Shown here: one piece after another, positions 1-64,000 of the stretch | Numbering within the stretch: the stretch's first letter is position 1 | Layout of the letters: each line of letters begins with the position of its first letter | Source: a virus | DNA length: 64,000 nt | Virus record (IMG/VR): IMGVR_UViG_3300044801_000206 | Location: 2,606 to 66,605 of that record | Strand: one strand, 5' to 3' | The notes under the pieces: model-generated | The model's input: the letters and a program-made list of their open reading frames with translations, nothing else | Told to the model about the DNA's origin: nothing | Databases searched by the model: none | Made by a program: the position numbers and the translations under genes

Positions 1-1
1 T

Positions 2-325
2 GACAGCTTTGCCTTCCATGCGGTGGCAAACTCGTTGGGCCATTATGTGGCAAAGATGGAAGGCACCGGGCCAACGCTGCTGTTCTCGGTCAAACTTACT
101 GGGTACGCAGAGGTCGCAGCGCAGTTCGTCTGCGCGGTTCACATTGATCCGCTCGACATCACGTTGAAGCCGACGCAGCAACCGTTGGACCTACAAGAAG
201 AGGCGCAGCCTGCGGAGGCTGAAGACAGCGAGCGGTTGATCTCGAAAGAGCAAGCGGCCGATACTGCGGCGGAAGATGCCACTGATTTCATGGCAGAAGT
301 CGGTATACCGGAGGCCGTGGAATGA
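2..325 (+). CDS. Hypothetical phage protein, 5' truncated by window edge
   Basis: Frame is open from base 2. Acidic C-terminus. Stop overlaps the next start (ATGA). Confidence 0.6.
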   Translation, partial: DSFAFHAVANSLGHYVAKMEGTGPTLLFSVKLTGYAEVAAQFVCAVHIDPLDITLKPTQQPLDLQEEAQPAEAEDSERLISKEQAADTAAEDATDFMAEVGIPEAVE

Positions 326-531
326 TCTGCCCCAACGAACCACTTTACGGCCTTCACAAGCACCCTATCCTGCTGATACCCCGCAAGGTGGCTTTCATTT
401 GTGAGATCTGCCACGAGCCAGGGATAGGCCAGCCAGGGCAGATCGTCCACTCGGGGGAATGCAGAACGGAACGAGGCCGGCAAAGAGCCAGACGGGCAGC
501 CGGGAAGCACCGGAAGGCAGCGAAAGCATGA
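322..531 (+). CDS. Small basic putative Zn-binding protein
   Basis: CEIC...HSGEC motif and Arg/Lys-rich tail. ATGA overlaps on both sides. Confidence 0.6.
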   Translation: MICPNEPLYGLHKHPILLIPRKVAFICEICHEPGIGQPGQIVHSGECRTERGRQRARRAAGKHRKAAKA

Positions 532-968
532 GCGAACACATTCAGTTCTTTGTGCCAGGGATACCACGTCCTGGTGGCAGCAAGAAGGGGTTCTACAACA
601 AACGGCTTGGCCGGGTAATGATGGTTGAGGCCGGCAAGCACACTGCGAACTGGCGGGCATCGGTTTCGCAAGCCGGGTCCGAAGCGGTGACGGAACTCCT
701 TACCGGCCCGTTGCGCGTAAGATTCGACTTCGTATTCACGAGGCCGAAATCGCACTACGGGAGCGGAAAGAATAGCACCACATTGAAGGCAGGCGCCCCG
801 CCATATCCAGCCAGCAAGCCCGATTGCCTGAAATGTGGGCGATCCACGGAAGACGCGCTTACAGGTATCCTCTGGCGAGACGATGCGCAAATTGTAACAG
901 AGGCCCTTACCAAGCGCTACGGCGAACAAGCTGGCTGTCTGATCAGGGTAGCCCCGGAGAAAGCGTAG
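528..968 (+). CDS. rusA: RusA-family Holliday junction resolvase
   Basis: Motifs FFVPGIPRPGGSK, RPKSH, KPDCLK..RSTEDALTGILWRDDAQIV. ATG at 528 is coupled to the upstream stop. Confidence 0.85.
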   Translation: MSEHIQFFVPGIPRPGGSKKGFYNKRLGRVMMVEAGKHTANWRASVSQAGSEAVTELLTGPLRVRFDFVFTRPKSHYGSGKNSTTLKAGAPPYPASKPDCLKCGRSTEDALTGILWRDDAQIVTEALTKRYGEQAGCLIRVAPEKA

Positions 969-969
969 G

Positions 970-1515
970 GTGCCTGGCAAGCAGGGCAAGAGAGATCGTA
1001 TCAACCGTGCCAGGGCCAAGCGCGTAATTTGGGCAGCCTTGACTGGCGTAAGCTATGAGGTCATAGCCAAGCGTGAAGGCATAACGGTGAAAAAACTACA
1101 TGATTATATTGGCTGCTACACCAAGTGGTTCTGGAATGCGTACGACAAGTGGGAAGCCGCAGAGTCCCGCTGCCGTGTGATGGCCATGGAATTAAATCTT
1201 CTCCGGATCGGGAAAGAGGCACCGCGCGATCGACCGCTGGAGAGCCTGCACCCGCCGGAATTATGGATGAAGTGGTTCAAAATAGCTGGCATTGAAACGG
1301 TAAACCAACTGCGCTCAGTTGACAGCAAAACGCTTCTGGACCGGCCGAGGTTTGCTACCGGGGCAATTGAGTGGGCGATCCTGAAATTGGGCAAAGCAGG
1401 GTTATCGCACAGGCTGACTGCCCCGCAACGGCCGAAGTATATGAAAAGTCCAAGGAGCATTTCGCTCAAGAACCGAGCGCTATGGGGCAATGTTTGGCAA
1501 GCGGGCAGAGAGTAG
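970..1515 (+). CDS. HTH protein with C-terminal RNA polymerase alpha-CTD-like domain
   Basis: GVSYEVIAKREGIT is HTH-like. PLESL...AGIETVNQL...LLDRPRF...LGKAGLS follows the alpha-CTD HhH pattern. Confidence 0.6.
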   Translation: MPGKQGKRDRINRARAKRVIWAALTGVSYEVIAKREGITVKKLHDYIGCYTKWFWNAYDKWEAAESRCRVMAMELNLLRIGKEAPRDRPLESLHPPELWMKWFKIAGIETVNQLRSVDSKTLLDRPRFATGAIEWAILKLGKAGLSHRLTAPQRPKYMKSPRSISLKNRALWGNVWQAGRE

Positions 1516-1524
1516 GAGGCAAAG

Positions 1525-2526
1525 TTGAGCAAGACTTCAATCGAGTGGACCCAGCACACATGGAACCCGACGCGCGGCTGTTCCCGTGTCTCGCGCGGCT
1601 GCGAAAATTGCTATGCGGAACGGATGGCGGGGCGATTTTGCGGGCCAAAATTAATGGACAGCGACAAGGCCCCATTTGAAGGATTTGTGAAAATAACCGG
1701 CGCCGGGCCGCGTTGGACCGGCAAGGTGGAGCTGATCGAGTCCAAATTGGAGGAACCGATCCACTGGCGGAAGCCGCGCCTAGTCTTTGTAAATTCGATG
1801 AGCGATCTATTTCACGAGGCGCTGTCTCTCCGCGACAAGGAGCGAATTTTCCGCGTGATGCTGAGCAGCCCGAGGCACACGTTCCAGATCCTAACCAAAC
1901 GGGCGAAGTTGATGTCTGAACAGGTCCCGCAGATTATGTACCGCATCTTCGGCCCCCACTGGACCATGCCCGGATTCATTCACCTAGGCGTCTCCGTCGA
2001 AGACCAGGAGACCGCCGACGAGCGCATCCCGCACTTGCTGCGGACGCCGGCGGCGGTACGGTTCGTCAGTTACGAGCCGGCGCTCGGGCCGGTGGATTTC
2101 CGCAAATGGTTTGACGAAGGCCTGGAGTGCAATTACTGCGAGATGTGGCGCGGCACGGAAGCGGAGGCGAAGCTTGACGGCAACGAGGAAGATCCTGGAT
2201 TTCTGTGCCCAAATTGCGGTGAGTCGTGCGCCCACTTGCCGGTGGACGAGCGTTTAGACCAAGTGATCATTGGTGGTGAATCCGGAGCAGGAGGCCGCCC
2301 GTTCGATTTGCAGTGGGCACGGAACACCATTGCGCAGTGCAAGGCGGCGGGAATTTTGTGTTTTTTTAAGCAGGCAGGGTCAAACGCAATGCTTAACAAT
2401 AAACGTCTACTCCTTCATGATAGAAAAGGCGGAGAACTATCTGAACTGCCCGCCGATTTGAATGTTAGGGAGATTCCGAATGCCCTACAAAGATCCACAG
2501 AAGGCAAAGGAAAATCAACGTCATGA
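1525..2526 (+). CDS. Phage Gp37/Gp68 (DUF5131) family protein
   Basis: Motifs TSIEWT..TWNPTRGCSRVSRGCENCYA, VFVNSMSDLFH, FQILTKR, SYEPALG, IIGGESG, FFKQ. Confidence 0.9.
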   Translation: MSKTSIEWTQHTWNPTRGCSRVSRGCENCYAERMAGRFCGPKLMDSDKAPFEGFVKITGAGPRWTGKVELIESKLEEPIHWRKPRLVFVNSMSDLFHEALSLRDKERIFRVMLSSPRHTFQILTKRAKLMSEQVPQIMYRIFGPHWTMPGFIHLGVSVEDQETADERIPHLLRTPAAVRFVSYEPALGPVDFRKWFDEGLECNYCEMWRGTEAEAKLDGNEEDPGFLCPNCGESCAHLPVDERLDQVIIGGESGAGGRPFDLQWARNTIAQCKAAGILCFFKQAGSNAMLNNKRLLLHDRKGGELSELPADLNVREIPNALQRSTEGKGKSTS

Positions 2527-3413
2527 CCCCACGGCTAAAGCCGGGGGCTTGTAACTGAGCCATGCGATACAACTGCACAACCCGCTACGTTCGGGCACAT
2601 GACGGCGCCCCTGCCCGCTATTACCCTGGCAGCGTTGATATCCGCGTGCTCGGCGTATCCGCACGCCAAACACCGGAAGGTCGATTGGTTGGGACGATTG
2701 CGCTTGTCAGTGTACCCGCAAGCGGAGCATTCCCGGCTGGTATTTCTCGGATCAACGGCGAACAGCGGGACACCCGCCAACGCCGCCTTGTACTCCGTAA
2801 ACGCCCTCAACTGTGCGAATGCCCAACTATGCAGAACTGCTCGTTGCGGTTTCCTAGCCCTGATCCTGGCCCGAATCCCCGTCAGTTCCTCGACGGCGAT
2901 CCCGCGCCAGGTGCGTTCGGCTTTAGCAACGATCTGCTTGGAAATACAGTGGTTCATGTCTTTGGCGAAGCGCGTCTCTTTGCCTGCCAACTTTTTCAAT
3001 CGGCGGTTAGCCGATTTCGTTTGTCGCTTCTGAAGTGCGGAGCGCAGTCGCTGATGCCGATGTCGAATCGACTTCAATTTGGAGCCAGAGTACTGCGTAC
3101 CGTCGCTATCGCTGGCGATCTGCGCGATACCAAGATCCACCCCCAGAAATTCGGACACATCGGATGGTAGGCGATCTTCTGGATAGCGAATGCCTGGAAT
3201 ACCTTCTTCTCCCAGGCGAGGACGCTGATCCAATTGCAGGCGGCATTGGCCCTTGCCATCGTCTCCATGAGGGCGGCATGGGGGATCTGGTTCGCTACCA
3301 GTTTTACCTTGGCCGTCAGTTTCATAAACACAGTATAGCACAAAATCGTCTTAACAATACAGGAGGCGGCGCTTCCTCCCCACGCCTGAAGGCGGGAGCT
3401 TCCGCGCACGCCG
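2520..3413 (-). mobile_element. IS200/IS605-family non-autonomous element A (deleted tnpB, no tnpA)
   Basis: Subterminal hairpins at about 2527-2547 and 3376-3399. Right end finishes in TGAC. Probable target motif TCAT at 3414-3417; left boundary is inferred. Confidence 0.8.
2535..3325 (-). pseudogene. tnpB: tnpB with internal deletion and frameshift near 3170
   Basis: N-terminus MKLTAKVKL..ARANAACNW is in one frame. FLGVDLG, AVEEL, TSRECSAC and HADINAA are in another. Over 100 aa of a typical TnpB are missing. Confidence 0.85.
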
Positions 3414-3518
3414 ATGAGCCCCGCCGGCTCGCAGGGCAGGGAGGACAGCGGTGAATTGAGGGATAAAGAGGGATTCAGCGGGAGTTGCTTACGAGGGAGC
3501 CGGCGGCGGTTAATGAAT

Positions 3519-3767
3519 TCATTTTTGGTCGCTCACTGATAGCGACCCGTCAATACAGCGATGCGACAGGTTGAGTTTAGGTGGCGAAGTCAGGATGCAG
3601 TACGATCCGCAATCCCACGTCACAATTGTATAAGTAGACAGGCACCGAGAGATGCCCCCGGTACGCCGCTGCACGCTGACTCGTGGCGCACTGCAATGCG
3701 GGCAAGCATTGGTCGGTATCACCGGATCATCTGCGGTGCTCTCGGTCTGGATCGGTTGTGCAGCCAT
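3519..3767 (-). CDS. Small Cys-rich hypothetical protein
   Basis: CPHC...DCGSYC...HRC. Starts 5 nt after the DHS-like gene stop. Confidence 0.55.
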   Translation of the reverse strand: MAAQPIQTESTADDPVIPTNACPHCSAPRVSVQRRTGGISRCLSTYTIVTWDCGSYCILTSPPKLNLSHRCIDGSLSVSDQK

Positions 3768-3772
3768 ATAAG

Positions 3773-5443
3773 TTAAGCTTTCGTTTCGAGCAGAGCCTTT
3801 ACCAGCAGCGGGAAGACAAGCGTGTAATCACCCACGACTTCCGCGTTCATCCCGACAATCTCGCCTTTAGCTCCACCCTCTTTCTCTGGTGGCCAGAATT
3901 TTCCCCACGAGCGCCCCTCCGAGTTTTTTAGAATCAGCGAGTTGGCGGCGAAATTGTGGGTGCCGGCAACCGTCATGTCGAACGTTTCGTCTTCTCCCCA
4001 GTACTCCACTGACTCGACAATGTGATTAGCCTCTCGTTGCTCCTTGTAGGCTACGTTGAACGGCATCAGCCTATCGGCCGGCTTTAGTTCGGATAGCTTT
4101 TTATATGAGCCGTCGCGCATTAGAAATTGGTGATCGGCCGAGGCAATCACTTCTCCCGTGCATCTTCTGGATCGCTTAGTCTCGTTTCCTTTAGATACCC
4201 AGGAGTACTTCACTTTGTAAAGCGTCTTCTTGCCGGACGGGAATACGGCCGATACATTCGACAGGACAATCCGCTTCTTTTCGCGGTCGTATGAATAAAC
4301 TGGGAACCCACTCTTGCCGACCAGTTCTCGGATTGGAATTCCGCGTGGATACATCTTTAGATTGCGGGGCGTCTCAATTAGGGTATCCCCGTGAAGGCAG
4401 TAGCTGCAACCGCTAAGTCCTGCATTTGTACCAGATGCGTCACAGATCCGCACGGCATATTTGAACCGCATAATCAACGATTTAGGTTCTGCTCCGTACT
4501 CTGTCAGGATGTCGAACGAGGGCCCGACCTGTTGCGCCCAATTCCTCGGAACTCCACCGCCCAAGGTGACGACTCCGCACGATTCCTTATGCTGCTTGAT
4601 GAGATCCGCGTATCGTTCCCAATCCCCGAACGCATCGAACATAAGCGTGGGCTTGTCCGCCTTCTCGCGCAGCACATTCTGCGCGTAGAAATCCAAGCCA
4701 ATCTCGGAGTCGCTGAAGGACGGTATGAAAATTGGGATGCCGTTTCTTTGAGCAGCGTGCAGCAAGCCATTCTCTTTTGGGAAGTCCTTGTTCAACCGCT
4801 CACCGAGCAACTCCGTAATGTCGGCGCTCGTTATCAGCGTGTCGGGGTCCAACGAATCGGTGATCTCCCGCAGGATGTCGAACCCTTCGTTCAGCGAGTC
4901 TTCCAGTTCAATGCAATCGTAAATCCGGTTGTAGCCTTTAGCGTAAAACCAATTGTCGTCAACCGCTTCGGGGTCATCAACTTGGAACATCGGTCGGCCG
5001 CGCTCAACGCTGAAGCTGTGGGTGATGACGGAGCCGGTGCTGACAATGCAATGCACCAACTCGTGGTCAATGAGGTCGGCAATTAGAGGACTCAGCGGCG
5101 TGGCATTCCCTGAGAGCGTCAAGACCGTAAAGCATTTCTTGTCCTTTGCCATTGCTTGAAGGACTTCGAGCGCTTTGCCAACATCCCGACCGCCGGCTGT
5201 CGTCCCGCCCATTGCCTCCGCCAACCCGCTGAACGTGTGGATCTCATCGGCGTGGGGGAAGGCGATAGCTTGCATGCCATGCTCTTTGCCGTGGCCCAAC
5301 TTGCGTTCATGAGGTTTCGGTAGCCGCGTCACCGGCGGAGCGATAGCCTGCTGCGGAGAGTCCACAGTCTTTCCTGCTTCAGCCTTCGGCTTGGCCGGCG
5401 CGGCTTTAGGCGGTTCTGGCGGAGGAGCGGTTTTCGGCGGCAT
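3773..5443 (-). CDS. Deoxyhypusine-synthase-like protein containing a mini-intein
   Basis: DHS motifs LSGN, IVSTG, YNRIYD, IFIPSFSDSEIG, LGGGVPRNW, GLSGCSY|SEGRSWGK. Likely start MPPKT at 5443. Confidence 0.85.
   Translation of the reverse strand: MPPKTAPPPEPPKAAPAKPKAEAGKTVDSPQQAIAPPVTRLPKPHERKLGHGKEHGMQAIAFPHADEIHTFSGLAEAMGGTTAGGRDVGKALEVLQAMAKDKKCFTVLTLSGNATPLSPLIADLIDHELVHCIVSTGSVITHSFSVERGRPMFQVDDPEAVDDNWFYAKGYNRIYDCIELEDSLNEGFDILREITDSLDPDTLITSADITELLGERLNKDFPKENGLLHAAQRNGIPIFIPSFSDSEIGLDFYAQNVLREKADKPTLMFDAFGDWERYADLIKQHKESCGVVTLGGGVPRNWAQQVGPSFDILTEYGAEPKSLIMRFKYAVRICDASGTNAGLSGCSYCLHGDTLIETPRNLKMYPRGIPIRELVGKSGFPVYSYDREKKRIVLSNVSAVFPSGKKTLYKVKYSWVSKGNETKRSRRCTGEVIASADHQFLMRDGSYKKLSELKPADRLMPFNVAYKEQREANHIVESVEYWGEDETFDMTVAGTHNFAANSLILKNSEGRSWGKFWPPEKEGGAKGEIVGMNAEVVGDYTLVFPLLVKALLETKA
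3923..4399 (-). other. Mini-intein (159 aa, no homing endonuclease) in the DHS-like gene
   Basis: Starts CLHGDTLI. Block B SADHQF. Ends TFDMTVAGTHNFAANSLILKN followed by Ser. Removal restores the GLSGCSYSEGRSWGK motif. Confidence 0.9.
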
Positions 5444-5453
5444 CGCCTTTATT

Positions 5454-5651
5454 CTACCGCCGCCCGCGAGTTGATACGCGACGAACTGCACGGCTAGCTG
5501 AAGCGCGTACAGGCAAAGCCCTCATCTTCATGCCGCGGTTCTCCGCTAGCATCTTGTGCGCTTTGGCAGGGCTGGGGGCGCCGGGACGTTTAACGCGGCC
5601 AGAGGCAGCCGCACCGAGAAAAGCTGCCTGTTTTTGGCTGACGATTTTCAT
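5454..5651 (-). CDS. Small basic protein
   Basis: AGGAGG RBS upstream. Arg/Lys/Ala-rich. Confidence 0.65.
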   Translation of the reverse strand: MKIVSQKQAAFLGAAASGRVKRPGAPSPAKAHKMLAENRGMKMRALPVRASASRAVRRVSTRGRR

Positions 5652-5777
5652 GACAGACCTCCTTTACCAAGATCTCCGTAAAGCCCCTAGCTTCAGACAT
5701 GGGGATATAAGGAGATTCGGCCTTTGGCCGACTGATTTTGCTTGTATTAGATTGCGCATGGCTGTATAATTTGATGA

Positions 5778-6176
5778 GTGGACTACAAGAGCAACAACAA
5801 CGTGGTTTATTCGTGCAAGTACCACGTCATCTGGTGCCCGAAATACAGGCGTTCCGTGCTTGTGAAGCCGGTCGATGCGCGGCTGAAAACACTCATCCGC
5901 GAAACAGCCGCCGCGCGACGATGCGAAGTCATCGAGTTGGAAGTGATGCCCGATCATGTCCATCTGCTGGTCGAGGTAGATCCACAGTACGGCGTGCATC
6001 GACTCATCCGCGAGATCAAAGGCAGAAGTTCCCATGCGCTGCGCAAGGAGTTCCCTTCTCTCGCTACTCGCCTGCCAACCTTGTGGACCAATTCGTATTT
6101 TGTTTCGACGGTTGGCGGTTCACCGCTGGCCATCGTCAAGCAATACATCGAGAACCAGAAGCGGAGCGAACGTTGA
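5778..6176 (+). CDS. tnpA: IS200/IS605 Y1 transposase
   Basis: [14 protein letters not shown] motif PDHVHL, catalytic Tyr in QYIENQ. Confidence 0.95.
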
Positions 6177-7366
6177 AACAGCTTCGCAAGGTGTACCGAT
6201 TCCGCATGGAGCCGAACGGCGCGCAACGCGAGGCGCTGTCGCGCATGGCGGGCGCCCGCCGATTTGTGTGGAACTGGGCGCTGGCACAGCGCAAGGCGCA
6301 CTACCTTGAGATTGGCAAGGGACTTCCGGCCGCCGAGCTTTCGAGCCGATTCACCGGGTTGAAGCAGCAACCGGAAACCGCGTGGCTTCAGGATGTGGAC
6401 TCGCAGGCCATGCAACAGGTGCTTGCCGATCTTCAGCGAGCCTACCGGAACTTCTTTGAGAAGCGGGCGCGATTTCCGCGTTTTAAGAGCCGGAAGCGGG
6501 ATCAGGCGCGGTTTCGGATTCCGCAGCGTGTCAAGATTGCGGATGGCCGGGTCTATGTGCCCAAGGTTGGATCGGTTGGGATTCGCCAGTCTCAATCTAT
6601 CGACGGTGCGACCAAGAGCGCGACGTTCAAGCGAGATGTCACCGGCAACTGGGATGTGACGCTGGTGACTGAGTTCACGATGCCCGATACGGCGTTGCCG
6701 CCTGCCGATCCGGCCCGCGTGGTGGGCGTGGACCTCGGGCTGAAAGACTTCGCCGTGCTGTCGGACGGCGAACAGGTTCCGGTACCGCAGTTCTTCCGCA
6801 AGTCGGAACGGAAGTTGCACAAGGCGCAGCGCGTGTTCAGCCGCCGCGAGAAGGGCAGCAAGCGGAGGCTGCGTGCGAAGCGGAATGTATCGCTGGTCCA
6901 CCGCAAGGTGGCGAACCAGAGGAAGGATTTCGTTCACAAGTTCACCACCGGATTGGTGGAGAAGTACGATGGGATCTGCATCGAGGATCTGTGTGTGAAG
7001 GGCCTTGCGAAAACCAAGCTGGCTGGACACGCGAAATCGGTCCTCGATGCTGCATTCGGAGAGACGCGGCGGCAACTTGAATACAAGACCGTGTGGAACC
7101 GTAAACATCTCGCGGTGATCGACCGCTGGTATCCATCCAGCAAGACCTGTCACGTGTGCGGCGCGGTCAACGCGGCGCTCACGCTGGCGGATCGAAGTTG
7201 GACGTGTTCGGGTTGCGGTGCTCATCTCGATAGGGATCGGAATGCGTCTCTCAACATAAAAACCGAAGGGCTAATCATTCTCGTCGCGGGGCACGCGAAG
7301 AGTTTAAACGCACAGGGAGCCGGTGTAAGACCTCCGCAGTTGGAGGCAGTCGGTGTTGAACTGTGA
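6173..7366 (+). CDS. tnpB: TnpB RNA-guided endonuclease (intact RuvC)
   Basis: TTG start overlaps the tnpA stop. GVDLG, IEDL, CHVC/CSGC zinc finger, DRDRNA. Confidence 0.95.
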
Positions 7367-7393
7367 ATCCCCCGGCTTCAGCCGTGGGGAGTG

Positions 7394-8107
7394 TCAATTC
7401 CACCGGTAACTCATGGTGCCCATGAACTCGGGCTGAATGGAACTGCCGGCTACTGCGGCTTCCCTCACCCCTCCGACGATGCCAAACCCGGCGGGGATCG
7501 CATGACCAAAAATTTTCAGGCCGCCCAAGTCCCCGCGAATACGTAGTCCCCCACCGAGATTCCCCAGGGCAATGCTTTGGGCGGCGGCCGCAGCGCTGGC
7601 CTGGGTAACTCCAAAGGTCGCGCCGGCATCCATAGTGGCAAAGAGCGAAACGCGGCCCGCTTTCTTGATAAGATATCCGAATCCGCTGCGCACCGTGGAA
7701 AGGTGCGACTGCATCTCGACTGTCGTAATCGAGCACACCTTTGAGCCGCATACCCCGAGTTCGAGAATGGCCGCCGCGAAAGACGGGCTCGAATAGCGGT
7801 TGTACTCCCCGCCAAGGCCCACGAAGACCGATGTCGTAGACGGCGCCGCGACGATGATGATGCAGGTGGCCCCTTCCACTACGAAGGTGTAGGTGCCCGC
7901 AAGGGTGGGCGTTCCCACGATCGCACCACTGGAGGCATTGAGCGTCAAACCGTTCGGGAGCGTCCCTCCGCTCAGTGTATAAGGCGTGGTGCCGCCCAGC
8001 ATACCGGAACTGTACGCTGCGCCAGTCGTTGCGGTATTGGTGGGACAGGTTTGCCCGAAGGCGCAGAACGCGACGGACAGAAGCACTAACCCAAATCGGT
8101 AAACCAT
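7394..8107 (-). CDS. Secreted protein: putative Ig (He_PIG-like) domain plus probable outer-membrane beta-barrel
   Basis: Signal peptide ending AFGQ. GGTTPYT..LPNGLTLNASSGAIVGTPT motif. Amphipathic beta strands ending SYRW. Confidence 0.6.
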   Translation of the reverse strand: MVYRFGLVLLSVAFCAFGQTCPTNTATTGAAYSSGMLGGTTPYTLSGGTLPNGLTLNASSGAIVGTPTLAGTYTFVVEGATCIIIVAAPSTTSVFVGLGGEYNRYSSPSFAAAILELGVCGSKVCSITTVEMQSHLSTVRSGFGYLIKKAGRVSLFATMDAGATFGVTQASAAAAAQSIALGNLGGGLRIRGDLGGLKIFGHAIPAGFGIVGGVREAAVAGSSIQPEFMGTMSYRWN

Positions 8108-8120
8108 CGTAAATCTCCTT

Positions 8121-8306
8121 CTATTTCTTATCATGATACTCCCCCTGGAGGTCCGGCCCACCCGCTGCCAAGGCGATCTTCTCCAGACGTTTCATCTCGT
8201 TGTCGGCTTCGATCTCCTCCGCAGCGTCGATCAGATCAGGCTGCCGGCTGTCCTCGCTCGGCGTGTCAAGAGCCGGCGGGATTTTAGGCTTAAGTTGAAT
8301 GCCCAT
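8121..8306 (-). CDS. Hypothetical protein
   Basis: Starts immediately after the upstream stop. Plausible composition. Confidence 0.5.
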   Translation of the reverse strand: MGIQLKPKIPPALDTPSEDSRQPDLIDAAEEIEADNEMKRLEKIALAAGGPDLQGEYHDKK

Positions 8307-9065
8307 TTATTTAAACCAGCCTAGCAGCGAACCTGCCGCAACCGTGGCGGCGCCCATCTGCGCCACCGGGGGGCCGACTCCCAAGGCAATCCGAAGCCAC
8401 GTTGGTAATGGCTTTGACGCAGCGGCGAAATTCTCCATGGTATGTTGAGTGGCCACAAACGACTTGGCGCCGGCGTCGCTCATCACGTTGACATGCTGGC
8501 TGATCTGGTCCCAGTTAGAAATGAAGGCGGGGGTCGCGGTCTGGATATCCCGCATGGTCAACGCCGCCTGTCCCATGGTCACTTTGGAGGCCGCGATCAG
8601 TCCCAGGAATTGCGGGTGAAGATCCGTGACGGTCTTGTCGGTATGTTCCAAAGTGGACTGGGCGGCGGCAAGAACGGGATTAACTTGGGACTGAAGGGTA
8701 GTCACTTTTGCCTGGAGTGCATCCAGTTGGCCATTGAGCATCACAAGGGCGGTCCCGACTTGCCGGTTCAGGTCATCACGGGTCGCATCGAGCGTACCCT
8801 CAATCTTCGTGGCGTGCTTGTCGATCAATCCTGTGGCCAGCGACGGGACTTCACCGATGGTCTGAGAAAGCTGCCTCAGGACCGGTGTGACGTTCTTCGT
8901 CAACCATTGGCGTGTCAAGTCGCCTTGCTTCTCCACCTCTCGCGGGATTGCTCCCACGTTCTGACGTTCTGCGTCAATCAGGCGATAGGTTGGGATCGTC
9001 AACGCGATCAGACACAACCCGATTACGCCGTGGAGGCTGAAAACGCGAATGAGAAAACTGCGCAT
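8307..9065 (-). CDS. Membrane-anchored coiled-coil protein
   Basis: N-terminal hydrophobic segment, heptad-like middle, hydrophobic C-terminus. Confidence 0.65.
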   Translation of the reverse strand: MRSFLIRVFSLHGVIGLCLIALTIPTYRLIDAERQNVGAIPREVEKQGDLTRQWLTKNVTPVLRQLSQTIGEVPSLATGLIDKHATKIEGTLDATRDDLNRQVGTALVMLNGQLDALQAKVTTLQSQVNPVLAAAQSTLEHTDKTVTDLHPQFLGLIAASKVTMGQAALTMRDIQTATPAFISNWDQISQHVNVMSDAGAKSFVATQHTMENFAAASKPLPTWLRIALGVGPPVAQMGAATVAAGSLLGWFK

Positions 9066-9146
9066 GCGTTACTTCTTTTTGGCCGCCGATCCACAGGGGA
9101 CGATCTTGCCGTCTGCCGCGATGCAGGCTAGCTCGTTAGGGACAGG

Positions 9147-9181
9147 ATGCTCTAAGCACGGTAGTCAACTATATAATTCCC
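9147..9181. promoter_or_regulatory. 35-bp intergenic repeat, copy 1 (TATAAT on +, TTGACT on -)
   Basis: ATGCTCTAAGCACGGTAGTCAACTATATAATTCCC is 34/35 identical to 19198-19232. Confidence 0.6.
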
Positions 9182-9217
9182 CTTGTATTCTACTCCAAAA
9201 CACTTGCCTTTCCACCA

Positions 9218-12200
9218 TCATTGTGGCGGGATCTGAATCTTCGAGCCCGTCGCCGCCACCGGGGTTACCACTACTGGTGGAGGCTGAACAGTCGCCGGCC
9301 TGCCTCGCGGGCGCTTGATCGCTTCGCCGGCTGCCAATTGCTGCTCTGCCAGCTTGACGGCTTCGAGCTTGGCAGCCGTCAGGGTGGAGGTTTTGCGCAT
9401 CAGCTTATTGCCGATGTAAACCTGGAGGAATCGGCTGCCTTGTGCCTTACGAATGAATATGTTAGTCTCTCCACCATCCTTCGGAGTGACGATCCAGGCA
9501 CCTTCGCCTTTGTCGGCCACGGTGAACTGCGACTCTTCGGGAACCTTTGTGCGGCGCTGCACTGGCTTTGCCCCGGTATCGACAATTGGCAGATTAGCCG
9601 GCAATGGGGCAGGGGATTTAGCAGGAGCCGGTAGGCCTTCAGCCACCCTACGACGAGCTACGGCCTCGGAAATGATGCGTGTAATCGCATTCGTGTCAAG
9701 CGGCTGCCCGCCGGTGATGGCCGTTACTCCTTCAGCCAGCCGCTCTGGGATAGGCGAGCGCTCCTCCGGAGGCATAGCCTGCTCAGCCTGACTGCGCATG
9801 GTGGCGTTCAAGATGATGCGCTGCAACTCAGCCGTAGTCGGGGCGCCGCGGGTCGATCGCTCTAGATTGCGTACCGCTTCAACGATAGCATCGGAAGTCT
9901 GCGCCGCAGTAGGGGCTCCAGGTGGCGTAGCGGTGGCGATCCGGCTAGTATCAAACGGTGGCGCCCCAGCAGCCGATCGGGATATCCGTTGGCTCTGGCG
10001 GAGCGGCAACTCGCGCTGCTCTACATTGCCAAGATAGTCCAATAACGCCTTGTCCCCAGTCCCATGGCTGGTTTGTTTGGTACCGTCGCTATAACGCTTT
10101 GTGGCAACGAACTCCCCGCTGGTCCCGTTGCGGTGGATTTCAATTGTCCCATCTTGAACAGGCTTAGACCAGGATTCGCTGGCCTGTTGTCCGCTTGGGA
10201 GGATAGGCAATACCGTTTGATTGAGAACGTAATCCGGACCACTTTTAGTATTTACCCGCTGGAAAACTCTTTCTTTTCCTACGAATCCGGCTGCCTTGAT
10301 GCGTTGAACGGTCGGATCATCTGGCAGATCTTCTTCTGATGGATTCTCAAGCCCTGCCTCTTTGAGCGCTTCGTGGAATTGGGCGCTCAAGCTCACTGGG
10401 GTTGCCCTGCCCATCAGAGAGAAAGAGGGTGGTGCCTCTGGCGGCTGAACACCCGGCGGCATCGGCGGCAATTTCCCGCTTGGATTCTGTATGGCAGTCG
10501 GAGCGCCATGGTATTCCAACTCGCTGATCGGAATCGGCAATGGGTGTTGTAGCGGTCCCTGTATCCGTGGCTCCATCGCAGCGTTGGCTCGCCTTTCGAT
10601 TTCTTCCGGCAGCATGCCGGAGGACCGGACGGATTGTAGCCATTGTTCCCAACTTGCCGCGCCAAGAGGCGGGGGAATATCAGGCGGTGCCGGAGTGGCT
10701 GGGCCTTTGCCTGCATGCAGGGCATCCCACCGCAGAGGGGGTGGCTGCGACGGGGGCAAGGCCGCCGCAGCCGGAGGCGCCGTCTCCGGAGGCGTGAGCG
10801 CAGCGCCAATCGGGCGGGCCTGCGTAACCTGCTGCCAGATCGGCATCAGATGGGCTTCTACCCATGGCCCGAAAGTGTTTACCATCTCGTCTCGCCAACC
10901 CTGAAAGGTGTTCCCTGCCCGGTCAAAGGCGTCGCGACCAAGGTCATAAAGGTCGCGGAAGATCTCACTTGGCGGCTGTTCGCCGGGCTCAGTCGGCCGG
11001 CGCCAATCGTAATACTGTGTGCCTTCCGTGCCCTTACCGAGATTCGTAGCCCAGTTCTTGATGTTTTGAATCTTGGCGGCTCTCTGTTCGGCGGTCAGAG
11101 GGCCGGCGGGTGTGACTGATTCAGCGGCAAGTGGATCTGTCCGCCCGGCGGATACTGGTTCTGTTGGCGCAGCCGGAGGCGCCCCTGCCGGCTCATGCTT
11201 CATCACTTCGGCGGCGGCCAATTGATCGGCAGTCACTGTAGGCGGCGGAGCAGTATTCTGCGCGACCATGGCCTGCTGACGCACTTGAGGGACAGTGGCC
11301 TGCCCAATAGATTGCGGAGTAGGTGGCCCTACATCCACGGTCGGCACCTGCGCAGGTGGCGGCATTACTCGTAGTGCCGGAGTGCCGGCAGGGGTCGGTG
11401 GCGTAGCCAGATCAACAGTCGGTACCTGCGACGGCGCAGCCGTAGGCACAACTTGCGGAGTTGGCCTGACGACTTTGGACGGCAAACCGGCAGCACGGGT
11501 TTGCGCAGCGCGAGCATTGTGTTCCGATACGGATAGCGCTGGCGCAGCCGGTGGGGCAGCAGTCGCAGCAGTCGCGGCAGTCGCGGCAGGCAGGATCTCG
11601 CGAGATGAATTGATAAACCCATGCTTTTTTAACTGTCCCAGTATCCGATTGGCATCAGCATCGCTCAATGTCTGATCCATGGACGCAGCAATGAGTTGAA
11701 TCCGCTTGGCGTCTGCCAGCTTCTTTGAGCCAGCAGCGGCCTCTTTCCGAAATTCTTCCCCAACATCAGAGACAACCTTTGGAGGCTTAGCCGGCTCTAG
11801 AGTGGACGGCGGACTTGAAGGTGGCTGAGGTGGCGTAGGCGGAGCGGCAGCCTCCGATGGCGCTGGCGCAGTTTCTGGTATGGCAGCCGCCGGTTCCGGC
11901 GGCGGGGCCGTGCGCGCCTCTGTAGGGACGGCTCTGCCTTTTGCTGCGTGTCGGCCTGCCATGCCAGCCATGCCAACACCAAGCGTCATTTGGGTAAGCG
12001 TCTGTCTGACTGTAGGCCAGTCCTGTTTATCCCACGCTTCGCGCAAAGCCGGGATCTGTTGGTAGGCATCCCTCAACATCTTGGCTGAGAACCCAGCCGA
12101 TACCAGCCGGCTCACCAAGCCCTTACCAAGCTGCCCTTCCAGCGAACCCAGCCCACCAGTCCCGGCCATCAACAGCAGGTTCTCCGGTGTGGTCAACCCA

Positions 12201-12652
12201 CTGGCGAATTGCAAGGCTCCGCGTACAGCACCCGGTCCTACGTCCGGGGCAGCGGATTCCATTCGCAGCACAGGGTTGCTTGGATCTTGCTCTAGCGAAG
12301 GCACTGTTTCCGAACTGACATGGAATGCCCGCCCAAAGGCGCCTTCTCGGAGTGGCGCTGCAATCCGTTCAAGTACGCTCGGATGATACGCCCCCATAGT
12401 AACGCCACCGGGCGCTGGGGTTGGAGCCGTCTCTGGCACCAGCCGGAATGCCTTCAGGAAACTATCACCGTGCTTGCCCTTCGTCACCTCGTCCCACAAT
12501 TGCCGGTCACTGATACCATTAGGGTTTTTGGCATAGATATCGTCAAGGTCCTCATGGTAGGCAGCATGTGATGGGTTGTTATCAGCGGCTTTCTCATACC
12601 ACTTGTCCGCGAATTCTTTGACTGTGATTGGAGATTGCTGGCCTTGTGGCAT
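9218..12652 (-). CDS. Large Pro/Ala-rich putative internal virion (ejection) protein
   Basis: 1144 aa, low complexity, follows the other ejection-type genes. Confidence 0.6.
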   Translation of the reverse strand: MPQGQQSPITVKEFADKWYEKAADNNPSHAAYHEDLDDIYAKNPNGISDRQLWDEVTKGKHGDSFLKAFRLVPETAPTPAPGGVTMGAYHPSVLERIAAPLREGAFGRAFHVSSETVPSLEQDPSNPVLRMESAAPDVGPGAVRGALQFASGLTTPENLLLMAGTGGLGSLEGQLGKGLVSRLVSAGFSAKMLRDAYQQIPALREAWDKQDWPTVRQTLTQMTLGVGMAGMAGRHAAKGRAVPTEARTAPPPEPAAAIPETAPAPSEAAAPPTPPQPPSSPPSTLEPAKPPKVVSDVGEEFRKEAAAGSKKLADAKRIQLIAASMDQTLSDADANRILGQLKKHGFINSSREILPAATAATAATAAPPAAPALSVSEHNARAAQTRAAGLPSKVVRPTPQVVPTAAPSQVPTVDLATPPTPAGTPALRVMPPPAQVPTVDVGPPTPQSIGQATVPQVRQQAMVAQNTAPPPTVTADQLAAAEVMKHEPAGAPPAAPTEPVSAGRTDPLAAESVTPAGPLTAEQRAAKIQNIKNWATNLGKGTEGTQYYDWRRPTEPGEQPPSEIFRDLYDLGRDAFDRAGNTFQGWRDEMVNTFGPWVEAHLMPIWQQVTQARPIGAALTPPETAPPAAAALPPSQPPPLRWDALHAGKGPATPAPPDIPPPLGAASWEQWLQSVRSSGMLPEEIERRANAAMEPRIQGPLQHPLPIPISELEYHGAPTAIQNPSGKLPPMPPGVQPPEAPPSFSLMGRATPVSLSAQFHEALKEAGLENPSEEDLPDDPTVQRIKAAGFVGKERVFQRVNTKSGPDYVLNQTVLPILPSGQQASESWSKPVQDGTIEIHRNGTSGEFVATKRYSDGTKQTSHGTGDKALLDYLGNVEQRELPLRQSQRISRSAAGAPPFDTSRIATATPPGAPTAAQTSDAIVEAVRNLERSTRGAPTTAELQRIILNATMRSQAEQAMPPEERSPIPERLAEGVTAITGGQPLDTNAITRIISEAVARRRVAEGLPAPAKSPAPLPANLPIVDTGAKPVQRRTKVPEESQFTVADKGEGAWIVTPKDGGETNIFIRKAQGSRFLQVYIGNKLMRKTSTLTAAKLEAVKLAEQQLAAGEAIKRPRGRPATVQPPPVVVTPVAATGSKIQIPPQ

Positions 12653-15600
12653 TATTTCTTTACCCCGTAGATCTTGTCCATCGCGTCGCCTAGCGGATCC
12701 GGCGGCTTCGCCAATTCGTGCGGCACTCCGTAAATCCTATCCATCACATCACCGATTGGGTCTTGTGATGGCGGTGTCCGCCCGGCGGACATTCGCTCGT
12801 AAGTGTCCACTGTTTGCTTCGCCAACTCAACGCTTAAATCTCCAATGTCGGCGAACCTCTGCAATAGCCGAACGCGGCTGGGACCGTCAGGTAGATAATT
12901 AAGTGCATCCGCCAGCACTGCGGCCTTGGCCTCTGTTGATAACGAGTGGATATATTTCTCGTAGGATGTACGCCCCTTGACCCCCACACGCATCTCGCTA
13001 TAGAGTTTCTCAAATGTTGGGTAGTCTAATTTCCCGGCGGAGACTTGGCTTTGTAGAAACTCAAAACGCTTTTCGGCCGGGGCCTCCATCATATCGAGGT
13101 AAATCTGTTCGGATGTGCGATCACGTTCCAAATTCACGTCTGCGGCGGCCTGCGCTATAGGCCTTGCTTCTTGAATCCTCCGTTGGTCTTCTCCTCCACC
13201 TCGCGCTCCCATGAGAACGCGCTTTACTGGTCCCCAGGCAGTTCGTTCTGCCACTTCATCCTTGCCACGCGGGACATCTCCAGCGATCAGCCTCCCTGCT
13301 CCTCCCAATGTCGTCTCCATGAAATTCTGCGCCATGACTGGGCTGACGTGCAGAAAACTCGGTAATGCCTGAGTTCCCTTGACGACCCAACGCGGAGTGT
13401 CGCTCGTGTAGCGTTTCTTTGGAGAACCCTTTAATTGTTCTTCGGTCGCAATCTGGCGCCCTGTGAACATATTGCGATTGGCGATCGGCTCAATAATTCC
13501 ACCCTTGAGAATCGGTGGCAGAGACTCGGTTAGTGCCGGCCAAGAGAAACTGCCGCGGTCGGCAAACCTGACTGGGCTAGCATCACTGGTGCGGTCCATC
13601 AGAACGCCTTCGGCGAAATCCCTGAAGCTCTGCGGGTTTGTGCTGCGGTGCCACTCCAAGAAATCCTCAATGGGATTCCAAAAAAAGCGCCCAACGTTTT
13701 CTTTGGGGATTTTGAATACCTTCGTGTAGTTCCCATCTTTATCTTTATCGTCCCCAAGGATCACTAAGAAGTTGTTGTCTTTCTCGCGCTGCGAGATGTC
13801 TTGCCACACCTGCGGGTACTGAGTTGTATTGTGGACATAACTAAAGAGCCCTGGCAAGCCAACTATCGCAGTGAGGGCTAGAGCCGATTTCACTGGATAG
13901 TTCTTGACAGCGCCGGATACTGTGAGCGCTCCTTGTAGCCGGGTATTGATGAAGGGCACCCACATATTTACCTCCTTCATCTTGGCACCCATGCGGCTGT
14001 AATCTACTCCAGCATCGCGCGTCATCATGCCGGCGGTTTCCAATGGCACCCCAGCTTCCAATGCTTTCTGAAGATATCCTACGCGCGGGGCCAACTCGAC
14101 GGTTTGTGCGGCAATCCGCATAGCCTCCCACGGCATCAGGTTGCGAACGACTCGTTGCCATTGTGGTTCGATCACGCGAGCCATAGTCTTCGGGATATTC
14201 GCCTGCCGCTCAAAGAATCCAGAGAATCCAGCCCCGCTCTGCATGTAGGCGTCGTAGTAAGGGCCGCCTGTGACCGTCTGAGAAAATCCTTTCAACCAAT
14301 CCCAAGGGGTGAAGGGAGTGGCTCCATACGGCGCTAATTCCGCAGCTCGCAATGTCGCTGCCTGATAAGATCTAAGTGTGTTTCCGATAAGGAACGGCGG
14401 GTTGAACCGCGTGCTTCCCAAAACCATAGATCGACTGGTTTGCTTGACCCAACTACTCAACTTGTCTATATCTGAAACATTCAACCCTGAGACGGAATCC
14501 GCCAATGGCTTTGGGACAGCGTATGCTGTTTTTGTCCCATCTACAAAGGCGGTCACAAGTCCTTCTCCGGGCTCAGGCTTCTCGTTCTTGCCTAACGGCC
14601 GGATGACATCTTTTAATACAGGGTCATCTATATACGAAGCTAGGCGGAGTGTCACCTTATTCTTCTCGGCCAAAGTGATCATCTTAACGGCATTGCGGAG
14701 AAATCCCTCTGTTGGAGGCAATACCTCTTTCGTGCTGCCTTCGCGTCCATATACCACTGATTGCTTGCCAACATTGAAGCTCCTACCGCCAACTGGGAGC
14801 TTGTCGGCGTCTTCTGGGAAAAATGCTAGGCGCTGCAACGGAGCGTAGAGTTGTCTGCCCTTATCCATCGCCGCTAAGGCCTCATCACTAATCAAGCCCG
14901 CATCGTGGTATATCTGCAAGAAATTGCGGCCATACATCCGCATCTGTCGCGCTGCCAGGTCTACCTGCGCCATTTTTTCTGGTCCTAATTGTGCCCGTTG
15001 AGCAGCCAATTCTGCATCAACCTGTTCTGCCGTTAAACCTCCAGGTGCCTTATAATTTGGCTTGTTCGCGAAGTCTTCTTTGACCGTCTCCAGCATCAAG
15101 GCTTTGTCGAGTTCCGGTTTGAGGCCTTTTTTGGCTATTGGGTATAAAATCCTCCGTGCATCACCCATTGCGGACGCTATTTTGACGGAGTGAGCGGCGA
15201 ACTGGCGCGCTGCGGTGTACGCCTTATCCTCCTTTGGAGTCGCTGCCATCTTTTCAAAGTCGCGGATTGGGCTAAACTGATCGATCCAATCTGTTTCCAC
15301 AGATTTCAAGTTAAGCGGAGGCAACCGCAGGGAGCCCGCTTCAGGGGATAGCGCTGGCATCCCATCAGGAGCTTGCGGCGGTGGCGCAGTTTTCCGCGAA
15401 GCTGCGATCACCAGATCCGGCACTGCCCTGTTGAAGGTACTCGCAGCATGCGCTGTAGCAGCGGCCGCGAACACCCCGTCTACAACTGCCCGGCCGCCGC
15501 TCTTGAACATCGTGTAGTAGTCGCCACGATTATAGGCATCTAACATTTCAGGGGCTTGTTGAATGGCGGCTTTCCCGGCTTGACTGCCAAAATAAGCGGA

Positions 15601-16077
15601 TGCCCCAGCCTGAATTGCCCTTGCCGCCGTCTTGACTGCCACGTTAGAAGCGGCCTCCTCGACAGAAGAGACCCCGCCGGTGAGTGCCGCAAGTCCCACA
15701 TTCATCGGACTCGCCAGTCCCATCGCTGCGTCGATAGCCGTCCGGTGGAACCAGTCAAATGGGCCAACAAGGAATGTCCCTAATTCATCCCCGATTTCCT
15801 TGGTTGGCAAGAGCGGCTTAGTGAATGTCTGTGCAACGCTTTCTGGTGGAGGCGGGGTTAGGTCTACCTTGCGAGGCGGCATCGGGCCAACGAATCCTTG
15901 AGGACGCTGTACCGGTGGGCCTGTGTAGATTTGCGTGCCAGGTGTGCGGCTGTAGATATCCATCATCGGAACGAATGATGATTTGGGCTCCTCCGCAAGG
16001 ATATGAGGGACAGGCTGCCTCGGCCCTACAAAGCGATTTGGAGGGTTGGGCGGCGCGGATGTTTGAGGGTCCGGCAT
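12652..16077 (-). CDS. Internal virion protein with LPD38-like C-terminal region
   Basis: VDYSRMG..PFINTRLQG..KDNNFLV..FKIPK..EPIANRNMFTGRQI pattern resembles large polyvalent protein domain 38. Confidence 0.7.
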   Translation of the reverse strand: MPDPQTSAPPNPPNRFVGPRQPVPHILAEEPKSSFVPMMDIYSRTPGTQIYTGPPVQRPQGFVGPMPPRKVDLTPPPPESVAQTFTKPLLPTKEIGDELGTFLVGPFDWFHRTAIDAAMGLASPMNVGLAALTGGVSSVEEAASNVAVKTAARAIQAGASAYFGSQAGKAAIQQAPEMLDAYNRGDYYTMFKSGGRAVVDGVFAAAATAHAASTFNRAVPDLVIAASRKTAPPPQAPDGMPALSPEAGSLRLPPLNLKSVETDWIDQFSPIRDFEKMAATPKEDKAYTAARQFAAHSVKIASAMGDARRILYPIAKKGLKPELDKALMLETVKEDFANKPNYKAPGGLTAEQVDAELAAQRAQLGPEKMAQVDLAARQMRMYGRNFLQIYHDAGLISDEALAAMDKGRQLYAPLQRLAFFPEDADKLPVGGRSFNVGKQSVVYGREGSTKEVLPPTEGFLRNAVKMITLAEKNKVTLRLASYIDDPVLKDVIRPLGKNEKPEPGEGLVTAFVDGTKTAYAVPKPLADSVSGLNVSDIDKLSSWVKQTSRSMVLGSTRFNPPFLIGNTLRSYQAATLRAAELAPYGATPFTPWDWLKGFSQTVTGGPYYDAYMQSGAGFSGFFERQANIPKTMARVIEPQWQRVVRNLMPWEAMRIAAQTVELAPRVGYLQKALEAGVPLETAGMMTRDAGVDYSRMGAKMKEVNMWVPFINTRLQGALTVSGAVKNYPVKSALALTAIVGLPGLFSYVHNTTQYPQVWQDISQREKDNNFLVILGDDKDKDGNYTKVFKIPKENVGRFFWNPIEDFLEWHRSTNPQSFRDFAEGVLMDRTSDASPVRFADRGSFSWPALTESLPPILKGGIIEPIANRNMFTGRQIATEEQLKGSPKKRYTSDTPRWVVKGTQALPSFLHVSPVMAQNFMETTLGGAGRLIAGDVPRGKDEVAERTAWGPVKRVLMGARGGGEDQRRIQEARPIAQAAADVNLERDRTSEQIYLDMMEAPAEKRFEFLQSQVSAGKLDYPTFEKLYSEMRVGVKGRTSYEKYIHSLSTEAKAAVLADALNYLPDGPSRVRLLQRFADIGDLSVELAKQTVDTYERMSAGRTPPSQDPIGDVMDRIYGVPHELAKPPDPLGDAMDKIYGVKK
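12775..12791. repeat. 17-bp palindrome TGTCCGCC(C/G)GGCGGACA (representative copy)
   Basis: Perfect copies start at 12775, 16944, 21211, 41924, 46902, 54762 and 56825. Copies with 1-2 mismatches start at 11138, 61481 and 63209. Confidence 0.9.
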
Positions 16078-16086
16078 GTGTGCCCT

Positions 16087-17859
16087 CTACTGATTGTTCG
16101 GCCGGTTTTTTCGCAGGTTTGTCACTTTCTGCGCCGGTGTCAGAGCAGGCGGCGATCCAGTCTCCTTCTTTGGCGGAGCAGCCGTTCTTTTCTTGGCTGG
16201 TGCCACAGAAGGCGCAATAGTAGCTGAAGCGGCCGGCCCTTGACCGCTGGGTTTAGGAATCAGCCTATTGAACTCGTCCTTTAGAAGATCTTTAGAGGCT
16301 GCCTCGTGTAGCCCTTTTTTCGCGAGGGAGCGTACTCCATCAGGCACTCCTTCCTTCCTGTCAATGTAGTCGCTCTGCCTTTCTATGTCCCCCGGATATA
16401 CCCGCTCAGCCTCACCCGCCAAGTCCTCGGCTGCTCGGTCACGCGCATCTTTTTCCGCCACGGCTGCCGTCTGCCGCGGCAGCGGTACAGGCTGGCCAAC
16501 TGCTTGGCTGCTCGGCACGCGAATAACTGATCCATTGGGGCCGGCAACTTCGTCCAAGCCAATCACTCCATACAGAGGTTGGCCATCCTTAGTAACCGGC
16601 TCTGGCACACCGGTTCTGCGGTTGACACGGAAGATTTGTCTGGGACCACTTGGGGTCAAGGATGCTGACACAAAGGCTTCCTGCGCTACGGCCGGCATTT
16701 TTAACTGATCATGAGGCACAAATCCTTGTTCTTGTGCTGGGATTGGCTGCATTGTGCTTTCTTCTAGCCATTGGCCGCTAACCGGGTCTCTGATCACGTT
16801 AGCGTGCCACTGCTCAAGATTGGCCGGATTATAAACTGTTGTTGCCTCCCCAATCTTGTAACCCATACGAGTAAGCAGTTGGCGATCAACCGGGTTCCGT
16901 AAATCCATCGTGGGCGGAGCGGCCGTAACTGGCGGCGCTCCTGTGTCCGCCGGGCGGACAGCCGCAGAAGGCGGCGGTGCAGTGGCCGGCATCCCTTGTG
17001 TGAGCGACTGTTGGCCACCCATTGATGGAAGCGCTGGCGGGTTGACGGCAGGTTGCGCGCCTTGTGGTGGCGCCGGTGGAGCGGCAGTGCTGCCTCCCAA
17101 TTGCTGTAACCGCTGCATCTCCATACGCTGCAACGCCTCTTGTACTGGGTCCGTAGGAGCTATCCCGCCAGCGCTTGCGATCCATTGGCCGGCTCCGTCT
17201 TGGCCAAGATGAGACTGGAGATCCATCGACTGAGCAATCTGGGCGGCGGCTCTCTGAACTTGTGGGGCGCTTGCGCTTGGTCCCATGGACGCTGTAGCAG
17301 CAGCCAACTGTTTATTCGCCTCTCCCCGCCAGTAGGACTTCAAATTCTGCGGGGCAGTCGATGCGTCAGCCATGTGGGCAATCGCTCCCGTCTCTGATTG
17401 GAAGTCAATCGGCTGGCGTACTTTGATGGGGCCGCCCGTGGCGTGAATAAGCAGATTCTTAAAGAACCCCCCAATTCCATCCTTCGGCACATCACGCACC
17501 TCGTACTGCGCGTGTTGAGCCATCACGCTCTGCGCTTGCTGGTAGATCTGCTGTTTGGCCGCATCCGTCAATTCCGGGTTCTGCAACATCATGCTTACCT
17601 GATTGCGGTAGGCATTCATTTGTGACTCGGTATTTTGATCTTCCTGCGCGGCCTGTGCTAAACGGTTCTGCCGCACGCCGCGGAGGAACCCCAAGGCGAT
17701 GTCGGCGCCGGCCACTGCGTGCGGATGCGCCTCCCACCCGGTAGCCTGCGGCATCTCAGGGATCTGCTGTTGTTGTTGAATCGGATTGAGATAGGCGGAA
17801 AATGGGCCTTTAGATTGAGCCCCGGCAATCTCTCCAAAGGTATCGGCTGCTGACGGCAT
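16087..17859 (-). CDS. Putative internal virion/ejection protein
   Basis: Gln/Ala/Pro-rich, within the ejection gene cluster. Confidence 0.6.
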   Translation of the reverse strand: MPSAADTFGEIAGAQSKGPFSAYLNPIQQQQQIPEMPQATGWEAHPHAVAGADIALGFLRGVRQNRLAQAAQEDQNTESQMNAYRNQVSMMLQNPELTDAAKQQIYQQAQSVMAQHAQYEVRDVPKDGIGGFFKNLLIHATGGPIKVRQPIDFQSETGAIAHMADASTAPQNLKSYWRGEANKQLAAATASMGPSASAPQVQRAAAQIAQSMDLQSHLGQDGAGQWIASAGGIAPTDPVQEALQRMEMQRLQQLGGSTAAPPAPPQGAQPAVNPPALPSMGGQQSLTQGMPATAPPPSAAVRPADTGAPPVTAAPPTMDLRNPVDRQLLTRMGYKIGEATTVYNPANLEQWHANVIRDPVSGQWLEESTMQPIPAQEQGFVPHDQLKMPAVAQEAFVSASLTPSGPRQIFRVNRRTGVPEPVTKDGQPLYGVIGLDEVAGPNGSVIRVPSSQAVGQPVPLPRQTAAVAEKDARDRAAEDLAGEAERVYPGDIERQSDYIDRKEGVPDGVRSLAKKGLHEAASKDLLKDEFNRLIPKPSGQGPAASATIAPSVAPAKKRTAAPPKKETGSPPALTPAQKVTNLRKNRPNNQ

Positions 17860-17932
17860 ACGCAGTTATCCTCTGCTTAAGGATAGCCTAACGTTGCAGA
17901 TTATTGAATGTAAACGTATTGGCGGTTTAATT

Positions 17933-18586
17933 CTATTGGTTCGTGCCCCCAGGGAACCAAACTGGATTTCGATTTTGGCTGGGTAAGTTCTCTAGTTGGC
18001 TAAAGCTGACGCTATTGGGGGTGGCGGCGGATCCAAATAACCCGCCAGTGGCAAGGTTGCCGGCTGTCCCTGCGAGGCTTGAGAAGAAGTTAAGCATGCT
18101 CTGCTGCTGCTGTTGAGCCAGCTGACCGGCCGCTATATTTGTTTGAGAACCACCTGATAAACCAGAGAGTTGCGCCCCAAGTTCTTGCAGGCTCATCCCG
18201 CCAAGCCCTTGGCCAAGGGCCGCAAGCTGTGCTGGCGCCTGTTGAACCATATTGGCCTGCGCTGTAGCGATCCCGCCGGCCGACTGAGTTTGCAGATTCG
18301 CAAGCGCAGTATCACGAGCCGCACCCGGCGGCAAAGTGTTCATAATCTGCTGCTTAGATGCATTAAACCCACCGGAGATCTGAGAGATCACCGGCATGGC
18401 CGCAGACAAAGCCTGCTGGCGGTTGCCTGAAGCTAAAGAAGTTAGCTGAGAAGTAAGCGGGGCAATGTCCTGTTGGAACTGATTGTATAATTGAGATTGC
18501 TGCTGCCCAGCCTGAGAGGCTACGCCTAACTGCTGCCCGGAAATCGAATTTGCATTACTGATGTTTTGGCTAGGCCCCGGTCCCAT
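17933..18586 (-). CDS. Putative DNA ejection protein (Gln/Gly/Ala-rich)
   Basis: Composition and position after a GNAT gene, as in many podophages. Confidence 0.55.
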   Translation of the reverse strand: MGPGPSQNISNANSISGQQLGVASQAGQQQSQLYNQFQQDIAPLTSQLTSLASGNRQQALSAAMPVISQISGGFNASKQQIMNTLPPGAARDTALANLQTQSAGGIATAQANMVQQAPAQLAALGQGLGGMSLQELGAQLSGLSGGSQTNIAAGQLAQQQQQSMLNFFSSLAGTAGNLATGGLFGSAATPNSVSFSQLENLPSQNRNPVWFPGGTNQ

Positions 18587-18588
18587 AG

Positions 18589-19143
18589 CTATACCGCCTC
18601 TCCCTGAAAGGTATTAAACTGCCAAGTCTTTTTATCCAGCGTGGTTACAACGCAGTCTGCCGGCACATCTTCACCCCACGGCAGACAATCGGTGAGTTTC
18701 ATCCCACAGTACTGTGTGATCAGCCTGGCGGCACGGTTCTCGCTGGCGCTCACCCCGTAGATGGCGGCAAAGCCGCGCTCTGTAAAGGCGTGCTCCAGGA
18801 ACAGATCAAGTGCGCGGTGCCATACCGATTCCGGCGTGCCGGCGAAGAAGGCGGCGCCCACTTCCGCGAGTACTGCATGCCCAACCTGTCGGGCTTGGCA
18901 GATCCACCCAATCCCCACCAATTTGTCCCCTACGTAGCACCCGACCGGCTCTGAAGTCGGCCGGTAATTCCAGCTCAGGAATTCGAGCATGGTCATGCCC
19001 GGCGTTCTGTAAAAGATTGATCCAAATAGGCCTTGACCCTTCCAGATGCAGTATGCAGCCATCAGCGCGGGGTATTCCATGCCAAGTTGCAGGCGGACCG
19101 CATCGACCGGTCGGACAGTCTCAGGTAGGGTTGGGCAAGACAT
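18589..19143 (-). CDS. GNAT-fold acetyltransferase-like protein
   Basis: DKLVGIGW..AEVG..FTERGFAAIYGVSASENRAARL..YCGM follows a RimJ-like pattern. Confidence 0.65.
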   Translation of the reverse strand: MSCPTLPETVRPVDAVRLQLGMEYPALMAAYCIWKGQGLFGSIFYRTPGMTMLEFLSWNYRPTSEPVGCYVGDKLVGIGWICQARQVGHAVLAEVGAAFFAGTPESVWHRALDLFLEHAFTERGFAAIYGVSASENRAARLITQYCGMKLTDCLPWGEDVPADCVVTTLDKKTWQFNTFQGEAV

Positions 19144-19197
19144 TCCACCCCAAGGATGGCACGGTTCGCCCTTGCATGTGAATGTTTACTATTTGGA

Positions 19198-19232
19198 ATG
19201 CTCTAAGCATGGTAGTCAACTATATAATTCCC
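19198..19232. promoter_or_regulatory. 35-bp intergenic repeat, copy 2; TATAAT lies 8 nt before the orphan omegaRNA
   Basis: 34/35 identical to 9147-9181. Confidence 0.6.
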
Positions 19233-19236
19233 TACT

Positions 19237-19354
19237 ATGTATCGGCCCTCGTAATTCTTTCCAGAGCCCGGTGCGGGCTTTCAGGAGCCAACGTAGAGGA
19301 TGTCGTCTCATGCGTTTCCTGAGAAGCCGTCGCGTTCACGCGACGGTAGTTCAC
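19237..19354 (+). ncRNA. Orphan omegaRNA scaffold of element C TnpB, followed by new guide TTCCTGACCAACTTGTCGCC
   Basis: 118-bp exact copy of 31753-31870 ending at TCAC. No tnpB or left end adjacent. RNA function is inferred. Confidence 0.75.
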
Positions 19355-19521
19355 TTCCTGACCAACTTGTCGCCTTCTAAGGACCATTGCCCGTCCGGCA
19401 GTTTCCGGTACCGCAGGATGGTCCGCAGGATCAGATTCAACTGCAATTGCAGTTCATCGGCCTGGAGTTTGATCGTCTCCAGCATGCCCTTTTCGTCAGC
19501 GGTTAGGACGTATTCGTTCAT
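19351..19521 (-). CDS. Small hypothetical protein (56 aa, MNEYVLTADEK...LVRK)
   Basis: GGTGGAG RBS. The stop TGA is supplied by the inserted IS end. Confidence 0.6.
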   Translation of the reverse strand: MNEYVLTADEKGMLETIKLQADELQLQLNLILRTILRYRKLPDGQWSLEGDKLVRK

Positions 19522-19537
19522 GCTCCACCTTTTGCTT

Positions 19538-19978
19538 TCAAAAGATCACGGATGAATTAACGAAGTCTACCATCAAGGTACCGCTGATTGACTTCAGTGT
19601 AAAATCTCCATTTAGCTGCAAGCAGTAAGCCGTAAAAGAGACTCCCGATGCTGGCGTGATTGTAGTGGTCCCTGGGCTGCCATCGGAAGTGAGAACTGTA
19701 GACGCAACCGTTCCCGATCCAACGGTTTGAGCCATGGTTTGGGCATTTCCATTGACATCCAAGTACGTGATCGTGAACCGTACCGCAGATCCCACTGGCG
19801 CGGCGGCAGCTACCCATACAGTGGGTTGGCAGGATTTTACAAAGGGCAGTATGGACATTAAGTTCTGGCACGCCCGGATATTCATATTCTCAATCAAGAC
19901 TACCTGGAACCCGGCTTGATTGCTTTGAGCAATTGCACCCCAGGCAAAGAGTAAAACGATAAACAGCAACTTCCTCAT
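19538..19978 (-). CDS. Secreted protein
   Basis: Signal peptide MRKLLFIVLLFAWGAIAQ. AGGAGG RBS. Confidence 0.7.
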   Translation of the reverse strand: MRKLLFIVLLFAWGAIAQSNQAGFQVVLIENMNIRACQNLMSILPFVKSCQPTVWVAAAAPVGSAVRFTITYLDVNGNAQTMAQTVGSGTVASTVLTSDGSPGTTTITPASGVSFTAYCLQLNGDFTLKSISGTLMVDFVNSSVIF

Positions 19979-19990
19979 ATAAGCCTCCTT

Positions 19991-22900
19991 TTAAGCGGCG
20001 TATTTCACACGGTTAGAATCACTAGGATCATACCATAATTGCTTGGTCCCTGATCCCGGATCACTTGATGGCAAACCCTGATGAACAAATGCCGATCCAT
20101 TCAAATTAACAACATGCGTCCCATCGTAAAGATAGAGAATCCCCGAACCCGCATCAACCTTCAAATCGGCGTAAGCAGAGGGAGTGGCCGTCGAGGAAAG
20201 AAGCAGGCGGCCGGCCTGCCCCCCGGAGACAGCATTGGTATATAAGTCTACGGTTTTTGTCGTTGAATATAGCAGGAATAGTTCAAAAGGCCTGATGCCA
20301 ACATAAGCTCCGGTGGAGTTGTCGAGACACTTAAACCCCGCATATCCAGCTCCGTAGCTATCATAATAATTTGCAATGCTTGTCGTGATCCCGTTCAGGA
20401 TGAGGCTCAATGTTCCCTGTACGATCGCCACTGACGAAGATGTGATCGTTACGCTACTGCCGCCGCTCGCCAAAGTGATCCCCGATGTGTTCAGGGTTAT
20501 ATAGGCGGTCCCGTTGTAGACCATCTGGATACTGGACGACGAAATGATCACTGAGTAGTTGTTGGCACCTCCGAAGGAACTGGCGATAGTGATGCCAGAG
20601 CCGGTTAAGCTCATATATGGGCTGCTCACCAACCCGCTCCCGCCTCCAGACGCCGCCGTGCTGTACAGCGTCATGCCGGACGAACTCAGGTCGATCAGGG
20701 GATTGCCGCTGCCGCGGCTGAAGATCGCGTCTCCTGTGAAGATGGCCGTGCCTTGGGTGACATTGGCCGCCGCGAGCTTGTTCAGCCCCACGCTGGCGAT
20801 CAGCGAGTCCACTAGGGCCAGCGCTGCAACCACCGTGGCGGCGTTGCCAGTGGTGATGTTCACCGCAAGTTGGCCGGCGACTGTACTGAGTCCTGCTCCC
20901 ATGGCGAGCGTGGTGGTATTCCCGCTCTTGGTCAACGGTGCAGCGACGCCTGATACCAGGAAACTGTTGGTGAAGATGATTGTCGAGGAAGTCCCGCTCA
21001 GCGTGTCAACCGATGCCTGCATACTCACGGCGTTGTTGGGCACGGTACCTGTCAACGAGAACGGTTGCAACGTCGAGGTGAGTAAACTGGTCAAGTTAAG
21101 CGTGGCGGATGACACCACGCCCCCGCTGGCGTTCAAGAAGATCAACCGCATTTCCGTGGTGCCGCTGCCGGCGCCGGCCGTCACTGCCGCCCAGATCTCG
21201 AAGATGTAATTGTCCGCCGGGCGGACAGTGAAAGTCTGATACAGGCCGGCTACGCCGGAGGCTACAATCTGGAAACACTGAACGGCGAAGCCCAGACTGC
21301 TGTTCGAGACCGTCGAGTACGTGCCAGTCGAATCCGGCGTCCACCCTACCAACCCCTGAATGGCTGATGGATTGACCAGCATGTTGTTGGAATTGCCGGT
21401 CGGCGGAGGTCCGACATGCAGCAGAAATGTGGAGGTTTGCAGCGTAGCTGTAGAGTCGCCAGTGTAAGGCGGGCTGTTTACGGTGTTGTCACGGCTCAAT
21501 CCCCAGATCGAGAACTTTAGATATCCGTCAACCCCTGGCCCCGGATAGTTCCCTTCCAGGGAAGGCTCAACAAAGGTGGCACCAGTGTTGGGGACTTCGA
21601 TGTTCTTGTTGAACCCGCTGGTATTTGAAACCCCTCCAGGGTTAATTGGATTGCCGCTGGAGTCCGTCCACTCCACGCACAACTGGTAGAAGGCGCAGTT
21701 GGGGTCTCCTTGCAGGGGCGTTGTTAGTGAGACCGCAACAGCCCAATACGGATTTCCAAGCCCGTTGGCGCCCATGTAGATGTTGGCTGGGGTAGGGGAG
21801 GAACCGCCGACGTTGGTGACTGTGATCGTGGCACCGCCGGCAATCGGGGAAGCGGCGATCGGCACCGTCAAGATGTTGCTCAGTGTTGCGACCGTCGCGC
21901 CTGGGTTAGCGTATTGATTCGCCCCGTAGGCCCCGACCTGGATAGACTGTGCAGAGGTCTGGACAAGGATCTGGAACAAAACGGTCGTGAGGTAATGCGT
22001 TCCGTCGTTGTCCACGCGATCAGGGACAACGGTTGGTGAAGACGGGATTGCCGTCCACCCGCCGGTCGCAGTGGCAACCCAAGTGCCGCTCTGGTTCTGA
22101 TAGTACTGCGAACTGCTGGTCAGGTAGACATATATCCCCGCTGGATAGTTTGGGTTCGGAAGGCTTGGCAGGGAAGCGACTCGGTTTGTAAGGCTGAACT
22201 CCAGGTTCAGAATCGTGCTCAACACGCCGCTCATCAGTTCCTTGACAACCATTTGAAGAGTAGCGTACGTGGTCTGATTCTGATCGAGTGTGCGTATGCC
22301 GGTATCCGTCAGAACGATGCTGGATGGTTGTGTCGGTGGGCCATTGATGACGATCGTGCAAGATGCAGTTGTGGCAGTAGCGCTGGCATGGTCCGTGACT
22401 TGGCCGACGAACGTGAAAGTCCCGCTCACCGTTGGATTGCCGGTGATGGCTCCGGTGCTGGCACTGAGCGATAGGCTGGTTGGTAGAGAGCCGCTGGCGA
22501 GAGAATAGGTGTAGGGGGAGACTCCACCGGTTGCGATCAAAGCCCCTTGGTAAGCCAGCCCAATCAACCCAGCGGAGCCGGCAAAAGAGATTTGCAGGGG
22601 CGTGCTGGAAACGGCCGCACTGATGACGATGGTGCAGGAAATCGTGGCGATATTGCCGGCGGTGTCCGTCACGCTCCCGGAGACTGCGTAGGGGCCGACA
22701 GTCGTGGGTGTGCCAAAGATGATGCCAGTGCTCGTATTGAGCGAAAGGCCGGGCGGGAGACCACTGGCAGAATAGATGTAGGGAGGGGACCCACCAGTTG
22801 CCGTGAAAGCTCCACCATAGACCACCCCGATAATCCCTGTGCTCCCGGAGAAGCTGATTGCCAGAGTAGACGTAACCGCCGCAGTAGCTTTCAAGGCCTG

Positions 22901-23035
22901 CTGGGCGGCCTGCTGTGCAGTAATGGCAGTGGATTGAGCAAGGTCCAGCCGCAGGTTCAACCGATAAAGACCTGGGTCCTTCAGATCATTTTGGGAGACA
23001 TTGATCTGAGGCGAATTGGTGTTCTCGTTGGCCAT
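19991..23035 (-). CDS. Tail fibre/host-recognition protein with two He_PIG-like domains and a CBM-like domain
   Basis: Two GGxxPY..LPxxLSL..STG.I.G.PT motifs. NMLVNPS..GLVGW..LYQTFTV is CBM4/9-like. Confidence 0.7.
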   Translation of the reverse strand: MANENTNSPQINVSQNDLKDPGLYRLNLRLDLAQSTAITAQQAAQQALKATAAVTSTLAISFSGSTGIIGVVYGGAFTATGGSPPYIYSASGLPPGLSLNTSTGIIFGTPTTVGPYAVSGSVTDTAGNIATISCTIVISAAVSSTPLQISFAGSAGLIGLAYQGALIATGGVSPYTYSLASGSLPTSLSLSASTGAITGNPTVSGTFTFVGQVTDHASATATTASCTIVINGPPTQPSSIVLTDTGIRTLDQNQTTYATLQMVVKELMSGVLSTILNLEFSLTNRVASLPSLPNPNYPAGIYVYLTSSSQYYQNQSGTWVATATGGWTAIPSSPTVVPDRVDNDGTHYLTTVLFQILVQTSAQSIQVGAYGANQYANPGATVATLSNILTVPIAASPIAGGATITVTNVGGSSPTPANIYMGANGLGNPYWAVAVSLTTPLQGDPNCAFYQLCVEWTDSSGNPINPGGVSNTSGFNKNIEVPNTGATFVEPSLEGNYPGPGVDGYLKFSIWGLSRDNTVNSPPYTGDSTATLQTSTFLLHVGPPPTGNSNNMLVNPSAIQGLVGWTPDSTGTYSTVSNSSLGFAVQCFQIVASGVAGLYQTFTVRPADNYIFEIWAAVTAGAGSGTTEMRLIFLNASGGVVSSATLNLTSLLTSTLQPFSLTGTVPNNAVSMQASVDTLSGTSSTIIFTNSFLVSGVAAPLTKSGNTTTLAMGAGLSTVAGQLAVNITTGNAATVVAALALVDSLIASVGLNKLAAANVTQGTAIFTGDAIFSRGSGNPLIDLSSSGMTLYSTAASGGGSGLVSSPYMSLTGSGITIASSFGGANNYSVIISSSSIQMVYNGTAYITLNTSGITLASGGSSVTITSSSVAIVQGTLSLILNGITTSIANYYDSYGAGYAGFKCLDNSTGAYVGIRPFELFLLYSTTKTVDLYTNAVSGGQAGRLLLSSTATPSAYADLKVDAGSGILYLYDGTHVVNLNGSAFVHQGLPSSDPGSGTKQLWYDPSDSNRVKYAA

Positions 23036-26000
23036 TACGCTGCTCCTTCACCGAGGCCCATCAGTTCATTGAAATTCATCTGCCGCAAGCCAGCGTGCCG
23101 GTCGCCACCGCATTCAATCCATTCCAGACCAGACCCTTCAGTATAGAAGGCTAGGGGAGTTGCCGCTGTAATCTGCACTCTGTAGGTTTTGCTTTTGTTG
23201 TACCCACTGCCCCAAACAGAGGGCAACAAGAAGCGTTCTACCGCTCTCGTGGCATGCGCCGGCAAAGTGGCCGTGAATGTGCCTGTATCGGACAAGATCG
23301 TCACCGTGATCTGAGATGCGCAAGTGTACATCCACCAGCCTTGGAAGACGAACTTCCAAAACTTCACCCCAAAGGTCTGTTCATACGAGTCCCAGATCGT
23401 TACGGCAGCCGGCTCTTTGACATTCTCCACCGTCCAATCCCAGAGCTTGGCGAGACCATTTGTCCCTGGTGTCAACAACAGGCGCCATTGCGTTCCCGAC
23501 AGATTCGAATTGCATGGCAGAATCACTCGCCGCGAGGTATACGTGGTGTTCACGCTGAACACCTGCACCGTCCCGGCTTCTTGTGTTTGTAGCGCAATCG
23601 CGCAGGCTACACCGCCAGTGTTGATGGTAAGAATCAGATTACGCGCGAGCTTGGGGTAGGGATAGCCGAGATCAGACCATGGTGTCCAGAGAACTACATC
23701 CGCCGGGTCAGAGCCGGAAGATTCAGGGATAGGGCTCCAGCGATTAAACGCCCACGAAAATTGCTGGTACTTGCCTCCGTTGCCAGGCGTGATAGTCAGC
23801 CGCCACATTTTGGCGAACACATCCACAGGGATCGGATAGTTATTTTTCCGATTGTCCACCGACCCTGTGTGGTTCACGGTCATCACCGTGCCGTTTTCAT
23901 TCTGCAAAATGACGGCCGCTGGCACGCTTTGGGTGTCTGCATCAATGGAGAGCCATGTCGGATTCTTGTCATTTTGGCTCTCCGCGTCCTTCCAGCCGGT
24001 GCTGTAGATGATGTCCGCAGGATACGGGTCAAAATCGAACTTATATTTCCACTGCTTAAAGCCAGCCGGAATGGTGCCGCCGGAGGGGTAAACGCGGACC
24101 ATCTTGGCAATTGTGTCCGGCGCCAACGGAAACACGCATTTGCTCCGGCCTCCCGTGAGGGTGAAAGACGCTACTGCGGGCGTCACGGTCTGCCCGGCAA
24201 TGCCGCTGAGAGTATCCATCACCAAGTTCACGTTCGATCCGCTGGTGTCGTCCCACTCAATCGTGATTGTCCGAAGGTACTTGTCCCACGGGTGTCCAAG
24301 GTCATCCCAATCAAACGTGTGGCCCACCACTCCTGGGTCGGCAGGCTGAAACTTGAAACTGTGGTTGAATAGCTGAAACTCCCCGCCGCCACTGGTCAAC
24401 GCCGGTTGATTCGGGTCCACGAACAGGCGCCACATTTTCCCCTGCAATCCGGTTGGGATAGTGACGTTAATTTTCCGGTTTTCCTCCGTGGCTTTCGCGT
24501 TGAAGATAAAAACCGTCGCCCCGTCAGCCTGCACCTCTACCGTCACATCGACGTTATTGGTGTTGACTTCGATGTCCAACTGGTTCAGGTACTTGTTATA
24601 CTCCGAACCGCCATCTTCCCACTTCGTAAAGGCGACGATATCTGGGGGGTATTGCTCGTGCTGGAAATTGTACTTCCAGGATTTGAACCCTATCGGCAGA
24701 GGTGTGGTCTGCGGGTAGAGCCGGATGTCCTTCGCGATCAGCCCGTCAGGGAGCGGGAACGTGCGCTCACTGCGGCCAGCGGTCCCAAGATCGAATGTTG
24801 CCACTGCGGACTGGACGGTCCCACCGCCAATGCCAGTCAACAGGTCCAGCACCATCACGACATCACTGCCGCTGGTATTGTCCCATTGGATTGTAACGGT
24901 GTACAGCCGCTTATCGTAGGGATAGCCTAGATCATCCCAATCGAAAGTGTGTTGGACTTCTCCCTTATCCGCCTTCTGGAAAGCAAAGCGATGGTTGAAA
25001 AGCTGCCACATGCCGCCGCCGATGGTCAGAGCCGTTTGAGTGGGATCAACAAAGATACGCCATTTCCTGCCTTTCAGATTTGGCGGTAGCGTAATGTTGA
25101 CCCTGCGATTGGACTCTGTAGTGGTGATGGCGAAGGGCGGCCCGGCATTGGCACCGTCTGTTTGAATCCGAACCGTTACTGCGACGTTGTTGGTGTTCAC
25201 CTCGAAGGTAACTTGGTTGGCGTACTTGTCGTACTCGTAGCCGTCATCCTCCCACGGCGTAAAGGCAACGATGTCTGCGGGATAGTCTTCTTTCTGGAAA
25301 CTGTACTTCCAGTTCTTGAAGCCAACCGGGATGGCCCCGACGGATGGATAGAGTCGGATCGCTTTGGCAATCAGTCCGTCGAGTAATGGGAATGTGCGTT
25401 CGCTGCGACCGGTGCCGGCACCCAGATCAAACGTCATCACTGCGGAGCGTACCGTGCCACCGCTCACGCCACTCAACAGGTCGAGCACCATGACCACATC
25501 TGCACCGCCGGTGTTGTCCCATTGCAGCGTGACGGTATACAACCGCTTGTCGAACTGATGGCCCAAGTCGTCCCAGTCAAATGTATGCTGGACTTCTCCC
25601 TTATCGGCCTTTTGGAAGGCAAAGCGATGCGAAAACAACTGCCACATACCGCCGCCCGAAGTCAATGCCGTTTGGGTAGGGTCAACAAACAAACGCCACT
25701 TTTTACCCTTGAGGCTGGTAGGCACGGTGATATTGACGCGCCGGTTTGACTCAGTAGTTTGCGCAGTCCCAGTGAAAACCGTAGCGCCGTCTGTCTGTAC
25801 CAGAAAAGTGACGCTCACGTTGTTTGTGTTCACTTCCAAATCGATTTGATTCAAATACTTGTCGTACTCATACCCACCGTCTTCCCAAGGCGTAAAGGCC
25901 ACAATGTCAGCGGGATAGTCTTCTTTTTGAAAACTATATTTCCACCCTTTGAAGGTGACCGGCAGGGTGGTTTGTGGGTATAGCCGGATTGCCTTTGCGA

Positions 26001-29000
26001 TCAATCCGTCCGGCAAGGCAAAAGTCTTTTCACTGCGGCCGGCAGTCCCGAGGATAAACGTGGCGACTGCTGACTGGACCGTTCCACCACTCACCCCGCT
26101 GAGGAGGTCCAGTACCATTGTGACGGAAGCCCCGCCCGTGTTGTCCCACCGCAAGGTCACAGTGTAGAGCTTCTTATCGAAGGGATAGTCTAAATCGTCC
26201 CAGTCGAAAGTATGCTGGACCTCCCCGAGATCAGCCTTCTGGAAGGCAAAGCGGTGGTTGAAGAGTTGCCACATGCCGCCGCCCGACACCAGAGCAGTCT
26301 GGGTTGGGTCAATGAACAGGCGCCACTTTTTACCCTTCAGCGCCGTTGGAGTAGTGATGTTGACACGACGATTAGATTCCGTGGTTTGGGCGGTTCCCGT
26401 GAAAACAGTAGTCCCGTCCGCTTGGGCCTGGAACGTCACTGCCACATTGTTGGTATTGACCTCCAGATCAAGCTGATTCAAATACTTGTCGTATTCGTAA
26501 TTGCCGTCCTCCCAAGGGGTAAAAGCCACAATGTCAGCCGGGTATTCTTCCTTCTGGAAGGTGTACTTCCAGCTTTTGAATCCAAGCGGCAGTGGAGTCG
26601 TTTGCGGATACAACCGCACTGCTTTGGCGATCAGTCCGTCGGGCAATGGGAATGTTTTCTCGCTCCGGCCCGCCGTGCCAAGCACAAATGTTGCCACTGC
26701 GGACTGGACCGTTCCGCCACTCACGCCGCTCAGCAGGTCTAAAACCATCGTCACCGAGGCGCCACCCGTATTGTCCCATTGGATGGTCACGGTATAGAGC
26801 CGCTTATCGAACTGGTATCCCAGGTCATCCCAGTCAAAGGTGTGCTGCACTTCGCCCAGGTCCGCTTTCTGAAACGCAAATCGATGGTTGAAAAGCTGCC
26901 ACATGCCGGTGCCGCTGGCGATCGCCGACTGAGCTGGGTCTACAAAGATGCGCCACTTCTTGCCCTTTAGCCCAGGCGGGAGCGTGATGTTCACTCGGCG
27001 ATTCGATTCCGTGGCCGTCACGGTGAAGGTGGGTCCGGCGTTCGCGCCATCTGCCTGGATCTGCACGGTGACGGCGACGTTGTTTGTATTAACTTCAAAA
27101 TCGATCTGGTTAGCGTACTTGTCGTACTCGTAGCCGCCGTCTTCCCAAGGCGTCACGGTGCAAATGTCGGGCGGATAGTTCTCTGATTCCGGGAAAGTTA
27201 CCTCAAAGATCCGGAAGAGATCAGCCGACGATTGAGGCGCGCCGCCTACCTCCGTCGCAGAGGAATACGGTCGCACCCGGAACAGCTTCCCGATTGTCGG
27301 ATCTGATAGCGGGAAGGTTTTCATGCACCGACCCGAACTAAGGCCGGTCGGGCCGGTCAACGTGAACACCTGCGCGGTCCCGTTCGTCAGGCAGTCCCGG
27401 CCGCCGCGCGTTTCCAAAACAATTTGGCGATTTGTGCCAGCAGTATCGAATACCACCGTCATCTGGTATAGCCGCTTGTCGTGCCGGTTCCCCAAATCCA
27501 GCCAGTCCGTGGCGCTGCCGGCGGTCAACAGACCGGTCTCCTGGTACTGGAAGATCAGCCGGTCAAGCGTGCATTGCACCGGCAATGCCGTCCCGGATAA
27601 GACAAACGAAATTGCACGGGCCTCCCGACCATAGGACTGATAAGTGCTCCCGCTCACCAAACTCATGTTGGGAAGTAGGGATACAAGTTGGCGCCCGACG
27701 AAAGAACTGCCTGTGGGGATGGCGATATTGAACGTATCTACGACCGTATCTGAATAATTCAAGAGCACTTGCACTGTGATGGTGGAGCCGCTGGCGGTAT
27801 AAAGCTGTGGGTCCGCATCAAGCCACACCTCCTCCCACAGTTTGTTTATCGCCGGAGTGCCGAGATCAAACCACGGCAATTTCACCGACCAAGAGATCCC
27901 CGCGCCGTCTTGCCCGACTCCCGCCGCAGTCCACCAGTCGCTGGTGTAATTGATCCCACCGCTGATGTACACCGCATCCGCAATCCCAAATACGGCACCA
28001 GCCGAAGTGCCTACCGCCAAGATCAATGACTCCGTGTCCGGCTCACGATAAAGCGTAGTGATGGTGTTGAACGATCCTCCACCGGCCGGTTGATTTTCGT
28101 TGAGTTGATACCAGCGACTGCCATAACGTGGTTCACAAGCCAGCGTCCATATATTCCCATCCGTCGCTGTGTAGACCAACCGCACCACCCCGCGCCGGTA
28201 TTCCATTCTGGCACCAGCCAATGCGGCGGCAGCGGAATAGTTCAACGGGGCAATGCCGTTGAAGTACTGATTGTGGAAAATCGGGTCGATCGCTTCGGTG
28301 CGTTTGGTGAGGGTGCCCCCGTCCCAAGAGTAGACCCCATCGTTCGACAGGAACCACAATTCGCTCTCCGTCTTGCACCATGCCGATTGAGCAACTAAGC
28401 CTTTCTTAGCTACTTCTGCTGCTTGGTAAAGTGACCCGTTGATGACGGGGACTTCAAACAGTGAGCTTAGATTCATGCAGGCTACTTGCCCGCGGAATTC
28501 GCAGAGGTTCACAATGCCATTCGAAGGCGTTCCGACTCCCTGGCTGGTGATGGCGCCGGCCGCGTCTATGCCGACAGGGAACGCTTGTGGAGACCCGGCT
28601 TTGCTCTTGTAGAGCATGTGCGGGTTGTTGGGATCGCCGGCCACCAGGAGTTGATCGCCGATCGAGGCCGCCAAATTGCATGGCTGCCCCATGATGGTAT
28701 CCACTTCCACCGGCGTGCCAGAGGCATGGGCAAACTGGAAGTACGCCGTAAGGCTGTTCGATGTCACCGACACTGCTACAACATCTTCTGGCGTAGTCGA
28801 ATCCAGGATGTGGACTGTACTGCCTGGCGTGACGGAGGTGAAAACGCCAGCCGTCACGGTTATTGTGGCTGTCTGATATTGTGGGTTGCTAGGGATGGCC
28901 GCGATCGTGCCACTGATTGGCGTTTTCACGGTGCTGGGCACGGGAGGGTCATTGTCCGTCTCTACGATGGCTTGGTAGACTAAATCGGCATCAGCCGTGT

Positions 29001-30183
29001 TGTCGGTGAAGGTTACATAATTGCCATACCCCGGATTCGCTACGTTCGCCACCAACCGGTAGAGCATGTCTGTCAACGTGCCGCCGCGGCGGTACACATT
29101 GACCGTGGGGAATCGCGTATTGTCTGCGACTCCCCAGATCAGGACGTAGGCTTGCCCGCCATTCACTGCGACAGGGACGCCTAAATAGATCACGCTGCTA
29201 ACCGTCTTTGTCGTAGTGGAGTTAGCCGACATCGACTGTGAAGGGTTGCCCTGATCCTGTGTGGCCGCTTCCAAATAGCAACAAACCCAATCGTAAGGCT
29301 GAGTGCCATTGGGGCTGCTGACCGCTCCGCCATTCAGGTTCCCGGCGGAGGCAATGCCGGTAACGGTAACGCCTGCGCTGAACGCGCCTGTAGGCGCCAC
29401 TCCTTGACCGTTTGAATCGTATAAACCGAATACTGCGCCTTGCCCATAGCCGGCATAATATGGATCGGCGGCTGAATTGCTGTACCCGACCACTTTCGCG
29501 TAGTACTTACCGTCTCCGGTCGGACAAGTGGCATCGACAATCCATCCAGACGGGACCCCGGAAAATGTCACCACGTCGGCATCAGCAATGCCGGTAGCAT
29601 CGGCTAGGTAGATACGGACTGGGGTGATTGCATCAGCCCCCGTAACCGACACAGGTCCGGTCATTACCGCTGCCATCGGAACACCGTGCGCCGGTTGAAT
29701 CCCCCACTTGGGGAGAGTCGAATAGGGATTCAGGCCACTGTCTTTCAACATGGCGTTAGGGCAAGCGAGGTAAGCCCACGGAGACCCGGTATCCCCCGCA
29801 GCGTAATCGGCCATCTCCCAGTGGGCTTTGTAGTCCGTGTCCACCGCAGTCGCCACCAGCGTTGCGGTATTGTAGTCCAGAGTCCGGTAAAGATCGCGAG
29901 TTGAAACTCCCTGGATGCCGAGATAGCGCGGGTTGGTTGAAGGCGTCAGCGGGTCTTCTCCGCCAGCGATGCGTAGCTTCCGGATGTGGTAGCAATATAA
30001 TTGCGCTGAGGTAAGATTGCCAACTTTCTTCGGGCCAGTGCGACTGCTGAGAGAACCTTCTTGATTGCTGCCAACATTGAGCGCGGACCTGTACTGGCCG
30101 TCTTTCAGAAGGTCAGGAGCGGCCTTCGAGAAGATACCTGCAAGCCCGAATCGAAACTCTGCGCTCTTGGGAGGGGTGGCCAT
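23035..30183 (-). CDS. Tail nozzle/stabilisation-like protein (2382 aa) with tandem C-terminal repeats
   Basis: Propeller-like LYKSK..LWFLSNDGVYSWDG region, KLPWFDLG..K motif, then repeats. Confidence 0.7.
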   Translation of the reverse strand: MATPPKSAEFRFGLAGIFSKAAPDLLKDGQYRSALNVGSNQEGSLSSRTGPKKVGNLTSAQLYCYHIRKLRIAGGEDPLTPSTNPRYLGIQGVSTRDLYRTLDYNTATLVATAVDTDYKAHWEMADYAAGDTGSPWAYLACPNAMLKDSGLNPYSTLPKWGIQPAHGVPMAAVMTGPVSVTGADAITPVRIYLADATGIADADVVTFSGVPSGWIVDATCPTGDGKYYAKVVGYSNSAADPYYAGYGQGAVFGLYDSNGQGVAPTGAFSAGVTVTGIASAGNLNGGAVSSPNGTQPYDWVCCYLEAATQDQGNPSQSMSANSTTTKTVSSVIYLGVPVAVNGGQAYVLIWGVADNTRFPTVNVYRRGGTLTDMLYRLVANVANPGYGNYVTFTDNTADADLVYQAIVETDNDPPVPSTVKTPISGTIAAIPSNPQYQTATITVTAGVFTSVTPGSTVHILDSTTPEDVVAVSVTSNSLTAYFQFAHASGTPVEVDTIMGQPCNLAASIGDQLLVAGDPNNPHMLYKSKAGSPQAFPVGIDAAGAITSQGVGTPSNGIVNLCEFRGQVACMNLSSLFEVPVINGSLYQAAEVAKKGLVAQSAWCKTESELWFLSNDGVYSWDGGTLTKRTEAIDPIFHNQYFNGIAPLNYSAAAALAGARMEYRRGVVRLVYTATDGNIWTLACEPRYGSRWYQLNENQPAGGGSFNTITTLYREPDTESLILAVGTSAGAVFGIADAVYISGGINYTSDWWTAAGVGQDGAGISWSVKLPWFDLGTPAINKLWEEVWLDADPQLYTASGSTITVQVLLNYSDTVVDTFNIAIPTGSSFVGRQLVSLLPNMSLVSGSTYQSYGREARAISFVLSGTALPVQCTLDRLIFQYQETGLLTAGSATDWLDLGNRHDKRLYQMTVVFDTAGTNRQIVLETRGGRDCLTNGTAQVFTLTGPTGLSSGRCMKTFPLSDPTIGKLFRVRPYSSATEVGGAPQSSADLFRIFEVTFPESENYPPDICTVTPWEDGGYEYDKYANQIDFEVNTNNVAVTVQIQADGANAGPTFTVTATESNRRVNITLPPGLKGKKWRIFVDPAQSAIASGTGMWQLFNHRFAFQKADLGEVQHTFDWDDLGYQFDKRLYTVTIQWDNTGGASVTMVLDLLSGVSGGTVQSAVATFVLGTAGRSEKTFPLPDGLIAKAVRLYPQTTPLPLGFKSWKYTFQKEEYPADIVAFTPWEDGNYEYDKYLNQLDLEVNTNNVAVTFQAQADGTTVFTGTAQTTESNRRVNITTPTALKGKKWRLFIDPTQTALVSGGGMWQLFNHRFAFQKADLGEVQHTFDWDDLDYPFDKKLYTVTLRWDNTGGASVTMVLDLLSGVSGGTVQSAVATFILGTAGRSEKTFALPDGLIAKAIRLYPQTTLPVTFKGWKYSFQKEDYPADIVAFTPWEDGGYEYDKYLNQIDLEVNTNNVSVTFLVQTDGATVFTGTAQTTESNRRVNITVPTSLKGKKWRLFVDPTQTALTSGGGMWQLFSHRFAFQKADKGEVQHTFDWDDLGHQFDKRLYTVTLQWDNTGGADVVMVLDLLSGVSGGTVRSAVMTFDLGAGTGRSERTFPLLDGLIAKAIRLYPSVGAIPVGFKNWKYSFQKEDYPADIVAFTPWEDDGYEYDKYANQVTFEVNTNNVAVTVRIQTDGANAGPPFAITTTESNRRVNITLPPNLKGRKWRIFVDPTQTALTIGGGMWQLFNHRFAFQKADKGEVQHTFDWDDLGYPYDKRLYTVTIQWDNTSGSDVVMVLDLLTGIGGGTVQSAVATFDLGTAGRSERTFPLPDGLIAKDIRLYPQTTPLPIGFKSWKYNFQHEQYPPDIVAFTKWEDGGSEYNKYLNQLDIEVNTNNVDVTVEVQADGATVFIFNAKATEENRKINVTIPTGLQGKMWRLFVDPNQPALTSGGGEFQLFNHSFKFQPADPGVVGHTFDWDDLGHPWDKYLRTITIEWDDTSGSNVNLVMDTLSGIAGQTVTPAVASFTLTGGRSKCVFPLAPDTIAKMVRVYPSGGTIPAGFKQWKYKFDFDPYPADIIYSTGWKDAESQNDKNPTWLSIDADTQSVPAAVILQNENGTVMTVNHTGSVDNRKNNYPIPVDVFAKMWRLTITPGNGGKYQQFSWAFNRWSPIPESSGSDPADVVLWTPWSDLGYPYPKLARNLILTINTGGVACAIALQTQEAGTVQVFSVNTTYTSRRVILPCNSNLSGTQWRLLLTPGTNGLAKLWDWTVENVKEPAAVTIWDSYEQTFGVKFWKFVFQGWWMYTCASQITVTILSDTGTFTATLPAHATRAVERFLLPSVWGSGYNKSKTYRVQITAATPLAFYTEGSGLEWIECGGDRHAGLRQMNFNELMGLGEGAA
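23700..27180 (-). repeat. Five to six tandem ~630-bp (~210-aa) coding repeats
   Basis: TPWEDG.YEYDKY.NQ and QHTFDWDDLG recur at about 630-bp spacing. Boundaries are approximate. Confidence 0.9.
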
Positions 30184-30314
30184 AGAATTTAAGCCTCGGG
30201 GACTGTTGCCTTCAGGCGACAGCGGAAGAGGCTTTCGGCGCTAGCCGACTGCCTTTCCCGGTTTAGTACTCCTGGGTCTTGCATTAACTGTCCGTCAGGT
30301 GCATACTCGCATAA

Positions 30315-30713
30315 GTGAGCGAGCGATACGCTAAAAATGCCGGAGCGGTTTTCAGTCTCAAGTACCACGTCGTGTGGTGTCCGAAGTACCGCCGCTCCGT
30401 GCTGGTCAAGCCGGTTGACATTCGATTGAAGGCGCTGCTTCGGCAGAAGGCCGAAGAGTTGGGGTTGACGATTCACACGATGGAGGTCATGCCCGATCAC
30501 GTACATCTGTTCGTGGAGGGTGGCCCTACGATCTGCGTTGCCGAGATCGTCAACAGGCTGAAGGGCTTCACGTCGCACGCGCTGCGCGAGGAGTTCCCGT
30601 TTCTTAAGTCGCGGCTGCCGACGCTCTGGAGTCGGAGCTACTACGCCGGTTCGATTGGCTCCGTCAGTGAAGCCGTGGTCCGAAAATACATCGAAGGGCA
30701 GAAGGGGAAGTAG
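30315..30713 (+). CDS. tnpA: IS200/IS605 Y1 transposase
   Basis: YHVVWCPKYRR, PDHVHL, KYIEGQ. Confidence 0.95.
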   Translation: MSERYAKNAGAVFSLKYHVVWCPKYRRSVLVKPVDIRLKALLRQKAEELGLTIHTMEVMPDHVHLFVEGGPTICVAEIVNRLKGFTSHALREEFPFLKSRLPTLWSRSYYAGSIGSVSEAVVRKYIEGQKGK

Positions 30714-31838
30714 ATGCGGCTCACCTACAAATACCGGCTGATCCCCACGAAGGCGCAGGCAGTCTTCCTGTCCGGCGAGCTTCGCGATGCCTGTTCGCTC
30801 TACAACGCCGCTCTCGAGGAGCGCATCGGGGCCTGGAGAACATGCCGCAAGAGCATCAACTACTACGACCAGGCGAACCAGTTGAAGGCGATGCGCGCCG
30901 ACGGCTGCCTGACACTGGCGAATTTCTCGTGCTGCCAGGATGTGTTGCGCCGGGTCGATAAGACGTACAAGGCGTTCTACGCTCGCGTGAGGCGTGGTGA
31001 GACGCCAGGCTTCCCGCGCTATCGTCCCGCCCGCAGGTACGACAGCATCACCTTCCCGTCCTATGGCGACGGATGCCGTCTGCTGCCTAACGGTAAGCTG
31101 CGCATCCAGGGCGCGGGGCACATCAAGGTCAAATTGCACAGGCCGCTGGAGGGAGCCGTCAAGACCGTGACAGTTAAACGTGAGGCTGGCCGGTGGTTCG
31201 TAATCTTCAGTGTGGAGCGGGATGCCGCTCCGCTTCCGGTCAGTAATCGCGCTACGGGAATCGATGTCGGACTGAACAATTTCGCCGTACTGGCAGACGG
31301 CACGGAGATTCAGAACCCGTGCTACTACCGAAAGGCACAGGCCCGGTTGCGCTGTGCTCAGCGGAAGGTGGACCGGCGGAAGAAAGGCGGCATCCGGCGG
31401 CGCAAAGCTGTACGGTTGCTCCAGCGGGCGCATGTCCATGTCGGCAACCAGCGGCGTGACTTCCAGCACAAGCTGTCGCGCCAATTGGTCAACGAATACG
31501 GTGTGATCGCCGTCGAGGACTTGAACGTGAAGGGGCTCGCTGGTGGGATGCTGGCGAAGTCCGTCCACGATGCCGGATGGTCGATGTTCCTGGGAATGAT
31601 CGCGTACAAGGCTGCGAGCGCCGGACGCGAAGTCATCCAGGTTGACCCGCGTGGCACGAGCCAGACGTGCGTCTGTGGGCAGCGCGTGGCCAAGACTCTC
31701 GCGGATCGGTGGCACGATTGCCCGGTTTGCGGATTGTCGGCTAGCCGCGATCATGTATCGGCCCTCGTAATTCTTTCCAGAGCCCGGTGCGGGCTTTCAG
31801 GAGCCAACGTAGAGGATGTCGTCTCATGCGTTTCCTGA
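30714..31838 (+). CDS. tnpB: TnpB RNA-guided endonuclease
   Basis: YNAALEER, GIDVG, VEDL, CVC/CPVC, SRDH. Acidic triad retained. Confidence 0.95.
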   Translation: MRLTYKYRLIPTKAQAVFLSGELRDACSLYNAALEERIGAWRTCRKSINYYDQANQLKAMRADGCLTLANFSCCQDVLRRVDKTYKAFYARVRRGETPGFPRYRPARRYDSITFPSYGDGCRLLPNGKLRIQGAGHIKVKLHRPLEGAVKTVTVKREAGRWFVIFSVERDAAPLPVSNRATGIDVGLNNFAVLADGTEIQNPCYYRKAQARLRCAQRKVDRRKKGGIRRRKAVRLLQRAHVHVGNQRRDFQHKLSRQLVNEYGVIAVEDLNVKGLAGGMLAKSVHDAGWSMFLGMIAYKAASAGREVIQVDPRGTSQTCVCGQRVAKTLADRWHDCPVCGLSASRDHVSALVILSRARCGLSGANVEDVVSCVS

Positions 31839-31881
31839 GAAGCCGTCGCGTTCACGCGACGGTAGTTCACAAACTCACTAT

Positions 31882-34800
31882 TTATTGCCACTCGACCCAG
31901 AAAACGACCGACCCGCCACTGCTGAGGACTTCGTAATAATTACCAGGAAGCACCCAGAAAGAGACTGCAAAATCCGCGGCAGCGCTAATACTCAGGTTAC
32001 TCGTGATTGCGGTTTCCGGACCACTAGTCGGCGTGGCCGAGGAATTCGAATATACCTGGATGATGTTGTTTGACGTCACGTCGACGGTCACCGAGGCGTA
32101 GATCGCGCAGCCCGTGTTGTTTTGGTAGACCGTGCTCAGCGCGCGCGAAGACGTTGGCGTGCCAAACCAGGGATTTGCCTGTGTCTGCTGGCTGATGCCC
32201 GCACACGAAGTAGAACTGGATAGCGTGCCCGAGGAATTGGCCTGCAAGAAGCGGGAGCCGCTGCCCGCCAGTTGGCCAACCGTGACGGAACCGGTAGCCG
32301 AAATAACTACAGGTGAGCCGCCAGCGAACAGACCGCCAACTAGATTAAGTGCCCCGGTACTGTCTCCCCAAATCCCGGTGTAATGAAGGCTCCCTCCAGT
32401 GTCTCTAGCGGTGAACCAAATTGGCTGAGAAATTCCGTTGTTTCCATCGCAATAGCCGCCTGATACCAATGTGCATGGTCCGGCATTGTCCAATTGAATA
32501 CCAGCGACCGCTACTCCTTCTAGAGAGTGGAAGCCCCATGTCCAGGGAAGCGTATGCCATCCAGTCTTGGTCGCTGGCTGTGTTCCTCCGTCCGCAGCAC
32601 CGACCGTATACCCAGAAATATTATTCATGAAGCTCTGGATACCGCCATACGCGAAGAAAGCGCCCATGTTGTTGGTGTGGTTTGGGTCGAATCCATTAGA
32701 GATGTCCGATTCGATTCCAATGCCGCCGCCGCCTGAATAATAGTTTGAGGTGCCGTTATAGATCGTGTAATTTGAAATACTAGCGGGAGTTGAGGAGCCG
32801 GTACATCCAGAGCAAAGAGTCCATCCGCCAGACACGGTGGCTACTTTGGTAGAGCCGTTATAGGCCGTCACAGTGCCGGTTGAAGAAACCTGGGTGGTGC
32901 CGTTGTCCCAGGTCGCTAGGATGGTCATACCATTGTAGATATTGGTCGTCGCACTGTCATAGGTAGCGAGTGTCAGGCTCGTGCTGGCGCTGGCCTGTGA
33001 TACTCCATTGGTAGCACCAGTGGCTTGACCATTGAAGACTTGCGTTACAATTCCCCAACCTTTAGAGTTGTTGGCTCCCATACTCGCGGAAGGCTGGAAA
33101 GCTGTGGCCGTGCTGCTTCCTGAAAGGGAGATGGCGACCACTCCGATACATGGATATCCAAACCCGTTTGAAGTGCTTGATGGGACCACGCACAACGCTT
33201 GCAGCGCTGAGGATTGAGGATCATTGGATGATGTCGTCCCAAACATGCCATGAAATGCGTTTGCATAAGAGGAATACCAACTCGCCGGGGTTCCATAGTT
33301 GATTTGCAGCGCGAAATTATCGGTAGTCCACGTTCCAGCCGAAGACAAAGTCGCTGGCGCGCTCAGCCCCGTTATAGATTGGCACCCTATTAAATGGGAT
33401 GTTTGGTTATATGAAAGAGCGTGCGACCCATCCCCGCAATTGCTGCCACCATTAATTTGATAATACCCTACCGTGTTTGAGGAGGTTAGGATCGGTAGAG
33501 AATCAAAACTGGCCGCTGTATTTGGATACGAGACCCCGTTAACTTTCAGGTTTGTGACGCTGTTCGAACCGCTGGTCTGCGCATCGCCGGATAATTCCGC
33601 CGCTGTGAATGTTGAGGCACCGCCACGGAGGAGGCCCGTCAAAGTGGATTTTGTGCCGGTCCCGCCTTGGTTCACCGGCAAAGCGTTTGTCAAGGTCGTT
33701 GAAACCACCGTGAAGTTCGGGCTGGAAAACGTCACATCACCGCCAGCCGTGAAGCCTGCCAGCGAGCCGCTGCTATTGACTTGGATCTGGCCGCTGCTCC
33801 CTGCGGCGCCTCCAACCGGCGTGGTCCAGGAGGGAACGCCTGAAGCTGTTTCTTGTAACCATTGCGTTCCGCTATTGTTGCCCGACAAGTGGGTCCAGGT
33901 CGAACCATTCCAATAAACGACATCGCCTGCCCGAGTTGCGGTAGGGAATAGGCTTGTGAGTGCCGCCGAAGCAGTGATTGCGGCCGTGCCTCCCTGTGCA
34001 ATTGGCAAGGCGGAGGCTAAATGCGTCACCGTGACTTGGCTTGATGTGTTGATGTCCGTCCCGGTCAAGGCAATTGAGTTGTTCACGTAGGCTGAGGTGA
34101 TGGTGCTACAGGTTGGCGCCGCAATGCCTGAAATCGCCGTGACAGCTTGGCTAGAGCAAGTGGTGGCTGTATTCCCAGATCCCACGACTGCAACCGCTCC
34201 CACCATAGTTGAAGTGTTGTTGTAGCCCCATACCAAAGTGTGAACGGCAGTCGGCCCGGTGAAAGCCAGGTATCCATCACCGGTAGGTCCGGCCGCCGCG
34301 CCGGTGGGTAAGCGAAATCCGTTGCTGGTCGAGGCATTGATCATATTAAGGATTCCCGAACTGCCGGCAATCACGCTATGGGCCGAGGCGTTGAACGTGA
34401 AATCGGATCCCATATCCGACACGGCGCTTCCGGTTGTCGCGTAATATGCCAAGTGGTTAGCTGTCCCAGGGTTCACCCCGCCGCCTCCGCCTCCGCCGCA
34501 TGTCACGGTCGCGTCGATGAAATTCCCATTCGCATCGATCTGAACACAATCGCCTAATGTCAATGCCCCTGTAGTTGTGACAAACGTGGTGGTGTTGCCG
34601 CTCACCGTTCCCACGGAAGGCGCCGTGCCCGCCCCTCCTCCGATGACAGGCATATTGGCCGTCAAGGCACCGGAACTGGCCCAAGCGGTCGCGCTAGAGA
34701 AATACGGGATACCGCCGGACGTTCCGGCCACCGTGATTGCAGGGGTTGTGGTGGGCGTTGCAACGGTCAGAAGCCCCCCGGTAAACCCGACAGTAGTCAC

Positions 34801-37359
34801 CGTCCCGGTGGTAGTTGAGAGCGTGCCGGAGGTGGGGAAGGTCACCGCCGTGTTGCCGCTCAGAGTGATTCCCAGCGTGTAATTGCCGGTGAACGTGATG
34901 GTATTGCTGACACCGTTAGCTACCCCGGTGCCCCCATAGACTGGCCCCACCACAGATCCATTCCAGGTGCCCCCGGTGATGACGCCCATCGCGGAGAGGG
35001 GCAGATAAGAGGAACTGAGAGACGAGCATGTCGGCGCCGCAACTCCCGAGACCGCCGTCACGACTTGGTTGGAGCATGTCGTTGCTGAGTTAGTGCCGGT
35101 AGCCGCCGCCGCACTGACGATCGTAGTGCCGTTCGAGCCATGCACCAGGGCGTGGGTTGTGATGTTGAATGCCAGGAAATCATCAGCCGTCGGAGCCGCG
35201 CCGGCCGCCGCTGGGATCTTTAACCCCGCAGTGGGAGAGGCCGCGCTCATATCGAAGATGGCCGAACTCACGCCACTCAAGGTATGCGTATTGAATGTGA
35301 AATCCGTACCCATGTCGGCCAATTGCGTTGAACTGCTGGCGTAAATCAAATGGCCGCCCGTCAACGAGGTCGGATAGGCGATAGTGGAGAATCCCGGATT
35401 GGCCGAGGCGCCGGCACCGAGGAGCGGCATGTTGGCCGCCCCAGGCCCCACTCCGGTCATCGTCGTCCCGGAAGCCCACACGCCGACTTGGTATTGCGCC
35501 GGGCTGCCGGAGGTGGACATATTGCCGCCGCTACCGGTGTTGGTTAATGTGCCGGCGGAGAAGTTCAGGCCTGTCCCAACCGTCACATTCGAGAATCCCC
35601 CTGCGCCGTTTCCATAAAGGATTGCTGCACCGGAAGTGGCTGGTGCATAGTCGGTGCCGGAACCGGCCGTGGACGGGGTTGCTACACTCCCAGAGACCGT
35701 GATCTTGACCAATCCGGTAGAGAGCAGTCCAAGGTTTACGGCATTCGCCGGAGCGTTCGCGCTGCTAGCCGTCCAGTAGGTCCCGAGAGCATTGGCGCCG
35801 CTGCCACCGGTACCGCAGGGTGATCCCACGTCGATCAGACCCACTGCCCCCCAAGCAACGCAGTTGCCGGAAGTGCCGAGGGCGGATGCAGCAACCGGCC
35901 TTGTCCCGCTGCCCCACACATTCAAGGTAATGGTGTTCGACGTATTGACCAGAGGCGTCGTGAACGTCAGCGCCGGCCCATAAGAAGTCGCATCAAAACT
36001 CCACGCCGAGCCAGTGTACCGCAGGTTGCCGGCGGCCAATACAGGCAGCGCCACACCTTTTAGCCCATTAATCGTTAACGATGGGCTGATGCTGGTTGTG
36101 CCATTGGCGGTTCCGGAGGCATCCCCTCCGGCTGTCCAGGTGATGCTCTGATTCGCTGTCAAATATGTAGCCGAATCAAAGGTCCAAGCGCCCCCGGTAT
36201 ACCGCAGGTTGCCTGTAGCCAGCGATGGCAATGAAACTCCCTTAATCCCTGCCACAGTGAACGATGGAGAAATGCTGGTTGTCCCGGAAGCTGATCCGGA
36301 AAGATCCCCGCCAGCCGTAAAAGTGATTGACTGGTTGGCCGTGATGTATCCCGGCCCGTTCGTGAAACTTGAAAGGTTCGTTGGGAATGTGGCCAAAGTC
36401 AGATCCCCGCGGAAGTACTGCGCCGTAGTCCCGGTCGTAATCAATGTCTGATAAGCAGTCCCATCGAGTGCCCAAGCAGACCCGCTGTATCGTAGATTGC
36501 CTGCCGTCAAATTCGGTAGCGCCACACCCTTTAACCCCGTCACAGTTAAAGACGGGCTGATCGAAGTTGTCCCCGAAGCTGAACCGGAAGCATCCCCTCC
36601 CGCAGTCCACGTAATTGACTGATTCGCAGTGAGGTAACCAGGGCCATTCGTGAAGCTGGATAGGCTCGTTGGGAAAGTCGCCAGCGATAAATCCCCGCGG
36701 AAATATTGCGCAGTCGTGCCGGTTGTGATCGGAGATTGATAGAGCCCTGACATAGCTGCTTGGGCGCGGGAACCTGTAAAGTAAAGATTCGACCCTTCCG
36801 GAACATTCGTAGTATTGATCGTCGGCAAGTCAGCCAGAACCATAGACCGCAGTGCTGCGGTTGCAGTGGAACTGCCACTGGGATTCGTCGCCAGGATGAG
36901 GTTCGGGAGTCCGCTTGGCAACCCACCACCACCACCTCCACCGGAGCCTGGATTCAAATACAGCCCATTCTGTGCGGTGTACGTTCCAACAGCACTCCCC
37001 GTGATGACGATCTGTATAAACTGCGCTGGAGAGAACGGCGGGTCCGTGGCAATCGCGACTGCCGGGCTGCTGCCCTGGTTGATCGAAGCCCCTGATCCAT
37101 AACTGCTCCAAGGGCCGGTGCAAGAAGTATTCGAATACTGGAGTGTCACCGTCCACGAGCCGGAGCCCTGCGCGGCGAATGCGTGATAAGTGTTTTGGCG
37201 TAGAAATTGACTGCGGTTATCAACCGTATTTGCGCCGCATTCGCCGGCCCAAGAACTGCTGATGCCGGCGATATTCGTAATTAGCAGACCTTGCGGACTC
37301 GTCTGTGCCAGCACAGTGCTGGCCAAAACAAGCCCTGCGAATACCTTCCACAGTTTCAA
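31882..37359 (-). CDS. Giant Gly/Thr/Ser-rich fibre-like protein with signal peptide
   Basis: MKLWKVFAGLVLASTVLAQ. Internal repeats at about 36000-36740. C-terminus SRALSTVYQNNTG..VSFWVLPGNYYEV is fibre-like. Confidence 0.7.
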   Translation of the reverse strand: MKLWKVFAGLVLASTVLAQTSPQGLLITNIAGISSSWAGECGANTVDNRSQFLRQNTYHAFAAQGSGSWTVTLQYSNTSCTGPWSSYGSGASINQGSSPAVAIATDPPFSPAQFIQIVITGSAVGTYTAQNGLYLNPGSGGGGGGGLPSGLPNLILATNPSGSSTATAALRSMVLADLPTINTTNVPEGSNLYFTGSRAQAAMSGLYQSPITTGTTAQYFRGDLSLATFPTSLSSFTNGPGYLTANQSITWTAGGDASGSASGTTSISPSLTVTGLKGVALPNLTAGNLRYSGSAWALDGTAYQTLITTGTTAQYFRGDLTLATFPTNLSSFTNGPGYITANQSITFTAGGDLSGSASGTTSISPSFTVAGIKGVSLPSLATGNLRYTGGAWTFDSATYLTANQSITWTAGGDASGTANGTTSISPSLTINGLKGVALPVLAAGNLRYTGSAWSFDATSYGPALTFTTPLVNTSNTITLNVWGSGTRPVAASALGTSGNCVAWGAVGLIDVGSPCGTGGSGANALGTYWTASSANAPANAVNLGLLSTGLVKITVSGSVATPSTAGSGTDYAPATSGAAILYGNGAGGFSNVTVGTGLNFSAGTLTNTGSGGNMSTSGSPAQYQVGVWASGTTMTGVGPGAANMPLLGAGASANPGFSTIAYPTSLTGGHLIYASSSTQLADMGTDFTFNTHTLSGVSSAIFDMSAASPTAGLKIPAAAGAAPTADDFLAFNITTHALVHGSNGTTIVSAAAATGTNSATTCSNQVVTAVSGVAAPTCSSLSSSYLPLSAMGVITGGTWNGSVVGPVYGGTGVANGVSNTITFTGNYTLGITLSGNTAVTFPTSGTLSTTTGTVTTVGFTGGLLTVATPTTTPAITVAGTSGGIPYFSSATAWASSGALTANMPVIGGGAGTAPSVGTVSGNTTTFVTTTGALTLGDCVQIDANGNFIDATVTCGGGGGGGVNPGTANHLAYYATTGSAVSDMGSDFTFNASAHSVIAGSSGILNMINASTSNGFRLPTGAAAGPTGDGYLAFTGPTAVHTLVWGYNNTSTMVGAVAVVGSGNTATTCSSQAVTAISGIAAPTCSTITSAYVNNSIALTGTDINTSSQVTVTHLASALPIAQGGTAAITASAALTSLFPTATRAGDVVYWNGSTWTHLSGNNSGTQWLQETASGVPSWTTPVGGAAGSSGQIQVNSSGSLAGFTAGGDVTFSSPNFTVVSTTLTNALPVNQGGTGTKSTLTGLLRGGASTFTAAELSGDAQTSGSNSVTNLKVNGVSYPNTAASFDSLPILTSSNTVGYYQINGGSNCGDGSHALSYNQTSHLIGCQSITGLSAPATLSSAGTWTTDNFALQINYGTPASWYSSYANAFHGMFGTTSSNDPQSSALQALCVVPSSTSNGFGYPCIGVVAISLSGSSTATAFQPSASMGANNSKGWGIVTQVFNGQATGATNGVSQASASTSLTLATYDSATTNIYNGMTILATWDNGTTQVSSTGTVTAYNGSTKVATVSGGWTLCSGCTGSSTPASISNYTIYNGTSNYYSGGGGIGIESDISNGFDPNHTNNMGAFFAYGGIQSFMNNISGYTVGAADGGTQPATKTGWHTLPWTWGFHSLEGVAVAGIQLDNAGPCTLVSGGYCDGNNGISQPIWFTARDTGGSLHYTGIWGDSTGALNLVGGLFAGGSPVVISATGSVTVGQLAGSGSRFLQANSSGTLSSSTSCAGISQQTQANPWFGTPTSSRALSTVYQNNTGCAIYASVTVDVTSNNIIQVYSNSSATPTSGPETAITSNLSISAAADFAVSFWVLPGNYYEVLSSGGSVVFWVEWQ

Positions 37360-37841
37360 GCGGCCTCCTCGTATACGGGAGTATTGAATAACGCAGCCTC
37401 TGCGATGCGCCGCGCTTTTAGCCCTGGCAACTCAACCACACTGCCGTTCACCAGGGCATGGTCCATGTCCAGGAACTGCACGGCGGCATCCTGTAAATTC
37501 CCACTCACCAAATCTTTCCACATCTTCGGCGCCTTCCGAGGCAATGCGCGTGCTCCCCCCAAAAGGTTGAAGGATAAAGAGGCTAACGAATCAAATTGAT
37601 TCTGGTTGATCGGAGCCCCGCTAGGCAGTATCGAAATGAGCGTGTTCGCCACATAGCTAAGGTCCTCTTGCAAGAACGCTTCGGCTTGGTCTTCCGTGAT
37701 CTGCTGGCCTTGCCGTACCATGTCGGTGTGGCCCCATCCGATTGTCCAGCAACCGGCCGGGCAGAGATAGGCGGTTAGATAGAGTCCTTCAAATCTCTTC
37801 ACCAGTGCAACGCAGGCATCGGAATAGCTGCTAATCGTCAT
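37356..37841 (-). CDS. GH24 phage lysozyme (endolysin)
   Basis: FEGLYLTAYLCPAGCWTIGWGHT, NQNQFDSLASLSFN, LPGLKARRIAEAALF. Confidence 0.92.
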   Translation of the reverse strand: MTISSYSDACVALVKRFEGLYLTAYLCPAGCWTIGWGHTDMVRQGQQITEDQAEAFLQEDLSYVANTLISILPSGAPINQNQFDSLASLSFNLLGGARALPRKAPKMWKDLVSGNLQDAAVQFLDMDHALVNGSVVELPGLKARRIAEAALFNTPVYEEAA

Positions 37842-38541
37842 CTTCAAGAAGCTCCTCGCGAGCGATGGAATCTGCCAAACTCATCGCTTCCAACCACCTG
37901 GCGCGACAATAGGCTGCTCTTTGCAAATCCCTGCATTCGGAATCTGCGCTAAAAACCTGTTCCAACACGCCATAGACCAGATAGTGAGAAAAACTGTCTG
38001 GCACGCATTGCAACAGCACTGGGTTACCGAAGCCATCCAGGATAGTCCAAGCGGTGATGTCCGGTGCCGCCGGTCCTACCATGGTCAAATTCCGATCAGC
38101 CGGGAAGAAGTCATCGTACTGGCCAATCGGCGGCGTGCTCCCTGAATAGATCACCCCGTTATAGTCCGGCATCGGGAACATTTCGACCATCTTCGGCGCA
38201 AGGTTGTCTTCATGCCACTGCTTGGGGCACCCTTGTCGCTTGCGCCACTCAAAGTGCCCAGTTGTGAGATCTGCCTCAGCGACCTTCTCAATGAGTTTCC
38301 CGCTGACGAAACAAAGTTCCGGCTTCATCACATCATCGGGGACTGCATACTGGGGGGCCCCGGCCTTGAGTGGCGTTGTGAATATATTCTTGTAGAGCGC
38401 TGCGCGCTGAGTGAAGTCCAAGATGACAACTCCCAGGATGTCCAGGAACTGCTGTTGAGTGAACAAGCCGAGGGTGAAACCGTTGTCCTCTAAAAGTGCG
38501 AGGCAGCACTGCGAATAGATCGTCCCTACGCTGACACTCAT
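37831..38541 (-). CDS. Putative head-tail adaptor / tail tubular protein
   Basis: QYAVPDDVM..W..RQGCPKQW..MFPMPD..HYLVYG pattern, plus position in the operon. Confidence 0.55.
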   Translation of the reverse strand: MSVSVGTIYSQCCLALLEDNGFTLGLFTQQQFLDILGVVILDFTQRAALYKNIFTTPLKAGAPQYAVPDDVMKPELCFVSGKLIEKVAEADLTTGHFEWRKRQGCPKQWHEDNLAPKMVEMFPMPDYNGVIYSGSTPPIGQYDDFFPADRNLTMVGPAAPDITAWTILDGFGNPVLLQCVPDSFSHYLVYGVLEQVFSADSECRDLQRAAYCRARWLEAMSLADSIAREELLEDDD

Positions 38542-39209
38542 GGCGCCACCTGCTGTACCGGTGGTGCCTGTTGGCGCGGCCCGAGAAGCGCATACTTGGG
38601 AGCCTTGAAACTTTCGTAACGCAGCCGCTGACGAACCTTATCGTAGAACTCGTTCAGTTCGATTGAGCCATCGGCGAAGATTTTGCCCCCGACTTTCAGC
38701 GGCATCCGGTGAGCGCAGTACGCCGTAATCAGTTCCACGTACTCGTTCTCAATCACCAAAACGTCGGTGGGGTTGACCAGAAGCGGTGGCTCACCAAGGC
38801 CCGTAATTGTGAGATCGTTCCCTCCAACTGAGTCGATCGGGTTGATGACGAACTGGCCGATCCCGATAGACGCCCAATAGTCCACCCGTCCATACGAAAG
38901 CGTAGTCGCTGTAGCCCAATTGCGGCGCTGCCGGGCCAAGTTTCTCAGGGTAGTTTTCTGAAGCTGCCGCCCTTCGAATGAAATCAGGATAGGCACCAAC
39001 ATGCCCGCAGGCGTGTTGTAGACGAGTTTATCGGCTACGGTAAAGCCAGCAAGATGTAAAGTGTTGCGAAAGAATCCCGTGAACAGCGAAGTGGTGCGCA
39101 CTGCCTCGTTGATTACGTAGTCAACTTCAGGCAGCGTATACAGACTTGTGTTCTGGTCAAGCCTGTCGAGAGCCATCTGTCGAAGCGTACTGAGAGTAAA
39201 ACTCGGCAT
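38538..39209 (-). CDS. Putative head-tail adaptor / tail tubular protein (paralogue-like)
   Basis: TLSTLRQ..DYVINEA..YNTP..YVELITAYC adaptor-like pattern. Confidence 0.55.
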   Translation of the reverse strand: MPSFTLSTLRQMALDRLDQNTSLYTLPEVDYVINEAVRTTSLFTGFFRNTLHLAGFTVADKLVYNTPAGMLVPILISFEGRQLQKTTLRNLARQRRNWATATTLSYGRVDYWASIGIGQFVINPIDSVGGNDLTITGLGEPPLLVNPTDVLVIENEYVELITAYCAHRMPLKVGGKIFADGSIELNEFYDKVRQRLRYESFKAPKYALLGPRQQAPPVQQVAP

Positions 39210-39256
39210 GCGCTATTCACTTTTCAAATCATTCTGCCGGCGGTAACTGGTTGTTG

Positions 39257-40399
39257 GGTAGTGGGTCACTTTGGCCCTTCTGCCGAAACGCCGACAACGC
39301 TCCTACCGAGCGCGTTCTCGCCTAAAGCGAGAATATTGATGGCCGCGTTGTGATCACGGTTCAAGGATAACCCGCAATGCGGGCATTCATGCCAGCGATC
39401 CGCTAGTCCCTTCGGAACTGTCTCACCACATCGGCTACATCTCTGCGTCGTACCCCTGGGATTCACTGCCACAACATAGCGCCCGGCGCGTTCGGCCTTG
39501 TACGCAAGGTGGAACAGGAGTTGCCCCCAAGCAGCATCTAAAATACTTTTGGCAAGGTATCCCTTCACCATGTTCGAAATCTTCAAATCTTCATGCGCGA
39601 TTAGGTCGTAGCGTGCTACCAGAGCCTTCGAAACGTGGTGGCAGAAGTTCTTACGAGCGTCGGCCATCCGCTGATACGCGCGGCGCGTTTGCTCTTTAGC
39701 ACGGAGCCGATTCTTACTGCCGCGTTTCTTCCGCGCCAGATTCTTTTGCGCCCGCGCGATCCGCTGTACATGCTGCCGGATGAAGCGCGGATTGGGAATC
39801 TCGCTACCATCCGATAATGTGGCAAAGGTGGTCAACCCAACGTCAATGCCTACAGGATGCGACACAACACATTTCCCTGGCGCTGGGCCAATGTCGCACG
39901 TCACACGCCCCACCCATTTCTTGCCAACCAGTTTGATTGTGGCCTGCTTGATAGTTCCTTTTATCTCCTGGTGCGCCTTGAATCGCACATGGCCCAGATT
40001 CGGAACCAGCACTGCGTCACCGTGAATTCGTGGGCTATGCCACGCGAATGATGTGTAGCGGTCCACCGACCGGAAACGCGGGAATCCAGGATCCTCACCG
40101 CTTTTGCAACGGCGGAAGAACGCTTTGAATGCCCGGTCGATCCGCCGTAGAGGTTCACGTTGAATGTCTGATGCGATCACGGAAAACTGTGGATCTTCAC
40201 GTAGACGCGCCAATTCCGCGCACTGGTCGTATAGGCTGATGCTTTTGTGTTGAAGTTTCCAAGCGTCCCGGCGTTCCTGGAGAGCCGCGTTGTACGTTTC
40301 CTGCGAGTCCAACAGAATACGCGCGAACGCTTCCTTCTGCTTCCGCGTCGGCTTCAATCGCAACTCGTAAGATCGCATCATTCAAACTGACCCACTACT
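39257..40399 (-). mobile_element. Element D: tnpB flanked by 11-12-bp terminal inverted repeats and an 8-9-bp target duplication
   Basis: GGTAGTGGGTCA at 39257-39268 and TGACCCACTACT at 40388-40399. Direct repeat GGTTGTTG at 39249-39256 and 40400-40407. Confidence 0.85.
39266..40381 (-). CDS. tnpB: TnpB RNA-guided endonuclease (intact RuvC)
   Basis: YNAALQER, GIDVG, HEDL, CSRC/CPHC, NRDHNAA. Confidence 0.95.
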   Translation of the reverse strand: MMRSYELRLKPTRKQKEAFARILLDSQETYNAALQERRDAWKLQHKSISLYDQCAELARLREDPQFSVIASDIQREPLRRIDRAFKAFFRRCKSGEDPGFPRFRSVDRYTSFAWHSPRIHGDAVLVPNLGHVRFKAHQEIKGTIKQATIKLVGKKWVGRVTCDIGPAPGKCVVSHPVGIDVGLTTFATLSDGSEIPNPRFIRQHVQRIARAQKNLARKKRGSKNRLRAKEQTRRAYQRMADARKNFCHHVSKALVARYDLIAHEDLKISNMVKGYLAKSILDAAWGQLLFHLAYKAERAGRYVVAVNPRGTTQRCSRCGETVPKGLADRWHECPHCGLSLNRDHNAAINILALGENALGRSVVGVSAEGPK

Positions 40400-40607
40400 G
40401 GTTGTTGCCGGGAGGAAGATCCGGAGGCTTTGGAGTATGGCTTGTAATCTTCAACAACAATGCTCCGCTAATCCCTGTTGTCAGCCCAGCGACCGTCTGG
40501 TAAAACTGGCCATCAGTTTTGAACCACCACTCCGCGAAGAATAGAGCGACTGTGAAGAATATCAGCAGAGCCGCCAACAAAACCACCATCGGGTCGATCT
40601 TCTGCAC
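40395..40607 (-). CDS. Two-TM membrane protein, possible holin
   Basis: Two hydrophobic segments. C-terminus truncated by element D. Confidence 0.55.
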   Translation of the reverse strand: MQKIDPMVVLLAALLIFFTVALFFAEWWFKTDGQFYQTVAGLTTGISGALLLKITSHTPKPPDLPPGNNQ

Positions 40608-40616
40608 AAACCCTCC

Positions 40617-40820
40617 TTACCGGCTGCCCCGCTTTGATACGCGAGAGGCCTTTTTGCGGCCAGCCGATGCCATGCGCTGAAACTCGCGTTTTCCGTACTT
40701 GTTTCTACCAATATTCGCAGCAACCGCTCCTGGATTCGACACTCCGCCTTTGCTGGCCAACTTCGCCTTGAGCGCCGCAAAGCGCCCGCCGCCACCAACC
40801 GCCATACTCTTGTGCGCCAT
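40617..40820 (-). CDS. Small basic protein
   Basis: AGGAG RBS. Lys/Arg/Gly-rich. Confidence 0.65.
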   Translation of the reverse strand: MAHKSMAVGGGGRFAALKAKLASKGGVSNPGAVAANIGRNKYGKREFQRMASAGRKKASRVSKRGSR

Positions 40821-40821
40821 C

Positions 40822-41100
40822 TTACTTCTCCTTTCTGCTTACGAACGCATCGCCGGGTTCGAAAGTCCGGGCTCCCATCCCTCCTAAAAGATTTTGGCCA
40901 CGCTGAATGTCCGCGTGGTCCTCGTCACGTTGCGCCCAATCATCCGGGCCGATCTCGCCAGGATGATCTTCTCGCCATTTGCAGCGAGCCTCGCACCGGT
41001 CCTGCGCCTCCGACATCGCCTGTAATGCAGGCTGACCTCCAGCGTGGTCCGGCTTCGTGTTCGGGCTTCCGTACGGCCCGCTGTCTGGTAGAATTGCCAT
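40822..41100 (-). CDS. Hypothetical protein
   Basis: AGGAG RBS. Tight operon packing. Confidence 0.6.
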   Translation of the reverse strand: MAILPDSGPYGSPNTKPDHAGGQPALQAMSEAQDRCEARCKWREDHPGEIGPDDWAQRDEDHADIQRGQNLLGGMGARTFEPGDAFVSRKEK

Positions 41101-41119
41101 CGTTAATCTCCTCTCTTAA

Positions 41120-41911
41120 TCAATACGCCCCGCAACTGAACACCATCACATCTCCACTCGTAGTTGTGATTGTTGGGAAGGTTGCTGAAGTCGCCGTGCT
41201 GGACAGATTCATGTAGCTAGCCCCAGTGCCAACGTTATGGTCTGAAACCAAGCAGGCATAACCATTAGTGGCAGCCGGAAGTGCCGTAAGGACAGGCGTG
41301 CAGCTTGTAGCGCCGCTGGTGAATGTCCCGTAAATGGCCCCGCCAACTTGAGTGGCAATCGTCCCACAGCCCGTCACCGTGGGCTTTGTGCCGGCCGAGA
41401 TGAACCCCCCGGTGACAGTACCGCCTGCCGCATTCACCATGCCGGTAGAATTCACCGTTGGCGCCGTCGTGCTGTCGCCGGTCCATCCGTAGTCATTTAC
41501 GCTCGCGAGGCACCCGATATTCGTGCTTACAGCGGCTTTGCCTGTGCTCGTTGGCGGCCCCGCCCCTGTCACCGTCCGCCACACTGTCCAACTGGAAGCG
41601 TTTGCTGCACAAACGTGGCTGATCATGTTGAATTGGGTGGCGTTCAAAAATACCGGGCCTGCTGTGGCCGAACCTGTTGCACTGCCAGCATTGCTGGTGC
41701 CATCCGGCAGGTTGTCGGCAACCACGTAGGACCAAGTGTGCGAACACCCGCTGAAGCATACCGGCGTGATAGTCGGTGTAGCGGCCGGACTAGCGAGTGC
41801 AGTGGCAGTGATTGACCCCACTTTCAGCGCCATACTTGGCTGATTCTGGTAATTGGGGGGCTGCGCCAAAGCAGCCGCTGCACATAACGCGATGATCGCT
41901 AACAGTCTCAT
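41120..41911 (-). CDS. Secreted Thr/Gly/Cys-rich protein
   Basis: Signal peptide MRLLAIIALCAAAALAQ. GGAG RBS before ATG at 41911. Confidence 0.7.
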   Translation of the reverse strand: MRLLAIIALCAAAALAQPPNYQNQPSMALKVGSITATALASPAATPTITPVCFSGCSHTWSYVVADNLPDGTSNAGSATGSATAGPVFLNATQFNMISHVCAANASSWTVWRTVTGAGPPTSTGKAAVSTNIGCLASVNDYGWTGDSTTAPTVNSTGMVNAAGGTVTGGFISAGTKPTVTGCGTIATQVGGAIYGTFTSGATSCTPVLTALPAATNGYACLVSDHNVGTGASYMNLSSTATSATFPTITTTSGDVMVFSCGAY

Positions 41912-41947
41912 GTAAGCTCTCCGTGTCCGCCCGGCGGACAATCAAAA

Positions 41948-43132
41948 TCAATATGGCCCGGACCCCCAAAACGCGCCGAGTTGGGGATCATTCAACTGCC
42001 ATGTATCAAAGTTTCCAGGCACGCCGTTCCACCAGTTGCCTTTCATGGCTTGCAGCACCTTGGCTTCGTCAGCGTTACGCGCCTCCTGTAAAGCCACTTG
42101 GAATTTTCCCTCGTAGTATTTCGCCCCTTCTGGGTCGTAATAAGGGTCATCTTTTCTGGTGCGCGACATCTTGGCATCCGCCACAGCGCCATAGTACAGG
42201 ATCGACGGGTTGATAAACGGTGGCGGCCTGTCGGTGTCTTTGATCATTTCTGGCCATTGCTTCCAGTAAGCGTAACTGAACTGCCGTTGATTAGGCGGAG
42301 CCGGCCATAACTCGTACATTGCGTTGCCCTGATCGTTAGCTCCCCAATCCACCAGGCTGTACCAGGGGTTCCCAGCCACTATTGTCCGCTGCGGATCCCG
42401 GAAGTCAGCCTCTTGTAGAGCAACGTGCAATCGAACAGGATACCCGGTGGCCTCATCCTTCATGGCGATGATGGCCTTCAAATCGCTGGCCAGTGTAACG
42501 TACATGAGTTGGATCTTGTACGCAACGTTGGTGAGCGGCGGTCCACCCCATGGCAGGGTCAAGATCAGCGTGCCATTACCGGATCCACCTGGGTCAAGAT
42601 AAGTCACCGCTGCGACGGTAAACGTCGGGTAGGATTCGCCGGGCCGGAACTGCTGATTCGCCAAAGAAGACTGCGTAATCGTGCAGGGGCCATTGTGCAT
42701 TTTGGTGAAGTTGGCGATGAAGCTGGTGCGGTTCAATTGAACTACCGACACGATCTCCGGGGTGCCACCCGCGTCCACGTACAACCGGCTGTCTGCGGTA
42801 AGCCCCTGCATGGACGCTGGCGTGACTTCCACATACCCGAACTCCGGCACGCCCGCTGCGATAACCGTATTTACTACGTCAGCGACTGGCCAGAAACTGC
42901 CTGTGCCAGCAACTGTCGCGCTGCCGGTGGTAGTGCTCATCGTGCCGGTCATGGTCGCGCCGGGGAATGACAAGATCCCGAAGGTCAACAAGTCGGCCCA
43001 AAACGTACGATTATCCATGATCTGCCGCAAACGATCGCTGATAGCGTTGTTGACAAAATCCGGGGTGACTTCAGGGCGAGTATTGAGAACTCTGCCGCGG
43101 ATCCGAAAAAGATCGTCTCGAAATTGGCTCAC
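41948..43132 (-). CDS. Putative adaptor/tail tubular protein with inserted beta-rich domain
   Basis: YELWPAP..YAYWKQWPEM..LYYGAVADA pattern. Lies after the capsid genes. Confidence 0.6.
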   Translation of the reverse strand: MSQFRDDLFRIRGRVLNTRPEVTPDFVNNAISDRLRQIMDNRTFWADLLTFGILSFPGATMTGTMSTTTGSATVAGTGSFWPVADVVNTVIAAGVPEFGYVEVTPASMQGLTADSRLYVDAGGTPEIVSVVQLNRTSFIANFTKMHNGPCTITQSSLANQQFRPGESYPTFTVAAVTYLDPGGSGNGTLILTLPWGGPPLTNVAYKIQLMYVTLASDLKAIIAMKDEATGYPVRLHVALQEADFRDPQRTIVAGNPWYSLVDWGANDQGNAMYELWPAPPNQRQFSYAYWKQWPEMIKDTDRPPPFINPSILYYGAVADAKMSRTRKDDPYYDPEGAKYYEGKFQVALQEARNADEAKVLQAMKGNWWNGVPGNFDTWQLNDPQLGAFWGSGPY

Positions 43133-43148
43133 GTTTTTGCCCTATAAT

Positions 43149-43190
43149 AAAAACCCCGTGCGGAGGTGCCGGAACTCCTCTCGCACGGGG
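43149..43190 (-). terminator. Intrinsic terminator after capsid/decoration genes
   Basis: CCCCGTGCG...CGCACGGGG stem followed by TTTTT on the - strand. Confidence 0.7.
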
Positions 43191-43234
43191 CGATGTCTCC
43201 GCAATCCGCGAAGCCTAAATTGTCTCAGCCGTCT

Positions 43235-43474
43235 TCAGGTCTGAAGCAGACCGTAGCCCTTCCAGGTACTAGTACTTCCGTCGGCGCCTGCCGTTGTACA
43301 AATCCAACCAAGGTAGGACGCACCGCCTGCGGCCGGCGCCGTGTTCCAAACGATGTCGCCGATCTTGTAGGGTCCTGTATCTGTGGCCGCCGAAGGAGCC
43401 GCTGTGCCCCAGTATTCGACCAGATTGAGGTCATTGCGATACTGTCGATGTTGCCGATATGGTTCGAGAGCCAT
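43235..43474 (-). CDS. Small putative capsid decoration protein
   Basis: GDIVWNTAPAAGG..GWICTTAG motif. AAGGAG RBS. Confidence 0.6.
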   Translation of the reverse strand: MALEPYRQHRQYRNDLNLVEYWGTAAPSAATDTGPYKIGDIVWNTAPAAGGASYLGWICTTAGADGSTSTWKGYGLLQT

Positions 43475-43536
43475 AAGCGTTTCTCCTTACGTGCCGTTTG
43501 TTTCAATCCACGCGCCCAACGGAGGGCGTGACTTCG

Positions 43537-43995
43537 TTACGTGCCGAGGTATCCGCCGCCGGCCGTGCCCACCAAGTTCTCCATGAGCAGCATTTCCACG
43601 TCGATGAACAACGTGCCAGCGGTCAGGCCGCTGAGGTTGTTGGTGGTCGAGGTGAAGAATGCCTGAAGAGTGTCGGCCGCATAGGTCGCTGCCAACGCAG
43701 CAGCGGCTGCCGCGAGGAATTGAGTGTCTCCTACGGCGTGGAACACATCGGTAGTCGCCGAGAAGGTGGTTGCCGAACCAGCCGCACAGCCGATCGAACA
43801 GGTGACTGCCGTTTCGCCGCCACCCGTGAAGGCCACGTTGGTTTTCATCCGGACGCTTTTGACGAGCGAACCGATGGGCAACGTGTCCAGGGCGACGGTA
43901 GCAGTCTTGGCCGCTGCCGTTGCATCGGTGAAGGTCACGGTGTACCGCATCAGGACGGAGCCGGGGCCCATGGTCATCAATTGAGTCTTTGTCAT
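43537..43995 (-). CDS. Putative capsid decoration/cement protein
   Basis: Follows the major capsid gene. LPIGSLV..V...VAFTGG beta-sandwich pattern. Confidence 0.6.
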   Translation of the reverse strand: MTKTQLMTMGPGSVLMRYTVTFTDATAAAKTATVALDTLPIGSLVKSVRMKTNVAFTGGGETAVTCSIGCAAGSATTFSATTDVFHAVGDTQFLAAAAAALAATYAADTLQAFFTSTTNNLSGLTAGTLFIDVEMLLMENLVGTAGGGYLGT

Positions 43996-44021
43996 AGTCT
44001 TTCTCCCTTTCGGTCTCCTCC

Positions 44022-44996
44022 TTAGAACAGCGTTGTGCTCGTCAGTTTGAAGCAGGTACGGGCGCCCGGCACCAGCAGCGTGGTTCCTGCGAGGAACTGT
44101 CCAGCGGTGTCGATGCCCAACTGGGTTCCTTTGAACCCGGTGAACCCGAAGTTGAACAACGGGTTGGCTGAGAAAAACCACTCGATGCCCTCGGAGCAGA
44201 GGCCCCACATGCGGCCGGCGGTCCCGGTTGGCGCGTAGGGGTCCATGACCACTTCGGCCTGATTGACCCGGACGGTAGCAAAGCCAGCTTGCGCCACGTC
44301 GGAAACCGTGTCCACATGCTGCTGCATCGGTTGCAGCGAATTCCAGACCAGATCCCAGCCGTTACGAGTTGCGGCTACTAGATCCACATGCTTGGTCCCA
44401 ACCCAAGCCTGCGTGCAGGCCTTGTTGAGATCCTTCAATGTGAAGCCGGTGAGCGCCGCCGTGTAGGCATTCATGCCGAGGATCACGCCGGCTGCGGCGA
44501 TATCTGCTCGGGTGATGCCGCCAATGGTGGTGAAGAGAGTGCCATCATCCACCCACTCTTCGAGGCCCGTCAGGTTGCGGTTGCGGCCTAACGTCGAAGA
44601 CGTGAGGTACAAGTCCTGCGCCAGCAACTCAGCCATTTCGGCGGAGGCGTTGGCAAACTTCAAGTCCACTTCGTTGAACACTGCCATGTCGCCGTCGTTG
44701 TTCATGGCGTTGAAGCCAACCAACGGCACATTGACCAGATAGAGACGCATGGGAACTTGCAGAGCAGTTTCCGTCGTCACGATCTGGGAAGGGGCACCCT
44801 CGCCGGGCCCAACCGCAGCGCCGGCCAGCTTGCCGATGATGAGCGGGCGCTGGACCAGAAGTCCGCCACGGAAGGTGTTGCGCCGCTGCTTTGACAACCG
44901 TACGAATACGGGGCTTGATTGGTACACCGTGTCGGTGGCCTTCCCCACAATCAGGTTGTGCGTGTAAGCGTTAATGCCCGGAATCGGGACTGCCAT
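44022..44996 (-). CDS. Major capsid protein
   Basis: 324 aa after the scaffold gene. DTVYQSSP..GG..QRP, LTGL..VD, IGGITR, VVMDPYAP motifs. Confidence 0.8.
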   Translation of the reverse strand: MAVPIPGINAYTHNLIVGKATDTVYQSSPVFVRLSKQRRNTFRGGLLVQRPLIIGKLAGAAVGPGEGAPSQIVTTETALQVPMRLYLVNVPLVGFNAMNNDGDMAVFNEVDLKFANASAEMAELLAQDLYLTSSTLGRNRNLTGLEEWVDDGTLFTTIGGITRADIAAAGVILGMNAYTAALTGFTLKDLNKACTQAWVGTKHVDLVAATRNGWDLVWNSLQPMQQHVDTVSDVAQAGFATVRVNQAEVVMDPYAPTGTAGRMWGLCSEGIEWFFSANPLFNFGFTGFKGTQLGIDTAGQFLAGTTLLVPGARTCFKLTSTTLF

Positions 44997-45021
44997 AGCT
45001 GTCTCTCCTTAAACCCGCGTT

Positions 45022-45819
45022 CTACTGCACTGGACCGAAATCACCGCGTCGGTACGCCTCGTATCCAAGCGCTGCCAACTCACCGGTCCCAGGTTTTGCC
45101 GAGGCGATTTTCGCCTTGAACTCATCCGAGACCTTTGCCGGCGCTCCCACATGGGCCGTAATCCCGGCGATGCCTCCGGTTTGATCCGTTGGCAACACGC
45201 CATTGGGCCCCATTGCTCTTTCCTGGGCTGCTTTGGCGTAGCCCCTTTGCTCTGCGGCTGCAAGATCTGCCGCAGTCTTTGTTTCCAATTCTTTCTGTGC
45301 GTTCGCCGCGATCTCCGCCCGCTTCTCGGCGACCATCTTGTCGTAGGCCACATCCGGGTCCTGGATGCCGGTATTGACGATGACTTCTCTCAACTTGGCG
45401 GGATCAAGGCTTTCACCGAACTCCTTCTGGTGCGCGAAGGCTTTCTTCGTCACAGCCTCATAGAAGTAGTTCATCCCGTTGATCTTGTCCTGGAAATCCT
45501 TCGCGGTGGACTTCTTGATATCGTCCAGCCGGGCCTGGAGTTTCGTGTCCAACTGCTGGTCGTCTACCGTGCCGACGCCGGCCGCCAGGCGGGCTTGTGC
45601 AGCGTCGAGATCAGCGCGCAACTGCTTCTCCACCTTGGTCATGCCAGCCTGCGGGTCCCAGTTTTCCTTCTGCCAGTTCACCCACGATCCGGCAAAGTTA
45701 GCTGTGGTCGCGAGATCGGATTCCATCTTGGCTACCGATGCCTGCAACTCTGGGTACTTCTTCAGAACTGCTTGATCTTCCGTCGGAACTTTTGCTAAGA
45801 ATTCGTCAAAAAAACTCAC
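45022..45819 (-). CDS. Capsid scaffolding protein
   Basis: Helical, charged, directly upstream of the capsid gene. GGAGG lies 9 nt before the GTG at 45819. Confidence 0.7.
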   Translation of the reverse strand: MSFFDEFLAKVPTEDQAVLKKYPELQASVAKMESDLATTANFAGSWVNWQKENWDPQAGMTKVEKQLRADLDAAQARLAAGVGTVDDQQLDTKLQARLDDIKKSTAKDFQDKINGMNYFYEAVTKKAFAHQKEFGESLDPAKLREVIVNTGIQDPDVAYDKMVAEKRAEIAANAQKELETKTAADLAAAEQRGYAKAAQERAMGPNGVLPTDQTGGIAGITAHVGAPAKVSDEFKAKIASAKPGTGELAALGYEAYRRGDFGPVQ

Positions 45820-45833
45820 GGTCAAATTCCTCC

Positions 45834-45951
45834 TTGACACTCCCCACGGCTGAAGCCGGGGGATTCACAGTTCAACACCGACTGCCTCCAACTGCGGAGG
45901 TCTTACACCGGCTCCCTGTGCGTTTAAACTCTTCGCGTGCCCCGCGACGAG
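45834..45951 (-). ncRNA. Orphan omegaRNA scaffold of element B TnpB, followed by new guide GGAGGAATTTGACCGTGAG
   Basis: 118-bp exact reverse-complement copy of 7280-7397. Preceded by TTAC+C. Confidence 0.8.
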
Positions 45952-45966
45952 GGTAATCCGACCTTG

Positions 45967-46045
45967 GGTAGTGGGTCACTTTGGCCCTTCTGCCGAAACG
46001 CCGACAACGCTCCTACCGAGCGCGTTCTCGCCTAAAGCGAGAATA
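45967..46045 (-). ncRNA. Orphan 3' scaffold of element D TnpB, followed by new guide CAAGGTCGGATTACC
   Basis: 79-bp exact copy of 39257-39335, including the right inverted repeat. Confidence 0.75.
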
Positions 46046-46103
46046 CTGGCTTGATGGTTAAAGCCATCCAATACCTTCTGTCCTTCTCCGAGTTGGGAAA
46101 AGT

Positions 46104-46112
46104 ATCGTAGCA
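46104..46112 (-). promoter_or_regulatory. Possible extended -10 promoter (TGCTACGAT) upstream of the omegaRNA tandem and scaffold gene
   Basis: TGnTAnnAT match only. Confidence 0.3.
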
Positions 46113-46117
46113 TCACG

Positions 46118-46477
46118 TTACATCGCCGGCTGTGCCCCTGGAATGTTGCCAGGGAGATTTGGCGGCACCGACCCGACCACCTGTGGACTCGGGTTAGCGG
46201 TTCGTTGTCTTAAGTTTGCAATTTCCGATTGCATAGCCTTGCCTGCTTGGGCAATCGGTACCATGAGAGTCCCCAGCGCTGGGTTGACCTGAGTAAGCAG
46301 TGGCGCGGTTTCGGCCGCCCACTGTTCCAGTTGCGCCATCTTCCCTTCCAAAACAGAGATCGGGTCCGGGAGTGAAGCACCCATTTGCCCGAACATTGGC
46401 GCCGCGGATTGCTGCTGTTGGGCCTGGACTTGCGGCGGAAGCGGTGGGATTGCCGTCATTTGACCGGCTAGTGCCAT
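46118..46477 (-). CDS. Pro/Gln-rich hypothetical head-morphogenesis protein
   Basis: GAGGA RBS. Operon position. Confidence 0.6.
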   Translation of the reverse strand: MALAGQMTAIPPLPPQVQAQQQQSAAPMFGQMGASLPDPISVLEGKMAQLEQWAAETAPLLTQVNPALGTLMVPIAQAGKAMQSEIANLRQRTANPSPQVVGSVPPNLPGNIPGAQPAM

Positions 46478-46488
46478 GTCAGGAATCC

Positions 46489-46749
46489 TCAGACCTCACC
46501 CTTGTCGGTCGGATACGTGCTCCCGTAGGGCGTGACGTGCTTGTCCTTAATGAGCCCCTGCTCGCCGATCATGTCAATGCCGCTCATGCCCTTCCCGCTT
46601 TGCTCGGACGGTTCGGGGGCGTGCTTCATCTCCAAGTGCGACCCGCCGTACATCTCGATGTCTCCTTCGGAGCCACCTTTTTGTACGTGCCCTTCCTCGG
46701 ATTTGCTCATCGACAAGCCGGAACCGCCAAGCATTTCAATGTCGGCCAT
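46489..46749 (-). CDS. Small protein with internal DIEMxGGS repeats
   Basis: DIEMLGGS / DIEMYGGS / IDMIGEQ. Confidence 0.6.
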   Translation of the reverse strand: MADIEMLGGSGLSMSKSEEGHVQKGGSEGDIEMYGGSHLEMKHAPEPSEQSGKGMSGIDMIGEQGLIKDKHVTPYGSTYPTDKGEV

Positions 46750-46949
46750 AAACTGCCCTCGCCTTAAAGATTAGCCGGATGCTATTGAATCGTCTATGTT
46801 TACCTTTTCCATAGACAGTTCAACCGATGAATTGGTATACGGCATGGCTGCGATTGTGGCCGTGCCGCTTGCAGATGGGCGTATAGGCTGTAAACTTTAT
46901 CTGTCCGCCGGGCGGACATTCAGTGAACCATCGCCAAGGGCTTGCTGTT

Positions 46950-49370
46950 TCAGTGCCACACCCCGCTGAATAGCCCCATGATGACCGTCAGGACGGGTCC
47001 ACCGCCTGCGCCAATTGTGGTCCAAATACCGGCGAGCGCGGCCGCGATGGGGGTAATGGCGTTGCCATTGCTGCCTGAAGCCCACGTGTACGTCTCACCG
47101 CCGCAGGTGTACGCGTTGATCGGCGCAGAGCACGCTACCGCGCCACTCACGTTCTCGTGCCCGTCGTAAGCGTTATCCAGCGGTGAGACGAGGCCGTAGT
47201 TCGTATTCTCGCCCGTAGTATCCGGGTAGGCCCAGAACTTGATCCCCATGATTTGATAAGAAGTTCCACCAGTGCCACGATTCGCGATAGCCCCTGTTAT
47301 TTCCGATGCCATCGTCGCGCCGCGAAGTGGCTGGGTGGGAAACTGCTGACTAGCCTCGGCATCGCCAGCGCCACTAGACGCAAACGGTGAATCTGGGTTG
47401 GCCGTCACCCCCTCCCAGGCGTCCATGATGGGCTTGTCGCTCAAGCCCCACGTCACCAGCAGATTAAGAAGAGGCTGCGTAATCTGACTGAACGTCAGGA
47501 AATCTGCGTGGGCCGCCATGCCTTGTACGAGTTGTTTACGCGGGCATCCTTGGTGACCACCGGCCCCGGACTCCTGCCCGATAATCAGCTTGCCGGGGAA
47601 ATAGGGCCGAATCGCCTCAATAGTGTTCGTGTAATACGCATCGGCATAGTTGTAGAGCCAGTTGCTCAAGTCGGTCCAAACGTTGGCATTGGCTGCCGGA
47701 AGACCAGCCGCATTTCCCGGCTTGGCGAGCATACCATCTGTTGTCCCCAACCATCCGGTATGCGAACCGTTTTCGTCGGCAAGGGTGGTGCCAACTGCAA
47801 ACCCGTTCACATCGTAGTCAACCGTCACCGTGTGCGTTCCCGGAAACGGGGTAGTGTAATAATATTGAAATTGGATCCAGTAAGAAGATGGAATTGCCGG
47901 GGTAATCGTGAGGGACGTAATTGTCCCAGCAGAGTAGTTGATTGTACCTGTGACACTGTACGGGCTGTTGGGGCAGGTGGTGGTGTAGACTTCCCAGGAA
48001 TTCCCTGCTCCTGCGTCGTCAGTAATACGGCAGTCAGGAGCGGAATTTCCGCTACTTCCTTCTAGCCGTATCTCTATCGTTCCTGGAACTACATTGGCAT
48101 TTCCAAAATTGATTGTTCCCCAGGACGTGCTGCCGGTACCTTGTAAGTTGAACTGTCCGTAGTTGGTAGGCGACAGCGTGAGATTTCCATTGGAGTAGTT
48201 GATTGTCCCGTGGATTCCGGTCACCCCATCCGGCCACTGGCCTACGATGGCACCCGTCGATGGATTTGGATCGGTCATCATTGGAACACCGTCTACTTTA
48301 ATAAGCAGGGATTCAGGCGAGATGCCGGAATGAGCCAACGTATGGGAAAGGCTCGTCACCGTGTTATTCGTTGTTCCGACTGTCTCTCCCGTATAGCGCG
48401 TGGCAGCCGTGTTGAAGGCGGTGTAACTGCTTCCCCATGCAGCGTTCAAGGCCGCGATGGTGGTGTACTTGGTCTGGAGATATGAGACCAAATTGTTCTT
48501 TGCGTAGACTTCTGGATTCGTGAAGATCCAGTTCAGGCCATTGTAAACGTTAGTGGTGTCCTGCCACTGAGCATAGAAATTCAAAGGAGACGCCAACGCA
48601 ATCCAGCCGATGTGGGAATGGTAATCGGCATCCGGGGTCACGCAGTCGTCCGGCCCCGGCCCGAATCCATACATATAGTCGGCGTCACTAATCGACATCG
48701 CGACAAGATAAGCATTTACGTATGCCTGTCCGTAGGGGTCATATTGCAAATTGCCGGGAGCTAGCCGAGCCGCTACGAAACCCGTCAAGTAGGGAGCGAG
48801 GTTGGGGTCAAAGCCGTCGGCCACATTCGCATGCCACCCCGTGTAGTAGCCTGCTGCTTGATCCAAATCCTTCACCGCGTCGGTGGGGAGGATTTGACTA
48901 CTAATCATGGCGCGCCTGCCAATGGCGTCGTAGGGAAAGTTCTCACCATCAAAGTACGGGATATGCTCGTTTAGTGACCCTGTGTTCATATCCGCCAAGA
49001 GGCCGATGTCATAATCTTCGCCCATGCAGTTAAATCCCCAGCCAGTGTAACGGTCCAGGGCGGCTTTCTCCCAGTTCAATTCGGTTCCATACTTTACCGT
49101 CACGTTCAGACTGGTAGGCTTGGTAAGACCGAATTGAGTCGCGCACCAAAGCCCGTGCCCAGCCGGTGTGGTGAACATCCAGCGCTGCCCTCCGTTGATG
49201 GTGTACTTCTCAACGCCCCATTTTCCACTGATGCTGCCGGGGGACGGATATGCCTTCACTCCGCCGTAGATGTCACAGCCGCCGTTCGCAGTCGCCCACG
49301 ACGAGCATGGAGCAACGACTTGAGTGCTGCCAAGACTCGCAAACAAAAGCAATAAAGCAAAAGGCTTCAT
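46950..49370 (-). CDS. Secreted glycoside hydrolase-like protein (GH50/GH42-like) with inserted domain
   Basis: Signal peptide. RWMFTTPAG, WGFNCMG, DGFDP, YLQTKYTTIAALNAAWG, YYTNTIEAIR, GENTNYGLVS. Confidence 0.65.
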   Translation of the reverse strand: MKPFALLLLFASLGSTQVVAPCSSWATANGGCDIYGGVKAYPSPGSISGKWGVEKYTINGGQRWMFTTPAGHGLWCATQFGLTKPTSLNVTVKYGTELNWEKAALDRYTGWGFNCMGEDYDIGLLADMNTGSLNEHIPYFDGENFPYDAIGRRAMISSQILPTDAVKDLDQAAGYYTGWHANVADGFDPNLAPYLTGFVAARLAPGNLQYDPYGQAYVNAYLVAMSISDADYMYGFGPGPDDCVTPDADYHSHIGWIALASPLNFYAQWQDTTNVYNGLNWIFTNPEVYAKNNLVSYLQTKYTTIAALNAAWGSSYTAFNTAATRYTGETVGTTNNTVTSLSHTLAHSGISPESLLIKVDGVPMMTDPNPSTGAIVGQWPDGVTGIHGTINYSNGNLTLSPTNYGQFNLQGTGSTSWGTINFGNANVVPGTIEIRLEGSSGNSAPDCRITDDAGAGNSWEVYTTTCPNSPYSVTGTINYSAGTITSLTITPAIPSSYWIQFQYYYTTPFPGTHTVTVDYDVNGFAVGTTLADENGSHTGWLGTTDGMLAKPGNAAGLPAANANVWTDLSNWLYNYADAYYTNTIEAIRPYFPGKLIIGQESGAGGHQGCPRKQLVQGMAAHADFLTFSQITQPLLNLLVTWGLSDKPIMDAWEGVTANPDSPFASSGAGDAEASQQFPTQPLRGATMASEITGAIANRGTGGTSYQIMGIKFWAYPDTTGENTNYGLVSPLDNAYDGHENVSGAVACSAPINAYTCGGETYTWASGSNGNAITPIAAALAGIWTTIGAGGGPVLTVIMGLFSGVWH

Positions 49371-49374
49371 GGTG

Positions 49375-52300
49375 TTAGTTGTTAAAGCTCACCGCATTTA
49401 CGTGAATGGTTGCCGCACTCGTGGTATTGGTTTTAGCTTCAAATACAGGGCTTACCCCGTTGCTGGTTAAAATATGGGCGGTCGATGAGCCAACTGATAC
49501 CCCGTCAAAATAAAAAGTCACCGTTGACGATGTGACAGTAATTTTGATAACGTGCCAAGACAGATCAGCAGTCTGCGTGGGACTCAGCGATACATCTTGT
49601 GTGCCTCCACCGTCACTTGTGTGACACGCCCAGATTCCCGCCGATCCTGTGTTAGTCACATCACACCACATAGCCTCCGAAGAAATTATCGTTGATCCTC
49701 CATATAACCCATTAAATCTGCGCAGTCCAACGCCAAAGTAGTTATTCGCTGCCGCTCCCAAAGCAAAGCGCCCCTGAAATGTGTATACGGTGGTGCTGGC
49801 AGCCGGATAAATACCATTGGCGTTATCGACAAACACATCCAGCGTAGAGTCGTTGCCACTTATTGCCCCGCTACTTATACCCACTGAACCTATGTAATTG
49901 GCGCTAAAATCGTCGTCTGCGATTCCGCCTGTTCCATTTGGATTGGCGAGGCGCCAACTGTAATTAGCAGTAAGATAGTCTCCATTGCTGTCATTGTCAT
50001 CGCCGTGGGTGAAGTAGTCAATAAGGGACACTCCAGTGGCTCCTAACGTGGGCGTACCTCCCCCGCCTGTCGCCACGCAGGACCAGCTATGGGTCGATGT
50101 GTTGTATAAGTCCGCGCCTGTGGCACACGTTGGCATCGCCTGTGCCGCCGGAGGCCCACTGGCCCCCACGTTCATCAACACCGTGTCTTGCGCCTGAGCC
50201 GGAAAGTCTTGCAAGGCCAACGCCGACGCCGATACCACATGCGACGCATTCTGGTGCAGGAGTTGGGTGCCGCTCGTGTTGACCGTCCCGCCCGCGCTGG
50301 AGAGGTTCACGTTCGTTCCGCCGTAGGCTAAGCCCTTGGTGGTGGTCGTGGTGTCCAGCGTACCTGCCGGGATGGTGGTGGTCTGATTGTCGGCTGCTGG
50401 CGTGATGGTCCAAGCGGTCGTCGGAGGCGTCAGCGTGACTTTCGACCATTGCGACAAGCCAGCCGTAGAGGTGCTGGTGCGGATCAAATTGGCGGTAGCG
50501 GTGGTGGGTCCCAGTTCTACGTCAGTGTCGGCAGCCACATCGGGAATCGTGTAGATCCGCGCCGCTGCACTGGTGCCGGTCAACTTAATGTTGTTGGTGG
50601 CAGCGCCTCCGATAAAGAGCGCACCAAATGGGTGTCCGGCGACGCCCACGGTTGCTGTTCCGGAAGTCCCTGAATCCGCAATGCTCGTCGTGACGGTCGG
50701 TGTCGTCAGAACTGCGTTGGTTGCAGTGGCCCCCGATGGCAGGGCAAGCACGCCAGTGGCGCTCGCGGTGATAGCTGCACTACCGGAGGTCCCGCCATTG
50801 AGGGTCACGGTTCCAGAGGTCCCGCTGGTGCCAGCGACAGTAAGGGCACCCGCTGTAGTGCCCTGGATTCCCAGGGTAGGCGTGACTGAGTAGGCTGGGA
50901 CTGTCGTCAGCCCGGCGCTGACGAGGAATTGTCCAGCAGCCACGGCGGTAATGAACCCGGTCGTGTTCGCCGCGCTTTGATAGTCTAATGCCCCTGCGGT
51001 GCCGGCCGCCACGCCCGCCGCATAGCCAGTGATATTGTCCGCTGTTCGAGCCAGAGTACCTGTAGTAGCTGGCAGGGTGAGCGTCACAGCCGCCGCGTTC
51101 GCGCCGGGCTGAACCGTCGCCGGGTAAGCGTTCGCTCCACCAATATTCAACAGCAATTTCCCTGGAGTCGAAGCGTTATCACCCGCGATGGTCAAGCTGC
51201 CATTTGCGCTTGCGGTATTTTGCACGCCCAGTGTAGGGGTGATTGTCCAGGACGATGCCGAGGTGCTTGACGTGTTCGGGACGGCCCCGGCGACAGCGGA
51301 GGTCGCGTTCGTACCGCCTTTGGCAATCGTAACGGTTGGCAGATCTGCCGCCACAATCGCGGCTACGTTCTGCGTTCCGGTGGCGTCAATGTAGGTCAGG
51401 AATTCATTGGCTGTCCGTGAGGCTGCGGGCACAACTTCCGTCGCAACCACGGTAGTTCCCCCCGAAGCCTCAAACTGCGGAACATGGGCACTGGAACTGA
51501 AAAACAGCGAATCAGCCGCCGCTGCAATGGTCGAAGTCAGAACCGCTGGACCCGTGCAGGTCAGCGTGCCGTTGCTCACAGTAGCGGCGGTCGGAGCGCT
51601 CGTGAAGCCAATCCCAGCGAGCAGAATCGTGATAGCCCCAGGGGTATTAACGGTGACTGCGATTGATGCGGTGGCCCCAGACCCACCGCCATTGCTGAAA
51701 GTCAGCAAGCAGGTGCCGGTCCCGGTAGCGCTTATGCCGCTCGTGTAGGTAGCCGCCGTGACACCGTTCGCGCTGCCCACCTCGCCACCAGACGCGCCGA
51801 AGGTCGACCCACCGCTGAATCCCCCAGGAGCCGTGATTTTGGCCCCGCTGACGAGCGTGACATTCCCAGAGCTATCCAATGTAGGTGCGTTGGTTTCCGT
51901 TTGTGAGGTCGTCGTCCCACCGCCCGTCATAAACGTGTGGTTGACCAATGCCCCGCTGCTGACGACGGTGACCGTGCCGCTGCCCGCTGGACTGGCACAA
52001 TTATTGGAACCTGAGGAAAGCCCCTGCGAAAACTGCCCCCCTGAACAGACCGTTGGGTAGCTGGCCAAGTTGGTGGCTGTCCCGGCGTTGCCAGTGATGG
52101 CGAAGCCCCCGGTGCCGGTCATGTTCGTGACCGCCAGGTCCGGGGCGTTCGCCTGAAACGGTATGCCCTGCATCCGGCCATGCGTGCCGTCCCACCAATA
52201 AGAGCAGGTGGTGACTACGTTGTACGTTGCGGATACTGGGCAGGCGTCAAAGTTCGTTGGCATCGCTACGGTGTAACTCGCGGCCGCAGCCTGCGTGAAT

Positions 52301-53880
52301 GTGAAGTTGAGCGCCTGACCTGGCGTGCATCCGCTCAGAGTCGATGACGTAACGCTGGCGCTCAACGCAGTTGATAGAGTGAAGTCATCCACAGTCCCGC
52401 GCGTCGAGGAATTACAGGAGAAGGTGGGCGTGGCTGAGAAGGTGACCGCGTGTGGAACCGCCACGTTTCCAAGCCCATGCCCGCCCTCGTCCGTACCGGT
52501 TTGGATCAGGGTTCCATCGCTGTTGAGCAAGCCATTACCAGCGGCCCAAAGGGCCGTAATGTCGGCCAGCGCCGCAGGCTCCAGCAGACTGGGGATTGAC
52601 GCCGATCCCTTCAGCAACCCTATAGTGGAGGTGTAAATCGGGCCAGTGATGGATGCGCCGCCGCTTGTGTCGGCTGGCGTGGAGTTTGCGTCGCCCGCGC
52701 CCCCCTTGTCATCATAGAACCCACCATCCTTGCAGGACGCGATAGTTCCAATCTTGCCCGATCTTGCCGTGCAGGAATCACAGTAAACGTCGCATGCGCC
52801 TACCGGATTGATATACGGTGGAGTCGTAGTGAACCCGCCTACGCTAACGCGATTGTAGTTGGTGCCATCCAGCGAGGAATGGCCGGTCGCAGTGGCCCCA
52901 CACATCCGCCGCGGATTACCAGAAGGGTCAAACGCTATCACGCAGTACCCGTAGACCGTGCTGCCGCCAGTGCCTTCATTTGCCACGCCGACTGCCGGGT
53001 AGTTTGGCCCTTGCATGAGCGCCCCGCCAGGAATACTCGATCCGGGCGTCCATGTGTTCAGCGCGGAGCAGTACTTCCGCAATCCAGACGTGGTATTGAA
53101 GATGTCTGCTGTGACTCCAGCCGTGCATGTGGCCGGATCTGAAGCGACGGAATGGGCTATGCCGTTTACGATAGTCGCGCCACCCGTCGCGGTCGAAGTC
53201 GCGTCCCCCGAAAGCGCATTGAACGCCCCAGAACCCCCGTTGAGTTGCGCCCAACCCCCAGTCGTTATGGAGGTACATGCCGGGGCGGTGGTCCCGGACG
53301 GGGCATTGCACCAGTAGTCGTTGTGGTTGGTTGTATCTGAATAGAAGTCGCCGGGCAGGTTGCCTGCTACTGAGCCTGGAGCGGCTGTGCCAAAAAACTT
53401 CTGCGCCGCAGGAGCCACGCCCCAAGTGGGCGTCGTGGATGCGCCAGAGAGCAATGGGAGCCCGGCCGTCGCCGTGCCATTTAGAATGCCAAGCGCACTC
53501 CCTCCACTGTAGAGGATGCCCCCGTTGCTGGCCGTCAGATTGGACGCAGTACCGCCATACGCTAAACCGAGCGGCAAGGACAGCGTGGTCCCCCAAGAAG
53601 CCCCGGAAGAGACAATTGTTAACCCGGACCCGGTTGGGTAACTGAATGTCCCGCTGCCACCCTGCGCTTGATACACTCCTCCGATGCAGTAGTAAATCGC
53701 CCCCCCGGACGGTGCATCCGTCGCAATCCAAACATCTCGGTTGGAAGTGCAAGAGACAGGGATGTTGGCCCGTGGACTGGCGCCGCGGGTTTGCCAGCGG
53801 GGATCAGGAGGGCTACTACCAGGCTGCCCCCAAATAGCCGCTGCTGAGATCAAGAACAGTGCAACGATAGCACGTTTCAT
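49375..53880 (-). CDS. Giant Gly/Thr-rich fibre-like protein with signal peptide and C-terminal ConA/LamG-like domain
   Basis: MKRAIVALFLISAAAIWGQ. C-terminal ADLSWHVIKI..VTFYFDGVSVG. Confidence 0.7.
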   Translation of the reverse strand: MKRAIVALFLISAAAIWGQPGSSPPDPRWQTRGASPRANIPVSCTSNRDVWIATDAPSGGAIYYCIGGVYQAQGGSGTFSYPTGSGLTIVSSGASWGTTLSLPLGLAYGGTASNLTASNGGILYSGGSALGILNGTATAGLPLLSGASTTPTWGVAPAAQKFFGTAAPGSVAGNLPGDFYSDTTNHNDYWCNAPSGTTAPACTSITTGGWAQLNGGSGAFNALSGDATSTATGGATIVNGIAHSVASDPATCTAGVTADIFNTTSGLRKYCSALNTWTPGSSIPGGALMQGPNYPAVGVANEGTGGSTVYGYCVIAFDPSGNPRRMCGATATGHSSLDGTNYNRVSVGGFTTTPPYINPVGACDVYCDSCTARSGKIGTIASCKDGGFYDDKGGAGDANSTPADTSGGASITGPIYTSTIGLLKGSASIPSLLEPAALADITALWAAGNGLLNSDGTLIQTGTDEGGHGLGNVAVPHAVTFSATPTFSCNSSTRGTVDDFTLSTALSASVTSSTLSGCTPGQALNFTFTQAAAASYTVAMPTNFDACPVSATYNVVTTCSYWWDGTHGRMQGIPFQANAPDLAVTNMTGTGGFAITGNAGTATNLASYPTVCSGGQFSQGLSSGSNNCASPAGSGTVTVVSSGALVNHTFMTGGGTTTSQTETNAPTLDSSGNVTLVSGAKITAPGGFSGGSTFGASGGEVGSANGVTAATYTSGISATGTGTCLLTFSNGGGSGATASIAVTVNTPGAITILLAGIGFTSAPTAATVSNGTLTCTGPAVLTSTIAAAADSLFFSSSAHVPQFEASGGTTVVATEVVPAASRTANEFLTYIDATGTQNVAAIVAADLPTVTIAKGGTNATSAVAGAVPNTSSTSASSWTITPTLGVQNTASANGSLTIAGDNASTPGKLLLNIGGANAYPATVQPGANAAAVTLTLPATTGTLARTADNITGYAAGVAAGTAGALDYQSAANTTGFITAVAAGQFLVSAGLTTVPAYSVTPTLGIQGTTAGALTVAGTSGTSGTVTLNGGTSGSAAITASATGVLALPSGATATNAVLTTPTVTTSIADSGTSGTATVGVAGHPFGALFIGGAATNNIKLTGTSAAARIYTIPDVAADTDVELGPTTATANLIRTSTSTAGLSQWSKVTLTPPTTAWTITPAADNQTTTIPAGTLDTTTTTKGLAYGGTNVNLSSAGGTVNTSGTQLLHQNASHVVSASALALQDFPAQAQDTVLMNVGASGPPAAQAMPTCATGADLYNTSTHSWSCVATGGGGTPTLGATGVSLIDYFTHGDDNDSNGDYLTANYSWRLANPNGTGGIADDDFSANYIGSVGISSGAISGNDSTLDVFVDNANGIYPAASTTVYTFQGRFALGAAANNYFGVGLRRFNGLYGGSTIISSEAMWCDVTNTGSAGIWACHTSDGGGTQDVSLSPTQTADLSWHVIKITVTSSTVTFYFDGVSVGSSTAHILTSNGVSPVFEAKTNTTSAATIHVNAVSFNN

Positions 53881-53887
53881 AGTCCCC

Positions 53888-54262
53888 TCAGAACTGATCA
53901 ATGCTCACGATCGCAAAATCCGTGGCGTTATCGGCCCCAATAAACAGGCCGGTGATGTCGCGGTTGTTGGCCCATTCCTTCCCGCGCGGGTACCAAGCAC
54001 CGGGTGACAGTATCCCAAGCACGTTGGTATAGGCCGTCTCATCCGGGTTGGCCGCACTGCTGCACACGTAAATGTTGCCGGCGTTGTTCGGGTTTGCTTG
54101 GATAAAGATCCCGTTGAATTGGTTGTCTGGGGTGAGATCAATATTCACGGGCTGGATGTTCTGGGTGAGAGGCGCCGATACGGTGGCATAGCTGGCACCG
54201 GGATAAACCTTGCCCAATGGCCATGGAAATTTCACTGTACCCGTCTTTACGTTGGTGGGCAT
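53888..54262 (-). CDS. Small beta-rich putative virion protein
   Basis: IFIQANPNNAGNIYV..GILSPG motif. Confidence 0.6.
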   Translation of the reverse strand: MPTNVKTGTVKFPWPLGKVYPGASYATVSAPLTQNIQPVNIDLTPDNQFNGIFIQANPNNAGNIYVCSSAANPDETAYTNVLGILSPGAWYPRGKEWANNRDITGLFIGADNATDFAIVSIDQF

Positions 54263-54363
54263 AGAGATACCTGTCCTCGCCCTTTATAATAAAGCGGATA
54301 CCCCTGATTTGGCTCCGTTTACCTTTTCATACTGACGTACAATAAGACGACGGGCACTAAACC

Positions 54364-54702
54364 ATGCCATGGTTTTGCAAATTTCGCATCCTGAAAAGGA
54401 TTGCATCTCTGGAGAAACAAATGGGAACACAGGCATCAGACATCGCATCCATTGCAGCCGCCTTGACGGCTGCTCAAGCAGATTTGACCACCACGACCAC
54501 GACGCTCACCAATATCGCTACCGACATTGTGAGCTTGCGCGCCACCATCACAACCCTGCAAAATCAACTTGCAAATAACCAGCCGATCGAGGCGCTGGAC
54601 ATCCTGGTAACCCAGGCTAACGCCTTGAAAGCGCAGGCTGATGCTGTTCTGGCGCAGGCTGGGACCACTGATCCGCAACCAACCCCAGCGCCGGCCGGAT
54701 AG
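54364..54702 (+). CDS. Coiled-coil protein on the opposite strand (start may be 54421)
   Basis: Heptad-like pattern. GGAG RBS before 54421. Followed by a terminator. Confidence 0.65.
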   Translation: MPWFCKFRILKRIASLEKQMGTQASDIASIAAALTAAQADLTTTTTTLTNIATDIVSLRATITTLQNQLANNQPIEALDILVTQANALKAQADAVLAQAGTTDPQPTPAPAG

Positions 54703-54729
54703 TAAAGACTGTCGAACAGACCAAACCGG

Positions 54730-54758
54730 GCCGGGAGCCGAAAGGCTTCCGGCCTTTT
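54730..54758 (+). terminator. Intrinsic terminator
   Basis: GCCGGGAGCC-GAAA-GGCTTCCGGC followed by CTTTT. Confidence 0.75.
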
Positions 54759-54805
54759 CCTTGTCCGCCGGGCGGACAGAGGCGGGGTGATCGCACTCAA
54801 CTTGT

Positions 54806-54882
54806 CGGGGCGTAGCGCAGCCCGGTAGCGCGCTTGCCTTGGGCGCAAGAGGCCGTTGGTTCAAATCCAACCGCCCCGACCA
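54806..54882 (+). tRNA. tRNA-Pro(TGG)
   Basis: Acceptor CGGGGCG/CGCCCCG. Anticodon arm CTTGC-CTTGGGC-GCAAG. T loop TTCAAAT. Encoded CCA. Confidence 0.95.
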
Positions 54883-54887
54883 CTTCC

Positions 54888-56813
54888 TCAATATGGATTG
54901 CCTACTCGTTGTCCACGCGTGAGTCGCGGGCTGGCGCCTTTGCCTACGCCGTGAGGCGGTTCGACCGGCGCTTCTTGAGCTTGCTGTGCGATCCGCTCCA
55001 TCACTTGAGCTACATTTGGGAAGTCTAGGATTTCCAACAGCGTCTGCCGGTCAATCGCATTGAGGCGAAATAAGGAAATCGCTGTCTGTTTGTCCCGATC
55101 CTTTTTGCCGCCGTGCATACTCCCAGCGGCGATCCTGACCGGGAATTGCCGGAAATGGTCCTCCTTCGGCGCATACCAAGGGACCATCGTACCGGGGTCG
55201 TAATCGAAATCTTCCCAAGTAATCCCGTCCTTGCCGAGCATCCACATGCGTTGCCGACGGCCGTAGAACTGGAAGTAGTTCGAAACGAACTGCGTTCCCG
55301 CGGCGCGCATGAATGGTTCGATATGTCGTGAGTCAAGCCTGAAGATTGAGCCGGCGTTGTCGCGGAATTGTTCTACCGTATCCCCGCCGGGCACTTGCCC
55401 TTTCCTCATCATGCCGGCTGTATCAAGCGCTCCGGATTGCCGGTCAAATGCTTTGTCTACCCGGTCCATAAACACGGCTACGTAGGCCGGCAGGTTGGCT
55501 GGATCAATGTATTTGGCATTGACTCCCCATTGAGCTTGCGGGTTCATCTTCAATGTCCCGCCATGGCGGTCTGGGAAGAAGTTGCGATAACTGGTGTCAT
55601 CCAAAGCGCCATCACTGAAAGCCATTTGCGGGTCAACCGCTCTCTCGCAGAGATCCAACGTACCGGCGCCCACTTTGTTCATGGCGATCTGAAGTGGAGT
55701 CAGGTTTCGGTAGGCACTGATCCCGCCCATGCGCCATACCGCTGGCCGAAGCGTCAATTGAGCGAATGGATAGAGCCCATGCCAGTACGGTGCAGGCCCA
55801 TCATACAAAATCTTCGACCCGGCCCAGACCATCAGCCGTTTCCGAGGGAATAGCCGCTCACCCGGCGGTACGCGGTAGTGATAATTGTGCTCCTCCAAGC
55901 GTAGCCGCGGATCTTTGATCTGCACTTCGACCGGAGAGTCGTTGATGGTGGGGTCGTCAATCCAGTACTCTTCCACTTCTACCGCAGCGAATGGCCCGGA
56001 TTCGCTGGCCATGCTGATACCCGCCCGCCCCGCCGGCGCCATGCGGGTAGTCGGGCTCATTGCCGAAGCGGAATAGTCTGGGATTAGACTGTCTGGATAA
56101 GATCCTCCGATGAATTGAAGGAAACTCCCTGTGATTTCCCTCTCAATGCCTTCGGCGGATTGGCCGAAACCCTGTTTCACCCGGTGGAGCGGTTTGAACA
56201 CCCGGTAGAGTATTGCGGTGGAGTTTTGGATATCCGGCCCTGGTTGGATTGGCAATACCATATCGAGGCCACATGGCATGACCAGCATGCGGGCTGGCAC
56301 GCTGTCCGTTGCCATGGTCGCACTAATCTTCCAATAGCCGGTCGAGAGCAAGGAGTGATCGACTACGGCTTCAGTCTTGAGATCCAAATCATCCGTGTCC
56401 CAAGTGGATTTAATCAGCTTAATTAGAATCTCCGACTGCTTCTGATACTGCGGGATGTTCGATTGGGAAGAAACTTCCATCGCCGGCCGAATGTCAGTCA
56501 ACGCACAGAGGGAGCCCAACCTAGCTTCGGCCATCCGGTTGTCAAAGAATTGGCTGCGATACCGGGGGCGGCGGTTGTTGTAGAACCGGCCTTCCAGCAT
56601 GTCCGTGTACGGCTTGATGAAGTCCCGCTCAGGGTTCAGTTTCAACGTTTCAATAGCTTCGAGCCGCGCCGCCTGCCGCCACGCCTGCATGCTTGATTTA
56701 TAATTGTCGGGGAAATCGAGCGTGCCGCTTTTCTGGTTGTAAACCAGGGGTGATCGCGGGGCAATGCTGTCCCACTGCGGGCCGCCCGGCATCTGGATCA
56801 CGTTCGAACTCAT
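54888..56813 (-). CDS. Portal protein
   Basis: 641 aa downstream of terminase. TGYWKI, VEEYW, LYDGPAPYWHGLYPF, LQIAMNK resemble P22-like portals. Confidence 0.85.
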   Translation of the reverse strand: MSSNVIQMPGGPQWDSIAPRSPLVYNQKSGTLDFPDNYKSSMQAWRQAARLEAIETLKLNPERDFIKPYTDMLEGRFYNNRRPRYRSQFFDNRMAEARLGSLCALTDIRPAMEVSSQSNIPQYQKQSEILIKLIKSTWDTDDLDLKTEAVVDHSLLSTGYWKISATMATDSVPARMLVMPCGLDMVLPIQPGPDIQNSTAILYRVFKPLHRVKQGFGQSAEGIEREITGSFLQFIGGSYPDSLIPDYSASAMSPTTRMAPAGRAGISMASESGPFAAVEVEEYWIDDPTINDSPVEVQIKDPRLRLEEHNYHYRVPPGERLFPRKRLMVWAGSKILYDGPAPYWHGLYPFAQLTLRPAVWRMGGISAYRNLTPLQIAMNKVGAGTLDLCERAVDPQMAFSDGALDDTSYRNFFPDRHGGTLKMNPQAQWGVNAKYIDPANLPAYVAVFMDRVDKAFDRQSGALDTAGMMRKGQVPGGDTVEQFRDNAGSIFRLDSRHIEPFMRAAGTQFVSNYFQFYGRRQRMWMLGKDGITWEDFDYDPGTMVPWYAPKEDHFRQFPVRIAAGSMHGGKKDRDKQTAISLFRLNAIDRQTLLEILDFPNVAQVMERIAQQAQEAPVEPPHGVGKGASPRLTRGQRVGNPY

Positions 56814-56941
56814 GCGCTACTCCTTGTCCGCCCGGCGGACAGAATTGGTGGGAGCAGGGGGTGCGGTGGGCCAGCCAAGGGGAAAATTAAGGCGGTACCC
56901 CGCCACTTTGGGTCTGGCTCTGCGCTCTGCTCCCATAAGCT

Positions 56942-57490
56942 TTATCCACTCCCCTCCGCCGCCGTGATTGTCTCCATCATCTTGGCGTCAACTGCCTGTA
57001 CGGTACATGGCGGCCCACTCGCTACCGGCTCTGGGTTTTTGCCCTTCAGAGAGGTCAATGATTTCGTCATCTCCCACACCCCGCTCGGCACAGACATTGA
57101 GTTCACCCATTGCCCTGGCATGCCGGCGCTCTGGAGGCGCTTACCGTCCGCAGAGATTGTGGCATTGGTAGGAACCTCGCCAGGGGCTGACAAGCCTTCG
57201 GCTTTATTGAAGGCCTTCAACTCTGCCATTGAGGATATGAATGTGGCTTCCGGCTGGCCACTAATAGACGACAACTTGCGATAGGCCCAAAAGCCGTCCA
57301 TTTCAGCACCTTCTTTGCGCGGGTCCGTGTACTTGTGCAGGGAGCCGCTGAAGACTACGCCAAAGCGGGACATCAGCCGCTCTCTACCGCCACCGCACTG
57401 CGGGCACGGCGGATCAGCCACATCCCACCGGGAGAGGTAACAGTCCTCAGTCACCTCACAAGACCGGCAAGCCAGTTCGAAAATCGGCAT
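56942..57490 (-). CDS. FmdB-like zinc-ribbon protein
   Basis: MPIFELACRSC...CPQCGG..ERLMS. Confidence 0.75.
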   Translation of the reverse strand: MPIFELACRSCEVTEDCYLSRWDVADPPCPQCGGGRERLMSRFGVVFSGSLHKYTDPRKEGAEMDGFWAYRKLSSISGQPEATFISSMAELKAFNKAEGLSAPGEVPTNATISADGKRLQSAGMPGQWVNSMSVPSGVWEMTKSLTSLKGKNPEPVASGPPCTVQAVDAKMMETITAAEGSG

Positions 57491-57491
57491 G

Positions 57492-58076
57492 TCAACCCTT
57501 CAACGAATCCAGCACCAGATCACTGCCTTCCTCCGGCGCGAATGCCCGATCAAACGCCACGTTCAGCCGGGCCATCACGTCCTGGCCGGTCACAATGTCT
57601 TTCGAGAACATCTGCTGAAGGTCGCGGTATTGCTGCGCATCCAACAAAATCTTGAATGCGTCTGGCGCCGCTACCCCAAACCATCCTTGCTCGTAAGCAT
57701 AATCCATGAGCGCTTTCAGCTCATGCGCCAACGTAACGCCATTGCTGTCAGCCAATTGCTGGTAGAACGCTATCTGTGTAGGGTCCACCACCCACTGAAC
57801 CACCGTAGCGTCTCCCCGGCGGTCTACCGATTTTTCCACCACCGCCACAATGGCTGGCGCGTCAGTGGTCCCGATCGCCGTGCTGATCCGCTCTGCCCAT
57901 TCCGGTGCGATCATTATCCCGCCTTTGGCGAGATCCCGCAAAAGCCCGGTGGCCACAGTCGAGAGTTTGGACTCTATCGAGCCGTTGTCCTGAACATGCG
58001 CTGCGATTGCATTAGCGTCAGCAACGCTCAAAGGCACTGCTACGCCGTAGAGGTAGAGTCCGTCATTCTTGCCCAT
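57492..58076 (-). CDS. Hypothetical protein
   Basis: AAGGA RBS. Overlaps the end of the terminase gene. Confidence 0.65.
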   Translation of the reverse strand: MGKNDGLYLYGVAVPLSVADANAIAAHVQDNGSIESKLSTVATGLLRDLAKGGIMIAPEWAERISTAIGTTDAPAIVAVVEKSVDRRGDATVVQWVVDPTQIAFYQQLADSNGVTLAHELKALMDYAYEQGWFGVAAPDAFKILLDAQQYRDLQQMFSKDIVTGQDVMARLNVAFDRAFAPEEGSDLVLDSLKG

Positions 58077-61000
58077 AGAATCCTTTCAAATCTCCAGTTC
58101 CAAAGGAGAATTCGTCGCTTGCCCCGTAGCGATCGCGCGCTGCTCCTGGAGGCGACATCATGTCGTCCCACTTGAACCCCAAGATCGCGTTCGGACCAAC
58201 TCCTGGTTTGCCTTCCATTTTAGGCATCCGCCACTTCAACCATATACTACCGCAATAAGGGCAGCGATCGCGTTCGCAAGGGGCCTGCGCATCGAAGTCT
58301 TTGCCGCACTTTGAACAGGTGCCCTTCCACTCGCCAGGGCCGCGTAACCCATCCGATTGGGGAACGCCAAAATCAGCCGACCGGTGTGGGTCCTGTTGGT
58401 GGCAGGCAATGACGAGTTGTATTGCGGCCATCACGCAATCATCATGCACCTTCTCGAAATCGTCTCCGAGCCCGTCATCATCTTTGCTGTCCGGAGCGCC
58501 CAAACTACCGTCAGGCATCCGCTGGAAGTGTCGCAGTTCCTTGGCGAGTACCGGGTCCTTGACAATGAACGAATGATCTCTCAACCAGCCATCGAGAACA
58601 GCCCAGCCAGCCTCTTTGTTCTTATTGTTCCAGACCCAGTGCCAGCGGTTACTGTTTTGCTTGACGGCATCAGGATTGACCCATTGATAAATGTTCGGAT
58701 AGCGGAAATAGTTCAACAGGCGATCGCCAGTGGTCTGCTGGTTTGTATAATCAACCACCGCCAAAGCGTTGTTGTACCAGCGACCAAGCGCGTTCACAAG
58801 GTCCGCCAAGTGCCATGGGCTAATCGTGTTGCAGCGATATTGTGCCACTTGAATATCCAGTTGAGGGAGTCGGCCTAATTTGAAAATCAAAATCACCGCG
58901 TAGTCCCGGCCGCCACCTAAGCCACCAGATGGGTCCACGGACATGCCGTACTTACAGCCACTCATTGGCGGCTGCCAAATTTTCAAGTAGCGATCGCCCT
59001 CCCCGGTATGGTTCTGCTTACAGCCATGGGCCCAACAGATCGCGCTCTCTTCACCGTACTGGCGCCGCGGAGCGTGGAACGTACCATCGCTCGCCATATA
59101 GCCGCGCGCCAAACATTCCCCGCGCGTGGTCTGCGCCACCCAATCACGAGCCTGCTTGGAAAATACGGTCTCTGTAACGCTGGCAAAGGCCTCCTGCGGG
59201 TTTGTCGCGAGAGACTGCTGCATCTCCATGACGGCATTTTCACCCATCTTCTCCGCGTTTTTCCTGGTGAGTTGTAGCCAGCGCATCTGACCATCTTGTA
59301 GGACATACGGGGCGTACGTGCCTTCCTTACACTCCCGGCAAGGAATGCCCGCCATTGACTCACCTCCGAAATTCACTGGCCGGATTTGCCCGCACTGGTC
59401 ACAGGCGCACCATTCTTCGGCAGCTCGCTCTTTTACGGCCAACTCCGGAGCCTCTGGTTGCCAGCCATTTTGCGGCGCGATGAAGTGGGACTTGTCAAAA
59501 TAGATCGGGATAAACAGCGGATACCAGTCGGCATCGTCGCCTAGTTCAACCATCGCTTCCCATAGCCGTTCCGCAAATTTACTAGCCTTCTGCACGCGGG
59601 TTTCCAGAATGGCCGTCGTGCCAGGAGCGTCAGGTAGCGCCCAGCGAAAATCACCCATGATGATCTTGCGAGCTTTGTTTGGATCATACGAGCCAAACTC
59701 TGAATTCTTCACGCAACATTGGACGGTGCAAAAATCATGTTCAGGGGCGTCTACTTCCAGGTCATAGAATGACTCCGAGAAGCCGACCTGATTAGACTCT
59801 ACTTGGGCATAAACAAATTTGCGATCTTCGCTATACGCCCAATGGGTTGGCTCCATCGGCGGGTTCTCCGCCGTGTCCGCCCATCCAAGGTCTTCCTTGC
59901 ATCGTTTGGCTGTTTCAGAAATTAAGTGCCAACTCCATTGAGCCCGGCAATTACGATTATAGAACACGCCCGCTTGGCGGAAATGTATGCTCGACCACCC
60001 ATATCCTAAAGAGGCGGCCAGATCTCTCATCTGTATGGTTATAGCCGGTCTTACGGAAGAGGCGGTGATGACATTAAGCCCTGGGGCTATATGCCCATCG
60101 CCTTGAAGATAGCCTGCTACGATCCCTCGGCAGAAATCTCTGCCTGCATCCCACGCCCAATCTGGGACATGCTTAGTGTCTGTGTGCCCAAACCCTTGTT
60201 CAATGAATCTCGCAAAACCTGCCCATGAGACCCGCAAAACGCTTGTCCGGCTATTTTTGCTCCGATAGTTCCCGATGTGCCGATCAGAGCCGATAACTTT
60301 AACCAGCCCTGCGCGAACGACATCTTCTTCGTCTCGGTCTATCCCAAACGTAACCTCCGTATACCCAGTAGCGGCAGGACCTCTCTTGACTGAGCCTTCA
60401 GCCAAATACATCCCACAGACCCATCCCCAATCAAAATCCATCTCGATTCCCCTGGCCGTCTGGCGCCGCTTAGCCGGGACTCTCCCTACTGCATATTCAA
60501 TAAACTCCCTAGTCTTTTGGGTCTCTGTGATCGGACGGACCGGCCGACATACATAGTCTCCAGCTTCAATATCTTTCGCTTCTCTAAGCCCTTCGGGACA
60601 TAGTATCTTGTGGTCCCTCGTCACGGAAAGTGGGGCAAATTCTCCCCACACCCAAAGCTCAGTACTGAGTTCATTTGTGCGCGGGCTTTTCCAAACTTTT
60701 TTTACCCTCTCTATGGTGCCGCGAGAGGTGATCACCGTATCCCCTTCTCGCACGTCCACGATAGGCTTCGGGACCCCATTGGCCGTCTGTATCAAAGTGT
60801 GCGGGGCTAGACAAATATGCGCTGTATTTACAGTTTCACCTTCGGCAACGCCTACGCTTTGATTAGCACCTTGAACTGTAATCCTGCTATTCAGCCCCGG
60901 TTCCAGTCGCCGCAATTCCGAGTCCGGGTTGATCAGGTGGATGCCTTCCTCGTATTTGCGAGATCCGATCATCGGCCGAAGCCACCATGGCAATTGATCA

Positions 61001-61467
61001 TAAATGTGGAGGATTACGCCAAACAGTTTGCCAGCATGCGCTTCGCTGTAAGAAACGAGAAGCCCTCGGTTGTTAGGGTTGAATTGGGTTTCGTAGGCCA
61101 TCAGGCCTTCGCAGAAGTAGGATACGTAGAGTTGGCGGCCTTTAATGATGAGCACTTTCACGCCGCGACTGGCTGTCCTATTACGAATTCTTAGCCAGCG
61201 GATGGTCTCCCAGACCATCTCCTGCGTCTCTTTGAATCGCAATAGGGTGTCACCGCCTCCGGCAATGTCTTTCGAGGTAATCCAGTAGTAGTTCCGCGCT
61301 ATATAGGGATACCCAGAATCAGGGTCAGCGCAGCGCCCGATTTCATCATGGAGTATTTTGGATTCTTTGTCGCTCAGTAAGTGCCACGCACAGCGCTCTG
61401 GTTGGTCAAAATACCTTATCAAATCAGCGATGCCGGGGTCGCGAGCGTATCGATCAGTGGCCATCAA
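58063..61467 (-). CDS. terL: Terminase large subunit containing an intein
   Basis: LIIKGRQ (Walker A region), AHI|SE (Walker B), nuclease motifs SVDPSGG..DYAV and HDDCVMA. Confidence 0.92.
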   Translation of the reverse strand: MMATDRYARDPGIADLIRYFDQPERCAWHLLSDKESKILHDEIGRCADPDSGYPYIARNYYWITSKDIAGGGDTLLRFKETQEMVWETIRWLRIRNRTASRGVKVLIIKGRQLYVSYFCEGLMAYETQFNPNNRGLLVSYSEAHAGKLFGVILHIYDQLPWWLRPMIGSRKYEEGIHLINPDSELRRLEPGLNSRITVQGANQSVGVAEGETVNTAHICLAPHTLIQTANGVPKPIVDVREGDTVITSRGTIERVKKVWKSPRTNELSTELWVWGEFAPLSVTRDHKILCPEGLREAKDIEAGDYVCRPVRPITETQKTREFIEYAVGRVPAKRRQTARGIEMDFDWGWVCGMYLAEGSVKRGPAATGYTEVTFGIDRDEEDVVRAGLVKVIGSDRHIGNYRSKNSRTSVLRVSWAGFARFIEQGFGHTDTKHVPDWAWDAGRDFCRGIVAGYLQGDGHIAPGLNVITASSVRPAITIQMRDLAASLGYGWSSIHFRQAGVFYNRNCRAQWSWHLISETAKRCKEDLGWADTAENPPMEPTHWAYSEDRKFVYAQVESNQVGFSESFYDLEVDAPEHDFCTVQCCVKNSEFGSYDPNKARKIIMGDFRWALPDAPGTTAILETRVQKASKFAERLWEAMVELGDDADWYPLFIPIYFDKSHFIAPQNGWQPEAPELAVKERAAEEWCACDQCGQIRPVNFGGESMAGIPCRECKEGTYAPYVLQDGQMRWLQLTRKNAEKMGENAVMEMQQSLATNPQEAFASVTETVFSKQARDWVAQTTRGECLARGYMASDGTFHAPRRQYGEESAICWAHGCKQNHTGEGDRYLKIWQPPMSGCKYGMSVDPSGGLGGGRDYAVILIFKLGRLPQLDIQVAQYRCNTISPWHLADLVNALGRWYNNALAVVDYTNQQTTGDRLLNYFRYPNIYQWVNPDAVKQNSNRWHWVWNNKNKEAGWAVLDGWLRDHSFIVKDPVLAKELRHFQRMPDGSLGAPDSKDDDGLGDDFEKVHDDCVMAAIQLVIACHQQDPHRSADFGVPQSDGLRGPGEWKGTCSKCGKDFDAQAPCERDRCPYCGSIWLKWRMPKMEGKPGVGPNAILGFKWDDMMSPPGAARDRYGASDEFSFGTGDLKGFYGQE
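59704..60813 (-). other. Intein (370 aa) with LAGLIDADG homing endonuclease in terL
   Basis: CLAPHTLI start, TRDHKI block B, GMYLAEGS and AGYLQGDG, ends VKN followed by Ser. Confidence 0.92.
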
Positions 61468-61916
61468 GCCTCCGGCGCACTATCCGCTGGGCGGACAGGC
61501 ACGGAGTCGATGACTTCCGGTGACGGAAGCGCGTGGCCGGCGCGCTGTTCCGCCAACCGGCGGGCAAACGCATCGAAGCCGATGACAGGGCTTTCCACTC
61601 CGGCCACCGTATTTTGCTGAAGCATCTGCTGGGTCACGCTGATATTGAACCCTTTATCTTGCACGTAGTTCAAGATCCTGCCAGCATGGTCTAAAGCAGT
61701 CTTTTCCCTGACGGCCAGCCCTCCGAGAACAGCTTTGAGATACGCTCTGGCCATTTCTGGAATGTGCAGCAGTAGCATCGCTTCTTCGAAGCTCGGGAGT
61801 TTGCGCTTTGTTACCTTATTCAGCTGATATAGGCCGGACTTCTGTATGTACTCGGGTACTGGCGAATCCGGAACAGCGCTAGGTTTGACTTTGGGCTTTT
61901 GGCGACGTGTTGACAT
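61464..61916 (-). CDS. Putative terminase small subunit
   Basis: Position only: stop overlaps the terL start. Confidence 0.45.
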   Translation of the reverse strand: MSTRRQKPKVKPSAVPDSPVPEYIQKSGLYQLNKVTKRKLPSFEEAMLLLHIPEMARAYLKAVLGGLAVREKTALDHAGRILNYVQDKGFNISVTQQMLQQNTVAGVESPVIGFDAFARRLAEQRAGHALPSPEVIDSVPVRPADSAPEA

Positions 61917-61921
61917 AACGA

Positions 61922-62410
61922 TTATGGGCTTAGATGGAGCAGTACCGTGGCAGCGTGGCTGGCAAGCGCCCCAAGGAATGGCCCGAGGACCAAGGCTGCC
62001 ACAACCCACATGAAGTGCAAGTCAGTGCTGCGGGTTTTGCGCGCCACAGTAATGGAACTGAGGTCGCCTTCGACTTTGGCCATTCTGTCATGGAGCGGGC
62101 AATCCCGGATGTGGTCAGTAATCTGGCTCTGTAGCCCATCCTCCTCTTGCCGGGAAGCGGCGCTGGCATCCTCAAGGTCTCTGTGGGCTTGTGTAATGGT
62201 GCCGTTCAACCTCTCAAAGTGCGCATCCACTTTATCGAGGCGGTGAAGCACCTGTTGCTGGTTTGCTTCGATGCGGGCAGAGGCTTCGATCAGGCCTATG
62301 ACCTGCTTGCAGTTTTCGTTGTTCCTCATCTCTACGGAATCGATCCGCTTATAAATCGCGCTAAACCCAGATTCTATTTGAGATTGTAGAGCTTGGTCGG
62401 CTGGGCTCAC
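61922..62410 (-). CDS. Coiled-coil protein with C-terminal TM helix
   Basis: Heptad-like region followed by FMWVVAALVLGPFLGALA. Confidence 0.6.
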   Translation of the reverse strand: MSPADQALQSQIESGFSAIYKRIDSVEMRNNENCKQVIGLIEASARIEANQQQVLHRLDKVDAHFERLNGTITQAHRDLEDASAASRQEEDGLQSQITDHIRDCPLHDRMAKVEGDLSSITVARKTRSTDLHFMWVVAALVLGPFLGALASHAATVLLHLSP

Positions 62411-62482
62411 TTTTTAATGTCCCTCGGACACAAGTTTAGCCCGAATAGGCCGTACAGTACAAAGAATTTAGGGTGTAAACCT

Positions 62483-63271
62483 TTATCCTTGCGAGTTGAA
62501 GGCCGCCTGCACATCGCTGTATTTGTTGACGTCGCTAGAGGGAACGACTGGCCCGCTAGGGCGCTGTGGCGGCACCGGGATGATCTGTGCCCTCGGCCGA
62601 AGCCGGTCAACTGCCATAGCCGTAAGCCGCTTGAGGATAGCCGGCAGATCGAATGGCACATCGTCTACATGAAGGGCAATCTGTACTTCCGAGGCTTCGC
62701 GCGCGCTTGGGGCCGTATTTGGCGGAGAATAAACGAGTTGTACGGAATCTAAAGCGTGCATGGAGATCACATTCCGCTGGTAGGTAACCCGCCTGGAAGT
62801 ACCATCTTCCATGGGCACATCAAAACTCAGCGTGCTGGGAGTACGCTCTTGAAGCAATGCCGACAGGTCTTCGACCTTCATCCGTGCCGGCGGCCGGAGC
62901 GAAGGCAACGACTGAACAGGTGTCGGCGGCCGGAGCGAACGCAACGACTGAGCAGGTGCCGGCGAAACGCGCTCGATAGTCTTTGGGTCAGGGATGCTGG
63001 TGGCTGGCTGAATCAGGGCGGGTCCGCCTGGGTCCGGCTCCGCCAAATGAAACTCCGGGGCCACTGGCGTGATTGCCTCCGGGTTGATATTGGGGAAAGC
63101 AGCACGCGCGATCGGCGGCGGCAGTACTTGGGATAGCGGAGGGGTGTCGCCCAAGGCCTCGGCCACAATATCCATGCGATACGCAATAGCTTCCGCCTGC
63201 TCCTCCGGTGTCCGCCCAACGGACAGGCGGAGTGCTGCGGTTGCTACTTTCAAAAACATCTCGCGCGTCAT
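62483..63271 (-). CDS. Pro-rich hypothetical protein
   Basis: GGAGG RBS. Short duplication QSL.SLRPP. Confidence 0.65.
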   Translation of the reverse strand: MTREMFLKVATAALRLSVGRTPEEQAEAIAYRMDIVAEALGDTPPLSQVLPPPIARAAFPNINPEAITPVAPEFHLAEPDPGGPALIQPATSIPDPKTIERVSPAPAQSLRSLRPPTPVQSLPSLRPPARMKVEDLSALLQERTPSTLSFDVPMEDGTSRRVTYQRNVISMHALDSVQLVYSPPNTAPSAREASEVQIALHVDDVPFDLPAILKRLTAMAVDRLRPRAQIIPVPPQRPSGPVVPSSDVNKYSDVQAAFNSQG

Positions 63272-63272
63272 C

Positions 63273-63797
63273 TTACCTCCAGCCCTCGAAGACCGAGTTT
63301 CCTGACCATACCGAGGCGTCGTTCGCCCCGTTCATCCTCAGCAACGCTTCCTCCCGGCTAATGCCTTCTGCCCGCATCATGGTGGTTACCTCGTATTCCA
63401 TGTTGGCTCCTGTCACATCCTTGGGAGGAGCAGGAGCATTAGGTTTTCCAAAGGGGTTTTTCTTTTTCTCCTCATGCTCCGCACGCTGCGCTTGCAGAAT
63501 TTCAAGTTGAGCTGTGGCGATCCTGCCGATACCTTCCATGAGTTTAGGGATGGCCTGCATGTTTGATCGCAGTTCACCCGCAGCCGGCGCCAGCGCTTCG
63601 CGCAGTTGATCCGTAGCGGCAGTACACGCCTTCAGAGCGGCTTCGGCTCCAACGAAGGCCGCGGCCAAGGTGTCGGCAGTCTCCTTTGTCCGCTCAGCGG
63701 ACTGCTCAAGCGCTCGTACAAAACGGTAGAGGAACCAGAGAACGGCGGCAGAAGCCAGCACAATCAACAGGATAGGGAGGGGGACAGAGGTGTTCAT
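63273..63797 (-). CDS. N-terminally anchored membrane coiled-coil protein
   Basis: TM segment PILLIVLASAAVLWFLY. AGGAG RBS. Confidence 0.65.
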   Translation of the reverse strand: MNTSVPLPILLIVLASAAVLWFLYRFVRALEQSAERTKETADTLAAAFVGAEAALKACTAATDQLREALAPAAGELRSNMQAIPKLMEGIGRIATAQLEILQAQRAEHEEKKKNPFGKPNAPAPPKDVTGANMEYEVTTMMRAEGISREEALLRMNGANDASVWSGNSVFEGWR

Positions 63798-64000
63798 ATA
63801 GTCTCCTTTCCTGCCATCTTTTTGCCATCATCTTTTTCCCCCATCTTGTCGAAGCAGTCGGAGCAGTCGAAGCAGCGGTAGCAGTCGGAGCAGCCATAGC
63901 AGTCGGAGCAGCCGGAGCAGCCGTAGCAGCCGTAGCAGCCAGAGCAGCCAGAGCATCCGGAGCAGTGGGAGCAGCGCAAGCAGCCGGAGCAGAGGGAGCA
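63794..64000 (-). CDS. Cys-x-x repeat protein, 5' truncated
   Basis: 9-bp repeats encoding CSG/CSD/CYG. Frame runs off the window. Confidence 0.55.
   Translation of the reverse strand, partial: CSLCSGCLRCSHCSGCSGCSGCYGCYGCSGCSDCYGCSDCYRCFDCSDCFDKMGEKDDGKKMAGKETI

What the first reader, a model, noticed from the sequence alone, without database searches (positions are those of the whole stretch)
19237..46045. Candidate system: each intact TnpB has a detached, re-targeted omegaRNA elsewhere in the phage
Seen: three intact tnpB genes (B, C, D) each have one 100% identical second copy of only their 3' end (118, 118 and 79 bp). Each copy stops at the transposon end and is followed by unrelated phage sequence. 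I found no such copy for the broken tnpB (element A). Established: TnpB omegaRNA consists of the 3' part of tnpB plus the right end, with the downstream flank serving as guide. Inference: the copies give each nuclease a second guide in trans. Lacking a left end, they could not be excised by TnpA, so they would be fixed guides that cut empty alleles in co-infecting relatives (homing or phage competition), a CRISPR-like guide repertoire without repeats.
Basis: partly seen in the sequence, partly recalled or inferred. Interest (0 to 1): 0.92.

Follow-up and report, generated by a model that had tools for sequence, protein, structure and literature searches.

The report
Leftover TnpB guide-RNA modules in phage
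A peat-soil phage that carries several small jumping genes also holds short, exact, gene-less copies of their guide-RNA ends next to new sequence; these are real DNA and could steer the phage's own RNA-guided nucleases to new targets, but they may simply be scars of recent jumping.

Summary
The repeats are real. C' (19237-19354) is 118/118 identical to the end of element C. B' (45834-45951) is 118/118 within 136 nt at 95%. D' (45964-46048) is 84/85. Independent k=31 contigs from three peat runs bridge both C' junctions, so C' is not a k~119 artefact.

Comparative folding puts every conserved helix of the C and B guide-RNA (omegaRNA) scaffolds inside the copied 118 nt. No left end remains.

The one-orphan-per-nuclease picture is too tidy:
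- D' abuts B', so its "guide" is B' sequence.
- Two further 35-nt end fragments (F') have no nuclease in the contig, and one sits 4 nt before C'.
- Element D is a different kind of element, with inverted ends and an 8-bp target duplication.

The population is transposing now. One run holds an empty allele of C, extra C insertions, and a C-type fragment at the B'/D' locus.

Best reading (0.5): right-end remnants of recent insertions, of which two are sequence-complete omegaRNA genes. Selected trans-guides: 0.3. That reading is helped by an unrelated complete phage with a tnpB-less omegaRNA module behind a perfect promoter.

Expression, loading and targets are untested. Standalone omegaRNAs acting in trans are already known in bacteria.

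The parts
2535..3341 (-). Element A: broken tnpB. About 57 N-terminal codons are in one frame and the RuvC-I-to-end part is in another, with roughly 115 codons missing at about 3165. It has no second copy.
   Evidence: In runs X2 and X4 the left end of a C-type element is joined exactly after the CCAT at 3164-3167.
5668..7397 (+). Element B, an IS200/IS605-type element. TAM TTAC is at 5664-5667. The left-end hairpin follows. tnpA (Y1) is at 5802-6176 and tnpB at 6173-7366. The right end stops at ...GTGTCAA|.
9147..9181 (+). F'a: a 35-nt terminal fragment (...TATATAATTCCC|) of the tnpB family with inverted ends and an 8-bp target duplication. No F-type tnpB is present in the contig.
19198..19232 (+). 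F'b: the second copy of the 35-nt terminal fragment (97% identical). It lies 4 nt upstream of C' on the same strand.
19237..19354 (+). C': an orphan right-end/omegaRNA module, 118/118 identical to 31753-31870. It starts 2 nt after the RuvC-III Asp codon of the parent and ends at the C terminus. The putative guide is 19355-19374 (TTCCTGACCAACTTGTCGCC).
   Evidence: Junctions are bridged by k=31 contigs in X1-X3 (left) and X1-X2 (right).
19351..19521 (-). A 56-aa ORF whose stop codon lies in the last 4 nt of C'. The putative C' guide is antisense to its 3' end.
30184..31870 (+). Element C, an IS200/IS605-type element. TAM CCAT is at 30180-30183, which is the reverse complement of the start codon of the 2382-aa gene. 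The left-end hairpin is at 30203-30222. tnpA is at 30315-30713 and tnpB at 30714-31838. The right-end hairpin precedes the terminus ...GGTAGTTCAC|. The native guide begins AAACTCACTATTTATTGCC.
   Evidence: The element is polymorphic in run X2: the empty allele has depth 13.9 against about 30.
39256..40398 (-). Element D: a tnpB-only element (gene 39266-40381). It has 10-bp inverted ends TAGTGGGTCA/TGACCCACTA and an 8-bp target duplication AACAACCA (40399-40406 and 39248-39255). It has no Y1-type hairpin ends.
45966..46048 (-). D': an orphan copy of the last 83 nt of D (1 mismatch), ending at the D terminus ...CACTACCC. It is followed directly by B', not by phage sequence.
45834..45969 (-). B': an orphan right-end/omegaRNA module of B. 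The last 118 nt (45834-45951) are exact and the preceding 18 nt match at 11/18. It ends at the B terminus. It is followed at once by the ribosome-binding site and GTG of the gene upstream of the major head gene. The putative guide is GGAGGAATTTGACCGTGAGT.
44022..45819 (-). Late structural genes just downstream of B': a 265-aa gene (45022-45819, no named family) and the major head protein (44022-44996). D' and B' have the same orientation as these genes.

Best explanation
They are real DNA, lack a left end and cannot move.

Origin (inferred). An element inserts in the usual way, which fixes the exact terminus|flank junction. Its left part is then lost. The loss could come from deletion, from an abortive half-integration, or from interrupted copying during repair of a TnpB cut.

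Stacking. Later insertions at the same permissive intergenic sites give stacked fragments: D'+B' and F'+C'.

Consequence (inferred from sequence only). B' and C' still hold the whole omegaRNA scaffold joined to a new flank. If transcribed, they would load the co-resident TnpB-B and TnpB-C in trans. The guide would be directed at the unoccupied ancestral form of their own locus: TTAC or CCAT followed by the flank. B' lies in the sense strand of the late operon, so it is likely to be transcribed. D' and both F' fragments show that such fragments also persist without any plausible guide function. I therefore do not assume that the set was selected as a guide repertoire.
For: Shown:
- Exact repeats that end at termini independently defined by related elements with other flanks.
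- C' junctions are present in k=31 contigs of 3 runs (left) and 2 runs (right), with 2x depth inside the repeat.
- No left-end remnant within 300 nt upstream of either locus. Only 7-8-nt matches were found, all with E>=0.8.
- Ongoing transposition in the same population. X2 holds an empty allele of C. X2 and X4 hold a C left end inserted after a CCAT inside tnpB-A. X1-X3 hold a C right end with a third flank. X2 holds a C-type right-end fragment, starting at about -106, joined to the left flank of the B'/D' locus right after AACCA(T).
- Fragment lengths form a series: 35, 35, 83, about 106, 118 and 136 nt. Two of them (F') have no cognate tnpB. One (D') has transposon sequence as its flank.
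- Scaffolds are complete in C' and B'. Four and nine base pairs respectively show compensatory changes.
- In B, the conserved hairpin loop GGGACAC/GGGGCAC is complementary to the 3' GUGUC. This resembles the ISDra2 pseudoknot geometry.
Against: - All six fragments keep only the last 140 nt or less of elements that are 1.1-1.7 kb long. If deletion end points fell at random, six out of six would be very unlikely (my arithmetic: (140/1700)^6).
- No left-end-only fragment exists.
- The upstream fragments sit at -122 and -132 of C' and B', just outside the 118-nt scaffolds.
- Both identity tracts are exactly 118 nt, close to the 116-nt functional ISDra2 scaffold.
These regularities suggest either a right-end-specific mechanism or selection to keep whole scaffolds.
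- An unrelated complete phage (G003) carries a tnpB-less module of the B family behind a 12/12 consensus promoter. Detached omegaRNA genes therefore do seem to be built for expression in some phages.
Confidence: 0.5

Rival explanations
1. Selected trans-guides. B' and C' are kept because they give TnpB-B and TnpB-C a second, fixed guide. The resulting complex cuts the unoccupied allele in co-infecting relatives. Repair from the orphan-bearing genome then copies the orphan and its neighbours, which is homing or marker exclusion. If repair fails, the competitor is killed.
For: - Whole scaffolds are retained with 6-27 nt to spare.
- The fragments have a narrow length range, and only right ends survive.
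- They are 100% identical to the parent.
- C' is present in all three runs with usable cover.
- B' is co-oriented with, and directly upstream of, the late structural genes.
- No self-target exists. The right ends finish in TCAC or TCAA, not in the cognate motifs CCAT or TTAC.
- omegaRNAs work in trans (passages).
- G003 carries a stand-alone module behind a perfect TTGACA-17-TATAAT promoter.
- The only empty allele of C seen in X2 has an 8-bp duplication. It mismatches the native guide from position 9 onward. This is what a cleavage-resistant allele under TnpB drive would look like (mismatch rule from PMC10097598 passages).
Against: - No promoter-like site at either locus.
- C' is antisense to its neighbours.
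- D' and the F' fragments cannot be guides against phage DNA, yet they persist in the same architecture.
- No relatives, no empty alleles of the orphan loci and no RNA data.
- The direct and inverted repeats flank essential genes, which carries a recombination cost.
Confidence: 0.3
2. Scars of interrupted homing. TnpB cuts an unoccupied allele about 20 nt to the right of the target motif. The right-hand DNA end copies leftwards from an occupied template through the right end of the element. Synthesis then stops after roughly 35-140 nt, and the end is joined to the left side. The product is a right-end-only fragment with an exact terminus|flank junction. It can no longer be cut, so it is a drive-resistant allele.
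For: - It explains right-end-only retention, variable 5' ends and exact 3' junctions, whatever the type of transposase (Y1 for B and C; inverted-end type for D and F).
- The X2 variant joins CCA(T), the target motif of C, directly to a C fragment.
- The population shows both occupied and empty alleles.
Against: - This is inference only. No intermediate was seen.
- The left flank of C' (…CCCTACT) carries no CCAT.
- It does not explain the two equal 118-nt tracts or the stacking.
Confidence: 0.12
3. Assembly artefact or chimeric join. The repeat would be k-1 bases left at contig ends.
For: - Two tracts are exactly 118 nt.
- The contig's own left end starts inside a tnpB 3' end, as expected where an assembler breaks at a repeat.
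Against: - Both C' junctions occur in Logan k=31 contigs of several runs.
- The 5' limit of B' is not a junction. It is a change from exact to 11/18 similarity.
- Run X1 holds 1.00 of the sampled 31-mers of 43000-48000.
- Swapping flanks across the C repeats would turn 12.5 kb of essential genes into a circle (inference).
Confidence: 0.03
4. Exapted cis-elements. The GC-rich right-end hairpins would serve the phage as mRNA stabilisers, processing sites or attenuators upstream of the structural genes, with no link to TnpB.
For: - B' abuts the ribosome-binding site of the gene before the major head gene.
- G003 and L008 show the same terminus-then-RBS arrangement.
- The predicted folds are stable: C' has z=-3.3.
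Against: - No terminator-like site was found.
- C' is on the antisense strand.
- B' (z=-1.7) and D' (z=-0.9) do not fold better than shuffled sequences.
Confidence: 0.05

Closest known systems
Standalone omegaRNAs and PATE-borne omegaRNAs used in trans by TnpB/IscB encoded elsewhere in the genome. Sources: Altae-Tran 2021, as summarised in PMC10691335 (passage seen); Meers et al. preprint 10.1101/2023.03.14.532601 (passage seen).
   Same: A guide-RNA module without a nuclease gene, joined to a different flank and hence a different guide, with a compatible nuclease encoded elsewhere in the same genome.
   Different: The known cases are described as 'evidently mobilized' or as PATEs with both ends. 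The fragments here have no left end and are immobile. They lie in a phage and are stacked behind fragments of another transposon family. Function is untested here.
TnpB-driven transposon retention and homing in IS200/IS605 (Meers et al. preprint, passages; Karvelis 2021, seen only in a search listing).
   Same: The guide is the flank of the right end. The target is the TAM followed by that flank, in the unoccupied site. TAMs could be read here: CCAT for C and TTAC for B. An empty allele of C coexists with the occupied one.
   Different: Canonical homing restores a whole element at its donor site. Here the guide module is separated from both the nuclease and the transposase.
Partial or solo IS ends left by deletion (general knowledge of IS decay, recalled).
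   Same: Truncated copies identical to a resident intact element.
   Different: Only right ends survive. All are 140 nt or shorter. Two coincide with the full scaffold.
omegaRNA arrays of the inactivated Sigma-associated TnpB (PMC10691335, passage seen).
   Same: More than one guide module per nuclease.
   Different: Those are tandem duplications of one omegaRNA beside a nuclease-dead TnpB. Here the modules are dispersed, the stacked modules come from different families, and the nucleases look catalytically intact.
ISDra2 TnpB-omegaRNA complex (PDB 8bf8/8exa/8h1j; PMC10097598).
   Same: TnpB-C aligns over residues 5-365 at E=7e-53. The 116-nt functional scaffold has a pseudoknot between its 5' part and its last bases. 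The 118-nt copies here have the same size and show a comparable complementarity.
   Different: The pseudoknot here is inferred from complementarity and conservation, not from a structure. Rfam holds no matching family.

Membership tests
IS200/IS605 element (for B and C) | Y1 (HUH) TnpA gene | tested here: met
   PF01797 at E=2.9e-39 for C and E=2.9e-44 for B.
IS200/IS605 element (for B and C) | TnpB with HTH, OrfB_IS605 and TNB domains, an intact RuvC triad and a zinc finger | tested here: met
IS200/IS605 element (for B and C) | Asymmetric ends with subterminal hairpins, insertion 3' of a 4-nt motif, no target duplication | tested here: met
   B: TTAC precedes the left end in B, L005, L007 and L009 (TTAT in L006 and L008). 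C: CCAT in 4 of 4 contexts, lying 19 nt before the left-end hairpin.
IS200/IS605 element (for D) | Hairpin ends, TAM, no target duplication | tested here: not met
   D has 10-bp inverted ends and an 8-bp duplication AACAACCA. Its relatives have ends GGGAATTATATAC...GTATATAATTCCC. Twelve of the 33 loci with both ends show a perfect 8-bp duplication.
TnpB omegaRNA gene (for the orphans) | Sequence = 3' end of tnpB plus the right end, stopping at the transposon terminus, with the flank as guide | tested here: met
   For D' the flank is B' sequence.
TnpB omegaRNA gene (for the orphans) | Complete conserved scaffold, including the 5' strand of the pseudoknot | tested here: met
   This holds for C' and B' only. 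C-family helices lie within -91..-1 and GTAAT at -104. The B-family first helix starts at -112, and its loop is complementary to -7..-3. It is inconclusive for D' (83 nt) and not met for F' (35 nt).
TnpB omegaRNA gene (for the orphans) | Transcribed, processed and bound by TnpB | not testable with these tools
   No RNA run is listed as a holder. No promoter-like site was found at either locus.
TnpB omegaRNA gene (for the orphans) | A TAM-flanked target matching the guide exists | tested here: inconclusive
   There is no such site in the phage's own genome. No relatives were found, so the unoccupied alleles were not recovered.
PATE / mobilisable standalone omegaRNA | Both left and right transposon ends | tested here: not met
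   No left-end similarity within 300 nt upstream of either locus. No second copy of any left end in the genome.
CRISPR array | Direct repeats alternating with spacers | tested here: not met
   The repeats are dispersed single copies from different families.

The most novel reading that the evidence does not exclude
Phages use immobile, left-end-less omegaRNA modules as fixed extra guides for their own TnpB nucleases. The modules arise as by-products of TnpB-driven homing (partial copying from the right end). They cannot themselves be cut. They still direct cutting of unoccupied alleles in co-infecting relatives. This makes them minimal 'guide-only' homing elements and a weapon in competition between phages. 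The identity tract of exactly 118 nt in two unrelated elements would then mark the mature 5' end of the omegaRNA. Stacks of modules at one locus would be a repeat-free forerunner of a guide array.
Probability: 0.2. Interest if true: 0.85.

Novelty: new variant of a known kind. Interest (0 to 1): 0.6.

Why it matters
Suppose the two complete modules do load TnpB. Then a virus has separated guide from nuclease without repeats, adaptation genes or mobility. That is a natural intermediate between 'one transposon, one guide' and a multi-guide system. It would also be a way for phages to exclude or convert competitors.

The locus is useful even if the modules are only scars. It is a rare natural snapshot of IS200/IS605 dynamics inside one phage population. 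Occupied, empty, re-inserted and truncated alleles coexist. The one empty allele seen carries a change that should block the native guide. This makes TnpB drive and resistance to it directly testable with reads that already exist.

Tried and rejected
Artefact at k~119 for C': rejected. k=31 contigs bridge both junctions.

Retro-copy of a mature omegaRNA: rejected. No orphan carries the parent's guide after the terminus.

PATE-like element with a hidden left end: rejected.

Rfam: no family matched any element or orphan at E<=1. The only hit was a tRNA.

Promoter and terminator scans at both orphan loci: nothing found.

Relatives and empty alleles of the orphan loci: none found.
- Two protein-based scans of IMG/VR gave nothing.
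- An exact 29-nt flank pattern gave 0 hits in IMG/VR and 0 in JGI metagenome contigs.
- A megablast of 41000-50000 against GenBank phages gave no match.
- These collections may leave out records close to the window.

RNA evidence: no RNA holder listed.

Other points:
- No joint skipping C' was listed in the four runs. Contigs drop rare variants, so this says little.
- The G003 stand-alone module's 20-nt flank has no other exact match in IMG/VR.
- Extra short (23-50 nt) matches to the B-family hairpin in other viral records could be left ends, so I did not count them as orphans.
- I could not establish whether the third flank after the C right end is the missing part of tnpB-A. It is absent from the contig.
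- Supplements of the cited papers were not seen. They may list standalone omegaRNA loci that bear on novelty.
- Literature searches for phage-borne detached omegaRNAs found none. I read only listings and passages, so this is no proof of absence.

Full report
WHAT THE WINDOW IS. The window is bases 2606-66605 of a 66,605-nt linear IMG/VR virus record, estimated 87% complete. Nearly all genes are on the minus strand. A major head protein gene lies at 44022-44996. The DNA is held by peat metagenome runs: X1 holds 1.00 of the sampled words, X2 0.98, X3 0.97 and X4 0.30.

THE TRANSPOSONS.
- There are four tnpB loci in the window and a fifth at the contig's own left end.
- B (5668-7397, +) and C (30184-31870, +) are complete IS200/IS605 elements with a Y1 tnpA and tnpB.
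- D (39256-40398, -) has tnpB only.
- A (2535-3341, -) is broken.
- The three intact TnpBs keep the aligned Asp/Glu/Asp and zinc-finger columns. TnpB-C matches the solved ISDra2 TnpB at E=7e-53 over residues 5-365.

- Repeat finding and a self-BLAST give C' 19237-19354 = 31753-31870 (118/118).
- B' 45834-45969 is the reverse complement of 7262-7397 (136 nt, 95%). Its last 118 nt are exact and the 18 nt before them match at 11/18.
- D' 45964-46048 = 39254-39338 (84/85).
- The termini were defined independently. Related elements with different flanks end at the same base as C (L004, L011) and as B (L005-L010).
- D' abuts B'. Read on the minus strand, the locus is left flank, D', B', then the ribosome-binding site and GTG of the gene preceding the major head gene.

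IS IT AN ARTEFACT? I laid Logan's k=31 contigs of four runs on 12101-32100.
- Contigs run from the left flank 30 nt into the repeat (to 19266) in X1, X2 and X3.
- Contigs run from 30 nt inside the repeat (19325) into the right flank in X1 and X2.
- The repeat interior is a separate contig at 38.3x, against 19.2x and 16.4x for the flanks in X1.
- Both C' junctions therefore exist in the reads, and the k~119 artefact is excluded for C'.
X1 holds all sampled 31-mers of 43000-48000. B's 5' limit is a change from exact to partial similarity, not a break.

TARGET MOTIFS.
- C is preceded by CCAT in the contig, in a relative L011, and in two further contexts seen in reads. The motif lies 19 nt before the left-end hairpin.
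- B and its relatives L005, L007 and L009 are preceded by TTAC. L006 and L008 are preceded by TTAT.

THE POPULATION IS TRANSPOSING NOW.
- Empty allele of C. Run X2 holds it at depth 13.9 against about 30 for the occupied form. It reads CCAT(AAACTCAC)x2T. Precise excision would give one AAACTCAC unit. The extra unit makes the site mismatch the native guide from position 9 onward. In ISDra2, double mismatches within positions 1-12 abolish cutting (PMC10097598, passages). The only empty allele seen is therefore one predicted to resist TnpB-C. That is an inference, but a suggestive one.
- C inside A. X2 and X4 hold a C left end joined after the CCAT inside tnpB-A, exactly where the contig's copy of A has its internal deletion.
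- A third flank. X1-X3 hold a C right end followed by a flank that is not in the contig.
- A variant of the B'/D' locus. X2 holds a contig in which the left flank of that locus (…GGCTTTAACCA) continues into the C right end from about position -106. Different right-end fragments therefore occupy the same intergenic site in different genomes.

ARE THE ORPHANS WHOLE GUIDE-RNA GENES?
- Rfam has no matching family, so I used relatives.
- C family (C, L004, L011 and the C-like copy at the contig end). All predicted helices lie in the last 91 nt. Four pairs show compensatory changes. A conserved GTAAT lies at -104..-100.
- B family (B, L005, L008, L009, L006). The first helix starts at -112. Nine pairs show compensatory changes. 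The conserved loop GGGACAC/GGGGCAC is complementary to GUGUC at -7..-3.
- This matches the solved ISDra2 omegaRNA: a 116-nt functional scaffold whose last bases pair with positions about -103..-105.
- C' and B' (118 nt exact) therefore contain the whole inferred scaffold.
- D' keeps 83 nt and lacks the first 14 nt after the catalytic Asp codon. I cannot say whether it is complete.
- L004 is about 77% identical to C overall, yet has 1 mismatch in the last 97 nt. The right-end module is conserved or exchanged far more than the gene. The B/B' pattern of 118 exact then 11/18 looks the same. B' may thus derive from a diverged B-family member.

- D is a different kind of element. The closest relatives of TnpB-D (54-62% identical) are in Acidobacteriota genomes. 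That family has inverted ends GGGAATTATATAC...GTATATAATTCCC. Twelve of the 33 loci with both ends carry a perfect 8-bp target duplication. D has inverted ends TAGTGGGTCA/TGACCCACTA and the duplication AACAACCA. It is not a Y1-type element.
- The F' fragments. The 35-nt repeat at 9147-9181 and 19198-19232 ends in ...TATATAATTCCC and is a terminal fragment of that family (F'). No F-type tnpB is in the contig.
- A second stack. F'b lies 4 nt upstream of C' on the same strand. F'+C' is therefore a stack like D'+B'.
- In each stack only the downstream member has phage DNA as its flank.
- The full list of terminal fragments is 35, 35, 83, about 106 (X2 variant), 118 and 136 nt. No left-end-only fragment exists. 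No left-end remnant lies upstream of the orphans.

INTERPRETATION.
- The exact terminus|flank junctions show that each fragment began as a true insertion.
- The lack of a left end, the graded lengths, the fragments without a nuclease and the live transposition all fit recent insertions that lost their left part.
- Random deletion does not explain three things. All fragments are the last 140 nt or less of elements 1.1-1.7 kb long. The upstream fragments sit at -122 and -132, just outside the scaffolds. Two unrelated elements share an identity tract of exactly 118 nt.
- So either a right-end-specific process makes them, or whole scaffolds are retained by selection. Candidates for the process are abortive integration, or interrupted copying from the right-hand end of a TnpB cut.
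- I cannot separate these with the data at hand. No relatives, no RNA runs and no promoters were found.
- My estimates are: remnants that are merely competent, 0.5; selected trans-guides, 0.3; interrupted-homing scars as the specific origin, 0.12; cis-element, 0.05; artefact, 0.03.

AN INDEPENDENT LEAD. A complete, unrelated phage record (G003, 118,805 nt with terminal repeats) holds two tnpB-less modules of the B family.
- The module at G003:58446-58562(-) starts at the first scaffold helix and ends at ...GTGTCAA. It sits a few bases behind a 12/12 TTGACA-17-TATAAT promoter with an upstream TG. The nearest TnpB domain hit is more than 40 kb away.
- The module at 114790-114965 is followed at once by a ribosome-binding site and ATG, like B'.
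- G003's own TnpBs are 50% and 32% identical to the TnpB that goes with this module in L008.
- This looks like a dedicated stand-alone omegaRNA gene in a phage.

WHAT IS KNOWN.
- Standalone omegaRNAs that lack nuclease and transposase have been reported in genomes holding effector loci. They function in trans and are thought to add targets (PMC10691335, passage).
- PATEs often encode omegaRNAs that must be used in trans (10.1101/2023.03.14.532601, passage).
- TnpB works equally well with an omegaRNA supplied in trans (10.1101/2023.11.20.567912, legend passage).
- Phage-borne tnpB is known (10.64898/2026.02.14.705889, passages).
- My searches listed no paper on left-end-less or promoter-driven omegaRNA modules in phages. 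I read only listings and passages.
- Verdict: a new variant of a known kind, with an unusually informative population context.

Noticed in passing
window 30180-30184 / 31867-31890 (run X2): The empty allele of element C, at about 30% of depth in run X2, reads CCAT(AAACTCAC)x2T, one 8-bp unit more than precise excision would leave. It mismatches the native guide of C from position 9 onward, so it is predicted to resist TnpB-C cutting.
   Followed up: partly
window 3164-3197 (-), element A: In runs X2 and X4 the left end of a C-type element is joined right after the CCAT inside tnpB-A. In the contig, the same CCAT is the left edge of A's deletion of about 115 codons. The loss of C and the deletion in A may have been a single event.
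   Followed up: partly
window 46055-46084 (-) flank; run X2: A contig joins the left flank of the B'/D' locus to a C-type right end starting at about -106. This intergenic site holds different right-end fragments in different genomes.
   Followed up: no
L094:18446-18600 (= G003:58446-58600, minus strand): A complete, unrelated 118.8-kb phage holds a tnpB-less omegaRNA module of the B family directly behind a 12/12 consensus sigma-70 promoter. It has a second tnpB-less 176-nt module at G003:114790-114965, just before a ribosome-binding site and ATG.
   Followed up: partly
L012-L091 (genome-contig loci): A widespread tnpB-only family has inverted ends GGGAATTATATAC...GTATATAATTCCC. Twelve of the 33 loci with both ends show a perfect 8-bp target duplication, which implies mobilisation by something other than a Y1 TnpA. 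Element D and the F' fragments belong to it. Some members (L051, L053, L054, L060, L076) carry an extra end-like copy about 200 nt before tnpB.
   Followed up: partly
genome 1-212 (outside the window, L003): The contig starts inside a C-like tnpB 3' end (74% aa identity to TnpB-C). Its right end lacks the TnpA hairpin but keeps the other helices with compensatory changes. This is probably where the assembler broke.
   Followed up: partly
L004:816-940 against window 31746-31870: The last 97 nt of two elements that are about 77% identical overall differ by 1 base. L006 and L008 share 176 nt at 98% next to unrelated upstream sequence. Right-end/omegaRNA modules seem to be exchanged or conserved independently of tnpB.
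   Followed up: partly
window 30180-30183: Element C sits exactly between the start codon of the 2382-aa gene (CCAT is the reverse complement of ATGG) and its former leader. The left end supplies a GAGG 11 nt upstream, which may replace the ribosome-binding site.
   Followed up: no
window 24518-27184: Four to five tandem copies of about 630 nt (67-77% identical) lie inside the 2382-aa gene.
   Followed up: no
window 63832-63993: A run of 9-nt repeats lies at the window's right end.
   Followed up: no
window 54806-54879 (+): A tRNA gene (69 bits) lies on the strand opposite to most genes.
   Followed up: no

Follow-up and report, generated by a model that had tools for sequence, protein, structure and literature searches.

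The segment between positions 39257 and 40399 (minus strand, 1143 bp) of the 64-kb window, that is, of the whole stretch of DNA analyzed here, which is part of a 66.6-kb viral record, is most probably a non-autonomous IS1-type insertion sequence that has an intact tnpB as its sole gene and cargo and would be mobilized in trans by an IS1-like DDE transposase; we put the probability of this reading at roughly 85%. A sequence-only reading of the window had proposed an element of this kind, and the proposal is supported by shared ends, by 8-bp duplications and by matches to the PF03400 and NF033558 transposase models, from which we infer the movement in trans. TnpB linked to DDE transposases is already in print, and the new parts are the IS1-type ends and the phage setting.

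The features and their coordinates are collected in Table 1. The inverted repeats that had been said to hug the reading frame are real: the arms at 39258-39273 and 40383-40398 are 16 nt long and complementary at 15 of the 16 positions, and the outermost base added to each gives the terminal repeats of the table, with the consensus (A/G)GTAGTGGGTCA(G/C)TTTG. The TGA stop codon of tnpB (39266-39268) lies inside the right-end arm, as the sequence-only reading had it, and the ATG (40381) is 18 nt from the left tip, which is A where the family has G. An 11-nt direct repeat, ACTGGTTGTTG, occupies 39246-39256 and 40397-40407. Only 8 bp of it are the true duplication, because the 8-bp duplications of 19 family members abut the GGTAGTGGG tip, and the remaining 3 nt arise because the flank by chance repeats the AGT of the left tip. 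The 8-9 bp first claimed for the direct repeat thus become 8, and the claimed span of 39249-40407 runs exactly from duplication to duplication. The inverted-repeat score of the element (13.5, as compared with a mean of 8.4, a 99th percentile of 12.0 and a maximum of 14.0 in 425 shuffles) is borderline on its own; what makes the repeats decisive is that they are flanked by exact 8-mers and that their terminal sequence is matched in at least 118 viral loci. The left end is unfolded (as DNA, -3.9 kcal/mol, z +0.79), in agreement with the claimed absence of Y1-type hairpins, and by self-BLAST the ends of the element share nothing with the ends of the two IS605 copies of the phage. No transposase of any kind is present within the element, for which the earlier claim that there is none holds; it does not hold for the phage, which has two Y1 transposases elsewhere.

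Table 1. Features of the tnpB element and its surroundings, in window coordinates
Feature	Position	Strand	Remarks
Predicted guide template, duplication plus right flank	39237..39256	-	CAACAACCAGTTACCGCCGG; predicted from the TnpB/omegaRNA rule; unique in window
Target-site duplication, right-end copy	39249..39256	.	GGTTGTTG; gene strand CAACAACC; 8-bp length set by 19 family members
Right-end terminal inverted repeat	39257..39273	-	GGTAGTGGGTCACTTTG read inward; tnpB stop codon inside
3' module over tnpB end, likely omegaRNA scaffold	39257..39335	-	Conserved hairpins; putative
tnpB, 371 aa, intact	39266..40381	-	Pfam; NCBIfam guided_TnpB; ISDra2 TnpB structures
Left-end terminal inverted repeat	40383..40399	-	AGTAGTGGGTCAGTTTG; tip G to A
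Small hydrophobic phage ORF, 70 aa	40395..40607	-	Last 5 codons removed by insertion; stop TAG in left repeat
Target-site duplication, left-end copy	40400..40407	.	GGTTGTTG; gene strand CAACAACC
Solo right-end copy	45964..46045	-	100% identical to last 82 nt of element; different flank

The surroundings of the element retain the outline of the interrupted site. The 70-aa ORF upstream now ends in ...PPGNNQ* at the TAG of the left repeat, and from the duplicate at the opposite end the frame continues as NNQLPPAE*, to a stop 19 nt before the ATG of the next gene. Deleting the element together with one repeat copy restores this small ORF, which we take as evidence of a real insertion, and the uninterrupted site would read ...CCTCCCGG-CAACAACC-AGTTACC..., with the duplication sequence present once. 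A search for an empty allele via the adjoining 223-aa protein, which has no viral relatives, found none; the 28-nt right flank is in no other viral record, and the contigs of four further runs contain occupied junctions only, all identical, none of them joining one flank directly to the other. A second full copy of the element was not found. Its exact left end has no match elsewhere, and its exact right end is matched by the L004 contig only.

The cargo gene is intact. Its product contains all three TnpB domains of Pfam at full length (PF01385, 1.4e-22; PF07282, 4.5e-24; PF12323, 1.4e-06), scores 257.8 bits with the NCBIfam model NF040570 guided_TnpB (cut-off 100) and aligns end to end with the solved ISDra2 TnpB structures (residues 3-352, E 2e-51). 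With the NCBIfam model IS200_TnpB the same protein (P0001) reaches 245 bits, below the cut-off of 425. The RuvC triad is kept as D180 (GIDVG), E264 (AHEDL) and D343 (NRDHNAA) in an alignment to a TnpB-like solved chain, and so are two CxxC pairs (C315/C318/C333/C336), all positions being counted by hand. TnpB proteins of cultured phages are at most 39% identical.

In the IS1 family the ends start with GGnnnTG and the duplications are 8-9 bp long (ISfinder). Judged by sequence, the ends of the element are of this IS1-like type, GGTAGTGGGTCA.TTTG. A scan of viral contigs finds the terminal sequence GGTAGTGGGTCANTTTG in at least 118 viral loci; because the pattern fixes 16 bases and the collection is very large, some matches may be fortuitous, and the analysis rests on inverted pairs. 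Among the matches listed there are 37 such pairs, 60-6000 bp apart, and in 19 of the 37 exact 8-bp duplications abut the GGTAGTGGG tip. The pairs enclose IS1-family DDE transposases, cargo genes (methylases, restriction enzymes, SocA/Panacea, M78-HTH regulators and an AAA_21 ATPase) or nothing, as in MITEs. The end-adjacent ORFs within them are single ORFs of 267-316 aa. The MITE-like members of 131-650 bp have no gene inside, and since members of such size exist the ends alone suffice. Seven of 61 inner ORFs are above the cut-off of PF03400 DDE_Tnp_IS1 (26.8-38.8 bits against 24.1), and of 12 candidate transposases 10 score best with NF033558, the IS1 family model of NCBIfam, the other two being without match. 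The NF033558 scores, 52-70 bits, are below the curated cut-off of 100, which makes the partner transposases distant members of the IS1 family. Their homologs on plasmids, at 49-55% identity, are annotated as 'IS1 family transposase', and a Mesorhizobium loti plasmid has the exact 20-nt end GGTAGTGGGTCAGTTTGAAA 269 nt past one such gene, with only an 11/12 match and no duplication on the opposite side; a homolog on a Hoeflea plasmid has no such end within 600 bp. In cultured phages the IS1-like transposase has a single match, at 33%, in a Brevundimonas phage.

How far such ends accompany TnpB was examined among its relatives. Searches with the protein retrieved 22 loci from viral and 80 from metagenomic sequences, and 78 relatives were left once same-contig duplicates and truncated genes had been dropped. 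The 85 loci scored for terminal repeats comprise the window element, 77 of the 78 relatives (the flank of the remaining one was too short), five tnpB loci from an end scan described below and the two IS605 copies of the window. A score of 12, the 99th percentile of the 425 shuffles, was set as the threshold, and 28 loci reach it, namely the window element, 23 of the 78 relatives and all but one of the five scan loci, which as evidence for repeats are circular, being found by their ends. Among the 23 relatives, L015 is a palindrome of doubtful status. With few exceptions among the 28, the right tip is 4-24 nt past the stop codon, and this tight geometry of repeat and ORF recurs at 50-68% protein identity. 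An exact 8-bp duplication is present in 8 of the 28, six among the window element and the 23 relatives and two among the scan elements. The sequence-only reading had called for a comparison of the ends of TnpB homologs, and the outcome is divided: 23 of the 78 relatives have terminal repeats and one (L035) has both ends of the window's type, but 15 of the 23 have no duplication, and L004, which at 85% protein identity is the closest relative, shows the right end without a left repeat. Locus L036, like L004, has the window-type right end only, the left repeat of these two being truncated or absent, and L054 and L064 have variants of the window's end type. As a null for the repeat scores, mismatched locus pairs were rejected, since the loci share end families.

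Most repeat-bearing relatives have a second end type, GGGAMTTATATAC, which the window element itself does not have, although two solo arms of this type are found elsewhere in the window. The possibility that this end type is a set of hairpins seen twice was rejected by eye, the inverted alignment in locus L016 matching at 20 of 22 positions versus 15 of 22 for the direct one. A scan of bacterial genomes with GGGAMTTATATAC gave at least 120 loci, 80 of which were examined for pairs; these yielded 34 pairs, of which 20 are flanked by 8-bp duplications, and the 39 inner ORFs of the pairs include 13 IS1595 transposases (12 above cut-off) and five TnpB alone. Further members are MITEs with nothing inside. 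In a FastTree phylogeny the repeat-bearing relatives, except L064, which is not firmly placed, fall into a single clade (41 rows, support 87), whose sister clade of 32 rows has no repeats and includes the Y1-linked TnpB of the phage. The tnpB elements of the scan are placed apart in the tree, which suggests that capture occurred more than once. A protein search from locus L042 returned 25 loci, which came from just three new contigs and included no new duplication. Five Terriglobia-like genomes gave no match, and 7 of 401 genomes of the Terriglobia-like class match at E<=1e-40, at 60% identity for the best.

The element is non-autonomous in that it has no transposase inside and the phage record has no IS1 or IS1595 transposase. 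None of the matches listed among the at least 118 loci with these ends has TnpB similarity, so tnpB is a rare cargo and no element with both genes is seen. Eight transposase queries against 115 tnpB loci and the window matched only a separate IS1595 gene, 1.6 kb from the tnpB of locus L011. Because IS1-type inverted ends and an 8-base footprint take the place of hairpin ends, the element most likely moves with a borrowed transposase.

Whether the present copy still moves is a separate matter, and with an A at its left tip instead of G it may be immobile now. We consider it rather unlikely that the element, after arriving by IS1-type transposition, is now stranded and immobile and that TnpB is retained because it serves the phage itself, for instance as an RNA-guided homing or anti-competitor nuclease that draws extra guides from solo right-end copies. 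The altered tip, the intact ORF with its catalytic residues, the unchanged junctions in the four further runs and the fully identical solo right-end copy beside another flank in the same phage all fit this idea, as does the retention of gene and right end in L004 and L036 after loss of the left repeat. On the other hand, an A tip is also found in locus L309, paired with a normal partner though without a duplication, and neither the guide of the element nor that of the solo copy has another match in the window. This reading concerns present function and is compatible with an IS1-type origin.

It is very improbable that the element is an ordinary tnpB-only member of IS200/IS605 (IS1341 group), moved as single-stranded DNA by the Y1 TnpA of the phage, with repeats that are incidental. 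The means would be at hand, as the phage has two IS605 copies with Y1_Tnp genes (tnpA at 5778-6176 with a tnpB ending at 7366, and tnpA at 30315-30713 followed by tnpB at 30714-31838), a solo IS605-1 fragment after TTACC suggests Y1 activity in the phage, and the IS200_TnpB model gives its match below cut-off. Mobilization by Y1 is nevertheless unlikely because the left end of the element, only 18 nt before the ATG, is unfolded, whereas the IS605-1 ends of the phage fold into CCCC..GGGG hairpins, and because the element is flanked by an 8-bp duplication, which Y1 elements are described as not making (PMC13565253 and PMC4810608). In addition, its ends are IS1-like and unrelated to those of the IS605 copies, with which it shares only weak tnpB similarity, and its TnpB belongs to the repeat-bearing clade, apart from the Y1-linked copy. 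As to IS607, there is no Resolvase domain in the phage record, and the element has repeats and a duplication. That a classical tnpB element landed by accident inside an older IS1-type MITE, to which repeats and duplication would then belong, is scarcely credible: members of MITE size are common (131-1142 bp) and two of them (L257 and L273) are about as large as the element, but these have no TnpB similarity, the repeats hug the ORF with no room for separate IS605 ends, of which there are none, and the tight geometry at the stop codon recurs in relatives.

For the non-autonomous IS1-type element mobilized in trans, the following course of events can be proposed. An IS1-like DDE transposase supplied from elsewhere, by the host or a co-infecting element, would bind both 17-20-bp repeats and insert the element into the last codons of the small phage gene, and filling in of the staggered cut would give the 8-bp duplication. 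The right repeat would then serve three purposes, as transposase site, as end of the TnpB reading frame and as 3' end of the omegaRNA scaffold.

The last of these roles is predicted from the fold of the gene end. The fold of the final 120 nt is better than that of shuffled sequences (z -2.8), and eight relatives share a 6-bp hairpin GCGCUC-GGUAG-GAGCGC as well as a terminal hairpin formed between the repeat's inner half (UGACCC) and GGGYCA; double changes are found in 5 of 16 pairs, and there is little covariation by the corresponding term. The locus has no match to an Rfam family. In TnpB/omegaRNA systems the guide follows the right end. As the right repeat is the predicted 3' end of the scaffold, the putative guide would be copied from the duplication and the right flank. 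If it starts at the tip it reads CAACAACCAGUUACCG... and has the 11-nt match to the left junction that had been foreseen, the presence of which depends on this starting point. Such a guide would match uninterrupted insertion sites, whereas at the occupied site the base before the match would be the C of the element tip in place of the G of the left flank; empty sites might be cut and the element then copied in, that is, by homing.

A one-sided base preference is found next to the duplications. On the gene-start side, the base just 5' of the duplication is G in 9 of 10 tnpB elements that have a duplication (the exception being L037), a small sample with two end types and one duplication of 7/8. 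In controls with the same ends and without tnpB, G is present at this base in 21 of 74. On the opposite side of the duplication, the equivalent base is G in 1 of the 8 tnpB elements scored. The binomial probability of the count is 8e-5 at p=0.28 and 7e-4 at p=0.36, and the element tip itself places C at this position. Visual inspection of the 12 nt that precede the duplication shows no evident target-adjacent motif (TAM) longer than one base. The one-sided G hints at a selected target-adjacent motif beside the duplication. We tentatively raise the possibility, which we would not call probable, that TnpB in IS1- and IS1595-type elements is an RNA-guided homing nuclease: its target-adjacent motif would come not from the transposase but from selection after insertion, in that only insertions with a G directly 5' of the duplication on the gene-start side would persist; the guide would direct cutting of alleles that lack the insertion, such as those of co-infecting phages, the occupied site would be protected by the C at the tip of the element, and short right-end modules that duplicate by themselves, such as the solo copy and the tandem module of locus L019, might add guides as a step towards an array.

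Target duplications of ISL2, IS630 and IS1031 are 2-3 bp long or TA. TnpB branches linked to DDE transposases, DDE-1 to DDE-6, were described by Altae-Tran et al. 2023 in PNAS (PMC10691335), with TnpB within inverted terminal repeats; the main text names IS630 and takes solo TnpB with the ends of transposase-bearing copies to suggest mobilization in trans, and a 2026 review (PMC13565253) names ISL2, IS630 and IS1031. The present element resembles these branches in its inverted terminal repeats and in a tnpB whose 3' end is near one end, and differs from the families named there in making an 8-bp duplication. IS1595 and ISXO2 are absent from the main text of PMC10691335 and from PMC13565253, and no mention of IS1 was found in them; the supplements may list more families. 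A literature search on TnpB with IS1, IS1595 or TIR/TSD ends found no description of an IS1 or IS1595 form. A similar case is Fanzor1, a TnpB-family passenger of eukaryotic DDE transposons with terminal inverted repeats and target-site duplications, including one of 8 bp (Bao and Jurka 2013, PMC3627910), but its hosts are eukaryotic or giant-virus elements of other transposon superfamilies, and PMC3627910 has no mention of Merlin, IS1016 or IS1595. With the IS1 family the element shares ends (GGTAGTG) that fit GGnnnTG, the 8-bp duplication and partners that encode IS1-like DDE transposases; unlike that family, it has neither InsAB' nor a single transposase ORF, carries an RNA-guided nuclease and has a predicted RNA that ends in the repeat. 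Its DDE-type repeats and 8-bp duplication are like those of the IS1595-type tnpB relatives, from which it differs in that its ends are not GGGAMTTATATAC and that the phage also has Y1-type IS605 copies. It resembles the IS1341 group and ISDra2 TnpB in having a full-length TnpB of the ISDra2 fold family and a structured 3' region over the gene end, but in contrast to IS200/IS605 (IS1341 group) it has repeats and a duplication and has no hairpin ends or TAM-directed scarless insertion.

TnpB is generally held to recut the donor site that Y1 or serine transposases have emptied scarlessly, at a TAM chosen by the transposase. Its presence in IS1- and IS1595-type elements tests this logic because the targets are random, duplications are made and insertion is not directed by a TAM; either TnpB has another job there, or selection meets the TAM requirement, as the one-sided G suggests. 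Two Y1-type IS605 copies and an IS1-type tnpB element occur together within 64 kb of this phage, so that the two kinds can be compared in their natural setting. The right end of the IS1-type element would be under three constraints at once, from the protein, the RNA and the transposase site. In practical terms, such elements could widen the set of compact TnpB/omegaRNA pairs, with guide starts that are marked.

The solo right-end copy of the window is also present in runs X4, X6 and X7. It lacks both a left repeat and a duplication, a state that simple DDE insertion leaves unexplained, and it adjoins a solo IS605-1 right-end fragment that directly follows TTACC. In locus L019 the right-end module occurs in tandem.

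The phage carries two complete, canonical IS605 elements, both oriented opposite to the phage genes; their coordinates, together with those of the related fragments, are collected in the table. In the first of them, TTACC is located some 19 nt to the 5′ side of the left hairpin, and the element terminates in TCAA. Apart from these, three right-end-only copies are present in the window, namely two IS605 fragments, at which the remainder of the element is absent, and the 82-nt solo copy (45964-46045) of the IS1-type element, that is, the tnpB-only element with DDE-type ends; not a single left-end-only copy of the IS605 or IS1-type elements is found there. Each right-end-only copy is approximately the size of an omegaRNA scaffold.

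IS605 elements, solo ends and the tRNA gene in the window
Feature	Window position	Strand	Remarks
Canonical IS605 element, first copy	5778-7397	+	Y1 tnpA (132 aa) then tnpB; hairpin ends
Canonical IS605 element, second copy	30315-31870	+	Y1 tnpA (132 aa) then tnpB; hairpin ends
Solo right end, first IS605 element	45834-45951	-	118 nt; 100% identical to 7280-7397
Solo right end, second IS605 element	19237-19354	+	118 nt; 100% identical to 31753-31870
Solo IS1595-type end arms, identical pair	9160-9181 and 19211-19232		GGGAATTATATAGTTGACTACC on the - strand; within 35-nt repeats
tRNA gene	54806-54879		

At two places in the window (45834-46045 and 19198-19354) the fragments form a two-unit, array-like layout, in which a DDE-type right-end remnant is followed, 4-12 nt past its tip and in the same orientation, by the start of an IS605 right-end fragment. 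The fragment of the first IS605 element immediately follows TTACC. Both solo arms of the IS1595 type, the second terminal-repeat type found in relatives of this TnpB, are intergenic and have no partner arms, and they look like relics of this other type of tnpB-carrying element.

In one further peat run holding the same phage (X6), the sequence to the right of 46045 is not that of the window but resembles the right end of the second IS605 copy read in reverse; the intergenic spot beside the 82-nt solo copy is thus polymorphic between samples.

Among the relatives in other contigs, locus L019 resembles the tnpB element L043 but, as a comparison of the two at about 3100-3290 of L019 shows, has gained a module of ~88 nt, which derives from the right end of a related element, is flanked by AAC and lies in tandem just before L019's own right end. 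In this tnpB family, duplication or recombination therefore affects right-end modules as units. The pairs L016/L017 and L019/L043 are near-identical tnpB elements with differing flanks, an 8-bp duplication being present in one member of each pair and absent in the other. The flanks of L017 are inverted (AGAAT/ATTCT), as would be expected from recombination between copies.

Outside the window, the start of the viral record (L003, 1-190) holds the 3′ end of another tnpB, truncated by the contig end and followed by a DnaB-like helicase gene; its right end, ...GGTAGTTCAC, is similar to that of the second IS605 copy. Within the window, a 2382-aa ORF (23035-30183) contains internal repeats of ~0.85-1.9 kb with 70-73% identity at 24413-27179.

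What the first reader, a model, noticed from the sequence alone, without database searches (positions are those of the whole stretch)
45814..45960. Orphan omegaRNA B sits behind its own target motif and its guide covers the scaffold RBS and start codon
Seen on the - strand: GGA-TTAC-C-[118-bp scaffold ending TCAA]-GGAGGAATTTGACCGTG. TTAC is element B's target motif, and the extra C equals the first base of its left end. The copy begins at the foot of a stem (CTC...GAG). The reconstructed empty site TTACGGAGGAATTTGACCGTG would be a perfect target, while the resident allele has TCAA in place of TTAC and should be immune. Inference: an insertion was trimmed to the minimal guide module. TnpB binding to this leader could also affect scaffold translation.
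Basis: partly seen in the sequence, partly recalled or inferred. Interest (0 to 1): 0.8.

Follow-up and report, generated by a model that had tools for sequence, protein, structure and literature searches.

The report
Leftover TnpB guide-RNA stub in phage
In front of a head-assembly gene of an uncultured peat phage sits a 118-base leftover of a jumping gene, cut down to exactly the folded guide-RNA part of its TnpB nuclease; this kind of relic is known, and nothing shows that the phage uses it.

Summary
On the - strand, 45951..45834 is a 118/118 copy of the right end of element B, an IS608-like tnpA+tnpB element at 5668..7397. It is preceded by TTAC-C and followed by the RBS and GTG start (45819) of the gene upstream of the major head gene. 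TTAC as B's target is supported: the left-end flank is TTAC|CAA in 3 of 3 family members with a recognisable left end, and the IS608 guide tetranucleotide AAAG sits before the hairpin. The copy starts at the first paired base of a covarying omegaRNA structure. TnpB-B is ISDra2-like, and its three conserved acidic motif positions are kept. Directly upstream lies an 85-nt right-end remnant of element A, and element C has its own 118-nt orphan at 19237..19354. The closest relatives have only 9-12 nt between the upstream stop codon and this start, with no TTAC. The roughly 284-nt block is therefore derived, and no empty allele was found. Public contigs from three other runs carry the junctions at phage depth. 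Best reading: a TnpA insertion at TTAC followed by an internal deletion, leaving an immobile solo right end that could still supply TnpB-B with a second guide. Use is unproven. This scan has noted similar phage stubs before on other DNA.

The parts
45834..45951 (-). B': orphan copy of the omegaRNA scaffold / right end of element B, ending TCAA
   Evidence: 118/118 identical to 7280..7397. Full-length match to family model R1. Starts at the first pair of the covarying structure.
45952..45956 (-). TTAC (45956-45953) plus C (45952): B's target motif and a base equal to the first base of B's left end
   Evidence: TTACC occurs 1 in 1586 positions.
45818..45833 (-). The 16 nt that would be the guide of B'. 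It contains the Shine-Dalgarno GGAGG (45833-45829) and the first two bases of the start codon GTG (45819-45817).
   Evidence: The start codon was fixed by homology to relatives.
45022..45819 (-). 265-aa gene directly upstream of the major head gene. 'Scaffold' is a label from position only.
   Evidence: No Pfam family at E<=0.001 and no PHROG family of known function; best PHROG hit is phrog_15067 (function unknown), E 0.0031. The next gene, 44022..44996, matches phrog_9953 major head protein at E 1e-17.
45952..45963 (-). 12-nt spacer between A' and B'. Nine of its bases can pair with the stretch between the SD and the start codon.
   Evidence: duplex -12.8 kcal/mol.
45964..46048 (-). A': 85-nt copy of the 3' end / right end of element A (tnpB-only)
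   Evidence: 84/85 identical to 39254..39338. It ends where the A-family right ends stop being alike.
46049..46117 (-). 69 nt of unknown origin between the upstream gene's stop codon (46120-46118) and A'
   Evidence: Absent from relatives L141 and L147. No match in any fetched locus.
5668..7397 (+). Element B, the parent. TTAC flank 5664-5667; left end from 5668; tnpA 5778..6176; tnpB 6173..7366; right end ends TCAA at 7397; omegaRNA scaffold 7280..7397.
   Evidence: Y1_Tnp E 3e-44. TnpB domains. ISDra2 TnpB structures E 1e-84. Ends by family alignment.
39254..40381 (-). Element A, parent of A': tnpB 39266..40381, right end to about 39254. The left boundary is not resolved.
19237..19354 (+). 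C': orphan 118-nt copy of the right end of element C (native 31753..31870). Same kind of object at another site.
   Evidence: 118/118 identical. Family alignment. Not checked against reads.

Best explanation
B' is a solo right end of an IS608-like IS200/IS605 element. An element of type B was inserted by its Y1 transposase TnpA immediately 3' of a TTAC that lay just before the ribosome-binding site of the gene upstream of the major head gene. A later internal deletion removed everything from the second base of the left end to the base before the first omegaRNA stem. What remains is TTAC, one left-end base, the complete 118-nt omegaRNA scaffold, the right-end cleavage motif TCAA, and the old flank. 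Without a left-end hairpin TnpA cannot excise it, so it is fixed in place. It lies in the sense orientation in the leader of a late gene. If transcribed, it would give an RNA with the scaffold of TnpB-B and a guide equal to the RBS/start region. The intact TnpB-B encoded 38 kb away could load this RNA. The loaded enzyme would cut only an allele that has TTAC directly in front of that sequence, and not the resident allele, which has TCAA there. Shown: the anatomy, the identity with B, the target motif of the family, the structural completeness of the scaffold, and that the insertion is derived and present at phage depth in the public contigs laid. Inferred: the order of events, that the RNA is made and loaded, and that TnpB-B reads TTAC. 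The most likely status today is a recent, passive relic.
For: Identity and boundaries. Element B is a complete IS608-type element. It has Y1 TnpA. Its TnpB has E 1e-84 to ISDra2 TnpB structures, and the acidic positions of the VDLG, IEDL and RDxNA motifs are invariant in TnpB A, B and C. Calling these the RuvC triad rests on my recalled knowledge of ISDra2. Target motif: TTAC|CAA at the left end of B, L010 and L022. That is 3 of 3 family members with a recognisable left end; 6 were examined, and L020, L011 and L023 showed none at that offset. AAAG sits directly 5' of the left hairpin, and the right end is TCAA in 6 of 6 close family members (L023 ends differently). This is the IS608 code: CL TTAC, CR TCAA, GL AAAG, and changes in GL retarget insertion (passages of PMC3201880). 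TTACC abutting the copy by chance is about 6e-4. Scaffold completeness: the consensus structure starts at the copy's first base. In the homologous ISDra2 system only -116 to -1 is bound and needed (passages of PMC10097598). Derived state: relatives L141 (head protein 89% identical) and L147 have 9 and 12 nt between the stop codon and GTG, and L007-L009 have 19-29 nt, against 298 nt here. The junctions appear in reads of other runs at phage depth. The site as it would have been before B folds into a hairpin around the SD: -10.2 kcal/mol, and 1.25% of 2000 shuffles fold as well. This fits the two flanks once having been adjacent. TAM equals TnpA target, and gene-less elements have omegaRNAs used in trans: passages of PMC10278001 and PMC10055086.
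Against: No empty allele and no full-length B at this site was found anywhere. The nearest relatives have TGTAA, not TTAC, before GGAGG, so the TTAC-bearing 11 nt must have arrived earlier together with the unexplained 69 nt and A'. The left-end evidence is a single base. There is no microhomology at the proposed deletion junction. A random deletion would not be expected to end exactly at the stem foot, nor to give the same 118 nt as C'. C' is not preceded by the motif found at C-family left ends (ATAG/ATAGA), so the same history does not obviously fit it. TTACC also lies at the same offset after the right end of native A, which I cannot explain. No RNA data exist for this record.
Confidence: 0.6

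Rival explanations
1. Kept and used: the stub is a working second guide for TnpB-B. It would drive itself and the neighbouring head genes into co-infecting genomes that lack it, or destroy them. This would be transposon 'non-restorative homing', analogous to free-standing homing endonucleases of T-even phages. The three TnpBs with one extra guide each would then form a small dispersed multi-guide system.
For: The scaffold is structurally complete and identical to that of an apparently intact TnpB-B in the same genome. Each of A, B and C has exactly one extra right-end copy. The stub sits in sense orientation inside a late operon, next to conserved head genes. It is immobile, so it cannot be lost by TnpA excision. 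The concept is in print (Table 1 of review PMC13565253, passages seen).
Against: The relatives actually found would not be targets. L141 has TGTAA instead of TTAC, and its sequence matches the guide only at positions 1-6. The guide has no TAM-flanked near-match elsewhere in the record, and the two exact 19-mer hits in IMG/VR are unrelated genes without TTAC. 100% identity to the parent means the copy is recent, so there is no signal of selection. A' probably lacks 5' parts of its RNA (weak). In 10 other viral records with C-family elements, 18 of 19 model hits sit behind a tnpB (one of them truncated), and only 1 weak hit stands alone.
Confidence: 0.15
2. Different origin: the 118 nt were not left by a deletion. 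They were copied in at omegaRNA length, for example by repair of a TnpB cut templated by the mature omegaRNA itself, or by an aborted gene conversion from a filled allele.
For: The 5' boundary is exactly the first paired base of the RNA structure. That corresponds to the processed 5' end seen for ISDra2 at -116 (PMC10097598). B' and C' have the same length, 118 nt. Unchecked notes of this scan mention 118-base TnpB stubs in three other, unrelated phage records. There is no microhomology at the junction.
Against: The left junction keeps exactly TTAC plus the left-end base. TnpA insertion explains this, and a TAM-distal TnpB cut does not. No reverse transcriptase was looked for or seen. C' starts 27 nt before its first covarying stem and has no TAM-like motif upstream. 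A' is 85 nt long and the two D-type stubs are 35 nt. Processed omegaRNAs range from 79 to 466 nt between families (PMC10278001), so one shared length is not expected from RNA biology.
Confidence: 0.1
3. Leader regulation: TnpB-B binds or processes the scaffold within the late mRNA and thereby lowers or times translation of the downstream head-assembly gene.
For: The guide part is the SD and start codon. [quoted passage not shown] The 12-nt spacer can pair with the stretch between the SD and the start, closing the module in a long-range helix.
Against: This is purely positional: any right-end flank becomes 'guide'. Native B and C also sit right in front of gene starts, which suggests an insertion-site habit rather than a regulatory design. 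The relatives manage with a 9-12-nt junction. There is no expression data.
Confidence: 0.07
4. Assembly artefact: a repeat-induced mis-join placed the end of element B in front of the head-assembly gene.
For: The repeat is exact and short, and the record begins inside another TnpB gene. This shows that the assembler broke at such repeats.
Against: Independent k=31 contigs from runs X3, X4 and X5 carry the left junction, and X5 spans the whole orphan from 45815 to 46055 with 0 differences. The junction depth equals the phage depth, and the 118-nt piece has about twice that depth.
Confidence: 0.02

Closest known systems
IS608 of Helicobacter pylori (IS200/IS605 family, Y1 TnpA plus TnpB)
   Same: The parent element B has tnpA and tnpB. 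It inserts 3' of TTAC, ends in TCAA, has subterminal imperfect hairpins, and has AAAG directly 5' of the left hairpin (PMC3201880).
   Different: The cleavage sites lie 16 nt before and 8 nt after the hairpin feet, against 19 and 10 in IS608. B lives in a phage. B' itself has no left end and no genes.
ISDra2 TnpB and its omegaRNA (Deinococcus radiodurans)
   Same: TnpB-B matches the solved ISDra2 TnpB structures at E 1e-84. The scaffold is about the same length (118 against 116 nt) and begins with a stem at its 5' end. A GUC near the 3' end could pair with the loop of that stem, as in the ISDra2 pseudoknot; I judged this by eye and did not test it.
   Different: The inferred TAM is TTAC, against TTGAT. 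The RNA copy here stands apart from its nuclease gene.
Gene-less IS200/IS605 derivatives (PATEs) and stand-alone omegaRNAs
   Same: It is a protein-free derivative that still encodes an omegaRNA, which would need a TnpB supplied in trans (PMC10055086 discussion).
   Different: PATEs keep both ends and can be moved by TnpA. B' keeps 1 base of the left end and is immobile. Here the cognate TnpB, with an identical scaffold, is in the same genome.
TldR (nuclease-dead TnpB-like repressors with a guide aimed at a promoter)
   Same: A TnpB-family guide overlaps the expression signals of a gene.
   Different: In TnpB-B the three acidic motif positions are conserved. The resident site lacks the TAM, so DNA binding there is not expected, and the guide is simply the insertion flank. 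I saw only the search listing and abstract for PMC10705468.
Free-standing homing endonuclease genes of T-even phages (intronless homing, marker exclusion)
   Same: This is the way a trans guide next to conserved structural genes could act against co-infecting relatives (review PMC13565253).
   Different: No susceptible relative was found, and recognition would be by RNA guide plus TAM.

Membership tests
IS200/IS605, IS608-like (parent element B) | Y1 (HUH) transposase TnpA | tested here: met
   5778..6176 matches PF01797 Y1_Tnp, E 3.4e-44.
IS200/IS605, IS608-like (parent element B) | TnpB with the OrfB_IS605 domain and a zinc-finger/TNB domain | tested here: met
   PF01385, PF07282 and PF12323 all match. 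PDB TnpB hits at E 1e-84. The acidic positions of the three conserved motifs are invariant; calling them the RuvC triad is recalled.
IS200/IS605, IS608-like (parent element B) | Insertion 3' of a fixed tetranucleotide that pairs with a guide tetranucleotide 5' of the left hairpin; a different motif ends the element; no target duplication | tested here: met
   TTAC|CAA with AAAG before the hairpin in B, L010 and L022. TCAA end in 6 of 6 close family members. Flanks differ after TCAA.
TnpB omegaRNA (B') | Sequence and structure of the cognate scaffold, ending at the right end and followed by flank as guide | tested here: met
   118/118 identity. Model R1 positions 1-118, 140.3 bits. 16 of 35 pairs have compensatory changes in the family.
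TnpB omegaRNA (B') | Is transcribed, processed and bound by TnpB | not testable with these tools
   No RNA run holds the stretch. This is no evidence either way.
TnpB omegaRNA (B') | The nuclease reads TTAC as its TAM | not tested
   Inferred from the rule that the TAM equals the TnpA target (PMC10278001).
PATE / mobile gene-less IS200/IS605 derivative | Both a left end and a right end with their hairpins | tested here: not met
   Only 1 base upstream of the scaffold matches the left end. Upstream lie a 12-nt spacer and A'.
TldR-type RNA-guided repressor system | Nuclease-dead TnpB relative and a TAM-flanked target at the regulated gene | tested here: not met
   The acidic motif positions are conserved in TnpB-B. 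The resident site has TCAA, not TTAC.

The most novel reading that the evidence does not exclude
Scaffold-length right-end stubs such as B' and C' may not be random deletion scars. They may be products of a process tied to the mature omegaRNA, such as RNA-templated or aborted repair of TnpB cuts. In this phage they would give each resident TnpB a second, immobile guide: a dispersed proto-array, one step from a nuclease with a fixed guide towards a nuclease with several trans-encoded guides, used to bias inheritance of the head-gene region.
Probability: 0.08. Interest if true: 0.75.

Novelty: new member of a known kind. Interest (0 to 1): 0.33.

Why it matters
If it is only a relic, it is a clean, dated example of how IS200/IS605 elements decay in phage genomes. 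It also shows that such decay can leave a complete guide-RNA gene welded to the translation start of an essential late gene. If the stub is loaded by the TnpB encoded elsewhere in the same genome, the phage would be a natural case of one TnpB served by two guides at separate loci. That arrangement is thought to lie on the path from transposon nucleases to CRISPR-Cas12. It would also give a simple system for testing TnpB-driven homing between co-infecting phages. The exact 118-nt boundary, shared with a second element here and reported in unchecked notes for other phages, deserves one systematic survey.

Tried and rejected
Rfam at gathering scores: only a tRNA in the window, no omegaRNA family. 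The phage GenBank collection had no match to 44000-48000. The downstream gene's protein found no relative in IMG/VR. The exact 19-mer of the guide region hit 2 IMG/VR records, both unrelated genes without TTAC. No empty-allele joint and no skipped form appeared in contigs of 4 runs; contigs drop rare variants, so this does not show absence. No RNA holder was listed for the stretch. B-type right ends in the 5 genomes or records holding the closest TnpB-B relatives: one full copy in each of 4, none in 1, plus three short hairpin-only hits, and no stub. Model R1 in 121 genomes of the family of the closest MAG matched only that MAG; only 30 candidates were scored per genome. Model R2 in 10 other viral records gave 19 hits, of which 18 sit behind a tnpB (one truncated) and 1 weak hit has none. 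I considered that the 18 nt upstream of B' are an older, diverged B-like gene piece, since 11 of 18 match and partly in codon phase. I set this aside because 5 of those matches belong to the end of A', leaving 6 of 12, which is not significant. I considered the 35-nt repeat before C' as a promoter. The sigma-70 scan does not call it, and it resembles the right-end tip of another TnpB subfamily. A's ends and TAM could not be fixed: the left side is not conserved among relatives, and the A-family fold has only 4 sequences and 3 compensatory pairs. Literature searches for orphan or solo omegaRNAs gave no paper on left-end-less stubs in phages. Altae-Tran 2021 is not held, and supplements were not opened, so earlier descriptions may exist.

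Full report
WHAT THE WINDOW IS. The window is bases 2606-66605 of a 66.6-kb IMG/VR virus record, estimated 87% complete. Almost all large genes lie on the - strand. ORF 44022..44996 matches a PHROG major head protein at E 1e-17, and ORF 54888..56813 matches portal proteins. The gene just upstream of the head gene is 45022..45819. It has no Pfam family at E<=0.001 and no PHROG family of known function; the best PHROG hit is phrog_15067, function unknown, E 0.0031. 'Scaffold' is therefore a label from position only. The stretch is held by peat metagenome runs. The closest relatives of TnpB-B are in Acidobacteriota MAGs, at 87% and 72% identity. This is only a weak hint at the host.

THE OBSERVATION. 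On the - strand the text reads GGA, TTAC, C, then 118 nt ending TCAA, then GGAGGAATTTGACC and GTG. The 118 nt (45951..45834) are identical to 7280..7397 on the + strand; my first calls wrote 7279-7396, one base off, and one search corrects this. The parent is a complete element, B. It has a TTAC flank at 5664-5667, a left end from 5668, and tnpA at 5778..6176 (Y1_Tnp, E 3e-44). Its tnpB is at 6173..7366, with three TnpB Pfam domains and E 1e-84 to the solved ISDra2 TnpB structures. The right end stops at TCAA, position 7397. The start of the downstream gene is the GTG at 45819, as shown by the N-termini of five relatives. A 16-nt guide would therefore cover the Shine-Dalgarno GGAGG and two bases of the start codon.

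IS TTAC THE TARGET OF B? I aligned the region upstream of tnpA in B and five relatives. Two relatives, L010 and L022, have a left end like B's, and all three read TTAC|CAA. Each has AAAG directly before the left hairpin. The other three relatives (L020, L011, L023) show no left end at that offset. At the other end, B and five relatives (L020, L010, L021, L011, L022) all stop at TCAA, 8 nt after the hairpin, and diverge beyond it; L023, the most distant, ends differently. TTAC, TCAA and AAAG are the cleavage and guide tetranucleotides of IS608, and changing the guide tetranucleotide retargets insertion (passages of PMC3201880). TnpA-B therefore almost certainly inserts after TTAC, and the first base of the left end is C. 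That TnpB-B reads the same motif follows from the published rule that TAM and TnpA target coincide (passages of PMC10278001). I did not test it. TTACC occurs once in 1586 positions of this record, so finding it flush against the copy is not chance.

IS THE SCAFFOLD COMPLETE? A consensus fold of six B-family right ends gives 35 pairs, 16 of them with compensatory changes. Its first pair is the first base of the orphan, and nothing is predicted in the 35 columns upstream. In ISDra2 only nucleotides -116 to -1 stay bound and are needed, and stem 1 begins at -116 (passages of PMC10097598). The orphan thus holds the whole structured RNA and nothing more. A covariance model of the family matches native and orphan copies over positions 1-118. 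The model was built with native B and the orphan is identical to it, so this adds no independent support. The acidic positions of the three conserved motifs are invariant in TnpB A, B and C, so a nuclease that could load the RNA looks intact.

- Twelve bases upstream of B' lies an 85-nt copy (84/85) of the right end of a second element, A. A is tnpB-only at 39266..40381. Its copy ends where A-family right ends stop being alike.
- A third element, C (tnpA plus tnpB 30714..31838), has its own orphan at 19237..19354. This orphan is again 118/118.
- Just before C' sits a 35-nt unit that recurs at 9147..9181. It resembles the right-end tip of another TnpB subfamily.
- There is also a 268-aa truncated TnpB at 2535..3341.
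- The record begins inside a further C-like tnpB.
This phage is heavily colonised, and B' is one stub among several.

THE ANCESTRAL STATE. Relatives found through the head protein show a compact junction. L141 (89% identical) has 9 nt and L147 has 12 nt between the stop codon of the upstream gene and the GTG. L007-L009 (70-72%) have 19-29 nt. Here the same interval is 298 nt. It consists of 69 nt of unknown origin (no match in any fetched locus), A', the 12-nt spacer with TTAC, B', and the 14-nt RBS stretch. The whole block is derived. In L141 the bases before GGAGG are TGTAA, not TTAC. The TTAC that B used was therefore not ancestral to the group; it came with the earlier insertions. If the 118+1 nt are removed in silico, the spacer and the leader form a hairpin around the SD: -10.2 kcal/mol, and 1.25% of 2000 shuffles fold as well. 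This is modest support for the two flanks once having been adjacent.

IS IT REAL DNA? Logan contigs of four runs other than the likely sources were laid on 44800-47000.
- In X3 a 72-nt piece spans the end of A', the spacer and the start of B' at depth 36.4.
- The flanking phage contigs in X3 have depths 33.8 and 30.9.
- The 118-nt piece in X3 has depth 74.4, as expected for two copies.
- X4 has 45842-45993 and X5 has 45815-46055. Both show no differences.
No joint skipping the insert was seen, although contigs drop rare variants. An assembly artefact is excluded for B'.

HOW IT MOST LIKELY CAME ABOUT AND WORKS. The simplest history has two steps. First, TnpA inserted a B element after TTAC. 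Then an internal deletion ran from the second left-end base to the foot of the first RNA stem. The result cannot be excised, because TnpA needs the left hairpin. It lies in sense orientation in a late-gene leader, and no terminator-like site lies on the - strand of 45500-46600, so it is probably part of the late transcript. TnpB-B could process and load it, given that TnpB makes its omegaRNA from longer transcripts (PMC10278001). The guide matches only its own site, which carries TCAA. No TAM-flanked near-match exists elsewhere in the record for this or the other five guides. I put 0.6 on 'recent passive relic of insertion plus deletion, potentially usable'.

WHAT DOES NOT FIT.
- The deletion ends exactly at the stem foot.
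- C' has exactly the same length, yet it starts 27 nt before its first covarying stem. It also lacks the ATAG(A) motif seen at C-family left ends.
- TTACC lies at the same offset after the right end of native A.
- An 11-nt direct repeat flanks native A.
Unchecked notes of this scan report 118-base TnpB stubs in three other, unrelated phage records, and tandem stubs in a gene leader in another. My sequences match none of those records. I know of no ruler that would give this length. An origin templated by the omegaRNA is the boldest reading, and I give it about 0.1.

FUNCTION AS A WEAPON OR DRIVE. The idea is in print as 'non-restorative homing' to co-infecting phages (review PMC13565253). Gene-less elements whose omegaRNAs need a TnpB in trans are also described (PMC10055086). 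Here, however, the relatives actually found are not targets: they have the wrong TAM and match the guide only at positions 1-6. The copy is too recent to show selection. Stubs are not general in other records with related elements. Regulation of translation by TnpB binding remains an untested possibility.

VERDICT. The object is a left-end-less solo right end of an IS608-like element that retains a complete omegaRNA gene. It is a new member of a known kind, and this scan has noted similar stubs before on other DNA. Interest is modest. The open point worth a survey is the exact, repeated 118-nt boundary.

Noticed in passing
window 19237-19354 (+), parent 31753-31870: Element C (tnpA plus tnpB 30714..31838) has an orphan right-end copy, 118/118 identical and exactly as long as B'. 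It lies antisense between - strand genes. No C-type target motif lies upstream.
   Followed up: partly
window 9147-9181 and 19198-19232 (+): A 35-nt unit (34/35) ending in TATATAATTCCC. The second copy sits 4 nt before C'. It resembles the right-end tip of the TnpB subfamily of loci L122, L124 and L125. No full element of that type is in the record. Both copies share the same 5' boundary.
   Followed up: partly
window 2526-3434 (-): A short element with a 268-aa TnpB that has only the RuvC-like (OrfB_IS605) and TNB domains and lacks the N-terminal half. Hairpins like those of element B lie at both ends.
   Followed up: partly
contig bases 3-213, upstream of the window (G000:C1): The record begins inside a further tnpB (75% identical to the C-terminus of TnpB-C) with its right end. 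The assembly broke at an IS copy.
   Followed up: no
window 39242-39253 and 40399-40409 (-): An 11-nt direct repeat flanks element A, and the insertion cut off the 3' end of a small membrane-protein ORF. TTACC lies 8-12 nt after the A right end both here and at A'.
   Followed up: partly
window 5650-5668 and 30181-30190: Elements B and C both sit, in divergent orientation, within about 15 nt of the start codon of a - strand gene. B' and A' sit in front of the gene upstream of the head gene. Insertions cluster at gene starts.
   Followed up: no
window 3773-5491 (-): A phage-encoded deoxyhypusine synthase homologue (E 4e-50) interrupted by an intein splicing domain.
   Followed up: no
window 24280-27180: About 630-nt tandem repeats at 67-72% identity inside the 2382-aa ORF 23035..30183.
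   Followed up: no
window 45834-45881, run X3: The right-end hairpin region has word depth about 3700 in one peat run, with many different flanks. IS elements with this end are abundant in that community.
   Followed up: no
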